Shown here: positions 1-64,000 of the stretch, one piece after another
How positions within the stretch are numbered: the first letter of the stretch is position 1
Layout: every line of letters begins with the position of its first letter
Assembly: GCA_051530055.1 (NCBI GenBank)
Contig: CM121341.1
Location: forward strand, 4,690,784 to 4,754,783
Source: Neoechinorhynchus agilis
Lineage: Eukaryota > Animalia > Acanthocephala
Length of the DNA: 64,000 bases
Reading direction: 5' to 3'
Notes under the pieces: generated by a model
The model's database searches: none
Told to the model about the DNA's origin: nothing
The model's input: the letters and a program-made list of their open reading frames with translations, nothing else
Made by a program: the position numbers and the translations under genes

Positions 1-48
1 CAAGCCATTAGAAAAGCAGCCGGAGGACACCTCCGCTACTATGTTTCT

Positions 49-2846
49 ATGTGCCACGACGAGCTTGCAGATCCAAACAATCGAATGTTCCTTATCGACG
101 TGGTCATTGAGGGACTACCGTTATCTGCTATGATCGATACAGGTAGTTCGAGCAACTTTATTAGCGATAAGGTTGCCATGAATCTGGGACTAAAAACGAT
201 TGCATCGGAAGGTATAGTCAAGCTGGCTGCAACAAATCAACAGATTCGAATCAAAGGCAAATGTCTCGTCGACATTCTTGTGGAAAATCGAACTTATCAT
301 GCTGTCAAATTCAGTGTGTTGGAGGACCTTTGTACGGACGTCATACTCGGTCTAGAATTTCAAAAACTCCACAGAAGCATTCGTTTTGTCTATAATGGTT
401 CCAAAGATGAATTGACAATCAAGCCCCAATCAGACTGTTGCAACTTGATCAAAGCTGATATGTTGGAAACCCCATTGTTTGACTCGATCCCTTTGAATAT
501 TGAGCCTGTTGTGACCAAATCGCGAATGTTTAGCGTTGAAGACCGTTCGTTTATCGATGGTAAAGTAAAAGGGTTACTTTATGTAGGCGTGATAGAACCT
601 AGTCGATCTCCGTGGAGATACCAGATTGTAGTCGTCAAAATCGACTCGAATTCAGGCAAGAAGCGACTAATTATTGATTATTCGCAGACTATCAATAGAT
701 TTACTTCGTTAGACGCTTACCCATTGCCTAACCTTCACCAGCTTATTAATACCATCGCTCAATATCTCGTATTTTCGAACTTCGACTTAAAAAGTGCGTA
801 TCATAAAATCGGCATACCTGCTTCCGAAAGACGGTACACCGCTTTCGAAGCGAATGGTAATCATTGCCAATTTACGCGTATACCTTTTGGCGTTACAAAC
901 TGTGTCGCCGCATTTAAAAGGGCGATGGATAATATGATTAAGGAAGAGAATTTGGAGTGTACGATTTCATATCTAGATAATGTTACTGTAGCAGGTAAAT
1001 CGCAGGAGGAACACGACTCGAATGTAAAGCTCTTTATGGAAGCTGCCGAGAAACGGAAGTTGACTTTGAATCATTCCAAAACTATATCGTCGGTCCGATC
1101 TATCAATCTAATGGGTTACAACATCTGCAATAGAAAGATTCGGCCAGATCCGGAAAGACTGCGTTCCTTATTTGAAATGCCTATTCCTTCTGATTCAAAA
1201 AGTCTAGCTCGAATGCTCGGAATGTTGGCCTATTACTCAAAGTGCATCCAGGACTTTTCGTCGAAAGCTCAAATACTGTATAAATTTCCGATGGAAACAG
1301 ATGAGATCAGAGTTCTCAAAGAATTGAAGGAAGAGTTGGGAAACGCGTCCTTGGGTGCTATCGACGCGGGTAGCCCATTCACCGTCGAATGCGACGCGTC
1401 TGATGTTGCCGTTTCGGCCACACTGAACCAAAACGGAAGACCTGTGGCCTTCATGTCCAGGACGCTCAACAAGTGCGAGATGCGATATCCTGCCGTCGAA
1501 AAGGGGGTGATGGCAATCGTCGAAGCTGTCAGAAAGTGGAGACCTCTACTGAATGGGAGACGTTTTCAGCTTATTACGGACCAACGATCGGTAGCTTTTA
1601 TGATGGACGGTCGCTGACGAACCAAAATTATGAACGACAAGATTCTAGGCTGGAGGATTGAGCTCTCTGCTATGAAATTCGTTATCGCCCTGGCAAAGAT
1701 AATATCGCTGCGGATGCGTTATCGAGGGCCAATGCAATCGACCTTACTGACTTAGAAGAGATTCACAAGCAGCTCTGCCACCCTGGAGTCAGTAGGTTAC
1801 TTCATTTTGTCAGATCGAAGAACTTACCATTCTCTAAATCCGAGGTCAGGTCGATATGCTCGAAATGCAGAACGTGCGCTTTTGTCAAACCGCAGTTTTA
1901 CAGACCCTCCGTGGACTCCCAACTGATACAGGCATTAAAGCCGATGGATAGGGTATCGATTGACTTTAAAGGCCCACTTCCGTCCCGTTCTTCTAACAAG
2001 CACCTATTTACGGCAATCGGTGAATATTCTAGATTCCCGTTTGCCATTCCCTGCGAAAGTATCAATCGTCAGACGGTAATTCGATGCCTTACTTCAATCT
2101 TTTCATTGTGTGGTACTCCTGGATATGTCCATAGCGATCGAGGAGCGACTTTCCTGAGCAGCGATGTAAGTCAGTTCTTGAGGGCGAACGGAATAGCCAG
2201 CAGCCGCACTACTCCGTATCATCCTACGGGCAACGCTCAGGTAGAGCGATTCAATGGCACGATTTGGAGATCCGTGAGCTTAACTATCCATTCACGCGGT
2301 TTGCGCATATCGGATTTACCTCAAGCCTTGCACGCCGCTCGGTCTCTAATCGTACGAACAACCAACTCTACTCCTCACGACCGATTTTTCAGCTTTGCGA
2401 GGCGATCGTCTTATGGCTCGTCACTTCTGTCCTGGTTATTGTCTCCAGGTCGAGCATTATTACGCAATTTCGTGCGAAATAAAACAGAACCGCTAGTGCG
2501 AGAAGTTGAATTGATAGAAGCGAATTCAACACATGCAAGAATACGATATGAAGATGGTACGGAAAGTTCAGTTTCGACCAAGGACCTTGCCAAACTTCCA
2601 GCACCCGATAGCACTAACGATAATCTCATCGAGTGCCCACACGAAGACAGTCGAAGACCGGGTTCCGATGATCCAAACGATTGCGAAACGAAGGTCCCAC
2701 TAGAAAAAACTGTACCACTGATTGCCGTACTGAGATATTCCCGAGTCAACCCTCTACGAGTGCCCGGGAACTCCGCAGATCTACACGAATACGACGAAGA
2801 CCAGAACGATATCGGTGAAAACTCTAAGAGGGCGAGAATGACGTAA
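49..2846 (+). pseudogene. gypsy pol, disrupted
   Basis: Premature TGA at 1615-1617 and a frameshift near 1680. By hand the frame resumes as RYRPGKDNIAADALSR and runs into ORF 1911-2846. Confidence 0.9.
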
Positions 2847-3000
2847 TAATTATACGCGACTAATTCTTCGTCGCCATAATTCAGCCGCTTACTAATCCGC
2901 TCGCACGTACGCATTCACGCATACCGTTATTTTTCAAGTTGAATAAAACTGTCCACCGCATTAACGACGGTCCTTTAGACTTGGAATGAAAATGTCGTCA
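2839..3000 (+). repeat. 3' LTR (162 bp) preceded by polypurine tract 2826-2838
   Basis: AAGAGGGCGAGAA is followed directly by TGACG and the segment ends in CGTCA (5-bp terminal inverted repeat, TG..CA). AATAAA at 2942. Confidence 0.8.
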
Positions 3001-3262
3001 ATATTTTAAGGTCTCGTACAAAAGTATTTTAAATCCATTACTTTGAGAAACATTAATAAATTAAAATTATTTTGCGAGTCTCATCGTCTTTTTTTAATGA
3101 TTTAAAGACGGTCCTTCGAATTTGTAGAATTCGGCACGCAATATTTTAAGGTCTCGTACAAAAGTATTTTGAATCCATTTCTTTGAGAAAAATTTAATAT
3201 ACTGAAATTATTCCACGAGTCTCATCGTCTTTTTTTAATCATTTAAAGACGTTCCTACGATT
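3001..3262. repeat. Direct repeat, two copies, 140-bp period
   Basis: ATATTTTAAGGTCTCGTACAAAAGTATTTT...CGAGTCTCATCGTCTTTTTTTAAT starts at 3001 and again at 3141. Confidence 0.9.
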
Positions 3263-3800
3263 TTTTATATTGTCCGTGATTTTTATCGCCGATCTTCTTA
3301 TAGAAATGAAGACGATGACCGTCGTGATCGCCGTCAGTATCGACGCCGTTCATATCGAGTAGTGGTGATAGAATCACTCATAGAAGGGAGCAAAGCATTC
3401 AATCGTATGAAGGGACGAGCGGAGGTTTTTTAGTGAATGCGGTCATGGAATTAGAGGAAAAACGGCGAGGCGAGCATCACTTTAAACATTTGAATCCTTT
3501 TTCTAAAATTCAAAATCGATTCAATCGTTCGGTTTATATGAAATTATTTGTGTCTTTGACGAAATAAATTCGACAGCGCCGTTTCGAAAAACAAAAATGA
3601 GAAAATCATTCACTCTACTTAATACGCGACCGCTTCTACATTTTAATTTGTTTAAATAATTTGACTACCTAAAGAAACCGCGTTCGATCCAAAAGATTGA
3701 AATTGTGATAAGCGTACCGCCATATTTACGAAATCGCTTGATAATAGAAGCCATTGAAATAAGTTGCTCAGTCCAATTGATGGAAGGTAATAAAGTCAGT

Positions 3801-4625
3801 TTAAAATTGTCATTGAAAAGGCAGTGGTGCTTTAGCTTAGAGAGGATTCTAGTGGACAATGAGTCCAGGAACGGCATTCTGATGAACATTTTTCCTAAGA
3901 ATAACCAGTGTCCGTAGGATAAAGCTATGATTTTCATGTTTTAGATGACAAACCTTGGAGAAATGTCGGAATTATCCGTCAATTAGGTGGGGTGGCAAAA
4001 CTACAAAAAAAGAAAGTAAATAATTTGGATTATTATCTTCGAGGGAAAAGAATACTTTCTTTTTCCCATCTTGCCTCGGATTTAAGTTCACTAATCTATA
4101 TTTCCTCGATATTTCGTCGGATATTTAAAATTGTCATTGAAAAGGCAGCGGTGCTTTAGCTTAGAGAGGATTCTAGTGGACAATGAGTCCAGGAACAGCA
4201 TTCTGATGAACATTTTTCCTGAGAATAACCAGTGTCCGTAGGATAAAGCTATGATTTTCGTGTTTTAGATGACAAACCTTGGAGAAATGTCGGGATTATC
4301 CGTCAATTAGGCGGGGTGGCAAAACTACAAAAAAAAGAGAGTAAACAATAATTTGGATTATTATCTTCGAGGGAAAATACTTTCTTTTTTCCCATCCCGC
4401 CTCGGATTTAAGTTCACTAATCTATATTTCCTCGATATTTTGTCGGATATTTAAAATTTCTATTGAAAAGGCAGCGGTGCTTTAGCTCAGAGAGGATTCT
4501 AGTGGACAATGAGTCCAGGAACGGCATTCTGATGAACATTTTGCCCGATAATAACCAGTGTCCGAAGGATAAAGCTATAATGTTCGTGTTTTAGATGACA
4601 AACCTTGGAGAAATGTCGGAATTAT
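3801..4625. repeat. Tandem repeat, about 325 bp x 2.5
   Basis: Units begin TTAAAATT at 3801, 4125 and 4451 and share GAGGATTCTAGTGGACAATGAGTCCAGGAAC...GATGACAAACCTTGGAGAAATGTCGG. Confidence 0.92.
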
Positions 4626-5100
4626 TTGCCGATAGGTGAAATATCGGAATGTATACGAACCACGTAATTCACACTGTATCCTATCACCAATACGAAATTC
4701 CATTTGTGGGGAATAATTGTGAGCTCGTTTTGCGGATACTTTTTGACTTTATTTGAAGAACTAAAAGAAATCGGAGTTTTTCAGTCTTTAGAAATCCACA
4801 ACGATCCAAAAAACGACGGAAAAAGTTCGAGTATACGGTGATATGGACTGGATCAATTGTGTTGATTGCATTTGGCCGATATCTGATTGGCTTCAAGTCG
4901 TTCACGGTATTGGGTTTTTTCTCTTACCAAATTGCGTGAGCGCGGTTTATTCCTTGAGATTCTCTCAACCGTGGGGTATTAAGAACGTTCATTTAAAACC
5001 ACTTTACTCATTATCGCTTAGCGAACAGATCGTTGATCAGCTCAAAAGGATTTTTCCACACCCGTGTACATTTGAATATTGTTAAATTTTATTTTCACCG

Positions 5101-5520
5101 TTAAAAATATCTCCTTGTGCGTTTAAGGATCTCATAGTCAGTCCAAAACGAATTAAACTTTTCCCATCCAGGTTTCACGGTCCTAGGAAAAAGACCTGCC
5201 TTATAAGCATGTTTGACTATAGTCATTAATTTTTTATATTGACGCCAACACAAACCAGTGGCACTTCTAGGAAGTACAGTTCCGTTTTTTCGAATGTATT
5301 GGTTCAAAATAAGGACGTCTGTATGCTGCACAACAACACCTTTCCTCTCCAGTTTACACCAAGAGCAAACCTCCTCCGGTCCCTCTAATTTGAGAACATT
5401 CTTGGGTTGAACGTGCCGACCTTCTATAATAGTAACGCCAGCTTCAGTCTTCGTAGCGATCAATTTGTGTGCCATCGATGCCACGAACAAGCGGAAATGT
5501 TGTAGTGAAGAAAAACGCAT
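5101..5520 (-). CDS. MRPS18A: Mitochondrial ribosomal protein S18a (mL66)-like
   Basis: TIIEGR...CSWC...DVLILNQYIRKNGTVLPRSATGLC...VKHAYKAGLFP matches the bS18/MRPS18A pattern. N-terminus resembles a targeting peptide. No intron in the ORF. Confidence 0.88.
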   Translation of the reverse strand: MRFSSLQHFRLFVASMAHKLIATKTEAGVTIIEGRHVQPKNVLKLEGPEEVCSWCKLERKGVVVQHTDVLILNQYIRKNGTVLPRSATGLCWRQYKKLMTIVKHAYKAGLFPRTVKPGWEKFNSFWTDYEILKRTRRYF

Positions 5521-6414
5521 CTAGAAAGGATTTGGTGCTATTTTCAGGCGATTTTTCAGAGTTTTTTTGTACACTGAATGCTAGGGAATTCAAACCACGG
5601 TCATTTCCAACCACCCCCTTCACAATGTCGGGTAGCCGCATTTTAAAAAAGGGAATAATAACACTTTTATTTCTTCATAAAAACTCGGGTTCAGATTTGT
5701 TCAATGAATTCGGTTGCTGTGATTTTGGAGTGGATTCGAGTTGTTCGGGTGGTGGTTATGGCTTGTAAAATAGTTGCCGAGGTTTGTGTTTACTCAGAAT
5801 CATTTCAAAAGATACGGACGATAACTTCTATTGGATTTATAGTTTAAAGCATTTAGCCGGTAATGAAAACATGACGTTATCAGTTTAAAAAATAGAACTC
5901 ATGCAATATCTTCTACAATCACCACCGTCCGTAAAATCGGAGCTTCTCTCCTTCCTCGGGTTGTATGGAAAAAGAAGCGGAGATCAGGGTTTGAATCTAC
6001 GCGTTTTTGGGAAAACTCGTGGATATTCCTATTTTAAAAGGAAATTTACACAGAAACGCTCAAACCCAATTTTGGTTTTTATATTCTCGTCCAAATTAGA
6101 ATTTCACTATTCCTGAAATTTTAAAAAGAGAAAGCGGTTTGGGAAAATCATCACTGTGTCCCAAGTCACGGCTGAGAGAACGGATGAGCGCTAGTGCTTG
6201 GTTTCCGCAACAAATCCTTTGTTAGAGCGAATGCTTCATCGTTCTAAAAAGGAAGCTTTAAAAAGTACCATGATTTGGAATGAATGGAAAACAATCTTCG
6301 GTCACAAAGAATGCCAACAACAACGAGATAATCAACGAGTACGTTACTATGAACGTGTTTTCTTACTCGAGCGCTTGTTTAACGCGATCTAAACAAGTAT
6401 TTACTTTTTTCTAG

Positions 6415-6789
6415 ATGGACGTTCACTCGAATTGTAGCGGCCATTTGTGTGACTTCGAGGTTCTTGAATATCTTCAGAAAAGAATCGAGTTTCATAAAGA
6501 ACATCCAAACTCCCTATCAGAAGAACAGTACAAAATAATCACGGATCTGCATGAGAGAATGAAAACAATGCCATGCGCTGCTCAAACACGGGATTATTTA
6601 CGGCCACTAATCGAAGGATTTAGCCTGCTACCAATAACTGATTTCGAAAAACGTCAAATCATCAACTTAGCACCGAAAAGCACCGTGGAACTTGAGATGA
6701 TCTTATCAAAGTCAATGGTAAATCTCACTGCCGAGCAAAGTGCAAAAATTGTTGAGATGTTGAACTCACGTCGCTCACAAAATAGTTAA
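6415..6789 (+). CDS. CRCP: RNA polymerase III subunit RPC9 (Rpb4 family)
   Basis: N-terminal LCDFEVLEYL and HRDC-like ITDFEKRQIINLAPKSTVELEMIL motifs, 124 aa, AATAAA downstream. Confidence 0.85.
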   Translation: MDVHSNCSGHLCDFEVLEYLQKRIEFHKEHPNSLSEEQYKIITDLHERMKTMPCAAQTRDYLRPLIEGFSLLPITDFEKRQIINLAPKSTVELEMILSKSMVNLTAEQSAKIVEMLNSRRSQNS

Positions 6790-7473
6790 TAATGAATTAC
6801 CTTTCGCATTAATAAAAAAGTTAAGTAACATATCGATGTTGTAATTCCGTGCCTCTCTCCTTTTGGAAATATTAAACGATTTTATTATTAAAATTCAAGT
6901 ATGAGTTATTCAAGGCTTAATATCTTACACTGACCACAAAAATACTAAAATTTATATTCTTTTTGGCCAATTTTCTATACGAATACCAGATCTAAAGCAG
7001 TACAAATACTTTTGAAAGTTGATTTTGAGGTGTTTGCAATTTAACAACAAATCTTTTAAAACAAAACCCGAAAATAATATCAACATTTTAACCAAAGTCA
7101 TTTTTTTCCATACTTAGTTTCAGAATATTAATCGGATACAAGAACAGAGAATAAATATGGAGCACACGTGGGTGAAAATTCAAAGGGAATTGAATTTCTT
7201 TAAATGTCTAAAAAAATATGTTTATCCGAAGCATTTTTTAAAGAAACAATCTCTAAAGAAATGTTACTGCTGGGAAATGCTTAGATCAATATTGTATTTT
7301 TGAATCGTCAATGTTTATTCTTTTTTAAATGCGCTCTTTTAATCTTTATAAACTCGCAGAAATTGAATGCAAATTCTGCGTTACTATGGCAATCAAAGGC
7401 AATGAAAAATTCCACAATTGCAAATCATTGAATTCGTTCTACCAAATTTGGGTGCGTTTATTCTTGTAAATCC

Positions 7474-8736
7474 ATGCCCCGGTCCATTCCTAAAGCTCTT
7501 CGTGAGTGCTGTGAACGGTTTCCTTCTTTATGTGAGGAAGTTTTTGGTGATGGACGCATTGTAGAGGAGCGAAGGAAGCAGCCGAAAAGTAAAGAAAGGA
7601 ATCAGACTTCTAAGAAATCCACGAAAAAATCTCCACAAGAAAAGACGGCTCCGAGGAGAAGACGGCGAATAGCGAAGAAAGTTGATGCTAAAGAAAATGT
7701 AAGTTGTTCAGAAGTGAAAATGGATAAAGGAACAAATACTAAACGGGTTTCAAAGAGTTCTCGGGAAAAACCATCTCCACCGATTAAGCGGATCTCAACG
7801 CGTAAAATCGACAAAATGGATTCAGTGAAGAAACTCGGCTGCGACCCGAACAACGTTCCAAATTACAAGACTCAAAGAAGAGCTTTGGGTTGTATGGTCA
7901 AGAGGGCGGTCCTTGGGAGAGAAGCAAATGGTCAAACTGCTATCAAAGAATCTGAAATTATACAGGAATTATTGGCGTGTTTAAAAGAAGAAGGAGTATC
8001 GAAGATTCAACTACGCAACCGCCTTAAATTCACAATCGACCAATGTGTTGAGGGAAAAACTCTCTTGAGAGGTGACGGTGGAACGTTAAAGATTGGACCG
8101 AAATTGAGAAACCGTTGTGCTCCGGGAATTAAATTGCAGCCGAAAGGTGAAGATAAAATTAGTAAGATGAAAGTTCGAGAAAAGGCGAAAAAGAAGGAGA
8201 AACCTGAGAAGAGAATCATTAAAAAGATTGGAAGCAATGCAGTGTCCGAGAACGCTGACAAACCGAAAGGAAAGAGGAAAATTGCGAAGTCAAAGAAAGC
8301 TCCATTGAGAAAAGCTAAGAAGGTTGTTCGCAAAGCAGCGCCGAAGTCAAAAGTTAAGAAAAGAGCGAGTCCAAAAACTTATGTGAGACGCGTTAAAAGA
8401 ACAGTAAAGAAATCTCCTGAGAAAAGAACACGAAAAGCAACCAGTAAGCAAAAAAAGACTAAAGCGCCGGTTCGTTCAATAGAAACCAGGAAACGTACGA
8501 AGAAAACACTAAAAGGTACAAATCCCAAGCGAGCTAAAAAAATTGAAGTGGAAAATAAGGACTTAAATGAGATGAACAAAACTGAAACCGGAGAAGGAGT
8601 CTCAAACAATAAAAAGGTTCAAAAAAGCGATCAAGCATTCTCAGTTGAAATCATTAAAGCAACCGATGAACCTAATTCGGCAAATATTGAGAACTCGGAG
8701 AATACTACGTCACTTGGTTTAGAAGCTTCGATTTAG
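7474..8736 (+). CDS. Lys/Arg-rich linker histone H1-like (winged-helix) protein
   Basis: Central segment MVKRAVLG...ESEIIQELL...LRNRLKFTIDQCVEGKTLLRGDGGTLKIG fits the H15 helix-helix-helix-wing spacing. Long basic N- and C-tails carry KKSP and RASPK motifs. Confidence 0.6.
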   Translation: MPRSIPKALRECCERFPSLCEEVFGDGRIVEERRKQPKSKERNQTSKKSTKKSPQEKTAPRRRRRIAKKVDAKENVSCSEVKMDKGTNTKRVSKSSREKPSPPIKRISTRKIDKMDSVKKLGCDPNNVPNYKTQRRALGCMVKRAVLGREANGQTAIKESEIIQELLACLKEEGVSKIQLRNRLKFTIDQCVEGKTLLRGDGGTLKIGPKLRNRCAPGIKLQPKGEDKISKMKVREKAKKKEKPEKRIIKKIGSNAVSENADKPKGKRKIAKSKKAPLRKAKKVVRKAAPKSKVKKRASPKTYVRRVKRTVKKSPEKRTRKATSKQKKTKAPVRSIETRKRTKKTLKGTNPKRAKKIEVENKDLNEMNKTETGEGVSNNKKVQKSDQAFSVEIIKATDEPNSANIENSENTTSLGLEASI

Positions 8737-9954
8737 TTTTAAAACTTTTTTGATTACAAAAAATGATTGATAAAAATAAAACGTTTTTATAAACGACGAC
8801 AGATATCTTTGACCGAACACTAACCGAGCAAAAATATTACCTTTAAGGAAGGTTACAAATGGAACTAATTTTTAAGGGGCTTTGATAACGCAACAGCATA
8901 TTTCTGTTTTCCATTCAGAGAATTTTATCTAATAAAAGTATTAAATCAGGGAAAATTTCTAACTATTTTCTTTATTCATATCTTCGATCTCCTAACTCTT
9001 TGATATATCGATTGGAAAGCTCTAAATTTTTTATTTATTTGAATGCCATTTTAATCGAACGACGAAATAAATGTTACAAAAACTACATCGTGACAATCGA
9101 TTAATCGACTTTGGATGTGCAAACAGCCAAGTCGAATTAAAAAAATCGACTTGCCCATAATAAGCGTTCGTTCGCCAAGAAAAACCAGAAATTCGACCTG
9201 AGGAAAGACCAACCTTACAAGCGCTCCTGCAAGCAATAAACTCCAATTCCCACGAGAGTGGCCTTCACATTCCCCGGTACAATTGAGTCTTCTTAGATTG
9301 AATAAAAACGACTTTATGAGAACTAACTCATGCGTTTGTTGAAGTTCTGAAGGTCTCCAATTTATTTACAAAGTTCCAAGGCGTGATTAATAAGTGAGCT
9401 TTTTCAGTACTTTAATTTAGACGCGCTTTCGGAAAACATTACCCATTAAATAAAAACTCGAAATTTGAAAACGCGTTCGTGTACCCACTTTTTTCAGTCA
9501 AAGTCAGGGTGGAAAATTTAACGTCGAACGGTTATGAGATTTTCCCTTTGTGTATGAAAAAATCAGGAAATCAAAAAACCATTTCTGCAGTAAATTAATT
9601 TGCACCTTGCCTTTCCAAATTACACACAAATTTCTTTTTTAAACTCCTAATTTTTTTAATGTTACAAGAGAAAGCGTTACAAAAGACTCCATCATCTCTC
9701 GCTTGTTTCCAAAATTCGCCGTACGATTCAGTAATGTTCAAAGGTTGAGATGAAAAGAAATATCAAGAAAAAAAGTACTGAGAAAAGATCGTTCCAAACT
9801 AAAAATCGAGAAATTTGAGGGAACTAAATAAAAACCAAAATTCAGCAATCGATGTTCAAACAAAGAATGTTTGAAGATTGAACTATTCTGATGGTTGTTT
9901 ATGACGGTGGAAAATTAAAGGAATTTCAGTGAGATGCAATGTCCCTTGCACAGT

Positions 9955-10870
9955 GCGTGTCCCTCGAGATCTGATGTGGGCATTCCTCAGGAAAAGGAAT
10001 TGTCCTGAACACTGTCGCCGCGGTCCAAGCGATGTACCGAGAATGCTAACAGCGGGACCATCGACCATTTCCGAGTCTCCGTGGGTCTGCAACGGGGTTC
10101 GGCCCTAAGCCCATTCTTGTTCACGATCGTGATGGACGTCCTAGGAAATGCGGAAAGAGAAATGAACCCACCATGGACGATACTATTCGCGGACGATTTG
10201 ATGCTCACAGCTAGGGACGTGGACACGCTCAAGAATTTGCTGAAGAGTTGGCGACAGCGATTAGAGAGCAAAGGATTGAGAGTGAACAGGTGCAAAATGA
10301 GATACATGGGGCCGGGTAACCTCGATATGCAAGGAACTTAGATCAAAAAGATGAACACCTTCAAATATTTGGGCAGCATATTGAACATGCAATGTGAGCT
10401 CAAACCAGAGATCGGACAAAGAGTTCAATGCAGGTGGAACAACTGGAGGAAGACAACAGGCATCCCTGCGATAAGTATCTCCCGAAACGGCGGGTGTACA
10501 AGGCAGTAGTGCGACCCGCAATGCTTTACGTAGCAGAGAAGTTGGATACGAAGAAGGAAGACGTTCAACGATTAGCTGTCAACGAAATGCGTACGCTGAG
10601 ATGGTCCGCAGGATTGACACGCAAGGATCGAGTGCCCAATGAGGAGGTGCGAAAGCTGTTTGCTGCCGAGCCGATCGAGGAGGTAATCGCTTAGAAGCGG
10701 ATGCGATGGTACCTGCAGGTGACACAAGCAAATGAAGACGCAGCTCGAGGGGAAAAAGAGAAGAGGGAGGCCCAAGAAGAGGTGGGGGGACAGTGTGAGC
10801 GGAGATTTCAAGACGCTGGGAAAGGAGAACAAAGACGAAAACCGACAATGCTGAAAAGAACGACCTCTCA
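9955..10870 (+). mobile_element. RTE-clade non-LTR retrotransposon, 5'-truncated and degenerate
   Basis: VPRDLMW, GLQRGSALSPFLF, PWTILFADD, VYKAVVRPAMLY and LRWSAGLTRKDRVPNEEVR motifs occur across frameshifts. Confidence 0.9.
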
Positions 10871-11689
10871 AGTGAGAGAAAAGTTCAAAGAAATGTTGTT
10901 GTTTTATTAAATCCGATATTTCGGCACACATTTGAGCCCTTTAATTTTTAAGCTATAAACAAGCAACGAATACCGTTCAATACACGGAAGAATCACTAAA
11001 ATGCTCTCAAAGAATGTCTAAAATGTTCAATATTGAACAGAAAAAGAACGGCTTAGCTAAAACCGGGTTACACGGAAGAAAGCGGCGGAAATAAAGGAGA
11101 ATTTGCCTTTCAGAATGTTTAATCTTACTAAAAGAGCTAAAAAAGAGACGGAAAATGATCGGAAAGGTTTCGTCATCAACGAAGAAGGCAAACTCGTTTT
11201 CCCTGTGCCGGCGAAAGAGGTAACAAACGTCGAATTAAAAGATCGACTTCATCACTTGAACTGGCTTAGCGGAATCAAAGCGAACGCTGAAAACTCCATA
11301 AAACTGTGATTATTGTTTTATGTTTCTAATAAATTTAAACAAGCAATACGCTTTTACGTGATTCTCTGAACGTAGATTATCTTCTGAATGTCCTAGCGGA
11401 AAATAGAGTTCATTTATAAAAATCATGGAATGTGTAAGTTTCATTTTGTAGCTTATCCGAATTGTTATCGATCCCAGATTGTTCAGTGGTTATGTCGGAG
11501 AAGGTTCGATTCATAAATTCAAGATTCAACGGTCGAGTGTTCAAATAGAGAGTTTTTGGGACGGGTAATTCAAATGCCGCTTTCGCGAACCCGGGACGGT
11601 TTTTTTTGTCAATCGGGCGCTTAAACAGTTTATGGGTTTCTCGCGAATAATTTTTCAATTCAATAAAATATTTTTTTATCAGATTAGCC

Positions 11690-11815
11690 TGTCTGAAACG
11701 TCGGATTTCTTATATGTAAACGTGATTGTTTGATAAGAGAACAATATTCCGATTCGTTGTATGTTCGAGTCGAGTTCTCGTTTTGATCGTCGCTCAAATT
11801 CGATTTACGACCAAT
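11690..11815 (-). pseudogene. Relic fragment of the FoxO-like C-terminal region
   Basis: Translates to SNLSDDQNENSTRTYNESEYCSLIKQSRL versus copy A LNLSDNRNVNSTRTYNESEYCSPMKQPRL. About 34 nt are identical to the sequence near 12424-12457. Confidence 0.8.
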
Positions 11816-11973
11816 TTCCTCGATTTTTAGATCGTATATTAAAGGGCAAAAATGCGTCTTAAAGATTCGAATGAAGTGTATAGAATTAGAGATAAGAAAC
11901 GATAAAAAGCTAAAAAGAGATCTTTAGGGAACATTGTATTTGATTCCGAAGCAGAAATATAAATAAATGAGTT

Positions 11974-14900
11974 TTAGTCGTCGTCGTCGTCTAATATCTG
12001 GTTTAGCAGATAATCCTCGTCGGAGTCTTCTTCGCTGTCGCACTGGCTTTCCGCTGGATTTACATTCTGGTCACTTTCGGGATCGAATTCAATGTCAGAA
12101 TTATGTTGAAGCAATTCCTCCTGGTCGTCACGAAGGGGATATTCCAATTTGACGATTTTACTAAGATTGCCGTGAGTACTGGTGATTTGTTCAGGTTGCT
12201 TTCCACCGTGGCCTTCTAATCTCTGTTTAGCATTAGGAAACGGAGAATCGTCTTCTGTCATTTCTCTACTCTGATTGAACTGAAATTTTTCCTTTAGCAA
12301 TCGGGACTTGTCTTCATGCTCCTTATCATTTTGTCCAACTTTATCCCCGTGACACTTCTCGTCTTTGTTAAATCCAACATTTGGAATTCCGCCATCTAAA
12401 CGTGGTTGTTTCATAGGAGAGCAATATTCCGATTCGTTGTATGTTCGAGTCGAGTTCACGTTTCGATTGTCACTTAAATTCAATTTGCAACTTTGATGCT
12501 CGGCACCCCTATTTAAACTAGTCTGATTTGTATTAGATTGTTCTTTTATTTTTTCGGCCAAAGATTGATATGCGTCCGGCAATCTTTTTTTAGTTTCACG
12601 CGTATTCTTTGATTCGTCTTTCTTTTTTTCTACTCGTACGGCTAATGGATCATCGATATCGCTCGGATCGTAACTGCAAATTGTATTAACATATTTTTCA
12701 GTTTCCATATCTTCGTAAATGTACTTCAATTTCGCAGCTTTTTTAAGTTCTTGTTCCTTTTGCTGTTGTTGTTCATCTTGAAGATAATTGTTGTACGCAG
12801 GTCCATTGATCGGATTATAAGCTCCATCGCACCGTTGATACACCATGGATTGGGGATCGATTCTGTTCACTTGTTGCGCTTGGAAATCGCAAAATTGCCT
12901 GTTATTTTGAACATTGAGGTTGTTAACATTATGTGGTTGAAATTGGATTTGTTGTTGATGATGTAACTGCTGGTTGCTTTCGAACTGTAGATTTTGAATG
13001 TTCTCTGCCATTGATCTGTCTTGAGGCACAAACTGGGCGGCCTCTAGATTTCGTCCTACTACCCCATTTGTAATTGGGAACTGGTTACCATAGAACGCTG
13101 ATGGAGCACAGTTTGGATTGGGCTGTTGTATCTGCGTTTGGTATTGTTGCATTGGAGGCCCTTGGTCTTCAGCGACTGTTTGTTGATATTGAGGAACATT
13201 GTTTATTTGGTTAATCTGGTAGGGCGTCGCCGCACAAAATTGTGTTGCTCCACCATTTTGATTCCCAATGCCACTGTAGACTAATTTCTGGTTTCTTTGG
13301 AAATTCGAATTTAATTCAGGTGTACTGTTGACTGCTTGGTTGCTTTGAACTGCAGGTTGCTCCACTTGAAACTGATACATTTGTTGCCCTACGTTTAGAT
13401 TTTGGTGTTGAACATGGCTGTTCAAGTGATCGTTGTAAATTGGTACAACTGTTCGGTGTTCTTGATCCCTCTCGTACACCGAACTATCTTGTAGTGCAAT
13501 TTCGTTTATAGTCCCATCCTGGCTTTCGAGCGCAGCTATGCGTACCGCCTGGACGTCCGAATTTATACCATCGTGTTCGTTAGAAAAATCAGGTGATCGA
13601 TCTTCACGAAATCGGTTACCTTCCACTGCGACGTTTTGTTGATCGGTGACTGGAGCAAAATCTGCTCTTTTTGCAGGCGCGTTCATTGAATATCCTTGTT
13701 GTTCGATTGCAAATCCGTTATTTACGCTAATGTTCTGATTAAGTATTTCTTTTTGGTACTGCGGATTGGGACTCGCAGCCGCAAATCTTTGTTCCTCTGT
13801 GACTGGAACACCAGTTGCTTGTTTTTCGGGCAGTTCGCGTGGAACTTCATTGTTTACCCCAGTGTTCTGATTAGGTGCCGCTATTTGTTGATAGAAACCC
13901 GATGTTGCCATATTTTGTGGATCGGTGAATGGAGCACAAGCCGCTTGCTGGCCCTGCAAGTGCATTGAATATCCTTGCTGTTCGGGTGGATCTTCATTGT
14001 TTACCCCAGCGTTCTGATTTGGCGCCGCTATTTCGTGTTGTTGGTAGAAACCCGCCGTCGTCATGTTTTGTGGATCGGTGAATGGAGCACAAACCGCTTG
14101 CTGGCCCTGCAAGTGCACTGAATATCCTTGTTGTTCGCGTGGAACTCTATTGTTTACGTCAGCGTTCTGATTTGGCGCCGCTATTTCGTGTTGTTGATAG
14201 AAACCCGATGTTGCCATGTTTTGTTGATCGGTGAATGGAGCACAAGCCGCTTGCTGGCCCTGCAAGTGCATTGAATATCCTTGTTGTTCGCGTGGAACCT
14301 ATTGTTTACCCCAGTGTTCTGATTAGGTGCCGCTATTTGTTGATAGAAACCCGTCGTCGCCATGTTTTGTGGATCGGTGACGGGAGCACAAGCCGCTTGC
14401 TGGCCCTGCAAGTTTATTGAATATCCTTGCTGTTCGGGTGGAACTCTATTGCTTACTCCAGTGTTCTGATTTGGCGCCGCTATTTCTTGTTGTTGATAGA
14501 AACCCGATGTTGCCATATTTTGTGGATCGGTGAATGGAGCACAAGCCGCTTGCTGGCCCTGCAAGTGCATTGAATATCCTTGTTGTTCGCGTGGAACTCT
14601 ATTGTTTACGTCAGCGTTCTGATTTGGCGCCGCTATTTCGTGTTGTTGATAGAAACCCGATGTTGCCATGTTTTGTGGATCGGTGATAGGAGCACAAGCC
14701 GCTTGCTGATCCTGCAAGTGCATTGAATATCCTTGTTGTTCGCGTGGATCCTCATTGTTTACCCCAGTGTTCTGATTAGGTGCCGCTATTTGTTGATAGA
14801 AACCCGTCGTCGCCATGTTTTGTGGATCGGTGACGGGAGCACAAGCCGCTTGCTGGCCCTGCAAGTTTATTGAATATCCTTGCTGTTCGGGTGGATCTTC

Positions 14901-17900
14901 ATTGTTTACCCCAGCGTTCTGATTTGGCGCCGCTATTTCGTGTTGTTGGTAGAAACCCGCCGTCGTCATGTTTTGTGGATCGGTGAATGGAGCACAAGCC
15001 GCTTGCTGGCCCTGCAAGTGCACTGAATATCCTTGTTGTTCGTGTGGAACTCTATTGTTTACGTCAGCGTTCTGATTTGGCGCCGCTATTTCGTGTTGTT
15101 GATAGAAACCCGATGTTGCCATGTTTTGTGGATCGGTGATAGGAGCACAAGCCGCTTGCTGATCCTGCAAGTGCATTGAATATCCTTGTTGTTCGCGTGG
15201 ATCCTCATTGTTTACCCCAGTGTTCGGATGAGGTGCCGCAATTTCGTATTGTTGATAGAAACCCGCCGTCGCCATGTTTTGTGGCTCGGTGATTGGAGCA
15301 CAAGCCGCTTGCTGATCCTGCAAGTGCATTGAATATCCTTGCTGTTCGCTTGGATCTTCATTGTTTACCTCAGTGTTCTGATTTGGCGCCGCTATTTGTT
15401 GATAGAAACCCGATGTCGCCATATTTTGTTGATCGGTGAATGGAGCACAAGCCGCTTGCTGGCCCTGGGAGTTTATTGAATATCCTTGTTGTTCGCGTAG
15501 AACTTCATTGTTTACCCCAGTGTTCTGATTAGGTGCCGCTATTTGTTGTTGATAGAAACCCGCCGTCGCCATGTTTTGTGGATCGGTGACTGGAGCACAA
15601 GCCGCTTGCTGGCCCTGCAAGTTTATTGAATGTCCTTGTTGTTCACGTAGACCGTCATTGTTTATCCCGGTGTTCGTATTGGGTGCCGCTATTTCGTATT
15701 GTTGATAGAAACCCGCCGTCGCCATGTTTTGTGGATCGGTGACTGGAGTACAAGCCGCTTGCTGGCCCTGCAAGTTTATTGAATGTCCTTGTTGTTCACG
15801 TAGACCGTCATTGTTTATCCCGGTGTTCGTATTGGGTGCCGCTATTTCGTATTGTTGATAGAAACCCGCCGTCGCCATGTTTTGTGGATCGGTGACTGGA
15901 GCACAAGCCGCTTGCTGGCCCTGCAAGTGCATTGAATATCCTTGCTGTTCAGGTGGATCTTCATTGTTTACCCCAGCGTTCTGATTTGGCGCCGCTATTT
16001 CGTGTTGTTGGTAGAAACCCGCCGTCGTCATGTTTTGTGGATCGGTGAATGGAGCACAAGCCGCTTGCTGGCCCTGCAAGTGCATTGAATATCCTTGCTG
16101 TTCAGGTGGATCTTCATTGTTTACCCCAGCGTTCTGATTTGGCGCCGCTATTTCGTGTTGTTGGTAGAAACCCGCCGTCGTCATGTTTTGTTGATCGGTG
16201 AACTGAGCACAAGCCGCTTGCTGGCCCTGCAAATGCACTGAATATCCTTGTTGTTCGCGTTGAACTCTATTGTTTACGTCAGCGTTCTGATTTGGCGCCG
16301 CTATTTCGTGTTGTTGATAGAAACCCGATGTTGCCATGTTTTGTGGATCGGTGATAGGAGCACAAGCCGCTTGCTGGCCCTGCAAGTTTATTGAATATCC
16401 TTGCTGTTCGGGTGGAACTCTATTGCTTACTCCAGTGTTCTGATTTGGCGCCGCTATTTCTTGTTGTTGATAGAAACCCGATGTTGCCATATTTTGTGGA
16501 TCGGTGAATGGAGCACAAGCCGCTTGCTGGCCCTGCAAGTGCATTGAATATCCTTGCTGTTCGGGTGGATCTTCATTGTTTACCCCAGCGTTCTGATTTG
16601 GCGCCGCTATTTCGTGTTGTTGGTAGAAACCCGCCTTCGTCATGTTTTGTGGATCGGTGAATGGAGCACAAGCCGCTTGCTGGCCCTGCAAGTGCACTGA
16701 ATATCCTTGTTGTTCACGTAGAACGTCATTGTTTATCCCAGTGTTCTGATTAGGTGTCGCTACTTGTTGATAGAAACCCGCCGTCGTCATGTTTTGTGGA
16801 TCGGTGAATGGAGCACAAGCCGCTTGCTGGCCCTGCAAGTTTATTGAATATCCTTGTTGTTCACGTAGAACGTCATTGTTTATCCCAGTGTTCTGATTAG
16901 GTGTCGCTACTTGTTGATAGAAACCCGCCGTCGCCATGTTTTGTGGATCGGTGACTGGAGCACCAGCCGCTTGCTGGCCCTGCAAGTTTATTGAATGTCC
17001 TTGTTGTTCACGTAGACCGTCATTGTTTATCCCAGTGTTCTGATTAGGTGTCGCTACTTGTTGATAGAAACCCGCCGTCGCCATGTTTTGTGGATCGGTG
17101 ACTGGAGCACCAGCCGCTTGCTGGCCCTGCAAGTTTATTGAATGTCCTTGTTGTTCACGTAGAACGTCATTGTTTATCCCAGTGTTCTGATTAGGTGTCG
17201 CTACTTGTTGATAGAAACCCGCCGTCGCCATGTTTTGTGGATCGGTGACTGGAGCACCAGCCGCTTGCTGGCCCTGCAAGTTTATTGAATATCCTTGTTG
17301 TTCACGTAGAACTTCATTGTTTACCCCAGTGTTCGGATTGGGTGCCGCTGTTTCGATTGTTGATAGAAACCCGCCGTCGCCATGTTTTGTGGATCGGTGA
17401 CTGGAGCAGAAGCCGCTTGCTGGCCCTGCAAGTTTATTGAATGTCCTTGTTGTTCACGTAGACCGTCATTGTTTACCCCAGTATTCTGATTAGGTGTCGC
17501 TACTTGTTTATAGAAACCCGCCGTCGAAATGTTTTGTGGATCGGTGACTGGAGCACAAGCCGCTTGCTGGCCCTGCAAGTTTATTGAATATCCTTGTTGT
17601 TCGCGTGGAACTCTATTGTTTACGTCCGGGTTCGAATTGGGTGCCACTACTTGGTGTTGTTGATGGAAACCCGCTGCCGCCATGTTTTGTTGATCGGTGA
17701 ATGGAGCACAATCCGCTTGCTGGCCCTGCAAGTTTATTGAATATCCTTGTTGTTCGCGCGGAACTCTATTGTTTACATCAGCGTTCTGATTAGGTGCCGC
17801 TATTTGGTGTTGAGGATAGTAATCCGCGGTTGCTATGTTTTGTTGATCGGTGAATAGAGCACAAGCCGCTTGCTGGCCCTGCAAATTCATTGAATATCCT

Positions 17901-19571
17901 CGTTGTTCGTGTGAAACTCTATTGTTTACGTCAGCGTTCTGATTCGGTGCCACTACTTGGTGTTGTTGATGGAAACACGCTGCCGCCATGTTTTGTTGAT
18001 CGGTGAATGGAGCACAATCCGCTTGCTGGCCCTGCAAGTTTATTGAATATCCTTGTTGTTCGCGCGGAACTCTATTGTTTACGTCAGCGTTCTGATTAGG
18101 TGCCGCTATTTGGTGTTGAGGATAGTAACCCGCGGTTGCTATGTTTTGTTGATCGGTGAATAGAGCACAAGCCGCTTGCTGGCCCTGCAAGTTCATTGAA
18201 TATCCTTGTTGTTCGCGTGAAACTCTATTGTTTACGTCAGCGTTCTGATTAGGTGCCACTATTTGGTGTTGTTGATGGAAACCCGCTGCCGCCATGTTTT
18301 GTTGATCGGTGAATGGAGCACAAGCCGCTTGCTGGCCCTGCAAGTGCATTGAATATCCTTGTTTTTCGCGTAGAGCTCTGTTGTTTACGTCAGCGCTCTG
18401 ATTAGGTGCCGCTACTTGGTGTTGTTGATGGAAACCCGCTGCCGCCATGTTTTGTTGATCGGTTAATGGAGCACAAGCCGCTTGCTGGCCATGCAAGTGC
18501 ATTGAATATCCTTGTTGTTCGCGTGAAAAAAAAATCCTTGTTTTCCGACTCTTTGTTTACTCACAACCCATTGGTGTTGTTGATGGAAACCCGCTCCTAA
18601 TGAGCACAAGCCGCTTGCTGGCCATGCAAGTGCATTGAATATCCTTGTTGTTCGCGTGAAAATCTATTGTTTACTTCGGCGTTCTGATTAGGAGCCACTA
18701 TTTGGTGTTGAGGATAGTAGCCCGCGGTTGCCATGTTTTGTCGATCGGTACCACTAATCATTCGAACAGGATTTGCCATCAATGTAGGATGTATGTTTTG
18801 GCCACTATTTCCAAAATTTAATCGTTCTGTTGGCGGTTGTTGTTCTTGCTGCCATTGTTGCTGATATTGAGCAGGCTGTTGTTGGTTGTTCATCTGAGTT
18901 CCGTAGTTATGCACTCCCGATGGTTCTTGGGCATTTTGCAATGTTCCAATATTTTGGAGAGCTGGGTTATGGTAAATGTTTTGCGGATTGCCACTTCCTT
19001 GAATAAAATTCTGAGCTGTCATCATGGGATTTGGCTGTTGCATTTGCTGCGTGCCGTAAAAGTGACCCGTATTGCCGGCCAATTGTTGGAGATTTTGGTT
19101 TTGGAAGGCATTTGCATTGCTTACCGGACCGAAATTTTGTTGGAAATGCCCTTGCACATTCGGGTTGTAGAAATTTCCTTGAGCATACGGTGCCATAACA
19201 GCGGCTCCATTTCCACCAGCCGCAACAGCATATGGTACGGCGCCATCGTAGGTAAGATTTTGAGCTTGAACTTCGTCCCTTTTCCTTAAACGACCATCCT
19301 TGTAGCTTCTATTGACAGCCCAGTGCATTCCTTTAGGACCCTGAGATACTCTCACATGTATAAACTTCCTGCTCACAGATAATGTATGGCGAACTGAGTT
19401 TTTCCAACTTTTTACTTCCTCTTCGTCAGTTATTGCGGCAAAATATGGATAATTCTGTTTAAAATAATCGTAGATCTTTTTCAGTGGCAGTGTGCGATTG
19501 GGAGCGTTGTTGATCGCCATCTTCGCTATTTCAGAGATGCTTATGTCTCCCCACGCATTTGGTCTCGGCAT
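11974..19571 (-). CDS. FOXO-like: Divergent FoxO-type forkhead protein, copy A, with about 33 Q/N-rich repeats; three frame breaks (pseudogene or assembly errors)
   Basis: RPNAWGDISISEIAKMAI...YPYF...WKNSVRHTLS..RKFIHV...HW aligns with FoxO RRNAWGNLSY...VPYF...WKNSIRHNLS..SKFIRV, including the FoxO-type H2-H3 insert. ORFs 18597-19571, 17321-18502, 14181-17279 and 11974-14271 are colinear with intact copy B. Confidence 0.85.
13700..18740 (-). repeat. Coding tandem repeat (150/153-bp unit, 50-51 aa) in copy A
   Basis: Approximate consensus REQQGYSMHLQGQQAACAPFTDPQNMATAGFYQQHEIAAPNQNADVNNRVP. Confidence 0.97.
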
Positions 19572-19790
19572 ATTGTTTTCAACAATTTGAAGCTTTCAAC
19601 AGTTTCAAAGATATTAAAATAGATTTGAACCGTTTGTGAGACTTTCGATAGGTTGACAATGTGCTCATCTTAGGTCGTTTTGACTTATCTATTCAGGTGA
19701 TGTAGCAAACAGTTTATGGATAAGTTATTTACCATTCAAACCCCAAATTTGTCAATAACTCTGCGCTTTCGGTCCCAATAAACTGGAGGT
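19572..19790 (-). promoter_or_regulatory. Conserved upstream block of copy A (homologous to 41722-41930)
   Basis: ATTCAGGTGATGTAGCAAACAGTTT is identical in both copies. It contains E-box CAGGTG and forkhead-type GCAAACA, with TATTTAC just downstream on the + strand. Confidence 0.5.
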
Positions 19791-20030
19791 AATGTATTGA
19801 AGAAACGAAGACAATTTAAAACTCATTGTTTATGTCCGGTATTATTGCTACCGATCGATAATAAACGAAGTGCCATACGATGCTCACAGTCGCACGTTCC
19901 TCGTAGAGTTCCATTGTCACAAGTTCTTGAGATTTCAAAGCCGAAATTTAAGGTGTTCCTCATCGATCGATAATGCGATAAAAATAGTCTTACATGTCAG
20001 AGCGATCATCGAAGTCATGCGGGGAATTTG

Positions 20031-21986
20031 TTACACTCAATAAGCCATCATCACGTATTTTGGAATTCGGATTATAAGGTCCAGAAGCTTGGATTGAGGA
20101 TTGTTGTGCAGAGTTTTCCTATCTATAGTTTATGTCGTCTTTTATTTAAATTTACAATTATGCATCTTAGTCTCTATACTTAAAGTAAACATACTTTCTC
20201 GATTGTTTCTTTAATTTACGTTTCAATCACTAAAATTAAGAAGAGTCTAGGTTAGAATTGTTTTTAGAAAGTAGATCACATTCAAAAGATTTGGTATGGT
20301 TAATTTGAGTAATAAGAAAAATATAGATGCATTGGATGGGGACGGATCCGTAAACCAGTTAAACACGAATATTCTAATATAGAATTCGGTATTTGGCGTT
20401 CATATTCGGTGTACTGATCCACAAGGCGACTCGGAAATAAATCGGTGACTTATCGCTAATGAGTTGTAATGATGCCTAAACAACGACAAGAATGGAATTA
20501 CTTTGCTAATAGCAAAAACTTTCAAACACACAATAAATTTGATTCCACAAATGTTATTAATAAATCGTTTTATTTCAGGGAATATACAAGCCACCGAACC
20601 ATGCACATCAGGTATCTATTGAAACTTGTAAGTTTTGGGTGTTCCATCTTTGCAGCTACAAAACGTTAGCTGTTGATTGTCGTTTTCCGCTCTCTAGCTT
20701 TTGTATTAGTTGAGTTGGCTTTGGTCGGTTAATTTATAGTTGTTTTCCGCTCTTTCCTCTGAATCATTTCGCATTTGGCCGATTAAGCGCTGGAGACGAA
20801 GGTAGAGATTTTTGCGAGGAATTGAAGGATGGAAAGTGTTGGGACGATGAGTGTTATAAGTGTAAGTAAAAGGATAAATGTGTGGTAGAAATTGAAGAGG
20901 CGGAAGAGAATGAAGGTGTTTTGAGTGCTTTTGAGATTTGAGAGAGGTGTTCTTCTACGAGTTTGGGGGAGCAGATTAGAGTGAACCTCCATTGTGAAAT
21001 GTATTAAGTATTTTGGAAAAAGGTTAGAAGGAAAATTGCAGAAGGTTAGAAGAGCGTAGGTGAGCGTTGGTAGGATCACACGGACATATAAAAGTACTTA
21101 AGGTCTTTGGATGATAATCCGAGGAGTCGGAGGCGTTTAAGAAGATAGAGCTTAATGGATCCCTTGTGCAACAAAATTGATATGTGCTTCTTCTATAGAT
21201 TTTTCTGAAAATAAAGACCAAGTATACGAACAGAGGAGACACGATTGATAGGAAAAGGAAAAAGTGGCTGATCGGAAGGACTATTTGAGATTCAGGGGAC
21301 GATTTCAAAGCACTTCGTTAAGTTAAGGGTAAAACATTTAGGGGAGCAAAATTCTTGAACGTGAGAAATCTCGTTAGGAGTAATTGAGAGTGAGACGGAG
21401 GATACCGGTACATCCGTAATGATTATAAGATCACCCGCATACAAGACGTATTTAGAATAAAAAGAGAATGAAATAAGATCGGTTAGGAAAATGTTGAAAG
21501 GAATGGGGAAGAGAACAGTCCGTTCGAGAACTCCTTTGTTGATTGCTAAGGTATTCGAGACGATGCTGCCTATTTTGGTAAATTGTAATCGATTGTTTAG
21601 AAAGGAATTAAACCATTTGATTTGTCAGGCGACAAAAATAAATTTAGAGCATGTATCAAGGAGAAGATTTTGATCGACGGAATCAAAAGCTTTATGAATG
21701 TCAATTTGGATGAGTCGAGAGATAAATAAAGGTTTTGCGTCGAGATAATGAAGAACGCGTCGGTACAGAAGCCGGGCCGGTAACCGAATTGAATGGATGA
21801 AATTTTTCGATTGAAGATTGGCAGAAGGTGTGCTTTAAAGCATCTCTCTAAGATTTTAGAGAAGGAATCTAAGTTAGAGATGGGTCGAAAACTTGAGGTG
21901 GATATAAGTTCACCTGCTTTCGGGAGCAGAGTTACCCGATCTCTTTTTGGGCAATTATGGAAGATTCCGGTCTTGAAACTTTGGTT
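20031..21986. repeat. Segmental duplication, copy 1 (copy 2 = 42025-43957)
   Basis: Near-identical by eye: about six substitutions and one 23-bp indel near 20583-20606. Confidence 0.95.
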
Positions 21987-22140
21987 GATTATATGAGTAA
22001 GTTGATCAATTAAATCTGGGATGATAAAGAGTAGAGCCCAGTTGGGAATGGGAGAGTTAAGGGATGATTTGCCTGGTAGTTTCCGAAGAAGCATGAGAAT
22101 ATCATACGTAGAAATCATTAGAGGTGAAGCTATAGAAGCT
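20700..22140 (-). mobile_element. Degenerate LINE (CR1/L2-like) ORF2 RT region
   Basis: LTHIINQSFKTGIF...LLPK...FRPISNL...SKILE...QFGYRPG, then GVLERTVLFPIPFNIFLTDL...LYAGD, corresponding to GVPQGSxLGP and YADD. Confidence 0.85.
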
Positions 22141-23340
22141 CAGAGCGGTGTAGTTCTGAAAGGGGATGATGGTTTGTTTGTGTTCGAGTGAGAGTCACAA
22201 AGTTAAGCCCATGGATGAAGAACCGGCTATTACTATCCTGCGTTCAGTTGCAACCACCGGCTTGGGAGGTATAGTATATCGATTTTCATACAGTGTGCCG
22301 TTGGACGTTGTATGGTTGCAGCTCAATATCACTGACTACTTAGAAGCGTTGGCCATTGACAGATTCACTTGGGAGGAAGGCGGAGGTGAACATAACCATA
22401 TCTTCAATGTTGTTAGGGGCAGGTCAGCCCGGCAAGTGGAAGTGGGGATTGTTCATTACACGTCAGTCCTACCAAAATACTGGTTGATTCTCCATCTTCT
22501 CAATCATCAATTGAGTATCATTCAGATGGGTTTTTGTGTTCCTAATCGTGATGATCATCATGGTGAACGATATCTGTGCTGTTGGCAGCACAGTGGGCGT
22601 TGGAGCTGTATCTGTGCTGGCCGGACATTCTCTGGCTTCGAGATGCTCAAGTCACTTGTGTTAATTATCGCACTGTTGATACATGGTGCACTCTGAGTCG
22701 ATATATCGGTGATCCGGCCACATCGAGCCGATGTGAATTGAAGGAATACTATGATAGAGTCTCATTGGGCGTCTATTATCTTCAAACGATGGGATAGATT
22801 GCCGCGATATTAGTGTGAAGAACTTTCTAGCTAACGTTGCTTAGTCGTTGATCCATTTCCTTAGCACCAACGGCTTCTACATCATAAATAATGAAGAGGT
22901 TGTGGCAATATGCGAGTTATCCTAATGGGAGAGCGTATAATGTCCTCATTTGTGGGTATTCTGCTTCTGCGCTCATATCCTCGGGACTATGATTGCCTCA
23001 CAATGAATCGGATGATCGCTCCCAATCTCGGAATGGAGGAAGGTACGAAAATATAGAGAATTAGCTAGGGCCCACCCCTTGGCAGTAGAGGCGTATGGAG
23101 CGCTTGGCAGCTCGGCACTCTGCTCCAGTAACTCTCGAATAAATTGAGAGAAACGACCGGCGACGCACGAGCAGGTGTATTCCTGCGACAAAATATCTCG
23201 ATCGCAGTACAACGAGGCATGCTGCTAACGTGATAGCGACAGCCGAGGAATGAGAGAAGCCCCAATTCGGCGGACGTTGGTGATTGCACGTTTTGTGAAA
23301 AAAATAATTTGATTTGAAAAAAGTTTCTCTAAACAATTGG
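22141..23340. other. Higher-GC unassigned segment, possibly the decayed 5' part of the LINE or another element
   Basis: Adjoins the RT remnant and differs in composition from the AT-rich spacers. No motif recognised. Confidence 0.25.
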
Positions 23341-23953
23341 AGGCCACCCGGCAGCGTACCTAGGTTAGAGCCACGTTTTGTAATGCTCTAGCAGACAATA
23401 GAGTTCATTTCGAAGATCACGATCAATAGAACCGGTTTTTTACGTTGAAGTTTCGGTTTGTAGCTTGTCCGAATGTTTATTGATCCTAGATTGCCAAAAG
23501 GTTATTATCCGGGCTCTATCACAGTACTCCAGGCTCCGATTCCCCATCGCAGAATGTTTCGTGATCCCATGACCTGAAGTTAGTGAGATTTGCCCCATTT
23601 TTTGTATTTCAATAGAGAGGCTTTTATTATCTCACATTCATGGAAATGGTAACAGTTGCTATTTTTCGAGTTTACGTTAACTTTTTTTTGCATTTTAAAG
23701 TTATAGGCATCCTTAAAAATTTTAGCTGAAAAACTGTCATTGTACATAGTAGTCGAATATTTTGTTTTAATGAAACAGTTATTCCTCTTGTGGTGAGTCA
23801 TTTCAAGTTAATTGTTAAACCAAACTCATCATCAACTTGTTGATATTTAAGGCATGTGCTGGCATTTGGAAAACTGCGACAAATTAGAAAAATAATCAAT
23901 CTGATTGCCTTGTGTAGTCATGGCGACAACTAATCCTCATTTAAAAATTTCTA

Positions 23954-24502
23954 ATGTCTCGTGAAATGAAAATGTACGATAAAAAATCGATTGAAACAAA
24001 ATATTTACACGATTACCCGGAATATCGTGAAAGCGTCATCGAATTGCTTAAGAACCAATGGCCAAAGGAGAATCATCGGCTAACCGTCTGCTTGACCAAA
24101 GATAGTCTTTCTTGGCCCCAAGGTTTGGTGGTTGTCGATCTTCATAAAAACGATGTAAGAGCGTATTGTCAAGCGGATCTCGATACGATCGAGTACGCAG
24201 GTTGTTCGAGCCGATCTGCTTTCGTTGAATACTTATGTGTCAGACCAGGTTTTAGGGAAAAGGGTCTTGGTACTTCATTATTGCTCCAAATGGAGTCGTT
24301 ATTCGTGAATGAAATGGTTGAATGTGTGTTTCTAATAACTGACGAAGCAGAATTGTTTTACACGAAGCTCGGATATCAGCGATGTAACCAAGACCCTGTT
24401 TTCAAGTCTAATGAAGCCTTGTCCAGACGTGTAAATGCAGCTCTTTTGCTTGATAGCGAATCAACGATTAAAATGAGGACTTTTATGTACAAGAAGCTTT
24501 GA
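23954..24502 (+). CDS. NAA80: GNAT acetyltransferase, NAA80/NAT6-like
   Basis: H..PE...LLKNQWP...R...L...WP at the N-terminus, acetyl-CoA motif A VRPGFREKGLG, and FLITDEAELFYTKLGY, as in actin N-acetyltransferase NAA80. Confidence 0.75.
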   Translation: MSREMKMYDKKSIETKYLHDYPEYRESVIELLKNQWPKENHRLTVCLTKDSLSWPQGLVVVDLHKNDVRAYCQADLDTIEYAGCSSRSAFVEYLCVRPGFREKGLGTSLLLQMESLFVNEMVECVFLITDEAELFYTKLGYQRCNQDPVFKSNEALSRRVNAALLLDSESTIKMRTFMYKKL

Positions 24503-25123
24503 AATTTTAACTAAATAAATTGTCAAGTAGAGATTGTTGGTTCCATTAGGGTCATGAACACTGTGAAATTACATTCATGGCTGGCCAAAGGAAAATATCG
24601 CTTCATGGTCGTAAAAAACGTTGGAACTGTTATATATTTAGTGAGTTGTACATGCTACTTCTAAGTTAAAATTTAGGATAGTATTGATTTGGTTTTTTAT
24701 AACCGTCTCCTATGTTTTTGGCTATATTTGTGCTTTTTAAACTACAGCCGAAAAGGCGCTGATGGAGAATTATATGGTTTCCACGACAATTTCCAACTTA
24801 AAGAATTGAACTATTAATTAGGATGATCTATGCATTTCATATCTTATTGTTTCTATTTAAAATAAAGTTTATGTATTTCGTAAACAAGGTGACGACGATT
24901 GACGGTCTAAAATGAGGTTTCTTCACCTGAACTTTATGTCGTTTCAAAAAATCAGCGCATTATTCGGTAGAGCAAATGACCCCTGAAAAAGGCAAATGGA
25001 TATTGTCATTCAAATGGTTTCATAAAATGCATTTATGTCTATGACACACTCAGCAAATATAAATTCTTAATAATAATTTATTATTTTAACAACTTTCAGC
25101 ATTCAATGTTATGCTTCTTGCCG

Positions 25124-25975
25124 TCAGTTAATATGACCTTTATGGACGTTTTGTTTGCCCAAATTTTTAATTGTTTTAATGGAAAACAAGTTCTTGATTT
25201 TACGTTGTATATCTGACCCAGAAATCTTCATTGATTTCCGTGTGAAACCTATTGCTAATCCAAAATTAATGTGCGTTTCATCTTGTCGCAACGAAACAAA
25301 ATCTTGTATTCCAACAATTGGTAGTTCTTTTCGATTAAGTTCGGATTCTATTTGATGTAGAAAATAACGGAAATTTTCTTTTTGCAATCTGATATATGCC
25401 AATCTCTGCCAAGGATTGCAAATTCTATCCCGAGCCTTACATTCGCTTTTGGGCAAATCAGGCTGCAACCCATCAATTATCTCATCAAAATTAACTGTCA
25501 TAATATTCGATATAGACTGCTTTGATTGTTCTAAAACATCTTGATCTTTTACTTGACAAGCATTAGACTGTCGTCTTTGTCTGAAGAATAATTTCCATTC
25601 GACTTCTGTAATGTCTGACCATGCCTCTGGGTGCTTCATAAATATTTCATTCTTCAAAACATGAGAGTATTGATCCGACAACGAACCCGCCGTCAATCTG
25701 TTCAACAAAATTGTATCCAATTGTTGGAAAATTTTCGATTGTCGGATTTTCAAAACCTGAACCTTAGCAATAAAATTGGATACATTTGTGCAGCTTGTAG
25801 ACCGGTCCATCGGTTTCAAAAGTTCAGTCCGCTCAAACATTTGAAGCGTATCGACGTTATCGGTGTCATTAATTATGTCGTCAAGCGTACAAGGTACATA
25901 TTCGACTTGCTTTACTTCTTTAACTGGAATTTCTAATGGTAGTTTGAGAATATTGCTATGTCTTACGAAATTCAT
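25124..25975 (-). CDS. Hypothetical protein (283 aa; may continue through downstream exons)
   Basis: Long ATG-initiated ORF with ordinary amino-acid composition in AT-rich DNA. No family recognised. Confidence 0.55.
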   Translation of the reverse strand: MNFVRHSNILKLPLEIPVKEVKQVEYVPCTLDDIINDTDNVDTLQMFERTELLKPMDRSTSCTNVSNFIAKVQVLKIRQSKIFQQLDTILLNRLTAGSLSDQYSHVLKNEIFMKHPEAWSDITEVEWKLFFRQRRQSNACQVKDQDVLEQSKQSISNIMTVNFDEIIDGLQPDLPKSECKARDRICNPWQRLAYIRLQKENFRYFLHQIESELNRKELPIVGIQDFVSLRQDETHINFGLAIGFTRKSMKISGSDIQRKIKNLFSIKTIKNLGKQNVHKGHIN

Positions 25976-26925
25976 TACGATACTATATGTGAGAATGATA
26001 AGTAATATTCAGTGGGTGAACAGGCGAAATCGCTAATGCTTTTTGTCGTTATTTATAAATGCTGAAACATGATTGGTCAATAGATAATTATCACACCCAA
26101 TAACCGTCTAATACAATCGCGCACGAATAAATCAGATATGCTTTATCATTTAGGAAAAGCTTGCATATGCATCCAATTAGACGTTATCTGATCAACAATA
26201 GAGTGAATTGTAAAAATATCGCCTTTTATGGATTCATTTAACTTCAAATAGTATCAGCCAATGCCATGTGCCAATAAATTTGATTTCTATTATTTGGCAA
26301 AATACTATTGTAATACATGTGCTTAAAATTAATGTAAAAAGTATATGGTAATGTGCCTGGTGCTTTTAATCGTAACGGAAATCGATAATATCGTCTTTAC
26401 CACAACCTTAATTAATAACCATTCTTCTATAATGATCTAATCTTAGAAGAAATATAATACCCTATAATAAAACGATTTTGCTTTTTATTGCTAACTGGTC
26501 GTTTTCCTATATAAATTTTTACATTTGTTGTACCAAGCGCGACAGCTAATCTTCAAACAAAGCAATAAGAAATATATTTCAATTCAAAACTTGTTGGTAC
26601 CTTACGCAAGTGTCTGAACCTGTAACTAGAGCATTAATTTCGCAAGCAATTGTTGATATGAATTTAGAGAACAAATGCTCGAAGGCCTTTCAACGTTGTA
26701 TCAAGTGCTCGAAGAGATTTCTTGGGCCACTGTATGTGTTTGGCATCATCGCTTGGTCATATTGCATCAAGGATTGCCTTTGGTTATCACTGCTTAAAGG
26801 TAACTTCAGCGAACTCCATCTTTCAGAATGAAAACAATCATAGGGGAAGCGATGGATAAAGTGACATAATTACACAATCCGATCTCAGAGGGAATCAAAT
26901 TAAGAAAAACGGTTACAAGCATCGG

Positions 26926-27250
26926 TCACGTGTTCACGCGACTTTCCTTTCGTTCTCCATTTTGGTTATTAAACTCGTCAATTTCGGAAACGAATTGAAT
27001 GTCAGAATTATGTTCAAGCGATTTCTCCCCGCTCATCATGAAGAAATTCAAATTTGACGATTTCACTACGATTGCCGTGAGTACTGGCGATTTGTTAAGG
27101 CTGCATTTCAGCGGCACTTCGAGTTTCACTCTCCTCTGATTATACTCCAATCGTTCTCCGGTCAGAGGAGATTTCCGCTGTCGTAATGTTTTGTGGATCG
27201 GTGACTGGAGCACAAGCCGCTTGCTGGCCCTGCAAGTTTATTGAATATCC
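26926..27250 (-). pseudogene. FoxO-like relic C: last coding repeat joined to a deleted C-terminal region
   Basis: 27181-27250 is a coding-type repeat. 27100-27180 matches copy B (KSHLTGERLENNQ). 26990-27100 matches copy A (STHGNLSKIVK...QHNSDIEF). Confidence 0.85.
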
Positions 27251-30200
27251 TTATTGTTCGTGTGCAACTTCATTGTTTACGTCATGTTCTGAATCAATGC
27301 GGCGATTTATTGTCGCAGAAAGATACGAGCGGTGTCACTTTATTGTTTTTCTGTAACTACAACACAATTTTCTTGCTTTGCCGTCAAGTGCATTGAATAT
27401 TCTTATTGTTCGTGTGCAACTTCATTGTTTACGTCATGTTCTGAATCAATGCGGCTATTTATTGTCGCAGAAAGATACGAGCGGTGTCACTTTATTGTTT
27501 TTCTGTAACTACAACACAATTTTCTTGCTTTGCCGTCAAGTGCATTTAATATTCTTATTGTTCGTGTGCAACTTCATTGTTTACGTCATGTTCTGAATCA
27601 ATGCGGCTATTTATTCCCGCAGATAGATACGAGCGGTGTCACTTTATTGTTTTGCGCTAACTAAAACACAATTTTCTTGCTTTGCCGTCAAGTGCATTGA
27701 ATATCCTTATTGTTCGTGTGCAACTTCATTGTTTACGTCATGTTCTGAATCAATGCGGCTATTTATTGTCGCAGATAGATACGAGCGGTGTCACTTTATT
27801 GTTTTTCTGTAACTACAACACAATTTTCTTTCTTTGCCGTCAAGTGCATTGAATATTCTTATTGTTCGTGTGCAACTTCATTGTTTACGTCATGTTCTGA
27901 ATCAATGCGGCGATTTATTGTCGCAGAAAGATACGAGCGGTGTCACTTTATTGTTTTTCTGTAACTACAACACAATTTTCTTGCTTTGCCGTCAAGTGCA
28001 TTTAATATTCTTATTGTTCGTGTGCAACTTCATTGTTTACGTCATGTTCTGAATCAATGCGGCTATTTATTCCCGCAGATAGATACGAGCGGTGTCACTT
28101 TATTGTTTTGCGCTAACTAAAACACAATTTTCTTGCTTTGCCGTCAAGTGCATTGAATATCCTTATTGTTCGTGTGCAACTTCATTGTTTACGTCATGTT
28201 CTGAATCAATGCGGCTATTTATTGTCGCAGATAGATACGGGCGGTGTCACTTTATTGTTTTTCTGTAACTACAACACAATTTTCTTTCATTGCCGTCAAG
28301 TGAATTGAATATTCTTATTGTTCGTGTGCAACTTCATTGTTTACGTCATGTTCTGAATCAATGCGGCTATTTATTCCCGCAGATAGATACGAGCGGTGTC
28401 ACTTTATTGTTTCTCTGTAACTACAACACAATTTTCTTGCTTTGCGGTCAAGTGCATTTAATATTCTTATTGTTTGTGGTCAACTTCATTGTTTACGTCA
28501 TGTTCTGAATCAATGCGGCGATTTATTGTCGCAGATAGATACGGGCGGTGTCACTTTATTGTTTCTCTGTAACTACAACACAATTTTCTTGCTTTGCGGT
28601 CAAGTGCATTTAATATTCTTATTGTTTGTGGTCAACTTCATTGTTTACGTCATGTTCTGAATCAATGCGGCTATTTATTCCCGCAGATAGATACGAGCGG
28701 TGTCACTTTATTGTTTTTCGCTAACTACAACACAATTTTCTTGCTTTGCCGTCAAGTGCATTGAATATCCTTATTGTTCGTGTGCAACTTCATTGTTTAC
28801 GTCATGTTCTGAATCAATGCGGCTATTTATTGTCGCAGAAAGATACGGGCGGTGTCACTTTATTGTTTTTCTGTAACTACAACACAATTTTCTTTCATTG
28901 CCGTCAAGTGAATTGAATATTCTTATTGTTCGTGTGCAACTTCATTGTTTACGTCATGTTCTGAATCAATGCGGCTATTTATTGTCGCAGATAGATACGA
29001 GCGGTGTCACTTTATTGTTTTTCTCTAACTACAACACAATTTTCTTGCTTTGCCGTCAAGTGCATTTAATATTCTTATTGTTCGTGTGCAACTTCATTGT
29101 TTACGTCATGTTCTGAATCAATGCGGCTATTTATTGTCGCAGATAGATACGGGCGGTGTCACTTTATTGTTTTTCTGTAACTACAACACAATTTTCTTGC
29201 TTTGCCGTCAAGTGCATTGAATATTCTTATTGTTCGTGTGCAACTTCATTGTTTGCGTCATGTTCTGAATCAATGCGGCTATTTATTCCCGCAGATAGAT
29301 ACGAGCGGTGTCACTTTATTGTTTCTCTGTAACTACAACACAATTTTCTTGCTTTGCGGTCAAGTGCATTTAATATTCTTATTGTTTGTTGCAACTTCAT
29401 TGTTTACGTCATGTTCTGAATCAATGCGGCTATTTATTCTCGCAGATAGATACGAGCGGTGTCACTTTATTGTTTCTCTGTAACTACAACACAATTTTCT
29501 TGCTTTGCGGTCAAGTGCATTTAATATTCTTATTGTTTGTGGTCAACTTCATTGTTTACGTCATGTTCTGAATCAATGCGGCGATTTATTGTCGCAGATA
29601 GATACGGGCGGTGTCACTTTATTGTTTCTCTGTAACTACAACACAATTTTCTTGCTTTGCCGTCAAGTGCATTTAATATTCTTATTGTTCGTGTTCAACT
29701 TCATTGTTTACGTCATGTTCTGAATCAATGCGGCGATTTATTGTCGCAGATAGATACGAGCGGTGTCACTTTATTGTTTCTCTGTAACTACAACACAATT
29801 TTCTTGCTTTGCGGTCAAGTGCATTTAATATTCTTATTGTTTGTGGTCAACTTCATTGTTTACGTCATGTTCTGAATCAATGCGGCTATTTATTCCCGCA
29901 GATAGATACGAGCGGTGTCACTTTATTGTTTTGCGCTAACTAAAACACAATTTTCTTGCTTTGCCGTCAAGTGCATTGAATATCCTTATTGTTCGTGTGC
30001 AACTTCATTGTTTACGTCATGTTCTGAATCAATGCGGCTATTTATTGTCGCAGAAAGATACGGGCGGTGTCACTTTATTGTTTTTCTGTAACTACAACAC
30101 AATTTTCTTGCTTTGCCGTCAAGTGCATTGAATATCCTTATTGTTCGTGTGCAACTTCATTGTTTACGTCATGTTCTGAATCAATGCGGCTATTTATTGT

Positions 30201-33200
30201 CGCAGAAAGATACGGGCGGTGTCACTTTATTGTTTTTCTGTAACTACAACACAATTTTCTTTCATTGCCGTCAAGTGCATTGAATATCCTTATTGTTCGT
30301 GTGCAACTTCATTGTTTACGTCATGTTCTGAATCAATGCGGCTATTTATTGTCGCAGAAAGATACGGGCGGTGTCACTTTATTGTTTTTCTGTAACTACA
30401 ACACAATTTTCTTTCATTGCCGTCAAGTGCATTGAATATTCTTATTGTTCGTGTGCAACTTCATTGTTTACGTCATGTTCTGAATCAATGCGGCGATTTA
30501 TTGTCGCAGATAGATACGGGCGGTGTCACTTTATTGTTTTTCTGTAACTACAACACAATTTTCTTGCTTTGCCGTCAAGTGCATTGAATATCCTTATTGT
30601 TCGTGTGCAACTTCATTGTTTACGTCATGTTCTGAATCAATGCGGCTATTTATTGTCGCAGAAAGATACGGGCGGTGTCACTTTATTGTTTTTCTGTAAC
30701 TACAACACAATTTTCTTTCATTGCCGTCAAGTGCATTGAATATTCTTATTGTTCGTGTGCAACTTCATTGTTTACGTCATGTTCTGAATCAATGCGGCGA
30801 TTTATTGTCGCAGAAAGATACGAGCGGTGTCACTTTATTGTTTTTCTGTAACTACAACACAATTTTCTTGCTTTGCCGTCAAGTGCATTTAATATTCTTA
30901 TTGTTCGTGTGCAACTTCATTGTTTACGTCATGTTCTGAATCAATGCGGCTATTTATTGTCGCAGAAAGATACGAGCGGTGTCACTTTATTGTTTTTATG
31001 TAACAACAACACAATTTTCTTGCTTTGCCGTCAATTGCATTTAAAATTCTTATTGTTCGTGTGCCACTTCATTGTTTACGTATGTTCTGAATCAATGCGG
31101 CTATTTATTCCCGCAGATAGATACGAGCGGTGTCACTTTATTGTTTTGCGCTAACTAAAACACAATTTTCTTGCTTTGCCGTCAAGTACATTGAATATCC
31201 TTATTGTTCGTGTGCAACTTCATTGTTTACGTCATGTTCTTAATCAATGCGGCTATTTATTCCCGCAGATAGATACGAGCGGTGTCACTTTATTGTTTTG
31301 CGCTAACTAAAACACAATTTTCTTGCTTTGCCGTCAAGTGCATTGAATATCCTTATTGTTCGTGTGCAACTTCATTGTTTACGTCATGTTCTGAATCAAT
31401 GCGGCTATTTATTGTCGCAGAAAGATACGGGCGGTGTCACTTTATTGTTTTTCTGTAACTACAACACAATTTTCTTTCATTGCCGTCAAGTGAATTGAAT
31501 ATTCTTATTGTTCGTGTGCAACTTCATTGTTTGCGTCATGTTCTGAATCAATGCGGCTATTTATTCCCGCAGATAGATACGAGCGGTGTCACTTTATTGT
31601 TTCTCTGTAACTACAACACAATTTTCTTGCTTTGCGGTCAAGTGCATTTAATATTCTTATTGTTTGTGGTCAACTTCATTGTTTACGTCATGTTCTGAAT
31701 CAATGCGGCGATTTATTGTCGCAGATAGATACGGGCGGTGTCACTTTATTGTTTCTCTGTAACTACAACACAATTTTCTTGCTTTGCCGTCAAGTGCATT
31801 GAATATTCTTATTGTTCGTGTGCAACTTCATTGTTTACGTCATGTTCTTAATCAATGCGGCTATTTATTCCCGCAGATAGATACGAGCGGTGTCACTTTA
31901 TTGTTTTTCGCTAACTAAAACACAATTTTCTTGCTTTGCCGTCAAGTGCATTGAATATCCTTATTGTTCGTGCGCAACTTCATTGTTTACGTCATGTTCT
32001 GAATCAATGCGGCTATTTATTGTCGCAGAAAGATACGGGCGGTGTCACTTTATTGTTTTTCTGTAACTACAACACAATTTTCTTTCATTGCCGTCAAGTG
32101 CATTGAATATTCTTATTGTTCGTGTGCAACTTCATTGTTTACGTCATGTTCTGAATCAATGCGGCTATTTATTGCCGCAGATAGATACGAGCGGTGTCAC
32201 TTTATTGTTTTTCGCTAACTACAACACAATTTTCTTGCTTTGCCGTCAAGTGCATTTAATATTCTTATTGTTCGTGTGCAACTTCATTGTTTACGTCATG
32301 TTCTGAATCAATGCGGCGATTTATTGTCGCAGAAAGATACGAGCGGTGTCACTTTATTGTTTCTCTGTAACTACAACACAATTTTCTTTCATTGCCGTCA
32401 AGTGCATTTAATATTCTTATTGTTTGTGGTCAACTTCATTGTTTACGTCATGTTCTGAATCAATGCGGCGATTTATTGTCGCAGAAAGATACGAGCGGTG
32501 TCACTTTATTGTTTTGCTGTAACTACAACACAATTTTTTTCATTGCCGTCAAGTGAATTGAATATTCTTATTGTTCGTGTGCAACTTCATTGTTTACGTC
32601 ATGTTCTGAATCAATGCGGCTATTTATTGTCGCAGATAGATACGAGCGGTGTCACTTTATTGTTTTTCTGTAACTACAACACAATTTTCTTTCATTGCCG
32701 TCAAGTGCATTTAATATTCTTATTGTTCGTGTGCAACTTCATTGTTTACGTCATGTTCTGAATCAATGCGGCGATTTATTGTCGCAGAAAGATACGAGCG
32801 GTGTCACTTTATTGTTTCTCTGTAACTACAACACAATTTTCTTTCATTGCCGTCAAGTGCATTTAATATTCTTATTGTTTGTGGTCAACTTCATTGTTTA
32901 CGTCATGTTCTGAATCAATGCGGCGATTTATTGTCGCAGATAGATACGGGCGGTGTCACTTTATTGTTTTTCTGTAACTACAACACAATTTTCTTTCATT
33001 GCCGTCAAGTGCATTGAATATTCTTATTGTTCGTGTGCAACTTCATTGTTTACGTCATGTTCTGAATCAATGCGGCTATTTATTCCCGCAGATAGATACG
33101 AGCGGTGTCACTTTATTGTTTTTCGCTAACTAAAACACAATTTTCTTGCTTTGCCGTCAAGTGCATTGAATATTCTTATTGTTCGTGTGCAACTTCATTG

Positions 33201-34737
33201 TTTACGTCATGTTCTGAATCAATGCGGCGATTTATTGTCGCAGAAAGATACGGGCGGTGTCACTTTATTGTTTTTCTGTAACTACAACACAATTTTCTTT
33301 CATTGCCGTCAAGTGCATTTAATATTCTTATTGTTCGTGTGCAACTTCATTGTTTACGTCATGTTCTGAATCAATGCGGCTATTTATTCCCGCAGATAGA
33401 TACGAGCGGTGTCACTTTATTGTTTTTCGCTAACTACAACACAATTTTCTTGCTTTGCCGTCAAGTGCATTGAATATTCTTATTGTTCGTGTGCAACTTC
33501 ATTGTTTACGTCATGTTCTGAATCAATGCGGCGATTTATTGTCGCAGAAAGATACGAGCGGTGTCACTTTATTGTTTTTCTGTAACTACAACACAATTTT
33601 CTTTCATTGCCGTAAAGTGCATTGAATATTCTTATTGTTCGTGTGCAACTTCATTGTTTACGTCATGTTCTGAATCAATGCGGCTATTTATTGTCGCAGA
33701 TAGATACGAGCGGTGTCACTTTATTGTTTTTCGCTAACTACAACACAATTTTCTTGCTTTGCCGTCGATTGCATTTAATATTCTTATTGTTCGTGTGCAA
33801 CTTCATTGTTTACGTCATGTTCTGAATCAATGCGGCTATTTATTGTCGCAGAAAGATACGGGCAGTGTCACTTTATTGTTTTTCGCTAACTACAACACAA
33901 TTTTCTTTCATTGCCGTCAAGTGAATTGAATATTTTTATTGTTCGTGTGCAACTTCATTGTTTACGTCATGTTCTGAATCAATGCGGCGATTTATTGTCG
34001 CAGATAGATACGAGCGGTGTCACTTTATTGTTTTTCGCTAACTACAACACAATTTTCTTACTTTGCCGTCAAGTGCATTTAATATTCTTATTGTTCGTGT
34101 GCAACTTCATTGTTTACGTCATGTTCTGAATCAATGCGGCTATTTATTGTCGCAGAAAGATACGGGCGGTGTCACTTTATTGTTTTTCGCTAACTACAAC
34201 ACAATTTTCTATCATTGCCGTCAAGTGCATTTAATATTCTTATTGTTCGTGCGCAACTTCATTGTTTACGTCATGTTCTGAATCAATGCGGCTATTTATT
34301 GTCGCAGATAGATACGAGCGGTGTCACTTTATTGTTTTTCGCTAACTACAACACAATTTTCTATCATTGCCGTCAAGTGCATTGAATATTCTTATTGTTT
34401 GTGGTCTACTTCATTGTTTACGTCATGTTCTGAATCAATGCGGCGATTTATTTTCGCAGATAGATACGAGCGGTGTCACTTTATTGTTTTTCTGTAACTA
34501 CAACACAATTTTCTATCATTGCCGTAAAGTGCATTGAATATTCTTATTGTTCGTGTACAACTTCATTGTTTACGTCATGTTCTGAATCAATGCGGCTATT
34601 TATTGTCGCAGAAAGATACGAGCAGTGTCACTTTATTGTTTTTCTGTAACTAAAACACAATTTTCTTGCTTTGCCGTCAAGTGCATTGAATATTCTTATT
34701 GTTTGTGGTCAACTTCATTGTTTACGTCATGTTCTGA
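27251..34737. repeat. 152-bp satellite, block 1 (about 49 units)
   Basis: Unit TTGCCGTCAAGTGCATTGAATATTCTTATTGTTCGTGTGCAACTTCATTGTTTACGTCATGTTCTGAATCAATGCGGCTATTTATTGTCGCAGATAGATACGAGCGGTGTCACTTTATTGTTTTTCGCTAACTACAACACAATTTTCTTGCT. The period is also visible in ORF-track spacings of 152, 304 and 456 bp. Confidence 0.99.
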
Positions 34738-34830
34738 TGATGTGCCATAGTTTTGTTCATCGGCTTTAAATCTGCTCCTTTTCTTTTTTCTTCTGTGACT
34801 GGTGAACAAGTTGCTTATTGTGCCGACACT
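34738..34830 (-). pseudogene. Short relic resembling the last degenerate repeats of copy A
   Basis: TCTGTGACTGGTGAACAAGTTGCTT resembles TCTGTGACTGGAACACCAGTTGCTT near 13797. AAATCTGCTC resembles the sequence near 13658. Confidence 0.5.
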
Positions 34831-35109
34831 GAAATGAATGTCTGTATGGTTGTAGCGGAAGGTTGATGTTCGCGACAAGTACGCATTTGAATTGTAATTT
34901 ATCTACTCAATTTTTAGATCGTATCTTAAAGGGGGAAAATGCGTTTTAAAGATTCGAATGAAGTTTATACAAATAGAGATAAGAAACATCAAAAAGCTAA
35001 ATATTTTAAACTTCAATTTGCAAAATTTATAGTATGAATCTTTAGTCTTGCACAGTAGACATGCAACATTGTATTGGTTCGCCAGCGGAAAAATAACAAT
35101 GATTTTTAT

Positions 35110-38100
35110 TTAGTCGTCGCTTAATATCTGGTTTAACAAATTATCTTCATCGGAGTCTTCATCGCTGTCAAATTGACTCTCCTCTGGATTTCCGTTTGTA
35201 TTATTAGTCGCGTCATTTTCCTGGTCCTCCTCGGTGTTATCGTTTTTCCTCGGACTGTCAGCGATCCCCAACGCTGCTCGTATCGCGTCCTCTAGTTGAA
35301 GAGTTTCAGCATCCTTTGGTTTTCGTATTACCTCCGCCGGTGGTTCGGATGGTGGTAATTCCTCACGAACGGATTGGGGTGTCATCTCGCCACCTTCAGA
35401 ATAATCTTCTTCTTCGGATTGTTCTCCTTCTGGAGTGCAAGGGCGAAAAAGTATGTTTTCTAGGAACATGTTAACAGTTTGATTAGCATCAACGCTCATA
35501 TAGCTTTCGGCCGGACTGGTAGCCGAAGCGCTTGACGATAGATTAAGTTCCTCTATCGATCGAGGATATTCTAAAATGTACTGCGCGAGCGTTGCCTCGT
35601 CGAACTGAGATGATCCGTTAAATTGATCCTTTGTTTCAACTCCAACTGGAATGGGTATATGTTGCTCAGATTCAAATTGTTCATTGATCTTGTGATATTG
35701 TTGGTGGTGTTCAGTTTGGGGCTCCTGCTGGTTTATCGGTCCAAAGTTAACATCGGGAGAAAAATTGAAGTTATCACGATCGTTGTCTGGCGCTTCAAAT
35801 GAAAAATAGTGCTCGTGTTCGACGTTTGGCCGACGATATCTATCTAAATCTTCATTGGCAATCTCATATCTATCAGCCGACAATGTATTAAATATAGTCC
35901 CCCTTTGCTCATCGTGTAGATTTACGGTGTCATCCAGCTGCAGTTCAGCGGCACTTCGAGTTTCATTCTCTGCTCTAATCTGATTATTTTCTAATCGTTC
36001 TCCGGTCAGATGAGATTTCTGCTCGTTTAGCAACCGGAAATTTTCTTGGTAATCCTCATCATTAAGCCCAACTTTATCCGAAAAATTACGCTGGTTGCTT
36101 TCGTGTGCCCCCTTGATTTCAGCTTCAATATTTGGTTCAGGACACATCTTTTGCTTTTTAGGTGGATGACATTCCGAAACGTCGTGTGTCCTTTTAGTGC
36201 TTTGTTTATCGGAAAAAATTTGGTGGCTCCGTATTGATTTTTGTTCACACATCTGCTCATTCGACTTCGCCGTTTCATCAGTTACCTTATTCGAGGACAG
36301 ATCTGCTCCTTGATAGTTTTGTACGCCCGTCATATTTTCTCTTTGCGTACAATTAATTTTTTGCATTTTGCTTAATTCCTTATAATTATCGGTGCCTTCA
36401 TATTGCCTTTTCATTGCTGTTATTGAATTTTGATTGAATCGTTTTTGGCCACTCGCCGATCGATCATCGCCATCCTTATTGATCATTGAAGCACAGTTCA
36501 TTGAATATCCTTGCTGTTCGCGTGGAACTTCATTCTTAACCTCAGTGTTCTGATTTGGCGCCGCTATTTCGTGTTGTTGATAAAAATGCGCCGTCGTAAT
36601 GTTTTGTGGATCGGTGACTGGAGCATAAGCCGCTTGCTGGCCTTGCAAGTGCATTGAATATCCTTGCTGCTCGCGTTGATCTTCATTGTTAACCTCAGTG
36701 TTCAGATTTTGCGCCGCTATTTCGGTTTGTTGATAGAAACCTACCGTCGCCATGTTTTGTGGTTCGCTGATTGGAGCACAAGCCGCTTGCTGGCCCTGCA
36801 AGTTTATTGAATATCCTTGCTGTTCGCGTGGATCTTCATTGTTTACCCCAGTGTTCGGATTTGGCGCCGTTATTTCGGTTTGTTGATAGAAACCCGCTGC
36901 CGTCATGTTTTGTGGATTGGTTACTGGAGCACGAGCCGCTTGCTGATCCTGCAAGTACATTGAATATCCTTGTTGTTCGCGTTGAACTTCATTGTTTACC
37001 CAAGTGTTCGGATTTGGAGCCGCTATTTCGGTTTCTTGATAGAAACCCACCGTCGCCATGTTTTGTGGTTCGGTGATTGGAGCGCAAGCCGCTTGCTGAT
37101 CCTGCAAGTGCATTGAATATCCTTGCTGTTCGCGTGGATCTTCATTGTTAACCTCAGTGTTCGGATGAGGTGCCGCAATTTCGTATTGTTGGTGGAAACC
37201 CACCGTCGCCATGTTTTGTAGTTCGGTGATTGGAGCACAAGCCGCTTGCTGATCCTGCAAGTGCATTGAATATCCTTGTTGTTCGCGTGGATCTTCATTG
37301 TTAACCTCAGTGTTCGGATTTGGCGCCGTTATTTCGGTTTGTTGATAGAAACCCGCTGCCGTCATGTTTTGTGGATTGGTTACTGGAGCACAAGCCGCTT
37401 GCTGATCCTGCAAGTGCATTGAATATCCTTGCTGTTCGCGTGGAACTTCATTGTTTACCCCAGTGTTCGGATTTGGCGCCGCTATTTCGGTTTGTTGATA
37501 GAAACCCACCGTCGCCATGTTTTGTGGTTCGCTGATTGGAGCACAAGCCGCTTGCTGATCCTGCAAGTGCATTGAATATCCTTGTTGTTCGCGTTGATCT
37601 TCATTGTTAACCTCAGTGTTCTGATTTGGCGCCGCTATTTCGTGTTGTTGATAGAAACCCACCGTCGCCATGTTTTGTGGTTCAGTGATTGGAGCACAAG
37701 CCGCTTGCTCATCCTGCAAGTGCATTGAATATCCTTGTTGTTCGCGTTGATCTTCATTGTTAACCTCAGTGTTCTGATTTGGCGCCGCTATTTCGTGTTG
37801 TTGATAGAAACCCACCGTCGCCATGTTTTGTGGTTCAGTGATTGGAGCACAAGCCGCTTGCTCATCCTGCAAGTGCATTGAATATCCTTGTTGTTCGCGT
37901 TGATCTTCATTGTTAACCTCAGTGTTCTGATTTGGCGCCGCTATTTCGTGTTGTTGATAGAAACCCACCGTCGCCATGTTTTGTGGTTCAGTGATTGGAG
38001 CACAAGCCGCTTGCTCATCCTGCAAGTGCATTGAATATCCTTGTTGTTCGCGTTGATCTTCATTGTTAACCTCAGTGTTCTGATTTGGCGCCGCTATTTC

Positions 38101-41100
38101 GTGTTGTTGATAGAAACCCACCGTCGCCATGTTTTGTGGTTCAGTGATTGGAGCACAAGCCGCTTGCTCATCCTGCAAGTGCATTGAATATCCTTGTTGT
38201 TCGCGTTGATCTTCATTGTTTACCTCAGTGTTCTGATTTGGCGCCGCTATTTCGTGTTGTTGATAGAAACCCACCGTCGCCATGTTTTGTGGTTCAGTGA
38301 TTGGAGCACAAGCCGCTTGCTGATCCTGCAAGTGCATTGAATATCCTTGTTGTTCGCGTTGAACTTCATTGTTTACCCCAGTGTTCGGATTTTGCGCCGC
38401 TATTTCGTTTTGTTGATAGAAGCCCACCGTCGCCATGTTTTTTGGTTCGGTAATTGGAGCACAAGCCGCTTGCTGATCCTGCAAGTGCATTGAATATCCT
38501 TGCTGTTCGCGATGATCTTCATTGTTAACCTCAATGTTCTGATTTGGCGCCGCTGTTTCGTTTTGTTGATAAAAACGTGCTGTTGCCATGTTTTGGTGTT
38601 CGGTGATTCGAGCACATACCGCTTGTTCGGCCGGTAAGTTTATTGAATATCCTCGCTGTTCGCGTGGAACTTCATTGTTTACCTCAGTATTCTGATTGGG
38701 TGCCACTATTTGGCGTTTTTGATAGAAACTCGCCGCCGTCGTGGTTTGTTGATCGGTGAATTGAGCACAAACCGCTTGTTGGGCTTGCAAATGCATCGAA
38801 TATCCTTGCTGTTCGCGTGGAACTTCATTGTTTACCCCAATGTTCTGATTGGGTTCCGCTATTTTGTGTTGTTGATAGAAACCCGCTGCCGTCATGTTTT
38901 GTGGATTGGTTACTGGAGCATAAGCCGCTTGCTGGCCCCGCGAGTTCATTGAATATCCTTCTTGTTCGCTTGGAACTCTATTGTTTACGTCAGTGTTCCG
39001 ATGTGGCCCCGCTATTTGGTGTTGTTGATGGATACCCGCTGTCGCCATGCTTTGTTGATCGGTGGCTGGAGCGCAAGGCATTTGTTTGGTTTGCAAGTGC
39101 ATTGAATATCCTTGTTGTTCGCGTTGAACTCTATTGTTTGCGTCAGCGTTCTGATTAGGTGCCACTACTTGGTTTTGTTGATAGAAACCCGCTGCTGCCA
39201 TGTTTTGTTGATCGGATGCTGGAGTGCAAGGCATTTGTTGGCCCTGCAAGTTCATTGAATATCCTTGTTGTTCGCGTTGAACTCTACTGTTTACGTCCGG
39301 GTTCGAATTGGGTGCCATTACTTGGTATTGTTGATAGAAACCCGCTGCCGCCATGGTTTGTTGATCGGTTAATGGAGCACAAGTCGCTTGCTGGCCCTGC
39401 AAGTTCATTGAATATCCTTGTTGTTCGCGTGGAACTCTATTGTTTACGTCAGCGTTCTGATTAGGTGCCGCTATTTGGTGTTGTTGATGGAAACCCGCTG
39501 CCGCCATGTTTTGTTGATCGTTGAATGGAGCACAAACTCCTTGCTGGCCCTGCAAGTTCATTGAATATCCTTGTTGTTCACGTGAAACTCTATTGTTTAC
39601 GTCAGCGTTCTGATTAGGTGCCGCTATTTGGTGTTGTTGATGGAAACCCGCTGCCGCCATGTTTTGTTGATCGTTGAATGGAGCACAAACTCCTTGCTGG
39701 CCCTGCAAGTTCATTGAATATCCTTGTTGTTCACGTGAAACTCTATTGTTTACGTCAGCGTTCTGATTAGGTGCCGCTATTTGGTGTTGTTGATGGAAAC
39801 CCGCTGCCGCCATGTTTTGTTGATCGTTGAATGGAGCACAAACTCCTTGCTGGCCCTGCAAGTTCATTGAATATCCTTGTTGTTCACGTGAAACTCTATT
39901 GTTTACGTCAGCGTTCTGATTAGGTGCCGCTATTTGGTGTTGTTGATGGAAACCCGCTGCCGCCATGTTTTGTTGATCGTTGAATGGAGCACAAACTCCT
40001 TGCTGGCCCTGCAAGTTCATTGAATATCCTTGTTGTTCACGTGAAACTCTATTGTTTACGTCAGCGTTCTGATTAGGTGCCGCTATTTGGTGTTGAGGAT
40101 AGTAACCCGCGGTTACCATGTTTTGTTGATCGGTGAATGGAGCACAAACTCCTTGCTGGCCCTGCAAGTTCATTGAATATCCTTGTTTTTCGCGTTGAAC
40201 TCTATTGTTTACGTCCGGGTTCTGATTGGGTGCCGCTATTTGGTGTTGTTGATTGAAACCCGCTGCCGCCATGTTTTGTTGATCGGTGAATGGAGCACAA
40301 GCCGCTTGCTGGCCCTGCAAGTGCATTGAATATCCTTGTTTTTCGCGTAGAGCTCTATTGTTTACGTCAGCGCTCTGATTATGTGCCACTACTTGGTGTT
40401 GTTGATGGAAACCCGCTGCCGCCATGCTTTGTTGATCGGTGAATGGAGCACAAGCCGCTTGCTGGCCCTGCAAGTGCATTGAATATCCTTGTTGTTCGCG
40501 TGCAACTCTATTGTTTACGTCAGCGTTCTGATTAGGTGCCACTACTTGGTTTTGTTGGTAGAAACCCGCTGCTGCCATGTTTTGTTGATCGGTGAATGGA
40601 GCACAAACCGCTTGTTGGCCTTGCAAGTGCATTGTAAATCCTTGTTGTTCGCGTGAAACTGTATTGTTTACGTCAGCGTTCTGGTTAGGTGCCGCTATTT
40701 GGTGTTGAGGATTGTAACTCGCGGTTGCCATGTTTTGTTGATCGGTGAATGGAGCACAAGCCGCTTGCTGGCCCTGCAAGGGCATTGAATATCCTTGTTG
40801 TTCGCGTGAAAATCTATTGTTTACGTCGGCGTTCTGATTAGGTGCCACTATTTGGTGTTGAGGATAGTAGCCCGCGGTTGCCATGTTTTGTCGATCGGTA
40901 CCACTAATCATTCGAACAGGATTTGCCATCAATGTAGGATGTATGTTTTGGCCACTATTTCCCAAATTTAATCGTTCTGTTGGCGGTTGTTGTTCTTGCT
41001 GCCATTGTTGCTGATATTGAGCAGGCTGTTGTTGGTTGTTCATCTGAGTTCCGTAGTTATGCACTCCCGATGGGTCTTGGGCATTTTGCAATGTTCCAAT

Positions 41101-41721
41101 ATTTTGGAGAGCTGGGTTATGGTAAATGTTTTGCGGATTGCCGTTTCCTTTAATAAAATTCTGAGCTGTCATCATGGGATTTGGCTGTTGCATTTGCTGC
41201 GTGCCGTAAAAGTGACCCGTATTGCCGGCCAATTGTTGGATATTTTGGTTTTGGAAGGCATTTGCATTGGTTATCGGACCCAAATTTTGTTGGAAATGTC
41301 CAAGCACATTCGGGTTGTAGAAATTTCCTTGAGCATACGGTGCCATCACAGCGGCTCCATTTCCACCCGCTGCAACATCATTTGGTACGGCACCATCGTA
41401 GGTAAGATTTTTAGCTTGAAATTCGTCCCTGTTCCTTAAACGACCATCCTTGTTGCCTCCATTGATGGCCCAGTGCATTCCATTTGGGCCCTGGGATACT
41501 CTTACCAGTGTAAACTTGTTGCTCGCAGATAATTTATGACGAACATAGTTTTGCCAATTTTTTACTCCCTCTTCGTCAGTTATTGCGGCAAAATATGGAT
41601 AATTCTGTTTAAAATAATCGTAGATCTTTTGTAGTGGCAGTGTGCGATTAGGAGCGTTGCTGATCGCCAACCTGGCTATTTCGGAAATGCTTATATCTCC
41701 CCACGCATTTTGTCTCGGCAT
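35110..41721 (-). CDS. FOXO-like: Divergent FoxO-type forkhead protein, copy B, intact 2203 aa, about 29 Q/N-rich repeats, acidic C-terminus
   Basis: Single uninterrupted ORF. N-terminal forkhead domain RQNAWGDISISEIARLAI...WQNYVRHKLS...HW. Confidence 0.92.
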   Translation of the reverse strand: MPRQNAWGDISISEIARLAISNAPNRTLPLQKIYDYFKQNYPYFAAITDEEGVKNWQNYVRHKLSASNKFTLVRVSQGPNGMHWAINGGNKDGRLRNRDEFQAKNLTYDGAVPNDVAAGGNGAAVMAPYAQGNFYNPNVLGHFQQNLGPITNANAFQNQNIQQLAGNTGHFYGTQQMQQPNPMMTAQNFIKGNGNPQNIYHNPALQNIGTLQNAQDPSGVHNYGTQMNNQQQPAQYQQQWQQEQQPPTERLNLGNSGQNIHPTLMANPVRMISGTDRQNMATAGYYPQHQIVAPNQNADVNNRFSREQQGYSMPLQGQQAACAPFTDQQNMATASYNPQHQIAAPNQNADVNNTVSREQQGFTMHLQGQQAVCAPFTDQQNMAAAGFYQQNQVVAPNQNADVNNRVAREQQGYSMHLQGQQAACAPFTDQQSMAAAGFHQQHQVVAHNQSADVNNRALREKQGYSMHLQGQQAACAPFTDQQNMAAAGFNQQHQIAAPNQNPDVNNRVQREKQGYSMNLQGQQGVCAPFTDQQNMVTAGYYPQHQIAAPNQNADVNNRVSREQQGYSMNLQGQQGVCAPFNDQQNMAAAGFHQQHQIAAPNQNADVNNRVSREQQGYSMNLQGQQGVCAPFNDQQNMAAAGFHQQHQIAAPNQNADVNNRVSREQQGYSMNLQGQQGVCAPFNDQQNMAAAGFHQQHQIAAPNQNADVNNRVSREQQGYSMNLQGQQGVCAPFNDQQNMAAAGFHQQHQIAAPNQNADVNNRVPREQQGYSMNLQGQQATCAPLTDQQTMAAAGFYQQYQVMAPNSNPDVNSRVQREQQGYSMNLQGQQMPCTPASDQQNMAAAGFYQQNQVVAPNQNADANNRVQREQQGYSMHLQTKQMPCAPATDQQSMATAGIHQQHQIAGPHRNTDVNNRVPSEQEGYSMNSRGQQAAYAPVTNPQNMTAAGFYQQHKIAEPNQNIGVNNEVPREQQGYSMHLQAQQAVCAQFTDQQTTTAASFYQKRQIVAPNQNTEVNNEVPREQRGYSINLPAEQAVCARITEHQNMATARFYQQNETAAPNQNIEVNNEDHREQQGYSMHLQDQQAACAPITEPKNMATVGFYQQNEIAAQNPNTGVNNEVQREQQGYSMHLQDQQAACAPITEPQNMATVGFYQQHEIAAPNQNTEVNNEDQREQQGYSMHLQDEQAACAPITEPQNMATVGFYQQHEIAAPNQNTEVNNEDQREQQGYSMHLQDEQAACAPITEPQNMATVGFYQQHEIAAPNQNTEVNNEDQREQQGYSMHLQDEQAACAPITEPQNMATVGFYQQHEIAAPNQNTEVNNEDQREQQGYSMHLQDEQAACAPITEPQNMATVGFYQQHEIAAPNQNTEVNNEDQREQQGYSMHLQDQQAACAPISEPQNMATVGFYQQTEIAAPNPNTGVNNEVPREQQGYSMHLQDQQAACAPVTNPQNMTAAGFYQQTEITAPNPNTEVNNEDPREQQGYSMHLQDQQAACAPITELQNMATVGFHQQYEIAAPHPNTEVNNEDPREQQGYSMHLQDQQAACAPITEPQNMATVGFYQETEIAAPNPNTWVNNEVQREQQGYSMYLQDQQAARAPVTNPQNMTAAGFYQQTEITAPNPNTGVNNEDPREQQGYSINLQGQQAACAPISEPQNMATVGFYQQTEIAAQNLNTEVNNEDQREQQGYSMHLQGQQAAYAPVTDPQNITTAHFYQQHEIAAPNQNTEVKNEVPREQQGYSMNCASMINKDGDDRSASGQKRFNQNSITAMKRQYEGTDNYKELSKMQKINCTQRENMTGVQNYQGADLSSNKVTDETAKSNEQMCEQKSIRSHQIFSDKQSTKRTHDVSECHPPKKQKMCPEPNIEAEIKGAHESNQRNFSDKVGLNDEDYQENFRLLNEQKSHLTGERLENNQIRAENETRSAAELQLDDTVNLHDEQRGTIFNTLSADRYEIANEDLDRYRRPNVEHEHYFSFEAPDNDRDNFNFSPDVNFGPINQQEPQTEHHQQYHKINEQFESEQHIPIPVGVETKDQFNGSSQFDEATLAQYILEYPRSIEELNLSSSASATSPAESYMSVDANQTVNMFLENILFRPCTPEGEQSEEEDYSEGGEMTPQSVREELPPSEPPAEVIRKPKDAETLQLEDAIRAALGIADSPRKNDNTEEDQENDATNNTNGNPEESQFDSDEDSDEDNLLNQILSDD
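36490..40880 (-). repeat. Coding tandem repeat (153-bp unit) in copy B
   Basis: Same unit family as in copy A, with runs of near-identical units at about 37550-38250 and 39450-40050. Confidence 0.97.
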
Positions 41722-41930
41722 ATTGTTTTCAAGAATTTGGAGCTTATAATGGTTTGAAAGAGATAAAAGAAGATTTCAACCGTTTGTGAGAGTTTCTAAA
41801 GGATTAAAATACGCTCATCTTTGGTCGTTTTGACTAATGTATTCAGGTGATGTAGCAAACAGTTTTTGGATAAACTATTTACCATTCAAACTCCATATTT
41901 GTCAATAACTCTGCGCTTTCAGCCCCAATA
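41722..41930 (-). promoter_or_regulatory. Conserved upstream block of copy B
   Basis: Homologous to 19572-19790. CAGGTG 41844-41849, GCAAACA 41855-41861, TATTTAC 41876-41882. Confidence 0.5.
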
Positions 41931-42024
41931 GTACACTAAGTTTTGTCGTTGTTTTCAAAACGCCAATAAAATTCAAAACATAAACCGATTTTAGATATTA
42001 CTATCGAGTCGCTGTATTGTATTA

Positions 42025-43957
42025 TTACACTCAATAAGCCATCATCACGTATTTTGGAATTCGGATCATAAGGTCCAGAATATTGGATTGAGGATTGTTG
42101 TGCAGAGTTTTCCTATCTATAGTTTATGTCGTCTTTTATTTAAATTTACAATTATGCATCTTAGTCTCTATACTTAAAGTAAACATACTTTCTCGATTGT
42201 TTCTTTAATTTGCGTTTCAATCACTAAAATTAAGAAGAGTCTAGGTTAGAATTGTTTTTAGAAAGTAGATCACATTCAAAAGATTTGGTATGGTTAATTT
42301 GAGTAATAAGAAAAATATAGATGCATTGGATGGGGACGGATCCGTAAACCAGTTAAACACGAATATTCTAATATAGAATTCGGTATTTGGCGTTCATATT
42401 CGGTGTACTGATCCACAAGGCGACTCGGAAATAAATCGGTGACTTATCGCTAATGAGTTGTAATGATGCCTAAACAACGACAAGAATGGAATTACTTTGC
42501 TAATAGCAAAAACTTTCAAACACACAATAAATTTGATTCCACAAATGTTATTAATAAATCGTTTTATTTCAGGGAACATCAGGTATCTATTGAAACTTGT
42601 AAGTTTTGGGTGTTCCATCTTTGCAGCTACAAAACGTTAGCTGTTGATTGTCGTTTTCCGCTCTCTAGCTTTTGTATTAGTTGAGTTGGCTTTGGTCGGT
42701 TAATTTATAGTTGTTTTCCGCTCTTTCCTCTGAATCATTTCGCATTTGGCCGATTAAGCGCTGGAGACGAAGGTAGAGATTTTTGCGAGGAATTGAAGGA
42801 TGGAAAGTGTTGGGACGATGAGTGTTATAAGTGTAAGTAAAAGGATAAATGTGTGGTAGAAATTGAAGAGGCGGAAGAGAATGAAGGTGTTTTGAGTGCT
42901 TTTGAGATTTGAGAGAGGTGTTCTTCTACGAGTTTGGGGGAGCAGATTAGAGTGAACCTCCATTGTGAAATGTATTAAGTATTTTGGAAAAAGGTTAGAA
43001 GGAAAATTGCAGAAGGTTAGAAGAGCGTAGGTGAGCGTTGGTAGGATCACACGGACATATAAAAGTACTTAAGGTCTTTGGATGATAATCCGAGGAGTCG
43101 GAGGCGTTTAAGAAGATAGAGCTTAATGGATCCCTTGTGCAACAAAATTGATATGTGCTTCTTCTATAGATTTTTCTGAAAATAAAGACCAAGTATACGA
43201 ACAGAGGAGACACGATTGATAGGAAAAGGAAAAAGTGGCTGATCGGAAGGACTATTTGAGATTCAGGGGACGATTTCAAAGCACTTCGTTAAGTTAAGGG
43301 TAAAACATTTAGGGGAGCAAAATTCTTGAACGTGAGAAATCTCGTTAGGAGTAATTGAGAGTGAGACGGAGGATACCGGTACATCCGTAATGATTATAAG
43401 ATCACCCGCATACAAGACGTATTTAGAATAAAAAGAGAATGAAATAAGATCGGTTAGGAAAATGTTGAAAGGAATGGGGAAGAGAACAGTCCGTTCGAGA
43501 ACTCCTTTGTTGATTGCTAAGGTATTCGAGACGATGCTGCCTATTTTGGTAAATTGTAATCGATTGTTTAGAAAGGAATTAAACCATTTGATTTGCCAGG
43601 CGACAAAAATAAATTTAGAGCATGTATCAAGGAGAAGATTTTGATCAACGGAATCAAAAGCTTTATGAATGTCAATTTGGATGAGTCGAGAGATAAATAA
43701 AGGTTTTGCGTCGAGATAATGAAGAACGCGTCGGTACAGAAGCCGGGCCGGTAACCGAATTGAATGGATGAAATTTTTCGATTGAAGATTGGCAGAAGGT
43801 GTGCTTTAAAGCATCTCTCTAAGATTTTAGAGAAGGAATCTAAGTTAGAGATGGGTCGAAAACTTGAGGTGGATATAAGTTCACCTGCTTTCGGGAGCAG
43901 AGTTACCCGATCTCTTTTTGGGCAATTATGGAAGATTCCGGTCTTGAAACTTTGGTT
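42025..43957. repeat. Segmental duplication, copy 2, including a truncated copy of the LINE (about 42670-43957)
   Basis: Matches 20031-21986 and breaks off at ACTTTGGTT, where the satellite resumes. Confidence 0.95.
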
Positions 43958-46900
43958 TCTGAATCAATACGGCTATTCGATGACGCAGATAGATACGAGC
44001 GGTGTCACTTTATTGTTTTTCGCGGACTACAACACAATTTTCTTGCTTTGCCGTCAAGTGCATTTAATATTCTTATTGTTCGTGTGCAACTTCATTGTTT
44101 ACGTCATGTTCTGAATCAATGCGGCTATTTATTGTCGCAGATAGATACGAGCGGTGTCACTTTATTGTTTTTCTGCGACTACAACACAATTTTCTATCAT
44201 TGCCGTCGAGTGCATTTAATATTCTTATTGTTCGTGTGCAACTTCATTGTTTACGTCATGTTCTGAATCAATGCGGCGATTTATTGTCGCAGAAAGATAC
44301 GAGCGGTGTCACTTTATTGTTTTTCTGTAACTACAACACAATTTTCTTGCTTTGCCGTCAAGTGCATTTAATATTCTTATTGTTCGTGTGCAACTTCATT
44401 GTTTACGTCATGTTCTGAATCAATGCGGCGATTTATTGTCGCAGAAAGATACGAGCGGTGTCACTTTATTGTTTTTCGCGGACTACAACACAATTTTCTT
44501 GCTTTGCCGTCAAGTGCATTGAATATTCTTATTGTTCGTGTGCAACTTCATTGTTTACGTCATGTTCTGAATCAATGCGGCTATTTATTGTCGCAGATAG
44601 ATACGAGCGGTGTCACTTTATTGTTTTTCGCTAACTACAACACAATTTTCTTGCTTTGCCGTCAAGTGCATTTAATATTCTTATTGTTCGTGTGCAACTT
44701 CATTGTTTACGTCATGTTCTGAATCAATGCGGCGATTTATTGTCGCAGAAAGATACGAGCGGTGTCACTTTATTGTTTTTCGCTGACTACAACACAATTT
44801 TCTTGCTTTGCCGTCAAGTGCATTTAATATTCTTATTGTTCGTGTGCAACTTCATTGTTTACGTCATGTTCTGAATCAATGCGGCTATTTATTGTCGCAG
44901 ATAGATACGAGCGGTGTCACTTTATTGTTTTTCTCTAACTACAACACAATTTTCTTTCATTGCCGTCGAGTGCATTTAATATTCTTATTGTTCGTGTGCA
45001 ACTTCATTGTTTACGTCATGTTCTGAATCAATGCGGCGATTTATTGTCGCAGAAAGATACGAGCGGTGTCACTTTATTGTTTTTCGCTAACTACAACACA
45101 ATTTTCTTGCTTTGCCGTCAAGTGCATTGAATATTCTTATTGTTCGTGTGCAACTTCATTGTTTACGTCACGTTCTGAATCAATGCGGCGATTTATTGTC
45201 GCAGATAGATACGAGCGGTGTCACTTTATTGTTTTTCGCGGACTACAACACAATTTTCTTGCTTTGCCGTCAAGTGCATTTAATATTCTTATTGTTCGTG
45301 TGCAACTTCATTGTTTACGTCATGTTCTGAATCAATGCGGCTATTTATTGTCGCAGATAGATACGAGCGGTGTCACTTTATTGTTTTTCTGTAACTACAA
45401 CACAATTTTCTATCATTGCCGTCGAGTGCATTTAATATTCTTATTGTTCGTGTGCAACTTCATTGTTTACGTCATGTTCTGAATCAATGCGGCGATTTAT
45501 TGTCGCAGATAGATACGAGCGGTGTCACTTTATTGTTTTTCGCGGTCTACAACACAATTTTCTTGCTTTGCCGTCAAGTGCATTGAATATTCTTATTGTT
45601 CGTGTGCAACTTCATTGTTTACGTCATGTTCTGAATCAATGCGGCGATTTATTGTCGCAGAAAGATACGAGCGGTGTCACTTTATTGTTTTTCGCTGACT
45701 ACAACACAATTTTCTTGCTTTGCCGTCGAGTGCATTTAATATTCTTATTGTTCGTGTGCAACTTCATTGTTTACGTCATGTTCTGAATCAATGCGGCGAT
45801 TTATTGTCGCAGAAAGATACGAGCGGTGTCACTTTATTGTTTCTCTGTAACTACAACACAATTTTCTTGCTTTGCCGTAAGTGCATTGAATATTCTTATT
45901 GTTCGTGTGCAACTTCATTGTTTACGTCATGTTCTGAATCAATGCGGCTATTTATTGTCGCAGAAAGATACGAGCGGTGTCACTTTATTGTTTCTTTGTA
46001 ACTACAACACAATTTTCTTGCTTTGCCGTCAATTGCATTTAAAATTCTTATTGTTCGTGTGCCACTTCATTGTTTACGTCATGTTCTGAATCAATGCGGC
46101 TTGTTATTGTCGCAGAAAGATACGAGCGGTGTCACTTTATTGTTTTCTGTAACTACAACACAATTTTCTATCATTGCCGTAAAGTGCATTGAATATTCTT
46201 ATTGTTCGTGTGCAACTTCATTGTTTACGTCATGTTCTGAATCAATGCGGCGATTTATTGTCGCAGATAGATACGAGCGGTGTCACTTTATTGTTTTTCG
46301 CTAACTACAACACAATTTTCTTGCTTTGCCGTCAAGTGCATTGAATATTCTTATTGTTCGTGTGCAACTTCATTGTTTACGTCATGTTCTGAATCAATGC
46401 GGCGATTTATTGTCGCAGATAGATACGAGCGGTGTCACTTTATTGTTTTTCGCGGACTACAACACAATTTTCTTGCTTTGCCGTAAAGTGCATTTAATAT
46501 TCTTATTGTTCGTGCTCAACTTCATTGTTTACGTCATGTTCTGAATCAATGCGGCTATTTATTGTCGCAGATAGATACGAGCGGTGTCACTTTATTGTTT
46601 TTCGCTAACTACAACACAATTTTCTTGCTTTGCCGTCAAGTGCATTGAATATTCTTATTGTTCGTGTGCAACTTCATTGTTTACGTCATGTTCTGAATCA
46701 ATGCGGCTATTTATTCCCGCAGATAGATACGAGCGGTGTCACTTTATTGTTTTTCGCTAACTACAACACAATTTTCTTGCTTTGCCGTCGAGTGCATTTA
46801 ATATTCTTATTGTTCGTGTGCAACTTCATTGTTTACGTCATGTTCTGAATCAATGCGGCTATTTATTGTCGCAGAAAGATACGAGCGGTGTCACTTTATT

Positions 46901-49900
46901 GTTTTTCTGTAACTACAACACAATTTTCTATCATTGCCGTAAAGTGCATTGAATATTCTTATTGTTCGTGTGCAACTTCATTGTTTACGTCACGTTCTGA
47001 ATCAATGCGGCGATTTATTGTCGCAGATAGATACGAGCGGTGTCACTTTATTGTTTTTCGCGGACTACAATACAATTTTCTTGCTTTGCCGTCATGTGCA
47101 TTGAATATTCTTATTGTTCGTGTGCAACTTCATTGTTTACGTCATGTTCTGAATCAATGCGGCGATTTATTGTCGCAGATAGATACGAGCGGTGTCACTT
47201 TATTGTTTTTCGCTAACTACAACACAATTTTCTTGCTTTGCCGTCAAGTGCATTGAATATTCTTATTGTTCTTGTGCAACTTCATTGTTTACGTCATGTT
47301 CTGAATCAATGCGGCGATTTATTGTCGCAGAAAGATACGAGCGGTGTCACTTTATTGTTTTTCGCGGACTACAACACAATTTTCTTGCTTTGCCGTCAAG
47401 TGCATTTAATATTCTTATTGTTCGTGTGCAACTTCATTGTTTACGTCATGTTCTGAATCAATGCGGCTATTTATTGTCGCAGATAGATACGAGCGGTGTC
47501 ACTTTATTGTTTTTCGCTAACTACAACACAATTTTCTTGCTTTGCCGTCAAGTGCATTTAATATTCTTATTGTTCGTGTGCAACTTCATTGTTTACGTCA
47601 TGTTCTGAATCAATGCGGCTATTTATTGTCGCAGAAAGATACGAGCGGTGTCACTTTATTGTTTTTCTGTAACTACAACACAATTTTCTATCATTGCCGT
47701 CAAGTGCATTGAATATTCTTATTGTTCGTGTGCAACTTCATTGTTTACGTCATGTTCTGAATCAATGCGGCTATTTATTGTCGCAGATAGATACGAGCGG
47801 TGTCACTTTATTGTTTTTCGCTAACTACAACACAATTTTCTTGCTTTGCCGTCAATTGCATTTAATATTCTTATTGTTCGTGTGCAACTTCATTGTTTAC
47901 GTCATGTTCTGAATCAATGCGGCGATTTATTGTCGCAGATAGATACGAGCGGTGTCACTTTATTGTTTTTCGCGGACTACAACACAATTTTCTTGCTTTG
48001 CCGTCAAGTGCATTGAATATTCTTATTGTTCGTGTGCAACTTCATTGTTTACGTCATGTTCTGAATCAATGCGGCATTTATTGTCGCAGAGATACGAGCG
48101 GTGTCACTTTATTGTTTTTCGCGACACCAATTTTCTTGCTTTGCCGTCAAGTGCATTAATATTCTAATTGTTCGTGTGCAACTATTGTTTACGTCACGTT
48201 CTGAATCAATGCGGCGATTTATTGTCGCAGATAGATACGAGCGGTGTCACTTTATTGTTTTTCGCGGACTACAATACAATTTTCTTGCTTTGCCGTCAAG
48301 TGCATTTAATATTCTTATTGTTCGTGCTCAACTTCATTGTTTACGTCATGTTCTGAATCAATGCGGCTATTTATTGTCGCAGATAGATACGAGCGGTGTC
48401 ACTTTATTGTTTTTCTGTAACTACAACACAATTTTCTATCATTGCCGTAAAGTGCATTGAATATTCTTATTGTTCGTGTGCAACTTCATTGTTTACGTCA
48501 TGTTCTGAATCAATGCGGCTATTTATTCCCGCAGATAGATACGAGCGGTGTCACTTTATTGTTTTTCGCTAACTACAACACAATTTTCTTGCTTTGCCGT
48601 CAAGTGCATTTAATATTCTTATTGTTCGTGTGCAACTTCATTGTTTACGTCATGTTCTGAATCAATGCGGCTATTTATTGTCGCAGAAAGATACGAGCGG
48701 TGTCACTTTATTGTTTTTCTGTAACTACAACACAATTTTCTTTCATTGCCGTCAAGTGCATTGAATATTCTTATTGTTCGTGTGCAACTTCATTGTTTAC
48801 GTCATGTTCTGAATCAATGCGGCGATTTATTGTCGCAGATAGATACGAGCGGTGTCACTTTATTGTTTTTCGCTAACTACAACACAATTTTCTTGCTTTG
48901 CCGTCAAGTGCATTTAATATTCTTATTGTTCGTGTGCAACTTCATTGTTTACGTCATGTTCTGAATCAATGCGGCTATTTATTGTCGCAGAAAGATACGA
49001 GCGGTGTCACTTTATTGTTTTTCTGTAACTACAACACAATTTTCTTTCATTGCCGTCAAGTGCATTGAATATTCTTATTGTTCGTGTGCAACTTCATTGT
49101 TTACGTCATGTTCTGAATCAATGCGGCTATTTATTGTCGCAGAAAGATACGAGCGGTGTCACTTTATTGTTTTTCTGTAACTACAACACAATTTTCTTTC
49201 ATTGCCGTCAAGTGCATTGAATATTCTTATTGTTCGTGTGCAACTTCATTGTTTACGTCATGTTCTGAATCAATGCGGCGATTTATTGTCGCAGATAGAT
49301 ACGAGCGGTGTCACTTTATTGTTTTTCGCGGACTACAACACAATTTTCTTGCTTTGCCGTCAAGTGCATTGAATATTCTTATTGTTCGTGTGCAACTTCA
49401 TTGTTTACGTCATGTTCTGAATCAATGCGGCGATTTATTGTCGCAGATAGATACGAGCGGTGTCACTTTATTGTTTTTCGCTAACTACAACACAATTTTC
49501 TTGCTTTGCCGTCAAGTGCATTGAATATTCTTATTGTTCGTGTGCAACTTCATTGTTTACGTCATGTTCTGAATCAATGCTTTATTGTTATATGTCACTT
49601 TATTTTTTCGCTGACTACAACACAATTTTCTTGCTTTGCCGTCAAGTGCATTGAATATTCTTATTGTTCGTGTGCAACTTCATTGTTTACGTCATGTTCT
49701 GAATCAATGCGGCTATTTATTGTCGCAGATAGATACGAGCGGTGTCACTTTATTGTTTTTCGCTAACTACAACACAATTTTCTTGCTTTGCCGTCAATTG
49801 CATTTAATATTCTTATTGTTCGTGTGCAACTTCATTGTTTACGTCATGTTCTGAATCAATGCGGCGATTTATTGTCGCAGATAGATACGAGCGGTGTCAC

Positions 49901-52900
49901 TTTATTGTTTTTCGCGGACTACAACACAATTTTCTATCATTGCCGTCAAGTGCATTGAATATTCTTATTGTTCGTGTGCAACTTCATTGTTTACGTCATG
50001 TTCTGAATCAATGCGGCTATTTATTGTCGCAGATAGATACGAGCGGTGTCACTTTATTGTTTTTCGCTAACTACAACACAATTTTCTTGCTTTGCCGTCA
50101 AGTGCATTTAATATTCTTATTGTTCGTGTGCAACTTCATTGTTTACGTCATGTTCTGAATCAATGCGGCGATTTATTGTCGCAGATAGATACGAGCGGTG
50201 TCACTTTATTGTTTTTCGCTGACTACAACACAATTTTCTTGCTTTGCCGTCAAGTGCATTTAATATTCTTATTGTTCGTGTGCAACTTCATTGTTTACGT
50301 CATGTTCTGAATCAATGCGGCGATTTATTGTCGCAGATAGATACGAGCGGTGTCACTTTATTGTTTTTCGCGGACTACAACACAATTTTCTTGCTTTGCC
50401 GTCAAGTGCATTTAATATTCTTATTGTTCGTGTGCAACTTCATTGTTTACGTCATGTTCTGAATCAATGCGGCTATTTATTGTCGCAGATAGATACGAGC
50501 GGTGTCACTTTTGTTTTTCGCTAACTACAACACAATTTTCTTGCTTTGCCGTCAAGTGCATTTAATATTCTTATTGTTCGTGTGCAACTTCATTGTTTAC
50601 GTCATGTTCTGAATCAATGCGGCTATTTATTGTCGCAGAAAGATACGAGCGGTGTCACTTTATTGTTTTTCTGTAACTACAACACAATTTTCTTGCTTTG
50701 CCGTCAAGTGCATTGAATATTCTTATTGTTCGTGTGCAACTTCATTGTTTACGTCATGTTCTGAATCAATGCGGCTATTTATTGTCGCAGATAGATACGA
50801 GCGGTGTCACTTTATTGTTTTTCGCTAACTACAACACAATTTTCTTGCTTTGCCGTCAAGTGCATTTAATATTCTTATTGTTCGTGTGCAACTTCATTGT
50901 TTACGTCATGTTCTGAATCAATGCGGCTATTTATTGTCGCAGAAAGATACGAGCGGTGTCACTTTATTGTTTTTCTGTAACTACAACACAATTTTCTATC
51001 ATTGCCGTAAAGTGCATTGAATATTCTTATTGTTCGTGTGCAACTTCATTGTTTACGTCATGTTCTGAATCAATGCGGCGATTTATTGTCGCAGATAGAT
51101 ACGAGCGGTGTCACTTTATTGTTTTTCGCGGACTACAATACAATTTTCTTGCTTTGCCGTCGAGTGCATTTAATATTCTTATTGTTCGTGTGCAACTTCA
51201 TTGTTTACGTCATGTTCTGAATCAATGCGGCGATTTATTGTCGCAGATAGATACGAGCGGTGTCACTTTATTGTTTTTCGCGGACTACAATACAATTTTC
51301 TTGCTTTGCCGTCAAGTGCATTGAATATTCTTATTGTTCGTGTGCAACTTCATTGTTTACGTCATGTTCTGAATCAATGCGGCGATTTATTGTCGCAGAA
51401 AGATACGAGCGGTGTCACTTTATTGTTTTTCGCGGACTACAACACAATTTTCTTGCTTTGCCGTCAAGTGCATTTAATATTCTTATTGTTCGTGTGCAAC
51501 TTCATTGTTTACGTCATGTTCTGAATCAATGCGGCGATTTATTGTCGCAGAAAGATACGAGCGGTGTCACTTTATTGGTTTTCTGTAACTACAACACAAT
51601 TTTCTATCATTGCCGTAAAGTGCATTGAATATTCTTATTGTTCGTGTGCAACTTCATTGTTTACGTCACGTTCTGAATCAATGCGGCTATTTATTGTCGC
51701 AGATAGATACGGGCGGTGTCACTTTATTGTTTTTCGCGGACTACAATACAATTTTCTTGCTTTGCCGTCATGTGCATTGAATATTCTTATTGTTCGTGTG
51801 CAACTTCATTGTTTACGTCATGTTCTGAATCAATGCGGCGATTTATTGTCGCAGATAGATACGAGCGGTGTCACTTTATTGTTTTTCGCTAACTACAACA
51901 CAATTTTCTTGCTTTGCCGTCAAGTGCATTGAATATTCTTATTGTTCTTGTGCAACTTCATTGTTTACGTCATGTTCTGAATCAATGCGGCGATTTATTG
52001 TCGCAGAAAGATACGAGCGGTGTCACTTTATTGTTTTTCGCGGACTACAACACAATTTTCTTGCTTTGCCGTCAAATGCATTGAATATTCTTATTGTTCG
52101 TGTGCAACTTCATTGTTTACGTCATGTTCTGAATCAATGCGGCTATTTATTGTCGCAGATAGATACGAGCGGTGTCACTTTATTGTTTTTCGCTAACTAC
52201 AACACAATTTTCTTGCTTTGCCGTCAAGTGCATTTAATATTCTTATTGTTCGTGTGCAACTTCATTGTTTACGTCATGTTCTGAATCAATGCGGCGATTT
52301 ATTGTCGCAGATAGATACGAGCGGTGTCACTTTTGTTTTTCTGTAACTACAACACAATTTTCTTGCTTTGCCGTCAATTGCATTTAAAATTCTTATTGTT
52401 CGTGTGCCACTTCATTGTTTACGTCATGTTCTGAATCAATGCGGCTTGTTATTGTCGCAGAAAGATACGAGCGGTGTCACTTTATTGTTTTTCTGTAACT
52501 ACAACACAATTTTCTATCATTGCCGTAAAGTGCATTGAATATTCTTATTGTTCGTGTGCAACTTCATTGTTTACGTCATGTTCTGAATCAATGCGGCGAT
52601 TTATTGTCGCAGATAGATACGAGCGGTGTCACTTTATTGTTTTTCGCTAACTACAACACAATTTTCTTGCTTTGCCGTCGATTGCATTTAATATTCTTAT
52701 TGTTCGTGTGCAACTTCATTGTTTACGTCATGTTCTGAATCAATGCGGCGATTTATTGTCGCAGATAGATACGAGCGGTGTCACTTTATTGTTTTTCGCT
52801 AACTACAACACAATTTTCTTGCTTTGTGGTCAAGTGCATTTAATATTCTAATTGTTCGTGTGCAACTTCATTGTTTACGTCACGTTCTGAATCAATGCGG

Positions 52901-55900
52901 CGATTTATTGTCGCAGATAGATACGAGCGGTTTAACTTTATTATTTTTCGCGGACTACAACACAATTTTCTATCATTGCCGTATAGTGCATTGAATATTC
53001 TTATTGTTCGTGTGCAACTTCATTGTTTACGTCATGTTCTGAATCAATGCGGCTATTTATTGTCGCAGATAGATACGAGCGGTGTCACTTTATTGTTTTT
53101 CGCTAACTACAACACAATTTTCTTGCTTTGCCGTCGATTGCATTTAATATTCTTATTGTTCGTGTGCAACTTCATTGTTTACGTCATGTTCTGAATCAAT
53201 GCGGCGATTTATTGTCGCAGATAGATACGAGCGGTGTCACTTTATTGTTTTTCGCGGACTACAATACAATTTTCTATCATTGCCGTAAAGTGCATTTAAT
53301 ATTCTTATTGTTCGTGTGCAACTTCATTGTTTACGTCATGTTCTGAATCAATGCGGCTATTTATTGTCGCAGATAGATACGAGCGGTGTCACTTTATTGT
53401 TTTTCGCTAACTACAACACAATTTTCTTGCTTTGCCGTCAAGTGCATTTAATATTCTATTGTTCGTGTGCACTCATTGTTTACGTCACGTTCTGAATCAA
53501 TGCGGCGATTTATTGTCGCAGATAGATACGAGCGGTGTCACTTTATTGTTTTTCGCGGACTACAACACAATTTTCTTGCTTTGCCGTCAAGTGCATTGAA
53601 TATTCTTATTGTTCGTGTGCAACTTCATTGTTTACGTCATGTTCTGAATCAATGCGGCTATTTATTGTCGCAGATAGATACGAGCGGTGTCACTTTATTG
53701 TTTTTCGCTAACTACAACACAATTTTCTTGCTTTGCCGTCAAGTGCATTGAATATTCTTATTGTTCGTGTGCAACTTCATTGTTTACGTCATGTTCTGAA
53801 TCAATGCGGCTTGTTATTGTCGCAGAAAGATACGAGCGGTGTCACTTTATTGTTTTTCGCTAACTACAACACAATTTTCTTGCTTTGCCGTCAAGTGCAT
53901 TTAATATTCTTATTGTTCGTGTGCAACTTCATTGTTTACGTCATGTTCTGAATCAATGCGGCGATTTATTGTCGCAGATAGATACGAGCGGTGTCACTTT
54001 ATAGTTTTTCGCTAACTACAACACAATTTTCTTGCTTTGCCGTCAAGTGCATTTAATATTCTAATTGTTCGTGTGCAACTTCATTGTTTACGTCACGTTC
54101 TGAATCAATGCGGCGATTTATTGTCGCAGATAAATACGAGCGGTGTCACTTTATTGTTTTTCGCGGACTACAATACAATTTTCTTGCTTTGCCGTAAAGT
54201 GCATTTAATATTCTTATTGTTCGTGCTCAACTTCATTGTTTACGTCATGTTCTGAATCAATGCGGCTATTTATTATCGCAGATAGATACGAGCGGTGTCG
54301 TTTTATTGTTTTTCTGTAACTACAACACAATTTTCTATCATTGCCGTAAAGTGCATTGAATATTCTTATTGTTCGTGTGCATCTTCATTGTTTACGTCAT
54401 GATCTGAATCAATGAGGCTATTTGTTCCCGCAGATAGATACGAGCGGTGTCACTTTATTGTTTTTCGCTAACTACAACACAATTTTCTTGCTTTGCAGTC
54501 GAGTGCATTTTATATTCTTATTGTTCGTTTGCAACTTCATTGTTTACGCCATGTTCTGAATCAATGCTGCGATTCATTGTCGCAGAAAGATACGAGCGGT
54601 GCCACTTTATTGGTTTTCTGTAACTACAACACAATTTTCTTGCTTTGTCGTCAAGTGAGTTTAATATTCTTATTGTTCGTGTGCAACTTCATCGTTTACG
54701 TCATGTTTTTTCTAATGCGGCATTTATTCCCGCAGAAAGATACGAGCGGTGTCACTTTATTGTTTTTCTGTAACTACAACACAATTTTCTTCTTTGCCGT
54801 CAAGTGCATTTAATATTCTTATTGTTCGTGTGCAACTTCATTGTTTACGTCATGTTCTGAATCAATGCGGCTATTTATTGTCGCAGAAAGATACGAGCGG
54901 TGTCACTTTATTGTTTTTCTGTAACTACAACACAATTTTCTTTCATTGCCGTCAAGTGCATTGAATATTCTTATTGTTCGTGTGCAACTTCATTGTTTAC
55001 GTCATGTTCTGAATCAATGCGGCTATTTATTGTCGCAGATAGATACGAGCGGTGTCACTTTATTGTTTTTCGCGGACTACAATACAATTTTCTTGCTTTG
55101 CCGTAATGTGCATTGAATATTCTTATTGTTCGTGTGCAACTTCATTGCTTACGTCATGTTCTGAATCAATGCGGCGATTTATTGTCGCAGATAGATACGA
55201 GCGGTGTCACTTTATTGTTTTTCGCTAACTACAACACAATTTTCTTGCTTTGTCGTCGATTGCATTTAATATTCTTATTGTTCGTGTGCAACTTGATTGT
55301 TTACGTCATGTTCTGAATCAATGCGGCGATTTATTGTCGCAGATAGATACGAGCGGTGTCACTTTATTGTTTTTCGCGGACTACAATACAATTTTCTATC
55401 ATTGCCGTAAAGTGCATTTAATATTCTTATTGTTCGTGTGCAACTTCATTGTTTACGTCATGTTCTGAATCAATGCGGCTATTTATTGTCGCAGATAGAT
55501 ACGAGCGGTGTCACTTTATTGTTTTTCGCTAACTACAACACAATTTTCTTGCTTTGCCGTCGATTGCATTTAATATTCTTATTGTTCGTGTGCAACTTCA
55601 TTGTTTACGTCATGTTCTGAATCAATGCGGCTATTTATTGTCGCAGATAGATACGAGCGGTGTCACTTTATTGTTTTTCGCTAACTACAACACAATTTTC
55701 TTGCTTTGCCGTCGATTGCATTTAATATTCTTATTGTTCGTGTGCAACTTCATTGTTTACGTCATGTTCTGAATCAATGCGGCGATTTATTGTCGCAGAT
55801 AGATACGAGCGGTGTCACTTTATTGTTTTTCGCGGACTACAATACAATTTTCTGTTTGCCGTCATGCATTTAAATTCTTATTGTTCGTGTGCAACTTCAT

Positions 55901-58900
55901 TGTTTACGTCATGTTCTGAATCAATGCGGCTTTTTATTGTCGCAGAAAGATACGAGCGGTGTCACTTTATTGTTTTTCGCTAACTACAACACAATTTTCT
56001 TGCTTTGCCGTCAATTGCATTTAATATTCTTATTGTTCGTGTGCAACTTCATTGTTTACGTCATGTTCTGAATCAATGCGGCGATTTATTGTCGCAGATA
56101 GATACGAGCGGTGTCACTTTATTGTTTTTCGCGGACTACAATACAATTTTCTTTCATTGCCGTCAAGTGCATTTAATATTCTTATTGTTCGTGTGCAACT
56201 TCATTGTTTACGTCATGTTCTGAATCAATGCGGCTATTTATTGTCGCAGATAGATACGAGCGGTGTCACTTTATTGTTTTTCGCTAACTACAACACAATT
56301 TTCTTGCTTTGCCGTCAAGTGCATTTAATATTCTTATTGTTCGTGTGCAACTTCATTGTTTACGTCATGTTCTGAATCAATGCGGCGATTTATTGTCGCA
56401 GATAGATACGAGCGGTGTCACTTTATTGTTTTTCGCTAACTACAACACAATTTTCTTGCTTTGCCGTCAATTGCATTTAAAATTCTTATTGTTCGTGTGC
56501 CACTTCATTGTTTACGTCATGTTCTGAATCAATGCGGCTATTTATTGTCGCAGAAAGATACGAGCGGTGTCACTTTATTGTTTTTCGCTGACTACAACAC
56601 AATTTTCTATCATTGCCGTAAAGTGCATTTAATATTCTTATTGTTCGTGTGCAACTTCATTGTTTACGTCATGTTCTGAATCAATGCGGCGATTTATTGT
56701 CGCAGATAGATACGAGCGGTGTCACTTTATTGTTTTTCGCTAACTACAACACAATTTTCTTGCTTTGCCGTCGATTGCATTTAATATTCTTATTGTTCGT
56801 GTGCAACTTCATTGTTTACGTCATGTTCTGAATCAATGCGGCGATTTATTGTCGCAGATAGATACGAGCGGTGTCACTTTATTGTTTTTCGCGGACTACA
56901 ATACAATTTTCTATCATTGCCGTAAAGTGCATTGAATATTCTTATTGTTCGTGTGCAACTTCATTGTTTACGTCATGTTCTGAATCAATGCGGCTATTTA
57001 TTGTCGCAGATAGATACGAGCGGTGTCACTTTATTGTTTTTCGCTAACTACAACACAATTTTCTTGCTTTGCCGTCAAGTGCATTTAATATTCTTATTGT
57101 TCGTGTGCAACTTCATTGTTTACGTCATGTTCTGAATCAATGCGGCTATTTATTCCCGCAGATAGATACGAGCGGTGTCACTTTATTGTTTTTCGCTGAC
57201 TACAATACAATTTTCTTGCTTTGCCGTCAAGTGCATTTAATATTCTTATTGTTCGTGTGCAACTTCATTGTTTACGTCATGTTCTGAATCAATGCGGCGA
57301 TTTATTGTCGCAGATAGATACGAGCGGTGTCACTTTATTGTTTTTCGCGGACTACAATAATTCTCTTGCTTTGCCGTCAAGTGCATTGAATATTCTTATT
57401 GTTCGTGTGCAACTTCATTGTTTACGTCATGTTCTGAATCAATGCGGCGATTTATTGTCGCAGAAAGATACGAGCGGTGTCACTTTATTGTTTTTCTGTA
57501 ACTACAACACAATTTTCTATCATTGCCGTAAAGTGCATTGAATATTCTTATTGTTCGTGTGCAACTTCATTGTTTACGTCACGTTCTGAATCAATGCGGC
57601 GATTTATTGTCGCAGATAGATACGGGCGGTGTCACTTTATTGTTTTTCGCGGACTACAATACAATTTTCTTGCTTTGCCGTCATGTGCATTGAATATTCT
57701 TATTGTTCGTGTGCAACTTCATTGTTTACGTCATGTTCTGAATCAATGCGGCGATTTATTGTCGCAGATAGATACGAGCGGTGTCACTTTATTGTTTTTC
57801 GCTAACTACAACACAATTTTCTTGCTTTGCCGTCAAGTGCATTGAATATTCTTATTGTTCTTGTGCAACTTCATTGTTTACGTCATGTTCTGAATCAATG
57901 CGGCGATTTATTGTCGCAGAAAGATACGAGCGGTTTCACTTTATTGTTTTTCGCGGACTACAATACAATTTTCTTGCTTTGCCGTCAAATGCATTGAATA
58001 TTCTTATTGTTCGTGTGCAACTTCATTGTTTACGTCATGTTCTGAATCAATGCGGCTATTTATTGTCGCAGATAGATACGAGCGGTGTCACTTTATTGTT
58101 TTTCGCTAACTACAACACAATTTTCTTGCTTTGCCGTCAAGTGCATTTAATATTCTTATTGTTCGTGTGCAACTTCATTGTTTACGTCATGTTCTGAATC
58201 AATGCGGCGATTTATTGTCGCAGATAGATGCGAGCGGTGTCACTTTTGTTTTTCTGTAACTACAACACAATTTTCTTGCTTTGCCGTCAATTGCATTTAA
58301 AATTCTTATTGTTCGTGTGCCACTTCATTGTTTACGTCATGTTCTGAATCAATGCGGCTTGTTATTGTCGCAGAAAGATACGAGCGGTGTCACTTTATTG
58401 TTTTTCTGTAACTACAACACAATTTTCTATCATTGCCGTAAAGTGCATTGAATATTCTTATTGTTCGTGTGCAACTTCATTGTTTACGTCATGTTCTGAA
58501 TCAATGCGGCTATTTATTGTCGCAGATAGATACGAGCGGTGTCACTTTATTGTTTTTCGCTAACTACAACACAATTTTCTTGCTTTGCCGTCGATTGCAT
58601 TTAATATTCTTATTGTTCGTGTGCAACTTCATTGTTTACGTCATGTTCTGAATCAATGCGGCGATTTATTGTCGCAGATAGATACGAGCGGTGTCACTTT
58701 ATTGTTTTTCGCTAACTACAACACAATTTTCTTGCTTTGCCGTCAAGTGCATTGAATATTCTTATTGTTCGTGTGCAACTTCATTGTTTACGTCATGTTC
58801 TGAATCAATGCGGCGATTTATTGTCGCAGATAGATACGAGCGGTGTCACTTTATTGTTTTTCGCTAACTACAACACAATTTTCTTGCTTTGCCGTCAAGT

Positions 58901-60569
58901 GCATTGAATATTCTTATTGTTCGTGTGCAACTTCATTGTTTACGTCATGTTCTGAATCAATGCGGCTATTTATTGTCGCAGATAGATACGAGCGGTGTCA
59001 CTTTATTGTTTTTCGCTAACTACAACACAATTTTCTTGCTTTGCCGTCAAGTGCATTTAATATTCTTATTGTTCGTGTGCAACTTCATTGTTTACGTCAT
59101 GTTCTGAATCAATGCGGCGATTTATTGTCGCAGATAGATACGAGCGGTGTCACTTTATTGTTTTTCGCGGACTACAACACAATTTTCTTGCTTTGCCGTC
59201 AAGTGCATTGAATATTCTTATTGTTCGTGTGCAACTTCATTGTTTACGTCATGTTCTGAATCAATGCGGCTATTTATTGTCGCAGATAGATACGAGCGGT
59301 GTCACTTTATTGTTTTTCGCTAACTACAACACAATTTTCTTGCTTTGCCGTCAAGTGCATTTAATATTCTTATTGTTCGTGCAACTTCATTGTTTACGTC
59401 ATGTTCTGAATCAATGCGGCGATTTATTGTCGCAGATAGATACGAGCGGTGTCACTATTGTTTTTCTGTAACTACAACACAATTTTCTATCATTGCCGTA
59501 AAGTGCATTGAATATTCTTATTGTTCGTTTGCAACTTCATTGTTTACGTCATGTTCTGAATCAATGCGGCTTGTTATTGTCGCAGAAAGATACGAGCGGT
59601 GTCACTTTATTGTTTTTCTGTAACTATAACACAATTTTCTATCATTGCCGTAAAGTGCATTGAATATTCTTATTGTTCGTGCTCAACTTCATTGTTTACG
59701 TCACGTTCTGAATCAATGCGGCGATTTATTGTCGCAGATAGATACGAGCGGTGTCACTTTATTGTTTTTCGCGGAATACAATACAATTTTCTTGCTTTGC
59801 CGTCGATTGCATTTAATATTCTTATTGTTCGTGTGCAACATCATTGTTTACGTCATGTTCTGAATCAATGCGGCGATTTATTGTCGCAGATAGATACGAG
59901 CGGTGTCACTTTATTGTTTTTCGCGGACTACAATACAATTCTCTTGCTTTGCCGTCAAGTGCATTGAATATTCTTATTGTTCGTGTGCAACTTCATTGTT
60001 TACGTCATGTTCTGAATCAATGCGGCGATTTATTGTCGCAGAAAGATGAGCGGTGTCACTTTATTGTTCGCGGACTACAACACAATTTTCTTGCTTTGCC
60101 GTCGAGATCATTTAATATTCTTATTGTTCGTGTGCAACTTCATTGTTTACGTCATGTTCTGAATCAATGCGGCGATTTATTGTCGCAGAAAGATACGAGC
60201 GGTGTCACTTTATTGGTTTTCTGTAACTACAACACAATTTTCTATCATTGCCGTAAAGTGCATTGAATATTCTTATTGTTCGTGTGCAACTTCATTGTTT
60301 ACGTCACGTTCTGAATCAATGCGGCGATTTATTGTCGCAGAATAGATACGGGCGGTGTCACTTTATTGTTTTTCGCGGACTACAATACAATTTTCTTGCT
60401 TTGCCGTCATGTGCATTGAATATTCTTATTGTTCGTGTGCAACTTCATTGTTTACGTCATGTTCTGAATCAATGCGGCGATTTATTGTCGCAGATAGATA
60501 CGAGCGGTGTCACTTTATTGTTTTTCGCTAACTACAACACAATTTTCTTGCTTTGCCGTCAAGTGCATT
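43958..60569. repeat. 152-bp satellite, block 2 (about 109 units)
   Basis: Same unit and orientation as block 1, with block-enriched variants such as CGCGGACTAC, CGTAAAGTG and CTATCATTG. Confidence 0.99.

Positions 60570-64000: not shown

What the first reader, a model, noticed from the sequence alone, without database searches (positions are those of the whole stretch)
13700..18740. The FoxO-like coding repeats themselves encode the FoxO element
The V-N-N of each repeat is usually encoded GTA AAC AAT, which gives TTGTTTAC on the + strand (e.g. 14150-14157). Variant ATAAACA units (about 15660-15820 and 16730-17200) still fit the RYAAAYA forkhead consensus. Many C-terminal units of copy B switch to GTTAACA, which does not. 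Dual coding (peptide plus self-binding site) would tie repeat number to both protein length and intragenic autoregulation. Concerted evolution alone could also keep one codon choice.
Basis: partly seen in the sequence, partly recalled or inferred. Interest (0 to 1): 0.8.

Follow-up and report, generated by a model that had tools for sequence, protein, structure and literature searches.

The report
Forkhead motif copied by repeat amplification
Each 153-base coding repeat of two FoxO-like genes does spell the forkhead binding site TTGTTTAC, but codon statistics show no selection for it, so it is most likely one chance codon choice that repeat amplification copied about 200 times, including into a non-coding satellite derived from the same repeat.

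Summary
TTGTTTAC occurs 200 times in the window against 4.8 expected. It comes from Val-Asn-Asn encoded GTA-AAC-AAT in a 51-codon repeat of two tandem, intronless FoxO-like forkhead genes on the minus strand. Copy A (11974-19571) has a broken reading frame. Copy B (35110-41721) is intact at 2203 aa.

Synonymous variation at the three codons matches background (5.5% against 7.7% minor codons). The Val codon is the 7th most variable of 49. The synonymous change GTA>GTT has destroyed the site in 9 of 28 units of the intact copy. Given this gene's codon usage, any V-N-N has about a 30% chance of spelling GTAAAYA and 12% of spelling GTAAACAA. The 200 sites are therefore effectively one event multiplied by amplification.

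Most sites (155) lie outside the genes. They sit in a 152-bp non-coding satellite (27233-34737 and 43957-60569) that is collinear with the coding unit (108/153 identical, stops in all frames). One array adjoins remnants of a decayed third gene copy.

Whether the protein binds these arrays is untested. The forkhead recognition helix is intact, so a binding platform or sink remains possible but unsupported.

The parts
35110..41721 (-). Copy B: intact intronless ORF of 2203 aa. It has an N-terminal FoxO-like forkhead domain (aa 10-90), a Q/N-rich linker, 28 in-register 51-aa repeats and a unique acidic C-terminus.
   Evidence: ORF list, translation, Pfam Forkhead E 3.5e-13, PDB FOXO3 E 5.8e-14
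36514..40797 (-). Copy B coding repeat array: 28 units of exactly 153 bp. The V-N-N site is GTAAACAA in 17 units, another RYAAAYA core in 2, and GTTAACA or GTTAAGA in 9.
11974..19571 (-). Copy A: paralogue of copy B (N-terminal 290 codons 93% nt and 89% aa identical). Its reading frame is split into four ORFs by 1-bp deletions and a degenerate stretch at about 18500-18600. It is probably a pseudogene or encodes a truncated 324-aa forkhead protein.
13831..18361 (-). Copy A coding repeat array: 30 units of 146-153 bp. The site is GTAAACAA in 22, ATAAACA in 6 and GTAAGCA in 2.
27233..34737 (.). Satellite array 1: about 49 units of 152 bp, non-coding, collinear with the coding unit and in the same orientation. 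TTGTTTAC is present in 48 units.
43957..60569 (.). Satellite array 2: about 109 units of the same 152-bp satellite, with 304/456-bp higher-order periodicity. TTGTTTAC is present in 107 units.
27175..27260 (-). Coding-type partial repeat unit, 96.5% identical to copy A 17518-17603. It switches into satellite-type sequence inside the block the two families share.
26974..27186 (-). Remnant of a C-terminal gene segment (82% to copy A 12067-12208, 83% to copy B 35937-36023). It marks a decayed third gene copy next to satellite array 1.
42022..43956 (.). 1.95-kb element upstream of copy B, 98.5% identical to 20028-21985 upstream of copy A. The copy A element overlaps a short ORF (21597-22118) with a weak, below-cut-off match to reverse transcriptase. 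In copy B the element abuts satellite array 2.

Best explanation
The periodic TTGTTTAC is a passenger of tandem amplification. A 153-bp (51-codon) unit in a lineage-specific FoxO-like gene happened to encode a Val-Asn-Asn tripeptide as GTA-AAC-AAT. Unequal exchange and gene conversion then multiplied that unit about 30 times in each of two paralogous genes. A degenerated, non-coding derivative of it (152 bp, with a frameshift and stops) was multiplied about 158 times in two flanking satellite arrays, at least one of which lies where a third gene copy decayed. The motif is as well kept as the moderately conserved peptide it encodes and no better, so nothing in the sequence indicates selection on the DNA site itself. 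Shown: the anatomy, the homology between satellite and coding unit, and the absence of synonymous constraint. Inferred: the direction from coding repeat to satellite, and the lack of function of the sites.
For: (1) Synonymous test over 58 units: minor synonymous codons are 9/163 (5.5%) at V-N-N against 163/2129 (7.7%) at all other degenerate codons. Mean synonymous heterozygosity is 0.097 against 0.109. 62% of consecutive codon triples are as invariant or more so. The Val codon (GTA 42, GTT 9) ranks 7th most variable of 49. The two Asn codons are invariant, like 21 of 49 codons. (2) The site-destroying synonymous GTA>GTT has spread to 9 of 28 units in the intact copy B. (3) At the DNA level the 8-mer is intact in 67% of coding units, rank 25 of 146 windows, while GGATATTC reaches 90% and CAAAACAT 84%. 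In the satellite it is intact in 97.4% of units, rank 13 of 145, with a maximum of 99.4%. (4) Prior probability: with this gene's codon usage outside the repeats (GTA 30% of Val, AAC 40% of Asn), a V-N-N spells GTAAAYA with p of about 0.30 and GTAAACAA with p of about 0.12. (5) Outside the repeats there are 2 sites in 30.4 kb. (6) The satellite consensus is collinear with the coding consensus: 108/153 identical, one 1-bp indel, stops in all three frames, and equal divergence at codon positions 1, 2 and 3 (0.75/0.65/0.73). A coding-type partial unit and a C-terminal gene remnant sit at its edge.
Against: The site lies in the longest perfectly shared run (15 nt, AACTTCATTGTTTAC) between the coding and satellite consensus sequences, although these differ at 29% of positions. 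Only 12 of 153 8-mer windows are fully shared, so p is about 0.08 for a random window. Relative to the coding unit, the satellite unit also has two further forkhead-like sites in the same orientation, ATAAATA and AAAAACAA. The forkhead recognition helix keeps the Asn, Arg-His and Ser positions that align with FOXO3 and FOXO4. The forkhead domain is under purifying selection between the two copies, dN/dS 0.37. The protein could therefore plausibly bind these sites. With such homogenised repeats the synonymous test has limited power.
Confidence: 0.8

Rival explanations
1. Dual coding. The V-N-N codons are kept as GTA-AAC-AAT because the encoded FoxO-like protein binds its own gene body. Repeat number would then set both protein length and the strength of intragenic autoregulation.
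For: The canonical 8-mer is present in 39 of 58 units and an RYAAAYA core in 47 of 58. The forkhead domain is FoxO-like with an intact recognition helix. Both Asn codons are invariant.
Against: Synonymous variation is at background level. The Val third position is among the most variable, and its variant abolishes the core in a third of the units of the only intact copy. Invariant codons are the norm in this array, 21 of 49. The best-kept motif set is in copy A, whose frame is broken. The 8-mer is not an outlier in DNA-level conservation.
Confidence: 0.06
2. Binding platform or sink. The roughly 155 perfect sites in the satellites, plus those in the gene bodies, act at the DNA level as a clustered array for this or another forkhead protein. 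They could titrate it, nucleate chromatin or tether the locus. In that case the constraint would lie on the satellite rather than on codon choice in the genes.
For: There are 155 same-orientation sites at 152-bp spacing flanking the gene that encodes a FoxO-type domain. The site lies in the longest run shared between satellite and coding unit. The satellite consensus has two additional forkhead-like sites per unit. Arrays of decoy sites are known to titrate transcription factors in other systems (PMC8599769, PMC7686491).
Against: Within the satellite the 8-mer is no better conserved than many other windows, rank 13 of 145. Nearly all satellite columns are at least 0.99 identical, so homogenisation explains the retention. 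The shared block could be kept by exchange between the arrays, since a coding-to-satellite junction lies exactly in it. The extra AT-rich sites are post hoc and expected at 0.1-0.3 per unit from background density.
Confidence: 0.1
3. Assembly artefact. The arrays, their copy numbers or the frameshifts in copy A are products of long-read assembly of a difficult repeat.
For: Copy A is interrupted by single-base deletions (units of 152 and 146 bp). Tandem arrays are error-prone in assemblies (PMC6868369).
Against: Units carry consistent, structured variant patterns in two genes and two satellite arrays, with clean junctions to unique sequence. The motif itself does not depend on copy number.
Confidence: 0.03

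Closest known systems
Exonic transcription-factor sites ('duons', exonic enhancers; e.g. PMC4745165, bioRxiv 10.1101/2021.09.06.459186; the original duon concept cited from my own knowledge)
   Same: A consensus transcription-factor site lies inside codons, so in principle one sequence could serve both protein and regulation.
   Different: The signature claimed for duons, codon bias or reduced synonymous change at the site, was tested here and is absent. Occupancy is unknown. The many copies are not independent.
FoxO / DAF-16 transcription factors and their GTAAACAA (DBE) site
   Same: The forkhead domain is closest to FOXO3, FOXO4 and FOXO1 structures and aligns without gaps through the FoxO-type loop before helix 3. 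The recognition-helix Asn, Arg-His and Ser are kept. The nearest library relatives carry the FOXO transactivation domain.
   Different: Identity to any relative is only 31-42%. There is no RxRxxS/T (Akt-type) site anywhere in copy B. No FOXO-TAD or KIX-binding domain was detected. About 1,400 residues consist of an orphan 51-aa repeat.
Satellites born from other genomic sequences, such as transposable elements or genes (reviews PMC6947457, PMC5615363; Stellate/Su(Ste) of Drosophila cited from my own knowledge)
   Same: A tandem, homogenised, non-coding array whose monomer is recognisably derived from a neighbouring functional sequence.
   Different: Here the monomer derives from an internal coding minisatellite of a transcription-factor gene and keeps its unit length (152 against 153 bp). 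Arrays flank the surviving gene copies.
Decoy or sponge arrays of transcription-factor binding sites (PMC8599769, PMC7686491)
   Same: Many clustered copies of one consensus site that could compete for a factor.
   Different: There is no evidence of binding or of any effect here. This resemblance is only a possibility.

Membership tests
Forkhead (Fox) transcription factors | Forkhead / winged-helix DNA-binding domain | tested here: met
   Pfam PF00250: copy B aa 10-90, E 3.5e-13, 49.9 bits (cut-off 27); copy A, E 1.8e-18, 66.9 bits
FoxO subfamily | Forkhead domain closest to FoxO, including the FoxO-type extra residues between helices 2 and 3 | tested here: met
   The top 11 PDB hits are FOXO3, FOXO4, FOXO1 or one chain titled only 'Fork head domain containing protein' (E 5.8e-14 to 2.7e-10). 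Other subfamilies score E 1.9e-8 or weaker. The alignment to FOXO3 and FOXO4 has no gap through that loop. The nearest library relatives have FOXO-TAD.
FoxO subfamily | Akt/PKB consensus phosphorylation sites (RxRxxS/T) flanking or inside the forkhead domain | tested here: not met
   A regex scan found none in the 2203-aa copy B or in the copy A N-terminal ORF
FoxO subfamily | C-terminal FOXO transactivation or KIX-binding domains | tested here: not met
   Forkhead was the only Pfam hit at E<=0.01. The C-terminal 418 aa have no homologue at E<=0.001.
Functional forkhead binding site (DBE) | Sequence match to GTAAACAA or the RYAAAYA core | tested here: met
   39 of 58 coding units and 155 satellite units match the 8-mer
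Functional forkhead binding site (DBE) | Occupancy by a forkhead protein and an effect on transcription | not testable with these tools
   Needs ChIP, CUT&RUN, EMSA or reporter assays
Dual-use codons (duons) | Reduced synonymous variation or codon bias at the site relative to other codons | tested here: not met
   5.5% against 7.7% minor codons. Synonymous heterozygosity 0.097 against 0.109. The Val codon ranks 7th most variable of 49.
Satellite DNA | Long head-to-tail non-coding arrays of a homogenised monomer | tested here: met
   49 + 109 units of 152 bp, 94% matches, most columns at least 0.99 identical, stops in all frames

The most novel reading that the evidence does not exclude
A fast-evolving FoxO-like protein recognises a satellite that was born from its own coding repeat. 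About 155 perfect GTAAACAA sites at nucleosome-scale spacing flank the gene, with about 40 more inside the gene bodies. Together they would form a self-derived binding platform or sink that feeds back on the factor's availability or on the chromatin of its own locus.
Probability: 0.1. Interest if true: 0.8.

Novelty: new member of a known kind. Interest (0 to 1): 0.3.

Why it matters
As proposed, with codons kept for self-binding, this would have been a striking case of dual coding coupled to repeat number. The sequence evidence does not support it. The case shows that a several-hundred-fold motif excess inside tandem repeats counts as a single event. What remains of interest is evolutionary. 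An orphan FoxO-type gene has a 51-aa coding minisatellite, and a large non-coding satellite visibly derives from that coding unit. This gives a traceable example of how a satellite can arise from a gene. If the protein does bind GTAAACAA, it would also be a natural array of its own sites next to the gene, and that is cheap to test in vitro.

Tried and rejected
- **Organism identification.** The source record is NCBI GCA_051530055.1, CM121341.1, a 19.4-Mb chromosome with the window at about 4.69-4.75 Mb. No paper mentions the assembly. The word-indexed protein searches returned only the window's own proteins for the forkhead N-terminus and a mitochondrial S18-like ORF, and nothing for the copy B C-terminus. 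The taxon stays unknown; it is presumably an animal or a close relative.
- **Homologues of the 51-aa repeat.** The exhaustive search of 1.84 billion representatives gave only copy A's own fragment, plus weak hits at 22-25% identity to proteins with bacterial-type FG-GAP surface-protein domains. I regard these as compositional.
- **Fold of the repeat.** AlphaFold2 on three units with a 31-row alignment gave pLDDT 33 and pTM 0.19. This is no usable model, which is consistent with disorder but proves nothing.
- **Promoter sites.** A few core-like motifs (GCAAACA, GTAAATA) are conserved about 130-160 bp upstream of both copies. There are too few to interpret.
- **Satellite-level constraint.** The per-column and per-window conservation tests do not single out the motif.
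- **Literature.** Searches for a FoxO gene with such repeats, or for a satellite derived from a coding repeat, found no direct precedent among the listed papers.
Full report
**Observation.**
The flagged stretch is a 153-bp tandem repeat: TRF reports 13833-18525, 31 copies and 89% matches. Read on the minus strand, it encodes a 51-aa unit with consensus QGYSMHLQGQQAACAPFTDPQNMATAGFYQQHEIAAPNQNTEVNNEVPREQ. The exact 8-mer TTGTTTAC occurs 200 times in the window, against 4.8 +/- 2.1 in dinucleotide shuffles.

In 58 aligned units the V-N-N site falls out as follows:

| Site at V-N-N | Copy A (30 units) | Copy B (28 units) |
|---|---|---|
| GTAAACAA | 22 | 17 |
| Another RYAAAYA core | 6 (ATAAACA) | 2 |
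| Neither | 2 (GTAAGCA) | 9 (GTTAACA x8, GTTAAGA x1) |

The description is therefore accurate.

**What the locus is.**
Two paralogous, intronless genes lie on the minus strand.
- Copy B (35110-41721) is an intact 2203-aa ORF.
- Copy A (11974-19571) has the same plan, but its frame is cut into four ORFs by single-base deletions (units of 152 and 146 bp) and a degenerate stretch near 18500-18600.
- Both start with a forkhead domain: Pfam PF00250 at E 3.5e-13 and 1.8e-18.
- The closest solved structures are FOXO3, FOXO4 and FOXO1 (E 5.8e-14 to 1e-12). The alignment to FOXO3 and FOXO4 has no gap through the FoxO-type loop and the recognition helix, where the aligned Asn, Arg-His and Ser are kept.
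- The protein is not a canonical FoxO. It has no RxRxxS/T site, no FOXO-TAD or KIX domain, and at most 42% identity to any of 1.84 billion representatives. The nearest of those do carry FOXO-TAD.
- The 51-aa repeat has no credible homologue and gives no confident fold, with pLDDT 33. It is 18% Gln, 12.5% Ala and 11% Asn and probably disordered.
- Between the two copies the forkhead domain has dN/dS 0.37. Among units pN/pS is about 0.68, which indicates weak constraint.

**Most of the motif copies are not in the genes.**
155 of the 200 sites lie in a 152-bp satellite at 27233-34737 (about 49 units) and 43957-60569 (about 109 units). Its consensus is collinear with the coding unit over the whole length. 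It shares 108 of 153 positions, has one 1-bp indel and lies in the same orientation. It has stops in all three frames and no third-position excess of differences (identity 0.75/0.65/0.73 by codon position). It is thus a non-coding derivative of the coding repeat.

At the low-coordinate edge of array 1 a coding-type partial unit (27175-27260, 96.5% identical to copy A units) passes directly into satellite-type sequence. Beside it lies a remnant of the C-terminal gene region (26974-27186, 82-83% identical to copies A and B). I infer that the array occupies the repeat region of a decayed third gene copy, or recombined into it. The direction from coding repeat to satellite is an inference from these remnants.

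| Measure over the 58 units | V-N-N codons | Background |
|---|---|---|
| Minor synonymous codons | 9/163 (5.5%) | 163/2129 (7.7%) at the other degenerate codons |
| Mean synonymous heterozygosity | 0.097 | 0.109 over all 49 degenerate codons |

- 62% of consecutive codon triples are at least as invariant as V-N-N.
- The Val codon (GTA 42, GTT 9, plus ATA 6 and GCA 1) is the 7th most variable of 49.
- The two Asn codons are invariant, but so are 21 of 49 codons.
- GTA>GTT is synonymous, abolishes the RYAAAYA core, and has spread to 9 of 28 units in the only intact copy.
- At the DNA level the 8-mer is intact in 67% of coding units, rank 25 of 146 windows. The best windows are GGATATTC at 90% and CAAAACAT at 84%.
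- In the satellite it is intact in 97.4% of units, rank 13 of 145, with a best value of 99.4%.

**Chance.**
From codon usage in the non-repeat parts of the two genes (GTA 30% of Val, AAC 40% of Asn), a V-N-N tripeptide spells GTAAAYA with probability of about 0.30 and GTAAACAA with about 0.12. Because every unit descends from one founder, the relevant count is one event, not 200. Non-repeat sequence has 2 sites in 30.4 kb.

**Most likely mechanism.**
The site is a passenger. One codon choice in the founder unit was multiplied by unequal exchange and gene conversion in the two genes. It was multiplied again when a degenerated derivative expanded as a satellite. Confidence is about 0.8.

**What keeps a functional reading alive.**
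- The site sits in the longest run shared by the coding and satellite consensus sequences (15 nt, AACTTCATTGTTTAC). Only 12 of 153 8-mer windows are fully shared, so p is about 0.08.
- The satellite unit has two further forkhead-like sites in the same orientation, ATAAATA and AAAAACAA.
- The protein looks competent to bind DNA.

These are suggestive, post hoc and individually weak. The shared block can equally be explained by exchange between the arrays, since the observed coding-to-satellite junction lies inside it. I put the binding-platform or sink reading at about 0.1 and strict dual coding at about 0.06.

**Comparison with known things.**
The idea belongs to the duon or exonic-enhancer concept (PMC4745165; bioRxiv 10.1101/2021.09.06.459186). 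The defining constraint signature was tested and not found, and occupancy is untestable here. The satellite fits general accounts of satellites arising from other sequence classes (PMC6947457, PMC5615363). A monomer derived from an internal coding minisatellite of a transcription-factor gene, at the same unit length and next to surviving copies, is an unusual and neatly traceable example. Decoy-site arrays that titrate factors are documented elsewhere (PMC8599769, PMC7686491), and no more than an analogy can be claimed.

**Limits.**
- The organism is unknown: NCBI GCA_051530055.1, CM121341.1, with no paper found.
- No related species or population data could be brought in, so all tests compare paralogous units that evolve in concert. 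This limits power.
- The frameshifts in copy A and the array lengths rest on a single assembly.

**Verdict.**
The best explanation is amplification of an incidental codon choice. Interest is 0.3, mainly for the gene-derived satellite and for the cheap binding experiment that could upgrade it.

Noticed in passing
window 27233-34737 and 43957-60569: A 152-bp non-coding satellite (about 158 units, 24 kb of the window) is collinear with the 153-bp coding repeat of the forkhead genes, 108/153 identical. Array 2 shows 304/456-bp higher-order periodicity.
   Followed up: yes
window 62282-64000 (- strand): Match to eukaryotic large-subunit rRNA (Rfam RF02543, 844 bits, model positions 752-3401, cut by the window end). 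An rDNA unit or fragment therefore lies about 1.7 kb beyond the end of satellite array 2.
   Followed up: no
window 49-2846 (+ strand): Ty3/gypsy-type retrotransposon pol with protease, reverse transcriptase, RNase H and integrase domains in two ORFs. It is followed by 141-bp and 326-bp tandem repeats at 2999-3264 and 3800-4625.
   Followed up: partly
window 20028-21985 and 42022-43956: A 1.95-kb element upstream of both gene copies is 98.5% identical, more alike than the coding N-termini (93%) or the proximal promoters (86%). A short ORF overlapping the copy A element (21597-22118) has a weak, below-cut-off match to reverse transcriptase. This suggests a recent insertion or conversion.
   Followed up: partly
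window 18702-19571 vs 40852-41721: Between copies A and B, the forkhead domain is much more diverged at synonymous sites (dS 0.26) than the adjoining linker (dS 0.06). This suggests gene conversion over the linker and repeats but not over the DNA-binding domain.
   Followed up: partly
window 11974-13698 vs 35110-36366: The C-terminal non-repeat regions of the two copies are unrelated except for the last 38 or so residues, an acidic tail ending ...DSDED.LLNQIL.DD (66% identical).
   Followed up: partly
window 5101-5520 (-), 6415-6789 (+), 23954-24502 (+), 7474-8736 (+): Single-exon ORFs match ribosomal protein S18, an Rpb4-type RNA polymerase subunit and a GNAT acetyltransferase, plus a 420-aa lysine-rich ORF with no Pfam match. 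The S18-like protein has no relative in the word-indexed search of 5.8 billion proteins, which points to a poorly sampled lineage.
   Followed up: partly
window 10081-10694 (+): Fragments of a non-LTR reverse transcriptase (RVT_1) lie just downstream of copy A.
   Followed up: no

Follow-up and report, generated by a model that had tools for sequence, protein, structure and literature searches.

A 152-bp satellite of Neoechinorhynchus agilis is, judging by alignment, certainly homologous to a 153-bp protein-coding repeat of a forkhead-domain gene family, and one of its arrays really occupies the repeat slot of a dead forkhead paralogue (psi-gene 3). We consider it likely that the satellite is a non-coding offshoot of the coding repeat that was amplified in the slot of psi-gene 3 and whose arrays then spread, the present joint between coding-type and satellite-type sequence being a later product. 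The window analyzed is a 64,000-nucleotide stretch of contig CM121341.1; with two further loci, ~110 kb of the genome was inspected.

Forkhead genes and their coding repeats

The window was found to carry a small, lineage-specific tandem family of forkhead-domain genes, each with a central region in which a 153-bp (51-codon) Q/N-rich repeat occurs in 15–31 copies. The Forkhead domain was located at the N-terminus of genes 1 and 2 (PF00250, residues 10–90, 55.5 bits against a cut-off of 27, E = 6e-15), and the 153-bp arrays lay within the minus-strand ORFs of both genes. The features, from ORF and unit translations and from TRF, were:

11974–19571, minus strand: forkhead paralogue 1 (gene 1), with N-terminal Forkhead domain, Q-rich 51-aa repeats and acidic C-terminal tail, in 4 ORFs (ORF translations)
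13833–18525, minus strand: coding repeat array 1, 153-bp units, 31 copies (TRF)
35110–41721, minus strand: forkhead paralogue 2 (gene 2), intact ORF of 2203 aa
36495–40899, minus strand: coding repeat array 2, 28.8 units, all of 153 bp (TRF, unit translations)

Gene 1 was split by three frame breaks (at about 18500–18600, 17280–17320 and 14180–14270), which could be read errors, and one of its pieces is annotated by NCBI as a hypothetical protein (ACOME3_000977). The unit lengths in its array were 153 bp (17 units), 147 bp (8 units), 150 bp (1 unit) and 152 bp (1 unit). No stops were found in the coding units where 6.5 were expected (P = 0.0013). The constraint on the amino acid sequence was weak, with a non-synonymous/synonymous ratio of 3.0 observed against 3.7 possible, and nucleotide diversity was nearly equal across the three codon positions. 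Divergence between units grew with their distance inside the array.

Our searches detected no homologue of the gene family or of the 51-aa repeat outside N. agilis, and a word-indexed search for a named FOX class returned matches from N. agilis proteins only. Neither the satellites nor the forkhead genes are mentioned in the N. agilis genome and transcriptome paper, and a literature search on the assembly and chromosome accessions found no paper.

The satellite and its homology with the coding repeat

Two satellite arrays were present in the window, the second of them abutting a retroelement fragment:

27233–34737, minus strand: satellite array 1, 152-bp units, 49.4 copies, 94% matches, 0% indels, ending at unit phase 60 (TRF)
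43957–60569, minus strand: satellite array 2, same 152-bp family, about 109 copies, from phase 55 to phase 10 (TRF)
42025–43956, minus strand: retroelement fragment upstream of gene 2, ending where array 2 begins (blastn)

A third array was found on the unplaced contig JBMGUZ010000032.1, which also carries a fourth forkhead paralogue. The C-terminal region of gene 4, its 3' flank and the first two satellite units were about 99.3–99.5% identical to the window, and the paralogue was followed by at least 63 satellite units. The three arrays were 7.5 kb, 16.6 kb and at least 9.6 kb long, respectively. Satellite units measured 152, 151, 150, 149 or 147 bp and were homogenized: mean pairwise divergence was 5.3% within array 1 and ~5% at every lag, both within and between arrays, and the consensus sequences of arrays 1 and 2 were 97.4% identical. 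Every unit contained stops in all three gene-strand frames, and plus-strand ORFs did not exceed 140 aa. The family is thus arranged head to tail in long arrays, is non-coding and evolves in concert, as satellite DNA does. Its GC content (0.37) equaled that of the local non-coding background; that of the coding units was 0.48.

TRF periods of 304 and 456 bp raised the possibility of higher-order repeats, which was rejected since identity did not depend on lag. An apparently conserved box at satellite phase 34–68 (pi 0.005) was likewise rejected; subfamily polymorphisms are absent there and variation is concentrated at 17 sites. When satellite ORFs were sought in a protein collection to locate the satellite elsewhere, no match was returned, and metagenome contigs, scanned twice with patterns of the satellite and coding types, also gave none.

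No gene relics flanked array 2. The retroelement fragment next to it was 98.5% identical to 20033–21985 upstream of gene 1, where an RVT_1 fragment was recognized in ORF 21597–22118. A decayed 28S fragment lay 1.7 kb from array 2; ORFs near it, looked up to extend the window rightwards, returned no record. In these array flanks, no monomer-like sequence was found within the retroelement or near the 28S fragment.

The first-pass annotation had proposed that the 152-bp satellite aligns with the 153-bp coding unit, and this was confirmed. Consensus units built from 206 extracted units were identical at 104–110 of 153 positions (68–72%) from end to end, with a single 1-bp gap, and the global alignment score of 65 compared with −14.5 ± 3.7 for dinucleotide shuffles in every rotation (z = 21.4). 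As also proposed, the satellite read in the former frame still gives DVNNEVAHEQ*EYSMHL, with a net loss of 1 bp; there are three TAA stops per unit, in place of Gln CAA, Asn AAC and Glu GAA.

Divergence between the satellite and any coding unit was 27–37% (Jukes–Cantor 0.35 overall), and no unit was intermediate. From coding to satellite state, the fixed differences comprised 22 GC>AT and 4 AT>GC changes. Only 12 of 38 were transitions, and RIP-like mutation was rejected on this ground. The differences were unevenly spread along the unit (5/54 in phase 1–54 against 37/98 elsewhere; p = 1e-4, Fisher test), which requires either a chimeric founder unit or local constraint. Over its first 57 bp, all that separated the satellite from the coding pool were the 1-bp deletion and three GC>AT transitions, of which one creates a TAA stop and one lies at a CpG. 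Conversion tracts between satellite and genes were found in neither class and no mosaic units occurred in the array cores, so ongoing exchange between the two was rejected.

The two edges of satellite array 1

Gene-like sequence was recognized at both edges of array 1:

26974–27179, minus strand: psi-gene 3, decayed C-terminal fragment of a third forkhead paralogue (blastn, tblastn, three-frame translation)
27175–27232, minus strand: coding-type partial unit, phase 96–153, between the psi-gene 3 relic and the satellite
27233–27384, minus strand: chimeric first unit, gene-1-type CAAGTTTATTGAATATCCTT to 27252 and satellite-type from 27253 (diagnostic pattern Csss...)
34738–34905, minus strand: decayed repeat units continuing array 1 in register from phase 61 onward (local alignment, three-way alignment)

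The psi-gene 3 relic has the same orientation as genes 1 and 2 and contains frameshifts and a stop. By blastn it was 81.8% identical to gene 1 (12067–12208, E = 1e-33) and 82.8% identical to gene 2 (35937–36023, E = 3e-20), and its divergence was 26/143 (18%, Jukes–Cantor 0.21). The adjoining partial unit matched the coding consensus at 54 of 58 positions (z = 29), and all of its diagnostic sites were in the coding state. Together with the next 28 bp, it was 96.5% identical to the gene-1 unit at 17518–17603, with 3/86 differences (Jukes–Cantor 0.04), a divergence significantly lower than that of the relic (p = 0.0008, Fisher test).

The first-pass annotation had described 27181–27260 as a preserved junction at which a coding unit passes into the satellite. 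The junction is real and in register, leading into the first satellite unit at 27233, but it does not stand as a graded fossil of satellite birth. About 20 bp suffice for the switch from coding type to satellite type, and the unit at the junction is 96.5% identical to a gene-1 unit while the satellite is ~30% diverged; the joint at 27175–27260 is therefore best read as probably a later product of in-register recombination or conversion with a gene-1-type unit.

At the right edge, the decayed units resembled both the coding unit (z = 6.7) and the satellite (z = 7.6) in local alignments and carried 16 coding states against 9.1 expected after correction for composition (p = 0.004). They lie outside the gene1/gene2 homology, which starts at 34906; array 1 itself is reached 373 bp beyond the stop of gene 2. 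Both edges of array 1 are thus more gene-like than its core, with the relic and coding-type partial unit on the left and the decayed in-register units on the right. The latter were tried as an outgroup and rejected, being equally distant (55%) from both classes. Array 1 runs out at phase 60 and array 2 begins at phase 55; the two share TTCTGA, as if gene 2 had been inserted into one array with a 6-bp duplication. We rejected this idea and regard the match as probably a coincidence, because the decayed units extend array 1 in register to about phase 55–80 and array 2 abuts a truncated retroelement.

Direction of change and implications

A coding-to-satellite direction is favored because gene relics flank array 1, fixed differences in that direction are 22 GC>AT against 4 AT>GC, and the indels of the coding units are multiples of three. 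In the sequence of events that we propose, psi-gene 3 would have died by loss of its 5' part and decay of its C-terminus. Within its repeat slot, a unit variant with the 1-bp deletion and premature stops would have been freed from the open reading frame. Unequal exchange or slippage during replication would presumably have amplified and homogenized this variant into arrays that number from 49 to more than 109 units. Such arrays would finally have reached at least one other locus as part of modules that comprise a gene and its flank. The direction had also been put forward in the first-pass annotation; the slot in a dead paralogue speaks for it, although it cannot be polarized from the N. agilis genome alone. 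The unit phylogeny suggested there did place the satellite in a separate clade, joined by a long stem (0.25) and lying outside every one of the 62 distinct coding units from three genes, but the neighbor-joining tree has no outgroup and leaves its root, and with it the direction, unfixed. Satellite states were commoner than chance in the terminal, older coding units (p = 0.003–0.017), an excess compatible with either rooting.

Several other histories were weighed against this one. Array 1 might simply have decayed and expanded in place, the joint at 27181–27260 being the original boundary between coding repeat and newborn satellite. The joint is in register and adjoins the C-terminal relic of psi-gene 3, and decayed units lie at the opposite edge, all of which suits such a birth. 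The switch is abrupt, however, with no unit of intermediate divergence, and a neutral relic of the satellite's age would be expected to have diverged just as far. The distance between satellite and coding units (0.35) is instead much larger than that of the junction unit (0.04) or of the relic (0.21), so simple decay of psi-gene 3 in place does not fit and we hold it to be unlikely. Alternatively, the coding repeat may have given rise to the satellite at a different locus or within a dead copy of greater age, and the satellite may have reached the psi-gene 3 array later by homology-driven unequal exchange. This would account for the mismatch in age between satellite and junction and for the abrupt chimeric unit, and the same satellite does recur at another locus, placed either some 5 Mb away or on an unplaced contig, while array 2 is without flanking gene relics. 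Yet the units at 34738–34905, which extend array 1 in register and fall outside the duplication shared by gene 1 and gene 2, suggest that the array is an old resident of this site, and no other candidate source was seen in the regions inspected; we judge a later arrival to be quite improbable.

The reverse direction, in which a non-coding 152-bp satellite came first and one copy gained 1 bp, lost its stops, was exonized as the 51-aa repeat of a forkhead gene and then spread among the paralogues, was also weighed. The weak coding constraint, near neutral in its non-synonymous/synonymous ratio and nearly even in diversity over codon positions, and a repeat and gene family with no detectable homologue outside N. 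agilis leave room for a non-coding origin of the repeat; the position of the satellite outside all coding units and the satellite states shared by terminal coding units agree with it. But exonization would need three stop removals and a frame-restoring insertion before in-frame amplification between the Forkhead domain and the conserved acidic tail, as well as an excess of AT>GC changes (22 against 4) that runs counter to the usual bias of mutation. It also leaves unexplained the coding-type units on both sides of array 1 and the C-terminal gene relic, and it appears unlikely to us. That the resemblance is due to chance or to misassembly is extremely improbable. Tandem repeats are generally difficult to assemble and the frame breaks of gene 1 may be read errors; chance was, however, already rejected as regards the similarity (z = 21 against shuffles), more than 220 units in three arrays carry identical fixed differences, and the junction sequence is unique and specific.

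Tandem arrays descended from a protein-coding gene are known from Stellate/Su(Ste) in Drosophila and from the D4Z4/DUX4 macrosatellites, whose units are kb-sized and comprise a whole gene or a large fragment of one. The tandem unit described here would also be gene-derived, but it consists of one intragenic repeat, whose 152 bp place it among satellites of classical size. PRDM9 zinc-finger arrays and mucin VNTRs are coding minisatellites, and the arrays of genes 1, 2 and 4 resemble them in their in-frame units, their copy number of 15–31 and a divergence that rises with distance. No array of the PRDM9 or mucin type is known to have spawned a separate non-coding satellite family.

Two reviews of satellite DNA name rDNA spacers, transposable elements and MITE-like elements as seeds, and do not name protein-coding exons (PMC5615363, PMC12692304). 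Satellites have arisen from tandem repeats inside LTR retrotransposons, as with the 3' UTR repeats of Ogre elements in Fabeae (Vondrak et al. 2020, PMC7004042). The present case is similar in combining a short internal array in a functional unit with long homogenized arrays outside it and in the full-length homology of the monomers. It is unlike Ogre in that the source would be a host protein-coding exon (a 51-codon repeat) rather than a non-coding region of a mobile element, and the spread would have been by segmental duplication with the gene rather than by transposition. Sub-repeats of the rDNA intergenic spacer are another source of satellites (PMC5615363); there too, existing sub-repeats of a functional tandem locus were released and amplified, whereas here the source would be translated and its reading frame lost through a 1-bp deletion and TAA stops. 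The likely source repeat lies inside the 2203-aa host ORF with a Forkhead domain, which is neither a mobile element nor an rDNA spacer.

The birth of a satellite is usually invisible because its source sequence is gone or unrecognizable. Here, a span of 50 kb contains the likely source (in-frame coding repeats of living paralogues), a dead paralogue, decayed edge units and the homogenized satellite. Should the coding-to-satellite direction hold, satellite DNA would have an additional source in the coding minisatellites of duplicated genes; in the opposite case, a protein repeat domain would have been born from a satellite that is still next door.

The satellite and the forkhead coding repeat

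Neoechinorhynchus agilis is an eoacanthocephalan parasite of fish, and the window lies on a 19.4 Mb chromosome (CM121341.1, assembly GCA_051530055.1). Its two forkhead paralogues carry 153-bp coding repeats, and a 152-bp satellite forms two arrays.

Forkhead genes, coding arrays and satellite arrays in the window
11974-19571, minus strand: gene 1, four ORFs separated by three frame breaks, same gene type as gene 2
13833-18525, minus strand: 153-bp coding array of gene 1 (TRF)
26974-27179, same orientation as genes 1 and 2: C-terminal relic of psi-gene 3, a dead third paralogue; 82% identity to both genes
27175-27232: coding-type partial unit spanning phase (position within the unit) 96-153, in agreement with the coding consensus at 54/58 positions
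27233-34737: satellite array 1, 152-bp units, 49 copies (TRF)
34738-34905: decayed repeat of ~170 bp, continuing array 1 in register (z ~7)
35110-41721, minus strand: gene 2, a single 2203-aa ORF
36495-40899, minus strand: 153-bp coding array of gene 2 (TRF)
43957-60569: satellite array 2, 152-bp units, ~109 copies (TRF)

In both genes, an N-terminal Forkhead domain (PF00250, 55.5 bits) is followed by 51-aa Q/N-rich repeats and an acidic tail (..DSDEDSDEDNLLNQIL..). The frame of gene 1 is broken at ~18500-18600, 17280-17320, and 14180-14270, and perfect repeats restart in another frame after each break; gene 1 has either become a pseudogene very recently or contains long-read indel errors. Just downstream of it, at 11714-11806, lies a duplicate (88% identity) of a 93-bp stretch of its C-terminal coding region (12394-12486).

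Consensus units were built from 206 units extracted in register. As the first-pass annotation had stated, the satellite aligns with the coding unit, and the alignment runs end to end at 68–72% identity with a single 1-bp gap, scoring 21 SD above dinucleotide shuffles when every rotation was tried. The stops and frameshift it had described were also recovered: in the frame of the gene, the satellite reads ..DVNNEVAHEQ*EYSMHL.. and TAKQENCVVVTEKQ*SDTARIYLRQ*IAA.., each unit containing three TAA stops plus a frameshift. Satellite units diverged by 5% within and between arrays, whatever the distance, and by 27–37% from any coding unit. No units of intermediate divergence were found, and no mosaic units in the array cores. 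The satellite is one homogenised family. The sequence read comprised the window and two further loci (L002 and L003), ~110 kb in all.

Array 1, its junction, and a second locus

Directly left of array 1, the stretch at 26974-27179 matches the C-terminal coding sequences of genes 1 (12067-12208) and 2 (35937-36023) at 82% identity and is readable only across frameshifts and one stop. It is the relic of the third paralogue. On its right side, array 1 breaks off at phase 60 of its last unit (34737). The decayed repeat beyond it carries coding-type states at 16 of its non-satellite diagnostic sites, compared to 9.1 expected from base composition (p = 0.004), and homology between genes 1 and 2 starts only at 34906. 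Thus, array 1 takes the place of the repeats in a truncated dead gene, with gene-type units on both sides. We also considered insertion of a 9.2-kb block into one array, as array 1 ends at phase 60, array 2 starts at phase 55, and TTCTGA is common to both (34737, 43957). This match is probably a coincidence, because the decayed units extend array 1 in register.

The joint at 27175-27260, previously proposed to preserve the birth of the satellite, is real and in register, but the switch is abrupt rather than graded: the first full unit changes from gene-1-type to satellite-type between 27252 and 27253. Against a unit of present-day gene 1, the junction unit shows differences at 3/86 positions, compared to 26/143 for the adjoining C-terminal relic against gene 1 (p = 0.0008) and ~30% between satellite and coding units. 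Most simply, the satellite lineage predates the junction, and a later in-register exchange involving a gene-1-type unit would have created or renewed the joint. Divergence along the unit is uneven (5/54 differences in phase 1–54 vs 37/98 elsewhere, p = 1e-4), and the founder monomer was possibly already chimeric.

Cluster look-up led to a fourth paralogue (1488-aa ORF, 15 coding units) on the unplaced contig JBMGUZ010000032.1 (L002). Over the C-terminal region and 3' flank, this paralogue shares 99.5% identity with window 36494-34738, and at least 63 satellite units follow after the same joint as in the window. Near-identity spans two satellite units only and then drops to the family background, showing that array interiors turn over faster than flanks. 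The upstream part of the contig matches CM121341.1 at 9.71–9.74 Mb (L003), the common sequence including a TMEM208 gene and an 88-bp satellite, but collinearity within the forkhead gene, annotated at L003 as a 198-aa protein, ends after ~590 bp (L003 10590, CM121341.1 ~9.725 Mb). This break reflects either structural variation between haplotypes or an assembly error, and the gene-plus-satellite module has another copy, either at a separate locus or in an alternative haplotype.

Several other elements were observed. Two unrelated tandem arrays, of the 88-bp repeat (~45 copies) and of a 136-bp repeat, occupy L002 2599-6705 and L003 2757-6705 and 1-783. Each forkhead paralogue has retroelement fragments on its upstream side (a reverse-transcriptase piece, GC skew +0.29; window 20033-22118 and 42025-43956; L002/L003 9193-9611); identity between the two copies in the window reaches 98.5%, compared to only ~92% for the adjacent gene N-termini. 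Ty3/gypsy-type pol ORFs (protease, reverse transcriptase, RNase H, integrase) at window 49-2846 and 2999-4625 are followed by short tandem repeats of 141 bp and 326 bp, and an intronless 182-aa GNAT-family acetyltransferase ORF (23954-24502, plus strand) lies between gene 1 and the relic. At 62282-64000 (minus strand), 1.7 kb beyond array 2, a decayed 28S rRNA fragment (Rfam LSU_rRNA_eukarya, 844 bits) covers model positions 752-3401 within 1719 nt only, carries substitutions at universally conserved positions, and looks like an rDNA pseudogene.

Direction of the change

The direction from coding repeat to satellite, as originally proposed, is favoured, though with evidence on both sides. Gene relics stand at both edges of array 1, and fixed differences comprise 22 GC>AT and 4 AT>GC changes, with a GC content of 0.37 in the satellite, equal to the local non-coding level, and 0.48 in coding units. 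The lengths of coding units stay multiples of three, while satellite units carry indels of any length, and coding units contain no stops, compared to 6.5 expected (P = 0.0013). Across the first 57 bp, only three GC>AT transitions, one making a stop and one at a CpG, and a 1-bp deletion separate the satellite from the coding pool.

The reverse course, in which a satellite was taken into an exon of a forkhead gene, is unlikely but has observations on its side. In a neighbour-joining tree without an outgroup, all 62 distinct coding units group apart from the satellite, which branches outside them with a long stem. The amino-acid sequence of the repeat is weakly constrained, with diversity about equal across the three codon positions and a non-synonymous/synonymous ratio of 3.0, compared to 3.7 possible. 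Beyond N. agilis, neither the repeat nor the N-terminal region had a credible homologue among 5.8 billion word-indexed proteins and 1.8 billion representatives searched exhaustively with HMMER; the matches were weak and of low complexity.

Comparison with known satellite sources

Gene-derived arrays such as Stellate and D4Z4 have kb-sized units with whole genes, whereas the N. agilis satellite unit corresponds to one 51-codon intragenic repeat. Known satellite sources include internal tandem repeats of LTR retrotransposons (PMC7004042), rDNA spacers, and MITE-like elements (PMC5615363). Exons and protein-coding genes are absent among the sources in a 2025 review (PMC12692304), and our targeted literature search found no case of a satellite sourced from a protein-coding exon. 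The process, in which an existing internal tandem repeat is released and amplified, is already known; the source class is new.

Follow-up and report, generated by a model that had tools for sequence, protein, structure and literature searches.

In the D4Z4/DUX4 macrosatellite, transcription-factor coding sequence and tandem array are one locus, with a whole open reading frame (ORF) in each unit. The forkhead domain of FoxP3 engages TnG microsatellites, and FoxM1 is reported to prefer tandem TAAACA (PMC2910063). In the ZNF274/SETDB1 system, ZNF274 occupies the 3′ coding tandem repeats of KRAB-ZNF genes, members of its own family (PMC2999557), and anchors KRAB-ZNF clusters near nucleoli (PMC11397430). 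The CENP-B box, for which binding has been demonstrated, is preserved in unrelated satellites, primate alpha and mouse centromeric (PMC5615363), and satellites can be seeded by earlier repeats, such as rDNA spacers and transposable elements, and are then homogenised in tandem (PMC5615363).

The locus described here lies in a 64,000-nucleotide stretch of Neoechinorhynchus agilis chromosome CM121341.1, assembly GCA_051530055.1 (the window). It contains a 24-kb satellite that is very likely a decayed, re-amplified copy of the 51-aa coding repeat of a FoxO-like gene family, the forkhead-type 8-mer in its units being an inherited Val-Asn-Asn passenger. Unlike those of D4Z4/DUX4, its units are decayed 51-codon fragments, and an intact gene stands between the arrays. 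The seed of this satellite would be the coding minisatellite of a neighbouring transcription-factor gene, a source absent from the list given in the review (PMC5615363). Like the CENP-B box, the 8-mer is a short motif at a fixed unit position of a tandem satellite, but it is a candidate site only, its presence is accounted for by descent from coding sequence, and its conservation does not exceed that of its flanks. As with the ZNF274-anchored clusters, the locus is linked to rDNA, bordering 28S sequence; ZNF274, however, is documented by a ChIP signal over functional coding exons of many genes, whereas the sites here are predicted and stand in a non-coding satellite derived from the repeat of one gene. 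The microsatellites or close sites engaged by FoxP3 and FoxM1 allow multimerisation, in contrast to the present arrangement of one site per unit, 152 bp apart.

TRF identified two arrays with a period of 152 bp, at 27233-34737 and 43957-60569, and two with a period of 153 bp, at 13833-18525 and 36495-40899. The 152-bp arrays are as follows:

27233..34737, minus strand: satellite L, 49 units of 152 bp, oriented as the genes; exact 8-mer in 47/49 (TRF, unit walk)
43957..60569, minus strand: satellite R, 109 units of 152 bp, same family as satellite L; exact 8-mer in 107/109 (TRF, unit walk)

Unit identity was 94.5% inside each array and 93.8% between them, and both arrays carry variant haplotypes and small indels in common; L and R form one family, in a pattern consistent with recent homogenisation. 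With 158 non-coding units of 152 bp arranged head to tail over a long array, ~94.5% pairwise identity and concerted evolution, they have the properties of satellite DNA.

Nearly every unit carries the 8-mer TTGTTTAC, or GTAAACAA on the opposite strand, which is identical to the published FoxO/DAF-16 binding element (DBE). The element was reportedly published by Furuyama et al. in 2000, and the title of PDB entry 3CO6 provides a second source for this identification. The whole window contains 200 copies of TTGTTTAC against 4.8 ± 2.1 expected, with no excess outside the repeats within the window. Every array copy lies on the plus strand; read in the sense direction of the minus-strand genes, the 8-mer is GTAAACAA. 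The initial annotation had reported the motif in nearly all of the ~158 satellite units; a register-preserving walk found it exact in 154 of 158 (49 + 109 units), always at unit columns 41–48. The four exceptional units read TTGTTTGC at 29249 and 31527, TCGTTTAC at 54692 and TTGCTTAC at 55145; the exceptions had been described as few, at positions that were right or nearby, but only two of the four had been named.

The same annotation suggested a functional self-targeting. On this reading, the FoxO-like proteins would bind the ~200 same-strand DBEs of the satellite and coding arrays, and the array would titrate the factor, provide a platform for autoregulation or nucleate assembly of the Q/N repeats. 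We consider this unlikely. Most FOX proteins bind GTAAACA, the generic forkhead motif (PMC8034652); the element is thus not peculiar to the encoded factor, which speaks against such a function.

The window contains two paralogous genes:

35110..41721, minus strand: gene B, an intact, intron-free ORF of 2203 aa
41452..41694, minus strand: gene B forkhead domain, aa 10-90; recognition helix NYVRHKLS; Pfam E = 3.5e-13
36502..40938, minus strand: gene B coding repeat array, 29 units of 153 bp (51 aa), covering aa 262-1740
34738..35109, minus strand: gene B 3′ flank, ~170 nt in common with the gene A 3′ flank
11974..19571, minus strand: gene A, paralogue of gene B; four ORFs through three frame changes
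13833..18760, minus strand: gene A repeat array, ~32 coding-type units of 153/147/152 bp; 25 exact GTAAACAA sites

The gene B ORF begins with MPRQNAWG, preceded by in-frame stops, and encodes a FoxO-like forkhead domain at the N-terminus, a linker rich in Q and N, 29 in-phase 51-aa repeats and an acidic C-terminal tail. Its repeat array holds 18 exact GTAAACAA sites, and pN/pS between the units is 0.68. The canonical site recurs in ~158 units flanking this gene on both sides, and an old, diverged repeat unit at 34738-34830 leads in phase into satellite L. The FoxO-like genes had been described as embedded in the array, which is true of gene B, between L and R, but not of gene A, which lies 7.6 kb outside.

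Gene A shares 88% amino acid identity with gene B in the N-terminal region. Its first lesion, in repeat unit 2, is a 22-bp deletion plus a diverged stretch. Introns were rejected as the source of the frame changes: the deletion lacks an acceptor AG, making genuine damage more likely. Gene A is probably a pseudogene or the source of a truncated 324-aa product, and its broken state weighs against a self-targeting function. A T9 run is found at one of the lesions.

Aligned with the gene B coding consensus, the satellite is identical at 111 of 154 positions (72%). In the homologous frame it reads ..DVNNEVAHEQ*EY*MHL.., against ..EVNNEVPREQQGYSMHL.. in the coding repeat. Stop codons interrupt all satellite frames homologous to the coding repeat, with 4–5 stops per unit, the period of 152 bp is not a multiple of 3, and a database query with a satellite ORF returned no match. 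Remains of a third paralogue were recognised at the array edge:

26974..27280, minus strand: third paralogue remains, 3′ edge of satellite L; tblastn E = 2e-7 to 7e-6

Here the last unit of satellite L is a satellite/coding hybrid (VNNEVAHEQ*GYSINLQGQQAACAPVTDPQNI), followed by a remnant full of stops and frameshifts that is collinear with the C-terminal tails encoded by both genes. The hybrid unit and the decayed C-terminal tail together indicate that the satellite occupies the repeat slot of a dead paralogue. A candidate forkhead N-terminus of this paralogue above satellite R was rejected, with tblastn matches only at E >= 0.06 and nothing credible by blastn.

The opposite direction, in which an older non-coding satellite was captured by the FoxO-like genes and became their coding repeat, would account equally for the homology of the two repeat types, as identity alone gives no polarity, and other gene-adjacent satellites occur in the genome. 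We regard it as highly unlikely: the stops and the out-of-frame period speak against it, the placement of the satellite between a coding-type unit and a paralogue's decayed C-terminal tail is the signature of a dead gene, the coding type is common to both genes and the remnant, and a database query with the forkhead domain plus one repeat unit matched only the window's own ORFs. At the level of sequence, the alignments demonstrate the homology of satellite and coding repeat, its direction and the codon identity of the motif.

Exceedingly unlikely is an assembly artefact, with arrays or gene/satellite junctions mis-assembled, collapsed or expanded. Although long tandem arrays are error-prone to assemble, and the frame changes of gene A could partly be sequencing errors, as at its T9 run, the structured variant haplotypes and small indels recur in both arrays, the junctions are unique sequence with interpretable remnants, and the 6.6-kb gene B ORF stays open through 29 repeats.

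On the sense strand, GTAAACAA corresponds to the codons GTA-AAC-AA(T), the Val-Asn-Asn of the coding repeat. The exact 8-mer occurs in 42 of 60 coding units (40 with GTAAACAAT, one with GTAAACAAC and one with GTAAACAGT) and is missing in the other 18 (30%), of which 8 carry GTTAACAAT, 6 carry ATAAACAAT and 4 have other changes. In the eight GTTAACAAT units, a synonymous GTA>GTT change has destroyed the site; the natural synonymous variant of TTGTTTAC is TTGTTAAC. Loss of the site from nearly a third of the coding units, in eight of them by synonymous change, argues against self-targeting, while the low probability of an exact match by coincidence is in its favour. For a single founder unit, the probability of the exact 8-mer arising by chance was 0.5% in codon shuffles of the coding consensus and 2.2% in dinucleotide shuffles of the satellite consensus, and an earlier rough estimate of ~1% was of the right order of magnitude. 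Since the satellite is homologous to the coding repeat, the 200 copies go back to a single founder event that tandem amplification has multiplied; it is this one event, and not 158 independent ones, that makes up the excess over chance.

The motif had been placed where satellite and coding repeat are most alike, and its window indeed ranks 2nd of 152; the longest identical run of the two consensus sequences is GTAAACAATGAAGTT, with the motif at one end. Only 12 of 153 coding 8-mers (8%) survive exactly in the satellite consensus, GTAAACAA among them. The divergence is bimodal, with 10% of positions changed in a 61-nt motif block and 37% in the rest (Fisher P = 0.0003). A function in self-targeting is favoured both by this unusual conservation of the motif block and by the persistence of the 8-mer through 28% divergence that spared so few others. 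GC-to-AT decay was rejected as a full explanation of the bimodal pattern and accounts for it only in part, because AT sites also differ, being changed at 0/35 positions in the motif block vs 11/45 elsewhere (P = 0.002). Gene conversion, a mosaic founder or constraint could each yield the better-conserved block.

The description of the genes as FoxO-like was confirmed by several lines of evidence. Pfam PF00250 scores 49.9 bits for gene B and 66.9 for gene A (cutoff 27), and the best PDB sequence matches of both are FOXO1/3/4 (FOXO3/4/1 for gene B), exceeding other FOX classes by ~5 orders of magnitude in E-value. The AlphaFold2 model of gene B contains H1–H3 plus beta strands, with pLDDT >90 for aa 11–70; its top Foldseek matches are FOX domains and FOXO1–DNA complexes, and it superposes on the FOXO1–DBE complex with a TM of 0.86. 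FOXO1/3/4 and Brugia DAF-16a are the best matches by sequence and structure; two other top forkhead matches, P0010 and P0003, were uninformative. Both genes resemble FoxO/DAF-16 in the R-x-NAWG start, in a gapless alignment with FOXO1/3/4 across the extended, FoxO-length H2–H3 loop, and in the Asn, His and Ser of helix 3 that contact bases and backbone. FOXO1 makes major-groove contacts through Asn211, His215 and Ser218 (PMC8034652), which are retained in NYVRHKLS (gene B) and NSVRHTLS (gene A), as compared with NSIRHNLS in FOXO1.

Unlike FoxO/DAF-16, the gene B protein carries a 1479-aa Q/N-rich repeat array, and in both genes the FOXO1 wing-1 backbone contacts Arg225 and Ser235 are replaced, by Leu/Met in gene B and His/Met in gene A. 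The AKT/14-3-3 sites were found in neither form: the sequence aligned with RRRAxS after wing 2 is RLRNRDE for gene B and RLRKRDE for gene A, and the N-terminal RxRxxT is absent because only 4 residues precede the domain. The domains are ~35% identical to those of canonical FoxO proteins, and no orthologue was found among 1.84 billion representative proteins, the best matches being 32–44% identical and none with E <1e-30. The forkhead domains are, as judged from these comparisons, a divergent FoxO derivative, not a canonical orthologue.

Binding of these domains to the array is physically plausible, since the base-contacting Asn, His and Ser are kept. The retained helix 3 and a predicted fold resembling DBE-bound FOXO1 are points for self-targeting, as are the repeat-binding precedents of the CENP-B box (PMC5615363), FoxP3 on TnG and ZNF274 on ZNF coding repeats (PMC2999557). 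The replaced wing-1 contacts count against it, and the low identity to canonical FoxO domains makes the specificity uncertain.

The per-position check across all units that had been proposed initially went against extra constraint, as the 8-mer is no more invariant than its flanks or typical windows. The motif columns contain 4 variant cells, and 14 of 152 8-column windows are equally or more invariant, with the motif window ranking 12–22 of 152. Rare variants in the motif numbered 4 vs 7.4 expected (Poisson P = 0.14), diversity did not differ between the motif-bearing third of the unit and the remainder (P = 0.66), and the most invariant windows lie around AATCAATG, away from the motif. The greater conservation that sets a CENP-B-type box apart from the rest of its unit is therefore not seen in this satellite. 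A 39-column polymorphism-free block around the motif is not compelling, with P = 0.05 for 20 independent columns vs 0.46 for 11 clusters. Median column identity is ~99%, and the test, in which no excess conservation of the 8-mer was observed, has low power because the units are ~95% alike. The near-invariance of the 8-mer is attributed to the youth and homogenisation of the array rather than to selection on the site; this absence of excess invariance speaks against self-targeting, a finding that was in addition picked post hoc.

Two further features flank satellite R:

42022..43956, minus strand: piece of a decayed retroelement, upstream of gene B; 98.5% identity with 20028-21986, which lies upstream of gene A
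62282..64000, minus strand: partial 28S rRNA gene or pseudogene, separated from satellite R by 1.7 kb; Rfam RF02543, 844 bits

The gene A-side retroelement copy runs on into an RT-like ORF (21597-22118), and the gene B-side copy ends exactly at the start of satellite R. A decayed ORF encoding two C2H2-like fingers lies in the interval 60570-62281, which is a candidate fragment of an rDNA-targeting retroelement. A database query with a GNAT ORF matched only itself. P0037, another divergent FoxO-like gene, is located on the same chromosome at ~9.89 Mb, 500 bp from a 136-bp satellite. Kinship of the 136-bp and 152-bp satellites was rejected (best E 0.56). No TTGTTTAC was found in the satellite beside P0037, and a site-free satellite adjoining a paralogue again argues against self-targeting.

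Overall, the descriptive core of the initial reading holds, namely FoxO-type genes and site-bearing flanking units, but its functional part, whether sink, condensate seed or heterochromatin platform, gains nothing; the tests run give no support to an evolved self-targeting function, and binding itself is a prediction. The likely explanation is instead descent of the satellite from the coding repeat. The window contains a small tandem cluster of lineage-specific FoxO-derived genes, each encoding a forkhead domain at the N-terminus and, after it, a giant Q/N-rich minisatellite of 153 bp (51 aa) per unit. The coding array of at least one dead paralogue would have gone out of frame (152 bp) and gained 4–5 stops per unit, to be re-amplified and homogenised by unequal exchange into the ~24 kb of satellite now flanking gene B. 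The 8-mer, presumably already in the founder unit, would have been copied along with it as a passenger that any nuclear forkhead protein might bind if the chromatin is open. We infer that the amplification proceeded by unequal crossing-over and that the forkhead site is neutral.

The locus thus appears to offer a clean, datable satellite birth with junction remnants that are still readable, in which a coding minisatellite, part of a transcription-factor gene, went out of frame in a paralogue that had died and then expanded again as a non-coding satellite. Seeding of a satellite by a coding repeat is rarely documented, reviews naming transposable elements and rDNA spacers. A perfect transcription-factor site may be mass-produced without selection on the site, which calls for caution with motif-enrichment claims in repeats. 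It is improbable, on the present evidence, that the gene-spawned 24-kb satellite is bound by the surviving Q/N-rich FoxO-like protein beside the rDNA, as a self-made sink, autoregulatory platform or nuclear body; if such binding does occur, titration and condensation of a transcription factor by repeats derived from its own gene could be studied here in a natural setting.

Two paralogous minus-strand FoxO-like genes, A and B, lie in the window, and one of them stands amid arrays carrying a canonical forkhead/FoxO binding site (DBE; TTGTTTAC on the plus strand, GTAAACAA in the gene sense). The initial annotation had placed both genes within the motif array; this holds for gene B, between satellites L and R, and not for gene A. 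The chromosome (CM121341.1, GCA_051530055.1) measures 19.4 Mb, and Tandem Repeats Finder detected four large arrays in the window.

Features of the window
49 to 2846-2914: Ty3/gypsy-type LTR retrotransposon pol fragment (protease, RT, RNase H, integrase; two ORFs)
19571 to 11974, minus strand: gene A, four ORFs with three frame changes between them
13833-18525 and 36495-40899: 153-bp tandem arrays (Tandem Repeats Finder)
20028-21986 and 42022-43957: decayed retroelement fragment, two copies, upstream of genes A and B, respectively
23954-24502, plus strand: GNAT-family acetyltransferase ORF, 182 aa, clear Pfam matches
27233-34737 and 43957-60569: 152-bp tandem arrays, satellites L and R (Tandem Repeats Finder)
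41721 to 35110, minus strand: gene B, one uninterrupted ORF of 2203 codons
62282-64000, minus strand: partial eukaryotic 28S rRNA gene, truncated by the right end of the window (Rfam RF02543, 844 bits)

The motif TTGTTTAC occurs 200 times in the window, against 4.8 expected. An in-register walk of the 152-bp arrays yielded 49 + 109 = 158 units, with an exact copy in columns 41-48 of the unit in 154 of them, in agreement with the initial count of about 158 units, nearly all bearing the motif. The exceptions reported near 29250 and 55145 were located at 29249 (TTGTTTGC) and 55145 (TTGCTTAC), and two more were found at 31527 (TTGTTTGC) and 54692 (TCGTTTAC). The coding arrays contribute 25 + 18 further exact copies, and every copy has the same orientation.

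The FoxO-like identity first proposed for the genes was borne out. Both N-termini, 88% identical over 275 aa, are forkhead domains (Pfam PF00250) whose top solved-structure matches are FOXO3, FOXO4 and FOXO1 (E-values 1e-14 to 1e-16), the remaining FOX classes being about five orders of magnitude weaker; no alignment gaps occur across the R-x-NAWG start or the long, FoxO-specific loop that precedes helix 3. Residues 1-110 of gene B, modelled with AlphaFold2 (pLDDT >90 over residues 11-70), have a FOXO1-like predicted fold and superimpose on the FOXO1-DBE DNA complex with a target-normalised TM of 0.86 and an RMSD of 2.0 Å. In FOXO1, helix 3 enters the major groove, where Asn211 and His215 touch bases and Ser218 touches the phosphate backbone (PMC8034652). 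The equivalents of all three are kept in genes A and B; those of Arg225 and Ser235, which touch the backbone from wing 1, are replaced. The predicted proteins are remote from canonical FoxOs in several respects: identity to canonical domains is ~35%, the ORF starts four residues ahead of the domain with in-frame stops upstream, and neither AKT/14-3-3 site is present. No match below 1e-30 was found among 1.84 billion representative proteins. Downstream of the domain comes a Q/N-rich linker, followed in gene B by 29 perfectly phased 51-aa repeats, with Q+N making up 29% of the repeats and a pN/pS of 0.68 among units.

Alignment of the 152-bp satellite consensus with the 153-bp coding consensus gave matches at 111 of 154 positions. 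In the homologous frame the satellite has ..DVNNEVAHEQ*EY*MHL.. opposite ..EVNNEVPREQQGYSMHL.. in the coding repeat; it derives from that repeat, with a broken frame and many stops. The polarity of this descent is settled at the lower edge of satellite L. There, the last unit is a satellite/coding-type hybrid (VNNEVAHEQ*GYSINLQGQQAACAPVTDPQNI), and beyond it lies a stop- and frameshift-bearing remnant, collinear with both genes' C-terminal tails (tblastn E = 2e-7 to 7e-6), so the satellite occupies the former repeat-array place of a third, dead paralogue. Arrays L and R are 93.8% identical to each other, as compared to 94.5% inside each, and share variant haplotypes; they form a single young, homogenised family flanking gene B. 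The L end (34731-34737) and R start (43957-43963) have nearly equal unit phase (columns ~54-60), with TTCTGA at both junctions. One array may have received the 9.2-kb piece with gene B by insertion or duplication; against this, sequence on the L side stays in phase, in the form of an old and diverged unit.

In gene A, the first lesion falls in the second repeat unit, where 22 bp are deleted and a further stretch has diverged. Two of its units measure 152 bp rather than 153, and several measure 147 bp (two codons lost in frame); atypical lengths occur at 14150-14309, 17317-17476 and 18440-18600. Since frame changes fall at the 152-bp units, gene A may be starting along the same path as the satellite.

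The two decayed retroelement copies are 98.5% identical, as compared to only 92% between the adjacent gene 5′ parts, for which recent gene conversion, independent insertion or fast gene evolution are possible explanations. The copy upstream of gene A runs on into an RT-like ORF (21597-22118), and that upstream of gene B is truncated exactly at the satellite R start. Beside the pol fragment, two short tandem duplications (3800-4625, 326 bp x 2.5; 2999-3264, 141 bp x 1.9) may represent LTR or internal repeats. The GNAT ORF, between gene A and satellite L, matched only itself in a search of 5.8 billion proteins and is therefore an orphan-like gene. The 28S part, 1.7 kb past satellite R, diverges from the conserved 28S core directly after ...GTAACTATGACT, near the insertion place of 28S-specific retroelements. 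The intervening 1.7 kb (60570-62281) holds a decayed ORF with two C2H2-like fingers (MECPECNATFHGSNRTKILKEHFMLEHG..CPAC). Together these may represent an rDNA copy, or a pseudogene, into which such an element has inserted; the gene cluster would then lie at an rDNA border.

In the coding repeats, sense-strand GTAAACAA reads GTA-AAC-AA(T), Val-Asn-Asn within ..N-x-[DEG]-V-N-N... Its variants across 60 coding units indicate no DNA-level protection in these older, more diverged arrays.

Codons at the site in 60 coding units
GTAAACAAT: 40 units, site intact
GTAAACAAC: 1 unit, site intact
GTAAACAGT: 1 unit, site intact (Val-Asn-Ser)
GTTAACAAT: 8 units, site destroyed by synonymous change
ATAAACAAT: 6 units, exact 8-mer lost
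Other changes: 4 units, exact 8-mer lost

Within the satellite, no test showed special conservation of the 8-mer. The expectation that it would stand out from the rest of the unit held against the unit mean (0.997 vs 0.962), a mean lowered by ~20 polymorphic, subfamily-marking columns (median column ~0.99); it did not hold window by window, as 14 of 152 windows have as few variant cells as the four in the motif columns, or fewer. Rare variants at the motif numbered 4 against 7.4 expected (Poisson P = 0.14), and invariance peaks away from it, around AATCAATG (columns 56-64). A 39-column block that contains the motif and is free of polymorphism gave P = 0.05 to 0.46, according to the treatment of clustered columns, and does not stand out convincingly; diversity in the third of the unit that bears the motif was no different from that in the remainder (P = 0.66).

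The initial annotation had proposed a self-targeting system, with the FoxO-like factor recruited to an array of its own predicted element. An evolved system of this kind gained support from none of the tests run, and we consider it improbable; three results keep the functional idea from outright dismissal. An exact DBE arises in one founder unit in 0.5% (codon) or 2.2% (dinucleotide) of shuffles, as compared to 1-5% for the 7-mer core and 24-47% for the generic RYAAAYA motif. Only 12 of 153 coding 8-mers are intact in the satellite consensus, GTAAACAA among them, at the end of the longest identical run. Finally, satellite-coding divergence is bimodal: the 61-nt block holding the motif differs by 10% and the rest by 37% (P = 0.0003), for which GC-to-AT decay accounts in part. 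The remainder could be due to a mosaic founder, to gene conversion by the coding arrays or to constraint acting on the whole block, but none of these singles out the 8-mer. Moreover, the finding was picked after the fact, and GTAAACA is a generic motif of most FOX proteins rather than a private site of the encoded factor. The sole other FoxO-like gene examined, the divergent P0037 (253 aa, one ~50-bp intron, 41% identity; L002 1-5498 and 6001-6812 with adjoining satellite, ~9.89 Mb on the same chromosome), lies 500 bp from a satellite of 136-bp units (at least 40 copies) that shows no relation to the 152-bp family and lacks TTGTTTAC; gene-adjacent satellites thus occur elsewhere in this genome.

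Physical binding of the arrays by forkhead proteins is plausible, given the helix-3 contacts kept. The best-supported mechanism is passive: the dead paralogue's array would have been re-amplified as satellite, with coding-minisatellite codons copied about 158 times. In mechanism, the locus has no demonstrable counterpart among the systems with which we compared it, namely the CENP-B box, ZNF274 bound to ZNF coding repeats, satellites that arose from rDNA spacers or from transposable elements, and FoxP3 bound to microsatellites. Its distinctive trait is the seed, the coding repeat of a neighbouring transcription-factor gene.

Follow-up and report, generated by a model that had tools for sequence, protein, structure and literature searches.

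An intact FoxO-like gene, FoxO-B, lies with its flanking DNA between two in-register blocks of one 152-bp satellite on contig CM121341.1 of Neoechinorhynchus agilis (GCA_051530055.1), and the reading that we favour, with a rough probability of 0.45, is that this cassette was placed in the array by homology- or microhomology-primed copying. Positions refer to the window, i.e., the whole stretch of 64,000 nucleotides that was analysed. The observations are the register of the two blocks, an in-phase relic of a repeat unit, microhomologies at the junctions, the absence of transposon ends, and the descent of the satellite from coding sequence; from these we infer the direction of the event (an insertion, not a duplication), its mechanism, and the existence of a donor. 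The structural claim is based on one assembly and on a phase coincidence of a few percent.

Two satellite blocks in register

Block 1 (27233-34731, or to 34737 with its terminal TTCTGA), delimited by TRF, anchor spacing, and a variant table, comprises 49 monomers of 152 bp that are 94% alike and carry private variants rare or absent in block 2. Block 2 (43957-60569) comprises 109 monomers of 152 bp, begins with TTCTGA (43957-43962), and has its own private variants (68G/69G, 77T, and 151C); no strand is assigned to either block. The 9.2 kb between them contain, in order, a relic repeat unit, a 3' flank, the minus-strand FoxO-B gene, upstream DNA, and a 5'-truncated LINE piece.

Read directly and by anchor spacing, block 1 terminates in ...CATGTTCTGA at 34737, its last TTCTGA anchor occupying 34732-34737 and being followed by TGATGTGCC. 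Block 2 opens with TTCTGAATCAAT at 43957, straight after LINE sequence that ends in ...GAAACTTTGGT. Both array boundaries correspond to unit positions 1-6 of the 152-bp unit, with TTCTGA on either side, and joining 34731 to 43957 yields a perfect 152-bp monomer. The initial annotation had described an intact FoxO-B gene between two in-register blocks of one satellite, with junctions in the same phase of the unit, and the direct reading and anchor spacing bear this out: the phase is identical at both junctions, and the flanking repeat is the 6-bp TTCTGA. The register was spotted a posteriori, and the chance that independent array ends overlap by 0-8 bp is ~6% (~9/152), or ~0.7% for an overlap of exactly 6 bp, which makes the earlier estimate of a few percent a fair one.

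The two blocks nevertheless keep their own characters at the junctions. The last monomer of block 1 is strongly of block 1 type and the first monomer of block 2 is of block 2 type, the private variants differing right up to the junction. A search for a multi-monomer block bridging the two found none, the best matches of junction-spanning windows were worse than typical, and the blocks share no colinear monomer order. The sole hint of continuity is a set of variants (88A/89T/91A) confined, within block 1, to monomers 45-47; the variants also show a gradient toward the junction, but it is too weak to decide the matter. A cluster of five substitutions, three of them singletons, lies within the first 27 nt of block 2 and is compatible with error-prone repair synthesis. 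At its right end, block 2 breaks off abruptly at unit position 108, where unrelated DNA takes over. This DNA (60570 onward), considered as the missing 5' half of the LINE piece next to FoxO-B, was rejected in that role for lack of nucleotide similarity; it has only weak zinc-finger matches in Pfam and may be a putative retroelement 5' region.

Origin of the satellite from a truncated paralogue

The far left end of the satellite, and no other part of it, adjoins a paralogue tail relic (26926-27232, minus strand), recognised by tblastn and blastn as the C-terminal tail of a truncated third FoxO-like paralogue, C. The tails of FoxO-B and of a further paralogue in the window, A, match at 26974-27232 in tblastn. 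In blastn, 26974-27113 corresponds to the A tail at 12067-12208 (82%), 27100-27179 to the B tail at 35937-36023 (83%), and 27175-27245 to repeat units of A (94-97%). At the end of the C relic stands a partial unit of the coding type (153-bp type), from which the sequence changes to the 152-bp satellite without loss of phase. Between the 152-type and 153-type consensus, identity is 72% and the difference in length 1 bp; the long open reading frames within the arrays reach only up to about 140 aa. Comparison with A and B revealed no N-terminal or promoter remnant of a paralogue at the right array end. Judged by these alignments, the 152-bp satellite derives from the 153-bp (51-aa) coding repeat of the truncated paralogue C.

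The FoxO-B cassette and its relation to paralogue A

FoxO-B (35110-41721, minus strand) is an intact single open reading frame of 2203 aa. On the same strand it comprises the N-terminus with the forkhead domain (40909-41721, from Pfam and PDB comparison), the coding repeats of 153 bp (36495-40899), and a C-terminal tail (35110-36494). The forkhead domain matches Pfam PF00250 at 2e-14; in a PDB ranking its closest solved structures are FOXO3, FOXO4, and FOXO1 (E ~1e-13), with other Fox classes at E 1e-8 or weaker. By its predicted domain, which carries an NAWG motif and lies nearest FOXO1/3/4, FoxO-B is a FoxO-type, or FoxO-like, gene, differing from the subfamily in its ~29 tandem 51-aa Q-rich repeats and long acidic tail. 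The protein search recovered no close relative outside GCA_051530055.1.

Paralogue A, with its promoter, spacer, and LINE (11974-22118, minus strand), serves as a comparison copy for the cassette. Its gene (11974-19571) is broken into four open reading frames, with 153-bp repeats at 13833-18525, and upstream of it lie the 248-bp spacer and a longer LINE copy running from 20028 to ~22118. Homology pairs 11819-21986 in A with 34906-43957 in B. The 3' flank of FoxO-B (34906-35109, minus strand) shows where it starts, as blastn similarity to A (11819-11973) begins sharply at 34906; a likely AATAAA, read from the sequence at ~35105, overlaps the stop codon ~340 bp before the cassette end. In the upstream region (41722-42021, minus strand), 41722-41929 is homologous to A at 74-87%, and 41930-42021 is a spacer of 92 bp that only B has; A and an unplaced contig, L002, have an unrelated 248-bp spacer instead. 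The LINE piece (42022-43956, minus strand as the gene) is the 3' part of a degenerate non-LTR element and ends inside the reverse transcriptase (RT) region.

Identity to A varies sharply along the cassette. The LINE pieces (20031-21986 in A) are 99.7% identical, with six substitutions and one 23-bp indel across 1956 bp, the promoter and N-terminus are 74-99% identical, and the tails are barely alignable. Paralogue A has no relic unit, and along most of the cassette its divergence amounts to 8-30%. In alignment, the cassette is thus a mosaic relative to A and not one recent copy of it.

The LINE in A reaches at least 132 bp further 5' than that in B (to ~22118), and an RVT_1 match on A's open reading frame 21597-22118 spans the truncation point of B. 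Relative to A, the LINE of B breaks off precisely where the satellite starts, the two overlapping by 1 nt. The order LINE-promoter-gene is common to A, B, and L002, the LINE lengths being at least 2100, 1935, and 420 bp, respectively. These features bring up LINE-mediated 3' transduction, in which a LINE-started read-through transcript over promoter and gene would have been reverse-transcribed at a nick in the satellite, truncating within the LINE and leaving TTCTGA as a target-site duplication. A LINE piece that is upstream of the gene, sense to it, and 5'-truncated relative to A is in line with such an origin, as are the truncation points that differ from copy to copy within a shared order, the uninterrupted reading frame of FoxO-B, and the short flanking repeat. 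However, no poly(A), simple-repeat, or element-specific tail is present at 34738 onward (TGATGTGCCATAG...), where no plus-strand T-run was seen either, and the likely AATAAA falls short of the cassette end. In addition, the LINE's own 3' end has no A-tail, its RT frame is degenerate, a mosaic identity to A is unexpected from one RNA copy, and a search around the LINE pieces alone found no target-site duplications. We therefore regard LINE-mediated transduction as improbable.

The left boundary and its relic unit

The initial annotation placed the end of block 1 at 34737. A boundary is indeed present there, but block 1 does not truly end at it, since a further, strongly decayed unit comes next in the same phase. 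This relic (34738-34905, 168 bp; no strand assigned) consists of the degenerate unit, to ~34880, and 29 additional bp. It shares 54-60% identity with the 152-type consensus, the 153-type consensus, and the edge unit of gene A, and at diagnostic sites it agrees with the 153-type 18 times, with the 152-type 13 times, and with neither 10 times. With nhmmer, relic positions 55-139 align to unit positions 64-149 (E=1.1e-4; offset 3-4 nt); with blastn, 34782-34819 matches the A edge unit at 13786-13823 (82%); and, by a count on the alignment, 12 of the relic's first 15 nt agree with the coding-type consensus. By its sequence, the relic is a decayed repeat unit in the phase of block 1, which it extends.

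This bears on the direct repeat noted earlier. TTCTGA does stand on both sides of the cassette, but the left copy (34732-34737; strandless) is at once the final hexamer of block 1 and the conserved one with which the degenerate unit after it starts. Because the relic unit itself begins with these six bases, TTCTGA does not demonstrate a target-site duplication. In terms of microhomology, the left junction has 6 nt (TTCTGA, plus the in-phase unit) and the right junction 1 nt (T).

The ends and enzymes of a transposon are missing from the cassette. An inverted-repeat search found no pair involving 34738 or 43956, self-comparison of the 9.2-kb insert yielded no direct terminal repeats, and its long open reading frames are only FoxO-B and degenerate RT fragments, with no transposase or integrase. 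These results uphold the initial statement that terminal repeats and a transposase are absent, and reading of the boundaries detected no Helitron-like ends.

The mechanism first proposed was re-integration of eccDNA or capture of a free fragment, by end joining at a break with a 6-bp stagger. In-register junctions, a 6-bp repeat, and the lack of transposon features agree with such a capture, but the fragment would have had to start by chance at position 1 or 7 of a homologous unit (~5-6%), and there is no known circle junction or donor. Re-integration of eccDNA found no specific support in the analysis, and we consider capture of this kind very unlikely.

A second copy of the junction on an unplaced contig

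L002 (JBMGUZ010000032.1), an unplaced 30-kb contig of the same assembly, overlaps the satellite-rich region and carries the same left junction, with its two flanking monomers, relic, and tail at ~99.4% identity. The left TTCTGA is present there with a 1-bp deletion, and it has no right-hand partner. In the orientation of the window, L002 has a 3.2-kb block that matches the right end of block 2 at 99.0% identity. Next come 6 kb of block-2-type monomers, then monomers that correspond to B1_47 and B1_48, and after these the junction, the relic, and a gene whose tail is of the B type. Block-2-type monomers thus lie on the 3' side of this third gene copy; no satellite lies upstream of it, and its LINE is only 420 bp long. 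L002 is also 100% identical for 3.9 kb to a locus 5 Mb away (L003) and then switches abruptly to B-like sequence, so it may be a chimeric contig. Past its breakpoint, L003 is unrelated to window positions 60570-64000.

An artefact of assembly at one satellite boundary would be conceivable in a satellite-rich region that an unplaced 30-kb contig overlaps. Yet both junctions join unique DNA to satellite rather than satellite to satellite, and the left one is independently reproduced on L002. Moreover, the LINE piece differs from that of A by the substitutions and indel given above and is therefore not a mis-placed copy of A. An artefact is, in our view, a slim prospect.

The main rival explanation is duplication of an ancestral unit consisting of C tail relic, satellite, degenerate edge unit, FoxO gene, promoter, and LINE, with the register being coincidental. 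The boundary at 34737 would then be where a homogenised array naturally ends in phase, and 43956/43957 would be where a tandem or segmental duplication was joined (LINE position +1935 to some monomer) or the result of later unequal exchange; block 2 would be part of the following unit, the gene copy of which this haplotype would have lost at the 60569 cut. The relic continues block 1 in phase, like old array edge units, the order on L002 is the predicted continuation of block 2, block 2 ends abruptly in mid-unit, and a separate donor locus becomes unnecessary. Against this, duplication requires the phase coincidence, the contig may be chimeric, its layout could equally have followed an insertion via unequal crossing-over between blocks 2 and 1, and the two blocks have no monomer order in common. 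We regard unit duplication as a credible explanation, although a doubtful one.

Proposed copying of the cassette into the array

The register, the single satellite on both sides, the paralogue tail at the far left only, and the lack of transposon ends together make interruption of an array a reasonable view. The initial proposal of an insertion into a once-continuous array therefore holds as far as register and the one derived satellite are concerned, but it is weakened by the absence of a bridging multi-monomer block and by the differing private variants.

In the copying that we favour, the 9.2-kb block would have entered the satellite via break repair or replicative template switching, and not by transposition. 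Within the array, a 3' end that was broken or had stalled, ...CATG(TTCTGA), would have primed on a homologous repeat unit, by then degenerate, beside a donor FoxO gene; synthesis would have proceeded through the gene and promoter into the upstream LINE, and the new end would have been rejoined to the far side of that break via 1 nt of microhomology (T). TTCTGA would then be shared repeat-unit sequence used for priming instead of a staggered-cut duplication. Since the relic is in phase with block 1 and has its own TTCTGA at the start, one homology-primed event would explain both register and phase. Later gene conversion among paralogues may have produced the mosaic cassette, e.g., the LINE nearly identical to A's, and each sub-array may afterwards have homogenised its own variants.

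The points that we count for copying are the register with its restored monomer, the one derived satellite type flanking the gene, and the LINE truncated exactly at the satellite junction. Counted against it are the private variants, the missing bridging block, the ~6% chance of the register, and the array-relic-gene junction of L002 that lacks upstream satellite, as a duplicated array-gene unit predicts. Neither A nor L002 qualifies as a donor with the same end points: A has no relic and is diverged, and the LINE of L002 is too short. GCA_051530055.1 is the sole assembly on record for the species. Looked up in public assemblies, junction-spanning open reading frames are not on record, nor is the window-end open reading frame that was looked up to extend the locus. 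Protein searches with the FoxO-B N-terminus, the GNAT gene, and the LINE open reading frame gave matches in GCA_051530055.1 alone or none, and a literature search by accession gave no match.

It is a more distant, rather unlikely possibility that a putatively functional FoxO paralogue with its own promoter was copied into a satellite made of another paralogue's coding repeats, and that the arrays now move or duplicate the gene. If so, shared repeat homology would have primed the copying, L002 would represent a second copy beside a hybrid block-2/block-1 array, and a satellite born from a gene would serve its own family both as a landing pad and as a copy-number engine. The locus, if confirmed, would offer a dated, sequence-level example of three linked processes: decay of a 51-aa coding tandem repeat into a 152-bp satellite after gene truncation, placement of a whole gene and promoter inside the satellite without a transposon, and further gene duplication mediated by the satellite arrays. 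It is also a record of FoxO expansion in an acanthocephalan, lineage-specific and rich in repeats.

Comparison with known systems

Transposon insertions into satellite arrays have in-register flanks and target-site duplications. The cassette resembles them in the array phase kept across the insert and in the short direct repeat, and differs in that a 9.2-kb insert has no terminal repeats, integrase, or transposase. In LINE 3' transduction, as in human L1, a sense, 5'-truncated LINE carries downstream host DNA along and a short flanking repeat is present. The LINE at one end of the insert and the short repeat fit this pattern; by contrast, the insert is without an A-tail, the supposed transcript would end past the likely poly(A) signal, and the transduced part of ~7.3 kb would hold a promoter and a whole gene.

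As in non-allelic homologous recombination (NAHR) or tandem duplication, direct repeats of 7.5 and 16.6 kb flank FoxO-B, and the array of L002, beside a second gene copy, resembles block 2 at one end and block 1 at the other. However, the 43956/43957 junction joins LINE to satellite and is non-homologous, and NAHR alone therefore cannot account for it.

Replicative insertion events in humans are marked by microhomology and templated insertions (PMC5120786). The cassette is similar to templated insertions (FoSTeS/MMBIR, or SDSA with end joining) in the kilobase-scale segment apparently copied at a break, the junction microhomology of 6 + 1 nt, the return to the same site, the absence of transposon ends, and the substitutions clustered by one junction (PMC5120786). 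It differs in that neither A nor L002 provides the donor, in that the left microhomology belongs to a whole homologous repeat unit, and in that the cassette would later have been reshaped by gene conversion.

Organization of the Locus

The window spans positions 4,690,784-4,754,783 of CM121341.1 (assembly GCA_051530055.1), from the acanthocephalan Neoechinorhynchus agilis. At its left end are Gypsy-like ORFs (protease, RT, RNase H and integrase; pol at 49-2846) and, after them, short tandem repeats with lengths of 141 bp and 326 bp; together these features occupy 49-2846, 2999-3264, and 3800-4625. FoxO-like gene A (11974-19571, minus strand) is split into four ORFs (11974-14271, 14181-17279, 17321-18502, and 18597-19571), with 153-bp repeats at 13833-18525; either this paralogue is a pseudogene or its repeat region contains errors. 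Just downstream of gene A, part of its tail is duplicated over 93 bp (11714-11806 versus 12394-12486, 88% identical), and because this copy abuts 11819, where A-B homology begins, A and B have a common left boundary with different gene fragments attached. On the other side, A's promoter and a spacer of 248 bp lead to a minus-strand LINE that is degenerate (20028 to ~22118). A tail relic (26926-27232) of a third, truncated paralogue, C, is separated from this LINE by an intronless GNAT acetyltransferase gene (23954-24502, plus strand) and a 283-aa ORF that belongs to no family (25124-25975, minus strand), each single-copy in the records searched. The rest of the window is made up, in order, of satellite block B1 (27233-34737), the 9.2-kb block studied here, satellite block B2 (43957-60569), and unrelated DNA (60570-64000).

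Origin of the Satellite

The 152-bp satellite consensus is colinear with the 153-bp coding repeat of A and B, at 72% identity and with a net length difference of 1 bp. The left edge of B1 holds a partial coding-type unit (27175-27245; 94-97% identity to A units) that changes, without loss of phase, into the 152-bp type, and the DNA directly before this unit shares ~82% identity with parts of the A and B tails. Since the consensus is colinear and the in-phase switch lies beside a tail relic, the satellite is the expanded and decayed repeat region of paralogue C. At the right end of B2, C has left no remnant of its N-terminus or promoter; the array stops there abruptly at unit position 108 (60569/60570) against unrelated DNA. 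Beside this end, the minus strand of 60570-63000 carries a C2H2-like zinc-finger stretch, with only weak Pfam matches. By eye, this DNA may also hold a pre-RT motif from a non-LTR element truncated at the B2 junction.

Junctions and Register

B1 contains 49 anchors at 152-bp spacing; the following anchor, TTCTGA (34732-34737), gives way to non-satellite sequence. B2 starts as TTCTGAATCAAT at 43957, directly after LINE sequence, and a normal monomer is regained when 34731 and 43957 are joined. The two junctions are thus in register, as the initial annotation had observed, and if the array ends were independent, an overlap of 0-8 bp would have a chance of ~6%. Near the start of B2, five substitutions fall within 15 nt (43969-43983), three of which recur nowhere else in the 158 monomers; outside this cluster (first 27 nt) the first B2 monomer is ordinary, and singletons are otherwise rare in the satellite.

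The further proposal of a once-continuous array is favored by the phase of the junctions but by no other sign. B1 and B2 share a derived unit but differ in high-frequency private variants (42G, 63C, 115C, and 125T in B1; 68G/69G, 77T, and 151C in B2), these differences persist right up to the junction, and no multi-monomer block bridging the B1-B2 join was found. Independent homogenization after a split would account for the variant differences.

Within the relic that opens the 9.2-kb block, 34792-34876 aligns to unit positions 64-149 (nhmmer with the coding-unit profile, E=1.1e-4), 3-4 nt off perfect phase with B1. Its first 15 nt (TTCTGATGATGTGCC) match the start of the coding-type consensus unit at 12/15 positions, counted from the alignment, and a core of 38 bp shares 82% identity with the degenerate edge unit of A. 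At sites separating the unit types, it agrees with the 153-bp type at 18, the 152-bp type at 13, and neither at 10, and is therefore an old unit. Identity to the unit falls abruptly at the relic, from ~95% to ~57%, and A-B homology first begins beyond it, at 34906 (equivalent to 11819). The 168 bp after 34737 are thus no random flank: B1 continues into one more in-phase unit, and the left TTCTGA is that unit's own start. If a fragment or circle had been captured by end joining, as in the eccDNA mechanism proposed earlier, the register would be accounted for but the in-phase relic would be left to chance (~5-6%), and we consider this very unlikely. The earlier interpretation is partly supported, with neither the target-site duplication nor the eccDNA mechanism demonstrated.

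Mosaic Structure of the 9.2-kb Block

The block carries a FoxO-B ORF (35110-41721) that is intact at 2203 aa and has a forkhead domain whose nearest solved relatives are FOXO3, FOXO4, and FOXO1, making its description as an intact FoxO-B fair. Over 1956 bp, the LINE pieces of A and B (20031-21986 versus 42025-43956) are 99.7% identical, with 6 substitutions and a single indel of 23 bp, and at the right junction B's LINE is identical to A's as far as the last base before the satellite. A's LINE runs at least 132 bp past this point, inside an ORF matching RVT_1; therefore, B's copy is the truncated one. By contrast, the adjacent promoter and N-terminus are 74-99% identical per 100-bp window, which suggests a recent gene conversion, or re-copying, confined to the LINE. 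The LINE-promoter spacers (92 bp in B, 248 bp in A) are unrelated, and the C-terminal tails are alignable over the last 38 aa only. This segment-wise mosaic identity excludes a single recent copy from A, and an unseen donor, or gene conversion among paralogues, must be invoked.

No terminal inverted repeats of the block were found. LINE 3' transduction would explain why the LINE is oriented as it is and truncated at its 5' end, but the block has no tail and ends beyond a likely poly(A) signal, making this origin improbable. We tentatively favor, with a probability of roughly 0.45, that the block was copied into the array in a homology- or microhomology-primed manner, which would account for the register and in-phase relic, the LINE truncation with its 1-nt overlap, and the absence of transposon ends; no donor was found.

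A Related Locus on an Unplaced Contig

A third FoxO-like copy, the 1507-aa protein KAL7667561.1, which clusters with A's N-terminal ORF, is encoded on a 30-kb unplaced contig (JBMGUZ010000032.1; L002). In window orientation, L002 carries a 152-bp array of at least 9.6 kb and then repeats the window's left junction as TTCTG-TGATGTGCC, with one base deleted. The relic, 3' flank, and a B-type tail come next and match the window at ~99.4% identity over 2.2 kb. Beyond them lie only 15 coding repeats, an A/B mosaic N-terminus and promoter, a spacer of the A type, just 420 bp of LINE, and unique DNA in which an 88-bp satellite accompanies a TMEM208 gene. No 152-bp satellite was found upstream of the L002 gene. 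That the window's arrangement is an assembly artefact is very unlikely, given this recurrence of the left junction and the differences between the LINE pieces of B and A.

For 48 of the 62 monomers in L002, the nearest relative occurs in B2 alone. The far 3.2 kb shares 99.0% identity with 57374-60569, at the right end of B2, whereas the final two monomers match B1_47 and B1_48 of B1. Duplication of a unit comprising array, relic, gene, and LINE would make L002 the predicted continuation of B2 and would account for the in-phase relic and the abrupt cut at 60569; however, it leaves the register to chance (~6%), and we regard it as possible but doubtful. Under primed copying, L002 would need a later unequal exchange between B2 and B1.

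Over 3.9 kb, L002 is also 100% identical to a further locus, L003 (CM121341.1 9,714,876-9,735,510), which lies on the window's chromosome at a distance of 5 Mb, holds only the gene's first 590 bp, and then runs into a retroelement. This truncated 5' fragment (KAL7676019.1, 198 aa) adjoins TMEM208. Where the 100% identity ends, L002 turns abruptly from L003-like to B-like; it may be a real haplotype, a paralogous locus or structural variant, or a chimeric contig. The 88-bp satellite (~45 copies) is unrelated and lies beside TMEM208 in both loci (L002 2599-6705, L003 2757-6705), and L003 opens with a 136-bp repeat (1-783).

Comparison with Known Systems

Replicative insertions are recognized by microhomology at their junctions and by returning to the same site (PMC5120786). 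The locus resembles a templated duplicative insertion or a segmental duplication in satellite DNA, and the block belongs to none of the transposon classes. Less usual here is that the satellite demonstrably arose out of the coding repeat of a paralogue, with an intact member of the same family inside it.

What the first reader, a model, noticed from the sequence alone, without database searches (positions are those of the whole stretch)
35110..41721. Giant FoxO derivative lacking the Akt control sites and carrying a prion-like repeat domain
The protein starts a few residues before the forkhead domain, so the N-terminal RxRxxT Akt/14-3-3 site of canonical FoxO is absent. The site at the end of the domain (RRRAxS) reads RLRNRDEF in B and RLRKRDEV in A, with no acceptor Ser. 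About 1500 aa are Q/N-rich repeats with recurring QGYS and GFYQQ aromatic stickers and usually one Cys per unit. Inference: an insulin/Akt-uncoupled, condensate-prone FoxO, an architecture I do not recognise from known FoxO proteins.
Basis: partly seen in the sequence, partly recalled or inferred. Interest (0 to 1): 0.7.

Follow-up and report, generated by a model that had tools for sequence, protein, structure and literature searches.

The report
Giant FoxO paralogue with satellite-related repeats
In a thorny-headed worm, a fast-evolving copy of the stress and ageing regulator FoxO has lost its insulin/Akt control sites and gained about 1,500 residues of glutamine-rich repeats that share ancestry with the non-coding satellite DNA beside the gene, but nothing yet shows that it is expressed or what it does.

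Summary
Window 35110-41721 (-) is one 2203-aa ORF. It is already annotated as hypothetical protein ACOME3_000983 of Neoechinorhynchus agilis (Acanthocephala). It encodes an N-terminal FoxO-class forkhead domain, a Q/N-rich linker, 29 exact 51-aa repeats and an acidic tail. It has no RxRxxS/T motif anywhere.

- All six FoxO-class genes found in this species lack Akt motifs, including the orthodox orthologue, so the uncoupling is lineage-wide.
- "Prion-like" is untested. The repeats are 29% Q+N, 11-15% charged, and modelled as disordered.

- The 153-bp coding repeat is homologous (about 70% overall, 82-85% in a 60-bp core) to the 152-bp non-coding satellite arrays on both sides.
- Almost every satellite unit carries GTAAACAA, the canonical FoxO site.
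- Copy A has three frame-breaking lesions.
- A and B lack the forkhead-domain intron kept by three other N. agilis FoxO genes.
- The locus lies just downstream of a 28S rRNA gene.

Within B's array, amino-acid changes look neutral (omega about 1), but stop codons are depleted (P about 1e-4). The forkhead dN/dS between A and B is 0.37.

Best reading: a real, lineage-specific FoxO derivative with a disordered repeat region. Expression is unknown.

The parts
35110..41721 (-). Gene B main ORF (2203 aa), equal to GenBank ACOME3_000983 from its Met10 onward
41722..41818 (-). Annotated 5' extension. Exon 1 is ATG AGC (41813-41818), the GT..AG intron is 70 nt (41743-41812), and 21 nt (41722-41742) encode LQILENN. 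It contains no Akt motif.
   Evidence: BRAKER2 model described in PMC12690905
41422..41715 (-). FoxO-class forkhead domain (aa 3-100). It spans NAWG, H1-H3 with N/R/H/S of the recognition helix retained, wing 1, and a wing 2 reading GRLRNRDEF
40954..41421 (-). Non-repetitive Q/N-rich linker (aa 101-256): 35% Q+N, 5% charged
36499..40953 (-). Coding tandem array: 153 bp = 51 aa, 28 full units plus partial units at both ends, two sub-families (neutral N-terminal half, acidic C-terminal half)
35110..36498 (-). Acidic C-terminal tail (462 aa, net charge -50) ending in DSDEDSDEDNLLNQILSDD, plus the stop codon. Only about the last 40 aa are shared with copy A.
11974..19571 (-). Paralogue A: same architecture, but four ORFs separated by three frame-breaking lesions, in the units at 18654 (rearranged, 133 bp), 17456 (-1 bp) and 14436 (-6 and -1 bp)
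27233..34737 (-). Satellite array sat1: 152-bp unit, about 49 copies, same orientation as the genes, stops in all frames, homologous to the coding repeat
43957..60569 (-). Satellite array sat2: 152-bp unit, about 109 copies, consensus 97% identical to sat1
26974..27240 (-). In-register switch from a satellite-type to a coding-type half unit (94-97% identical to A units), followed by C-tail remnants (about 82% to A 12067-12208 and B 35937-36023). This is the remnant of a third gene copy recombined with the satellite.
42022..43957 (-). Degenerate non-LTR reverse-transcriptase fragment upstream of B, 98.5% identical to 20028-21986 upstream of A
41722..41930 (-). Proximal upstream region shared with copy A. 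The 40900-41930 block is 91.8% identical to 18750-19780.

Best explanation
Gene B is a real, lineage-specific and fast-evolving FoxO-class paralogue of Neoechinorhynchus agilis.

Shown:
- It encodes a FoxO-type winged-helix domain at the extreme N-terminus that keeps the four recognition-helix residues canonical FoxOs use to read GTAAACA (N, R, H, S).
- About half of the otherwise conserved FoxO positions are changed.
- It has none of the Akt/14-3-3 motifs, like every other FoxO-class gene found in this species.
- It lacks the forkhead-domain intron that three other N. agilis FoxO genes keep.
- About 1,640 residues of Q/N/A-rich sequence follow. Of these, 1,485 are a 51-aa tandem repeat that shares ancestry with the flanking 152-bp satellite.
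- Within the array, amino-acid changes accumulate as fast as silent ones, but the frame is kept free of stops and indels.

Inferred:
- The protein is a DNA-binding nuclear factor whose localisation is not gated by insulin/PI3K/Akt.
- The disordered repeat region plus the acidic, CK2-site-like C-terminal tail act as a length- and composition-dependent, multivalent activation or scaffolding region, not as a folded domain.
- The A/B ancestor arose by retroposition or precise intron loss from a short FoxO-like gene. The ACOME3_002314/002317 lineage is the nearest relative.
- Which came first, the coding repeat or the satellite, is unresolved. I lean slightly towards coding repeat first, then satellite.
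For: Identity and class:
- Searches place the domain in the FoxO class. A FoxO-specific HMM gives 95/79 bits against 67/50 for generic Pfam.
- One search shows N, R, H and S of helix 3 are kept.

Akt motifs: absent in A, B and the four other N. agilis FoxO-class proteins.

Selection:
- Forkhead dN/dS between A and B is 0.365 (Fisher P = 0.007); over residues 1-305 P = 0.003.
- There are no stops in 28 units where 7.3 stop-creating variants are expected at the observed substitution rates (P about 0.002 x 0.048).
- All 28 spacings are exactly 153 bp, whereas about 10% of satellite units have length changes.
- GC by codon position is 0.63/0.37/0.41.

Disorder: AlphaFold pLDDT 33.9 and pTM 0.10 on three units with a 35-row alignment.

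Intron: ACOME3_008746, 002314 and 002317 have a 48-50-nt intron exactly between W-K and (N/T)-S-[IV]-R-H. A and B read straight through.

Annotation: BRAKER2 called the gene (PMC12690905).

Relatives: NJ groups A+B with 002314/002317 at 67% bootstrap.
Against: - Omega is about 1 among repeat units (transitions 1.04, transversions 0.97) and the three codon positions vary equally.
- Only 26 of 58 strongly conserved FoxO positions survive in B, and B's recognition helix is more derived than that of the broken copy A.
- Paralogue A has three frame-breaking lesions.
- No relative of the repeat or tail was found among 5.8 billion proteins.
- No expression evidence was accessible.
- The locus sits among satellite, retroelement fragments and rDNA.
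- The assembly is a hybrid of ONT R9.4 reads from a pool of 50 worms plus Illumina, so unit counts are uncertain (PMC12690905).
- Placement inside the FoxO clade has only 33% bootstrap support.
Confidence: 0.6

Rival explanations
1. Gene B is a young or decaying duplicate with no function. Its long ORF persists only because the array expanded recently from stop-free units, and it is heading the same way as copy A.
For: - Omega is about 1 in the repeats.
- A is already broken three times.
- Several consecutive units are identical (units 6-8 and 18-21), which indicates very recent amplification.
- The forkhead domain is heavily eroded.
- The surroundings are heterochromatin-like: satellite, retroelement fragments and rDNA.
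- The repeat and tail have no relatives elsewhere.
Against: - The stop-codon depletion was computed on distinct variants, so amplification alone does not explain it (P about 1e-4).
- Forkhead dN/dS is 0.37, significantly below 1.
- The base-contacting residues are kept.
- The acidic C-terminal motif is conserved between A and B although the rest of the tail has diverged beyond alignment.
Confidence: 0.22
2. The protein is a satellite-binding factor. Its FoxO-type domain recognises the GTAAACAA element present once per 152-bp satellite unit, so gene and satellite form a co-evolving module at the rDNA flank. This would work like CENP-B with alpha-satellite or Prod and D1 with fly satellites.
For: - GTAAACAA lies on the gene strand in 146 of 150 satellite units, in 22 of 30 A units and 17 of 28 B units. 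It occurs only twice elsewhere in the window, both on the + strand.
- The motif lies in the 60-bp core best conserved between satellite and coding repeat.
- The helix-3 contact residues are kept.
- TTGTTTAC/GTAAACAA is the established DAF-16/FoxO binding element (my knowledge: Furuyama et al. 2000).
Against: - The motif is no better conserved than much of the very homogeneous satellite; it ranks 16th of 145 8-mer windows.
- In the coding repeat it simply spells Val-Asn-Asn, so the satellite may have inherited it passively.
- The prior chance of one such 8-mer in a 152-bp unit is about 1% (my estimate from base composition), and I noticed the motif only after the fact.
- No binding data exist.
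Confidence: 0.1
3. The coding repeat is an annotation or assembly artefact: ordinary satellite DNA read through by an ORF finder or gene predictor, or a mis-assembled array.
For: - The coding repeat is homologous to the satellite.
- Tandem repeats are hard to assemble from ONT R9.4 reads of pooled worms.
- Runs of identical units are present.
Against: - The coding and satellite units form two discrete families about 30% apart with no intermediates.
- The coding period is 153 bp against 152 bp for the satellite, and GC is 48% against 37%.
- The array is in frame with the forkhead domain and the conserved C-terminus over 6.6 kb.
- The satellite consensus has four stops in the corresponding frame.
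Confidence: 0.05

Closest known systems
Canonical FoxO / DAF-16 transcription factors
   Same: - The forkhead domain is of the FoxO class, with the NAWG motif and the five-residue insertion before helix 3.
- The N, R, H and S contact residues are kept.
- The best matches in the PDB, and nearly all of the best single-domain matches in the 1.8-billion-protein library, are FoxOs.
   Different: - Forkhead identity to canonical FoxOs is only 33-36%, and half of the conserved positions are changed.
- There is no N-terminal arm and none of the three Akt/SGK sites.
- Neither FOXO-TAD nor the KIX-binding region is detected.
- The conserved forkhead-domain intron is missing.
- The protein is four to five times longer and contains 29 x 51-aa repeats.
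N. agilis short FoxO-like proteins ACOME3_002314 / ACOME3_002317 (253 and 280 aa)
   Same: - Same species and chromosome.
- FoxO-type spacing, no Akt motifs, and a similarly eroded domain, including VRHKLS in helix 3 and H-W in wing 1.
- Sister group to A+B in the NJ tree at 67% bootstrap.
   Different: - Only 34-40% identical to A/B in the forkhead domain.
- They keep the forkhead intron.
- They have no repeats, no Q/N-rich region and no similarity outside the domain.
Transcription factors with glutamine-rich or polyQ low-complexity regions (for example FOXP2, Sp1-type Q-rich activation domains)
   Same: A sequence-specific DNA-binding domain joined to a Q-rich region that is predicted to be disordered.
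   Different: Here the region is a long, exactly periodic 51-aa tandem array of about 1,500 residues with regular Cys, aromatic and acidic positions. It has a non-coding satellite counterpart next door.
Genes embedded in or built from macro- or minisatellites (DUX4 in D4Z4, the PRDM9 zinc-finger minisatellite, Stellate/Su(Ste) in Drosophila)
   Same: A protein-coding sequence and a tandem DNA array share units and evolve by unequal exchange. An in-register recombinant junction between satellite and coding units is present at 27240.
   Different: In those cases each repeat unit carries the gene, or a folded domain, or the array consists of whole-gene copies. Here a 153-bp intragenic disordered repeat has a diverged 152-bp frame-breaking satellite twin.
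rDNA intergenic-spacer sub-repeats
   Same: The 152-bp array starts 1.7 kb downstream of the 3' end of a 28S gene and has the same orientation.
   Different: The window contains no 18S gene or next rDNA unit over the following 60 kb, and protein-coding genes are interspersed. Whether other rDNA units carry the repeat could not be checked.

Membership tests
Forkhead (winged-helix) transcription factors | Forkhead domain detectable by profile (Pfam PF00250) | tested here: met
   B scores E 3.5e-13 (49.9 bits) and A scores E 1.8e-18 (66.9 bits); the cut-off is 27 bits.
FoxO subfamily | Closest similarity is to FoxO, not to other Fox classes | tested here: met
   - The top 11 PDB matches are FOXO1/3/4 and 2mbf, at 44-62 bits; the best other class scores 45.8 bits for A and 37.8 bits for B.
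- Nearly all of the best single-domain library hits are canonical FoxOs.
- A FoxO-specific HMM adds 28-29 bits over the generic profile.
FoxO subfamily | FoxO signature: NAWG at the domain start and a five-residue insertion before helix 3 (51 residues from NAWG to WKNSIRH) | tested here: met
   The spacing is 51 residues in A and B, as in 121 canonical FoxOs. The inserted residues themselves are not conserved.
FoxO subfamily | Phylogenetic placement inside the FoxO clade | tested here: inconclusive
   In an NJ tree of 112 columns with 17 non-FoxO domains as outgroup, A/B fall on the FoxO side, but with only 33% bootstrap support and on a long branch.
FoxO subfamily | Three Akt/SGK sites (RxRxxS/T: N-terminal, end of wing 2, about 60 residues downstream) with 14-3-3 binding | tested here: not met
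   No RxRxxS/T anywhere in A or B. The other four N. agilis FoxO-class proteins also lack it.
FoxO subfamily | Conserved intron inside the forkhead domain (between GWK and NSIRH) | tested here: not met
   The intron is present at that position in ACOME3_008746, 002314 and 002317 (48-50 nt) and absent in A and B. Its conservation across Metazoa is from my knowledge and was not tested here.
FoxO subfamily | C-terminal transactivation (PF16676) and KIX-binding (PF16675) regions | tested here: not met
   No match even at E <= 10 on the tails of A and B. The orthodox N. agilis FoxO also has only PF00250 on record.
FoxO subfamily | Binding to GTAAACA(A) through N, R, H and S of helix 3 | not testable with these tools
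   All four residues are conserved in A and B. Binding itself needs an experiment.
Prion-like / Q/N-rich low-complexity domains | Long stretch rich in Q/N, poor in charged and aliphatic residues, disordered, positive in a PLAAC-type HMM | tested here: inconclusive
   - Linker: 35% Q+N, 5% charged.
- Repeats: 29% Q+N, but 11-15% charged and about 17% aliphatic or Met.
- AlphaFold pLDDT is 34.
- PLAAC was not available.
Satellite DNA | Long head-to-tail, homogeneous, non-coding arrays | tested here: met
   Two 152-bp arrays of about 49 and about 109 units show 93-94% matches and have stops in all frames. Genome-wide abundance was not testable.

The most novel reading that the evidence does not exclude
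Gene and satellite are one evolving module. A FoxO-derived retrocopy landed beside the rDNA, and its 1,500-residue repeat domain and the flanking 152-bp satellite are two states of the same tandem unit. Either a satellite was exonised into a protein domain, or a coding repeat escaped and became a satellite. The encoded forkhead protein, or its five FoxO-class paralogues, binds the GTAAACAA site that almost every satellite unit carries, which would make it a lineage-specific satellite or rDNA-flank chromatin protein.
Probability: 0.12. Interest if true: 0.8.

Novelty: new variant of a known kind. Interest (0 to 1): 0.55.

Why it matters
FoxO is normally a single, highly conserved, Akt-gated gene in invertebrates. 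In this 46-Mb parasite genome, which has lost many signalling genes (PMC12690905), at least six FoxO-class genes were found. None has an Akt motif, and they range from orthodox to extremely derived. That offers a natural experiment on what FoxO does once it is freed from insulin control.

Separately, the locus shows clearly that a long disordered protein repeat and a non-coding satellite share ancestry and still recombine with each other. This bears on how low-complexity protein domains and satellites arise. If the protein binds the FoxO sites in its own satellite, it would be a new example of a transcription factor recruited to satellite chromatin.

Tried and rejected
- **Word-index search, forkhead domain alone.** It found nothing, not even the gene's own record, so the index is insensitive for short queries.
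- **Exact-sequence lookup of my ORF.** It failed because the annotated product is 9 residues longer.
- **AlphaFold on the forkhead domain.** With a 2-row alignment the pLDDT was 38.6. The order of secondary-structure elements fits a winged helix, but the model was too poor to use, so I ran no fold search.
- **Pfam on both tails at E <= 10.** No FoxO TAD or KIX region, only noise.
- **A third forkhead copy.** A tblastn search upstream of the satellite arrays found none.
- **Polarising satellite versus coding repeat.**
  - There is no gradient of similarity along either coding array and there are no intermediate units.
  - Differences are spread evenly over codon positions (13/14/15).
  - The 5' edge of sat1 is ambiguous.
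  - I first read the coding-type half unit at the 3' edge of sat1 as an ancestral edge unit. I rejected that reading because the switch lies inside the shared 60-bp core and is better explained by ectopic recombination with a third gene copy.
- **Special conservation of GTAAACAA within the satellite.** It is not above background.
- **Rescuing copy A's first lesion as an intron.** GT..AG removals that keep the frame open exist, but each deletes part of a repeat unit or inserts junk. Copy B has nothing comparable.
- **Satellite copies near the other FoxO-like genes.** None in L002 or L003.
- **Literature.** The N. agilis genome paper and the rotiferan gene-loss paper do not mention forkhead, FoxO, insulin or Akt. 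No paper in the held library treats FoxO in Acanthocephala.

Full report
**Source and observation**

The window comes from Neoechinorhynchus agilis (Acanthocephala), assembly GCA_051530055.1, chromosome-scale scaffold CM121341.1. A search of 5.8 billion proteins with the whole ORF returned a single hit, 100% identical: hypothetical protein ACOME3_000983, 2212 aa. Its gene maps onto the window.

- The ORF at 35110..41721 (-) is open for 2203 codons.
- The GenBank model adds nine residues through a two-codon first exon (ATG AGC at 41813-41818) and a 70-nt GT..AG intron.
- In the ORF's own frame a stop lies 19 codons upstream of the ATG.
- No upstream Akt site is therefore present in the sequence or in the annotation.
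- The published genome is 46.2 Mb. It was assembled with MaSuRCA from ONT R9.4 reads of a pool of about 50 worms plus Illumina, and annotated with BRAKER2 trained on RNA-seq (PMC12690905). The paper does not mention forkhead, FoxO, insulin or Akt.

**Class of the DNA-binding domain**

- Pfam Forkhead matches aa 10-90 of B (E 3.5e-13) and of the paralogue A (E 1.8e-18).
- Against all PDB sequences, the eleven best matches for both copies are FOXO1, FOXO3, FOXO4 or the entry 2mbf, at 44-62 bits. The next class scores 45.8 bits for A (FOXN3) and 37.8 bits for B (ILF/FOXK). The alignments are gapless from R-x-NAWG to wing 2.
- An exhaustive HMMER scan of 1.84 billion representatives found nothing above 44% identity. 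Nearly all of the best single-domain hits are canonical FoxOs that carry NAWG, WKNSIRH 51 residues later, and the three RxRxxS/T sites. A and B have the same 51-residue spacing.
- A profile built from 121 canonical FoxO domains scores A at 95 bits and B at 79 bits, 28-29 bits above the generic profile.
- Of 58 positions that are at least 80% conserved in canonical FoxOs, A keeps 29 and B keeps 26. The helix-3 residues N, R, H and S, which read the DNA in FoxO structures (my knowledge of the FOXO1/3 complexes), are all kept.
- A distance tree puts A+B (100%) with two short N. agilis FoxO-like proteins (67%). It places this group on the FoxO side of 17 non-FoxO domains, but with only 33% support.
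- I therefore call the domain FoxO-derived on signature and similarity. The phylogeny is inconclusive.

**Akt control**

Neither RxRxxS/T nor the relaxed [RK]x[RK]xx[ST] occurs anywhere in A or B. Wing 2 reads GRLRNRDEF in B and GRLRKRDEV in A.

This is not peculiar to the giant gene. Cluster look-ups showed four more N. agilis FoxO-class proteins:
- ACOME3_008746, with an orthodox domain: median 66% identity to canonical FoxOs, and E about 1e-42 to hundreds of named FoxOs.
- ACOME3_000431, at 50% median identity.
- ACOME3_002314 and ACOME3_002317, at 38%.

None of them has an RxRxxS/T motif. A canonical forkhead domain exists elsewhere in the genome, but I found no Akt-gated FoxO. I could not test whether the kinase pathway itself survives in this reduced genome.

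**Gene structure**

The three other N. agilis FoxO genes I could inspect each have a 48-50-nt intron exactly between W-K and (N/T)-S-[IV]-R-H. That is the position of the classical FoxO forkhead intron (my knowledge). A and B read straight through this point. This suggests retroposition or a precise intron loss at the origin of the A/B lineage.

**The repeat region and its link to the satellite**

- B contains 28 full units, all exactly 51 aa (153 bp), plus partial units at each end. The consensus is QQGYSMHLQGQQAACAPFTDQQNMATAGFYQQHEIAAPNQNTEVNNEVPRE. There are two sub-families: a neutral N-terminal half and an acidic C-terminal half with net charge -71.
- Three units modelled with a 35-row alignment of unit windows gave pLDDT 33.9 and pTM 0.10, consistent with disorder.
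- Tandem Repeats Finder also reported two large non-coding arrays with a 152-bp period: 27233-34737 and 43957-60569.
- These arrays have the same orientation as the genes and are homologous to the coding unit. The consensus sequences align with a single 1-bp gap at 68-72% identity, rising to 82-85% over a 60-bp core.
- In the coding frame the satellite consensus reads as a ghost of the protein with four stops, several of them CAA to TAA.
- The two families are discrete. There are no intermediate units and no gradient along the arrays.
- At 27240 a satellite unit switches, in register and inside the shared core, to a coding-type half unit that is 94-97% identical to A's units. Diverged fragments of the C-terminal tail follow. 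I read this as ectopic recombination between the satellite and the repeat array of a third gene copy.
- That junction proves physical exchange between the two arrays, but it does not show which came first.
- For a coding origin: only neutral decay is needed (stops, -1 bp, and a 23:7 excess of coding-GC/satellite-AT differences). The non-repetitive linker and A's tail are also Q/N-rich.
- For a satellite origin: the retrocopy-like gene structure, and the satellite's position 1.7 kb downstream of a 28S rRNA gene, where spacer sub-repeats usually lie.

**Is B under selection?**

- Between A and B the forkhead domain has dN/dS 0.365 (14 synonymous against 22 non-synonymous differences; Fisher P = 0.007). 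Residues 1-305 together give P = 0.003.
- Within B's array the three codon positions vary equally (0.106/0.108/0.108). Distinct variants are as frequent at non-synonymous sites as at synonymous sites, with ratios of 1.04 for transitions and 0.97 for transversions.
- None of the 23 possible stop-creating changes has produced a stop, although 7.3 would be expected at those rates (P about 0.002 x 0.048).
- All 28 spacings are exactly 153 bp, while about 10% of satellite spacings deviate from 152 bp.
- The array thus behaves as a region where openness, length and composition matter, but individual residues do not.
- Copy A, in contrast, has three frame-breaking lesions: a rearranged 133-bp unit, a -1 bp deletion, and a -6/-1 bp deletion. 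None lies in a homopolymer run. A is probably a pseudogene, although an assembly error cannot be excluded.

**A FoxO site in every unit**

The shared core contains GTAAACAA, the canonical DAF-16/FoxO element (my knowledge). In the coding repeat it spells Val-Asn-Asn.
- It is present on the gene strand in 146 of 150 satellite units, 22 of 30 A units and 17 of 28 B units. It occurs only twice elsewhere in the window.
- It is not better conserved than much of this very homogeneous satellite, ranking 16th of 145 8-mer windows.
- I treat satellite binding as a low-probability lead, though an interesting one.

**Verdict**

The gene is a FoxO derivative without Akt sites and with a disordered Q/N-rich repeat. 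However, the Akt loss is lineage-wide, prion-likeness is untested, and expression is unknown.

The most distinctive feature is the shared ancestry of the protein repeat and the flanking satellite. I rate this as a new variant of a known kind.

Noticed in passing
window 62282-64000 (-): This is the 3' part of a eukaryotic 28S rRNA gene (Rfam RF02543, 844 bits), and it runs off the window end. The FoxO-like genes and the satellite therefore lie immediately downstream of an rDNA unit. No 18S gene follows within 60 kb.
   Followed up: partly
window 27233-34737 and 43957-60569: Almost every 152-bp satellite unit (146 of 150) carries GTAAACAA, the canonical FoxO/DAF-16 binding element, always on the same strand as the genes.
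   Followed up: partly
L002 3001-4368; L003 594-1405 and 10001-10893: N. agilis has at least four further FoxO-class genes: ACOME3_008746, 000431, 002314 and 002317. None has an RxRxxS/T motif. The three I inspected keep a 48-50-nt intron at the classical FoxO position inside the forkhead domain.
   Followed up: partly
window 20028-22118 and 42022-43957 (-); also 60570-61100 (-): These are degenerate non-LTR reverse-transcriptase fragments (a weak RVT_1 match). The two copies upstream of A and B are 98.5% identical, which is more than the genes themselves (about 92%). Another RT-like piece lies between the 28S gene and the satellite, so an rDNA-associated element is possible.
   Followed up: partly
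window 49-2846 (+): A Ty3/gypsy-type LTR-retrotransposon pol region (protease, RT, RNase H, integrase) is split into two ORFs.
   Followed up: no
window 23954-24502 (+) and 25124-25975 (-): A 182-aa GNAT acetyltransferase ORF and an annotated 283-aa gene with no Pfam match lie between copy A's upstream region and the satellite. B's otherwise parallel upstream region has no counterpart to this segment.
   Followed up: no
window 3800-4625 and 2999-3264: Two further tandem repeats are present: a 326-bp unit in 2.5 copies and a 141-bp unit in 1.9 copies. Neither is related to the 152/153-bp family.
   Followed up: no
window 43957-60569: Tandem Repeats Finder scores periods of 304 and 456 bp as well as 152 bp over sat2, which hints at a higher-order repeat structure.
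   Followed up: no
window 11819-11914 vs 34906-35001: About 96 bp just downstream of the stop codons of A and B are 88.5% identical, although most of the coding tails no longer align. This could be a conserved 3'UTR element or a gene-conversion tract. An AATAAA overlaps B's stop codon.
   Followed up: no
proteins P0167 and P0171 (ENA contigs, organism unknown): These unnamed proteins carry two to four tandem FoxO-like forkhead domains and no Akt motifs. They were the closest hits to the orthodox N. agilis FoxO.
   Followed up: no

Follow-up and report, generated by a model that had tools for sequence, protein, structure and literature searches.

In a 64,000-nt window of the Neoechinorhynchus agilis (Acanthocephala) genome (assembly GCA_051530055.1, contig CM121341.1, positions 4,690,784-4,754,783, forward strand), two forkhead paralogs, A and B, differ more in their DNA-binding domain than in the low-complexity linker that follows it, a pattern that is probably explained by concerted evolution through gene conversion. 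Both would belong to a lineage-specific, FoxO-derived forkhead family whose proteins begin with the forkhead domain and continue with a Q/N-rich linker, some 30 copies of a 51-aa repeat and a tail that is acidic. Linkers, arrays, parts of the tails and the distal upstream region would have become homogenised in recent time through ectopic gene conversion or unequal recombination among copies, with the 4.5-kb arrays of the 153-bp unit and a shared upstream block as the probable starting points. A segment of about 625 bp would have escaped most of this homogenisation and retained an older divergence. That A and B differ so often in the forkhead domain would thus mainly reflect a difference in coalescence age between segments and not a faster evolution of the domain protein.

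Paralog B is encoded on the minus strand (35110..41721) by a single uninterrupted 2203-aa ORF containing, in this order, the forkhead domain (codons 1-98, 41428..41721, minus strand, identified by phmmer, AlphaFold2 and Foldseek), the Q/N-rich low-complexity linker (codons 142-323, 40753..41298, minus strand), some 29 copies of a 51-aa repeat and a tail of 463 aa whose end is acidic. The repeats are encoded by a tandem array (36495..40899, minus strand; 28.8 copies of a 153-bp unit) in which identical units occur in runs, indicating ongoing unequal exchange. Paralog A lies on the same strand (gene body 11974..19571; forkhead domain, codons 1-98, 19278..19571). As assembled, its reading frame is broken into four ORFs (frames 0, 1, 0, 2), codon 324 being followed by a stop (18597-18599); a short intron was rejected as the cause of this first frame break, convincing splice sites being absent. 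Apart from its last ~38 aa, the tail of A is unrelated to that of B. A third paralog, C (KAL7667561.1, locus L002; locus L003 has an identical 5' part), has an annotated product of 1507 aa, near full-length, and a 4562-nt gene model, which implies a short annotated intron, and a copy D ends abruptly, truncated after codon ~165. Two of the three paralog loci are ~5 Mb apart, and the same chromosome carries further divergent FoxO-like genes, P0037 and P0153. No further gene copy was found at the right end of the window (60.6-64 kb), nor did a search for extra forkhead remnants reveal any. The search for homologous proteins with B residues 1-329 matched only the window's own products, so that it revealed no intermediate paralog as a possible donor. 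A literature search by the assembly accession GCA_051530055.1 found no paper, and the N. agilis transcriptome/genome paper (PMC12690905) mentions neither forkhead nor FoxO nor satellites.

Judged from sequence comparison, the N-terminal domain of these proteins is a FoxO-type forkhead (winged-helix) domain. The phmmer search of PDB chains matched 42-46 forkhead chains, with FOXO4, FOXO3 and FOXO1 matched at 5e-16 for A and 7e-14 for B; A is closer to the FoxO chains than B (61.8 vs 55.4 bits), and Pfam PF00250 is on record for the A product. An AlphaFold2 model of B residues 1-110 (pLDDT 81.6, pTM 0.76) predicts the elements H1-S1-H2-H3-S2-wing1-S3-wing2 in the expected order (H1 12-21, S1 27-29, H2 30-40, H3 50-66, S2 70-74, S3 82-86, wing-2 helix 97-104), and Foldseek aligned this model to FOXO1-DNA complexes with TM scores of 0.85-0.90 and an rmsd of 1.7-2.1 Å. 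FOXO1/3/4 and Brugia DAF-16a are the best matches in sequence and fold. As in FoxO proteins, the N-terminal R-x-N-A-W-G motif and the recognition-helix base contacts N-x-x-R-H-x-x-S are kept, and residues 3-87 align without gaps, including a H2-H3 region of FoxO length, whereas the alignments to FoxA, FoxK and FoxP are 3-8 residues shorter. By contrast with FoxO proteins, the domain begins at residue 1, the protein starting 2 residues before the NAWG motif, and the N-terminal AKT/14-3-3 site is lacking. The wing-2 AKT site (RxRxxS/T) is likewise absent, the family having RLR(K/N)RDE(V/F)Q without Ser/Thr where its relatives have RRRA(A/V)S (RRRAAS). All copies depart from near-invariant FoxO residues (Y12I, S82M, W83H), no Pfam hit is recorded for the ~30 repeats of 51 aa, and identity to the nearest non-self proteins is 31-44%, none closer than 44% having been found among the 1.84 billion cluster representatives searched.

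The contrast between domain and linker exceeds chance. The original prediction had counted by hand 20 differences between A and B over residues 1-98, of which 15 fell within 52-97, and about 13 in the next 178; an ungapped comparison gave the same domain counts (residues 4, 17, 18, 21, 31, 52, 55, 57, 59, 63, 66, 68, 71, 72, 80, 86, 88, 89, 90 and 97) and exactly 13 differences in residues 99-276. The helix 3 strings were also as described, WKNSVRHTLS in A and WQNYVRHKLS in B, and the canonical WKNSIRHNLS was seen in the alignments to FOXO1/3/4 chains. Differences are in excess in the domain relative to the linker (Fisher p=0.0019) and in the second half of the domain relative to the first (p=0.011). 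At the nucleotide level, the maximum chi-square method placed a change-point at codon ~119, separating 12.8% from 2.8% divergence, and none of 2000 permutations was as extreme (p<0.0005). The same contrast is seen at silent sites: dS between A and B is 0.27 in codons 1-98 and 0.06 in codons 99-276, a 4-5x difference, and synonymous differences are in excess in the forkhead box relative to the linker (Fisher p=0.0028). Divergence between A and B amounts to 14.4% in the non-coding 5' flank, 11.9% in the forkhead box, 3.6% in the linker and 0.36% in a 1.9-kb block further upstream.

A divergent island of ~625 bp, extending from about -205 to +420, was found in all three pairs of A, B and C, with homogenised flanks on both sides. 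It contains the proximal promoter/5'UTR, the forkhead box and ~40 further codons, and is 10-17% diverged; over the three pairs, divergence is 14-17% in the 5' flank, 9.5-12% in the forkhead box and 1.9-2.8% in the linker (2-3% for B vs A and C over codons 142-323). The non-coding upstream part of the island in B (41722..41930, minus strand) is 14-15% diverged from A and C, and that of A, a 209-bp proximal flank (19572..19780, minus strand), shows the 14.4% divergence from B given above. Further upstream, the three copies are only ~2% diverged over -875..-460, and B carries an indel at -210..-460. The upstream block of B (42020..43957, minus strand) is ~99.6% identical to that of A (20030..21990, minus strand), with 7 mismatches over 1934 aligned bases and one 23-bp indel; its proximal ~420 bp are also present upstream of C, ~97% (96-97%) identical. 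The distal end of the A block overlaps a LINE-like reverse-transcriptase fragment. Nevertheless, a transposon inserted twice was rejected as a full explanation of the 1.9-kb block because its proximal 420-660 bp also lie upstream of C, contiguous with the gene; the LINE-like overlap is confined to the distal end.

Adjacent segments of these genes also have conflicting relationships, as seen when the three copies (A, B and C) of the single assembly GCA_051530055.1 were compared with one another. In the segment nt -48..+91 (41631..41769, minus strand), B and C agree, and almost every difference is found in A alone; within the forkhead box, B and C are the same over codons 1-30. In the segment nt +155..+423 (codons 52-141, 41299..41567, minus strand), B is the outlier and A resembles C, with 24 sites unique to B, 8 to A and 5 to C. 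This switch of nearest relative along the alignment is significant (runs test, p=5e-5). The tails and 3' flanks of B and C are only 0.45% diverged over 1764 bp, whereas the tail of A is unrelated. The groupings thus conflict, being (B,C) in -48..+91 and in the tail, (A,C) in +155..+423 and (A,B) in the distal upstream block. Hypermutation local to the island may contribute but leaves the switches inside it unexplained. It should be noted that artefacts of assembly or polishing among near-identical paralogs could have created or sharpened the mosaic, A having frame breaks and D ending abruptly.

These data support gene conversion homogenising the linker, one of the two readings of the original prediction: dS is higher in the forkhead box, the adjoining 5' flank has diverged to the same degree as the box, and comparison with C reveals phylogenetic switches. 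Within the island, conversion tracts would stop close to codon 51, B grouping with C against A in the first half and A with C against B in the second; together with a weaker constraint on the C-terminal half of the domain, such tract ends would explain why A and B differ mostly in helix 3 and the wings. We infer that the mosaic arose by conversion and that the arrays are where it is seeded. Random neutral patches of conversion would not obviously predict the same island borders in three pairs with similar DNA on both sides. A further factor may be needed, either selection that opposes conversion of a functionally diverged promoter or DNA-binding domain, or a structural obstacle, of which the B indel at -210..-460 would be an example.

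The other reading, diversifying selection on binding specificity, was not supported by the dN/dS test. For the whole domain, dN/dS is 0.30-0.37 (P for omega<1 = 0.004-0.018), with 0.14-0.19 in its first half and 0.36-0.79 in residues 52-98, which include helix 3 and the wings. On the B branch, dN/dS is 0.41 in codons 52-141 (P=0.02), with an overall range of 0.41-0.48; on the A and C branches it is ~0.8-1.3, on 6-8 changes only, and their residues 52-98 evolve about neutrally (5N:1S and 6N:2S). Computed from three sequences by segment and by branch, dN/dS did not exceed 1 for the domain, residues 52-98 or the B branch. Moreover, N58, R61, H62 and S65, equivalent to FOXO1 Asn211, Arg214, His215 and Ser218, which contact bases from the recognition helix (PMC8034652), are identical in A, B and C. 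The combination that had been named as telling against selection, a dN/dS below 1 in helix 3 with linker similarity due to conversion, is therefore largely what was found. In residues 52-98, dN reaches 0.10-0.16, approaching the non-coding divergence, and these sequences may have evolved nearly neutrally or under a mix of positive and purifying selection. A few sites in B (S59Y, R72L, K80N) may be adaptive, or selection may help to keep the island unconverted.

A possible though doubtful addition to the conversion model, which it would not replace, is that A, B and C have come to differ in DNA binding and/or promoters and that selection removes the conversions that would erase these differences. 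Such a guard would fit island limits that are identical in all pairs with similar DNA on either side. It would also fit the substitutions themselves. Where 127 FoxO-like relatives show almost no variation, B carries S59Y (Ser 100%), R72L (R/K 100%) and K80N (K 95%), as well as N63-type to K and L66-type to A, while A carries R72H and C carries K80R. Position 59 aligns with FOXO1 Ser212 and adjoins the base-contacting Asn211 (PMC8034652); Ser212 is an MST1 phosphosite in the recognition helix (PMC8106445), its role being taken from that work and from its position in the helix. Arg225 of FOXO1, position 72 here, contacts a DNA phosphate (PMC8034652), and the wings and the H2-H3 region modulate forkhead specificity (PMC8501956). 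S59Y, R72L and K80N are radical changes at near-invariant FoxO backbone-contact positions, and affinity may have changed. However, all the dN/dS values for the domain, residues 52-98 and the B branch are below 1, the base readers are unchanged, and the non-coding part of the island has diverged at least as much as the coding part. In addition, the B-unique states N55, K63 and I86 match the distant paralog P0153 or the FoxO consensus and are thus possibly ancestral rather than new.

It is less likely still that the family is redundant and under relaxed constraint, the lost backbone contacts of B and the broken frame of A being steps towards pseudogenes that no longer bind DNA. The four frames of A with a stop after codon 324, the truncation of D, the near-neutral A and C branches in residues 52-98 and the lower score of B against FoxO chains would agree with decay. 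Yet B retains a stop-free 6.6-kb ORF and its domain is modelled as a confident forkhead fold, C is annotated as near full-length, and the low dN/dS of the first half of the domain and of the whole domain (significantly below 1) indicates constraint. Staggered partial duplications, in which older forkhead cassettes recently received their 3' parts, linker and distal upstream blocks through separate segmental duplications, predict the same mosaic of divergence levels and could have been mediated by the TE fragments and satellites at block edges, but they are improbable because they would require several independent and precise replacements at orthologous positions of three loci that include two ~5 Mb apart, and because the switches within the box (tracts of 140-270 bp) fit typical conversion tract lengths and not segmental duplication.

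Besides its coding arrays, the window contains a non-coding 152-bp satellite in two arrays, one of 49 units 3' of gene B (27233..34737) and one of 109 units abutting the B upstream block (43957..60569), neither assigned to a strand. The 49-unit array has the same orientation as the coding 153-bp repeat and shares ~74% identity with it; the satellite is homologous to this repeat. The DBE sequence is GTAAACAA. A perfect FoxO/DAF-16 element, TTGTTTAC, is present in 217 of the 221 satellite units examined, inside the best-conserved block of ~35 bp. Some fast-evolving DNA-binding proteins track satellite DNA, for example OdsH in Drosophila. The forkhead paralogs could likewise bind the flanking satellite, the unconverted forkhead and promoter island being kept apart by selection as copies track satellite variants or chromatin targets; we regard this as a very unlikely proposal. 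The likeness to OdsH-type proteins would lie in a DNA-binding domain that differs among young paralogs and in large arrays next to the genes, with the consensus site of the domain family present in nearly all array units. The difference is that no dN/dS above 1 was found here and that the sites are known from sequence only. Since the satellite is homologous to the coding repeat, its FoxO site may merely have been inherited from V-N-N codons. If the proposal were true, it would be a case of co-evolution between a transcription factor and a satellite, with a coding minisatellite and a non-coding satellite sharing ancestry.

Islands of divergence within duplicates that evolve in concert are described by Innan- and Teshima-type models, the primate opsin and RH genes being classical cases. 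The paralogs studied here appear similar to these, in that most of their length is near-identical, at silent and non-coding sites too, while they retain a short older segment and have conflicting trees in adjacent segments. They would differ in that the island comprises the DNA-binding domain and proximal promoter of a transcription factor, that a long coding minisatellite makes up most of the homogenised part and that selection on the island is here only a candidate.

Taken together, these results indicate that a domain more diverged than its linker should not be read as selection on the DNA-binding domain before silent and flanking sites are checked. They also document a FoxO-derived family that had not been characterised, in a phylum of parasites for which functional annotation is very sparse; this family is without the AKT switch that defines FoxO regulation. 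Its more unusual feature is that the coding repeat shares ancestry with a large satellite in which FoxO sites occur. The family further provides natural variants at FoxO backbone-contact positions (the equivalents of Ser212, Arg225 and Lys233), which are directly testable for effects on binding.

The two FoxO-like genes of Neoechinorhynchus agilis, an acanthocephalan fish parasite, lie on the minus strand of chromosome CM121341.1 (19.4 Mb; assembly GCA_051530055.1). Paralog B is an ORF of 2203 aa without interruption (35110..41721), the first 98 codons of which (41428..41721) encode the forkhead domain. Paralog A runs from its start at 19571 to 11974 and, as assembled, is split into four ORFs read in frame 0, then 1, 0 and 2, with frame breaks near 18600, 17324-17453 and 14184-14298 and a stop after codon 324 that stems from a degenerate second repeat. 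This broken frame may reflect genuine pseudogenisation, an unusual splicing pattern or misassembly of the repeat array. Both proteins share a common order: the forkhead at residue 1, a low-complexity, Q/N-rich stretch of ~230 residues, about 29-31 tandem copies of a 51-aa repeat (153-bp unit) and a non-repetitive tail with an acidic motif at its end. The coding arrays hold runs of identical units, as expected from ongoing unequal exchange.

The domains matched FOXO4/FOXO3 chains in phmmer searches (E=5e-16 for A, 7e-14 for B), and an AlphaFold2 model of B residues 1-110 (pLDDT 81.6) superposed on FOXO1-DNA complexes with a TM of 0.85-0.90 and an rmsd of 1.7-2.1 Å. Judged from these matches and the predicted fold, this is a genuine FoxO-type forkhead. 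The counts of the original prediction proved exact: A and B, aligned without gaps, differ at 20 positions within residues 1-98, with 15 of these falling between 52 and 97, and at 13 positions within residues 99-276. The contrast between domain and linker exceeds chance (Fisher test, p=0.0019), and the second half of the domain differs from the first (p=0.011). The helix 3 strings were also as described, WKNSVRHTLS in A and WQNYVRHKLS in B, compared to WKNSIRHNLS in FoxO chains. In the B model, helix 3 spans residues 50-66 and contains six A-B differences (52, 55, 57, 59, 63 and 66), most of the others falling in strands S2 and S3 and the two wings.

Comparison of silent sites (Nei-Gojobori, A vs B) gave a dS of 0.27, a dN of 0.098 and a dN/dS of 0.37 for the forkhead box (codons 1-98), and values of 0.06, 0.032 and 0.52, respectively, for the linker (codons 99-276). 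These values demonstrate that the forkhead protein sequence has not evolved faster relative to its own silent sites; rather, the whole segment is older. The non-coding sequence matches this silent-site contrast. A-B divergence is 14.4% in the 209 bp directly 5' of the ATG, 11.9% in the forkhead box and 3.6% in the linker, and only 7 of 1934 aligned bases differ in a 1.9-kb upstream block (A 20030..21990, B 42020..43957). A maximum chi-square scan placed the downstream change-point at codon ~119 (12.8% vs 2.8%), with none of 2000 permutations as extreme. It should be noted that a LINE-like reverse-transcriptase fragment (21597-22118, minus strand) straddles the distal boundary of this block, and that the B copy of the block ends at 43957, where it is cut by satellite.

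Two annotated proteins of N. agilis cluster with the A product at 90%, KAL7667561.1 (1507 aa; unplaced 30-kb contig JBMGUZ010000032.1) and KAL7676019.1 (198 aa; CM121341.1, 9.7 Mb), both encoded by a third paralog, C. The two loci are identical in the 5' flank, forkhead box and linker up to codon ~165, and were counted as a single paralog. The contig carries the full C gene plus satellite; at the chromosomal locus, unrelated sequence without Ns follows codon ~165 (from 10590 of that locus onward, about 9.72 Mb). The likely reason for this difference is a mis-join or a truncated haplotype. Over the three pairs of A, B and C, divergence was about 2% upstream (-875 to -460 relative to the ATG), 14-17% in the proximal 5' flank, 9.5-12% in the forkhead box and 1.9-2.8% in the distal linker. 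The same profile thus delimits in each pair a divergent island of ~625 bp that spans about -205 to +420. The sample consists of three copies from one assembly, in which the frame breaks of A and the truncation of copy D after codon ~165 are either real or assembly errors, and in which polishing artefacts are likely where paralogs abound.

Each variable site was then assigned to whichever copy is unique there. Nearly all sites from nt -48 to +91 are A-unique (B=C), four sites from +99 to +151 are C-unique, and from +155 to +423 there are 24 B-unique, 8 A-unique and 5 C-unique sites, these assignments forming long runs (runs test, p=5e-5). B and C tails with their 3' flanks differ at 8/1764 bases (0.45%; 3/463 residues in the protein), the A tail is unrelated to them save for its last ~38 residues, and A groups with B in the distal upstream block. 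As no single tree fits all of these segments, the forkhead family is reticulate. The proposal that gene conversion had homogenised the linker is therefore supported and extended, conversion having affected both flanks of the forkhead box and reached inside it. That A-B differences cluster in helix 3 and the two wings is attributed to two factors: a conversion boundary lies near codon 51, so that B is the outlier beyond it, and the C-terminal half of the domain is less constrained.

A further explanation, which we consider possible but rather unlikely, is that selection or a structural block shields a forkhead-plus-promoter cassette from conversion. The island borders, identical in all pairs, leave room for it, and a candidate for the block is an indel in B at -210 to -460. 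Where A and C share about 250 bp linking the proximal flank to the upstream block (A 19782-20030), B has instead an unrelated stretch of about 90 bp (41930-42018); this heterology at the 5' edge of the island could block conversion tracts. As for diversifying selection, also suggested originally, dN/dS gives it no support, since no value above 1 was found in pairwise whole- or half-domain estimates (0.30-0.37 for the whole domain, omega<1 with binomial P=0.004-0.018; 0.14-0.19 for residues 1-51; 0.36-0.79 for residues 52-98) or on the B branch (0.41 for codons 52-141, P=0.02), and the few branch changes in residues 52-98 (5N:1S in A, 6N:2S in C) are compatible with neutrality.

Residue states of A, B and C were compared with those of 127 FoxO-like relatives from an exhaustive search. 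The base-reading residues N58, R61, H62 and S65, equivalent to FOXO1 Asn211, Arg214, His215 and Ser218 (PMC8034652), are the same in all three. S59Y occurs in B only, at a position that is Ser in 100% of the relatives and corresponds to FOXO1 Ser212, which lies in the recognition helix and is phosphorylated by MST1 (PMC8106445). Position 72, equivalent to the phosphate-contacting FOXO1 Arg225 (PMC8034652), carries H, L and R in A, B and C, and position 80 carries K, N and R, respectively, K being found in 95% of the relatives. The core motif is thus likely retained, and affinity or flank preference could differ; forkhead specificity is modulated by the wings and the H2-H3 region (PMC8501956). 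The B-unique N55, K63 and I86 match either P0153, a distant N. agilis paralog, or the FoxO consensus and may thus be ancestral, not new.

The family resembles FoxO in its best matches, an N-terminal RxNAWG motif and an H2-H3 segment of FoxO length. However, its identity to other proteins is only 31-44% across 1.84 billion cluster representatives, A, B and C all carry substitutions at several residues that are near-invariant in FoxO, the wing-2 AKT site is absent (RLR(K/N)RDE vs RRRAAS in relatives) and there is no sequence N-terminal of the domain to carry the first AKT/14-3-3 site. On these sequence characters, the family has a forkhead domain of FoxO descent and is not a canonical FoxO. Two much more divergent FoxO-like genes, KAL7676058.1 and KAL7676061.1 (P0037 and P0153), lie on the same 19.4-Mb chromosome and are not alike in helix 3 (W to L at the conserved Trp); N. 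agilis thus possesses a broader set of aberrant FoxO-like genes.

Elsewhere in the window, an LTR-retrotransposon pol region (49-2846, plus strand) consists of two adjacent ORFs (522 and 311 aa) with protease, reverse-transcriptase, RNase H and integrase-like motifs. Three intron-free ORFs, with likenesses judged by eye, encode a lysine-rich 420-aa protein (7474-8736, plus), a GNAT acetyltransferase-like 182-aa protein (23954-24502, plus) and a mitochondrial ribosomal protein S18-like 139-aa protein (5101-5520, minus).

A 152-bp satellite occupies 27233..34737 (49 units) and 43957..60569 (109 units) of the window, and follows paralog C on the unplaced contig for at least 9.6 kb (14936-24562 of that locus, at least 63 units). 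It runs in the same orientation as the coding 153-bp repeat and is ~74% identical to it, which points to common ancestry of the non-coding satellite and the coding minisatellite. The 8-mer TTGTTTAC, a perfect copy of the canonical FoxO/DAF-16 element, is found in nearly all satellite units (48/49, 107/109 and 62/63), within their best-conserved ~35-bp block, and in most coding units; the figure for the median consensus 8-mer is 77-89% of units. The window holds 200 matches, for example at 27273-27280, 44095-44102 and 40817-40824, vs 4.8 expected. Read on the sense strand, the element is GTAAACAA, which encodes V-N-N in the repeat. Since the units are copies, the element counts as one coincidence in their ancestor, for which the chance per unit is about 1%, and was noticed post hoc. 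The arrangement nevertheless suggests that these forkhead proteins might bind their own satellite, and the element adjoining FoxO-like genes may be either a coincidence or a binding target.
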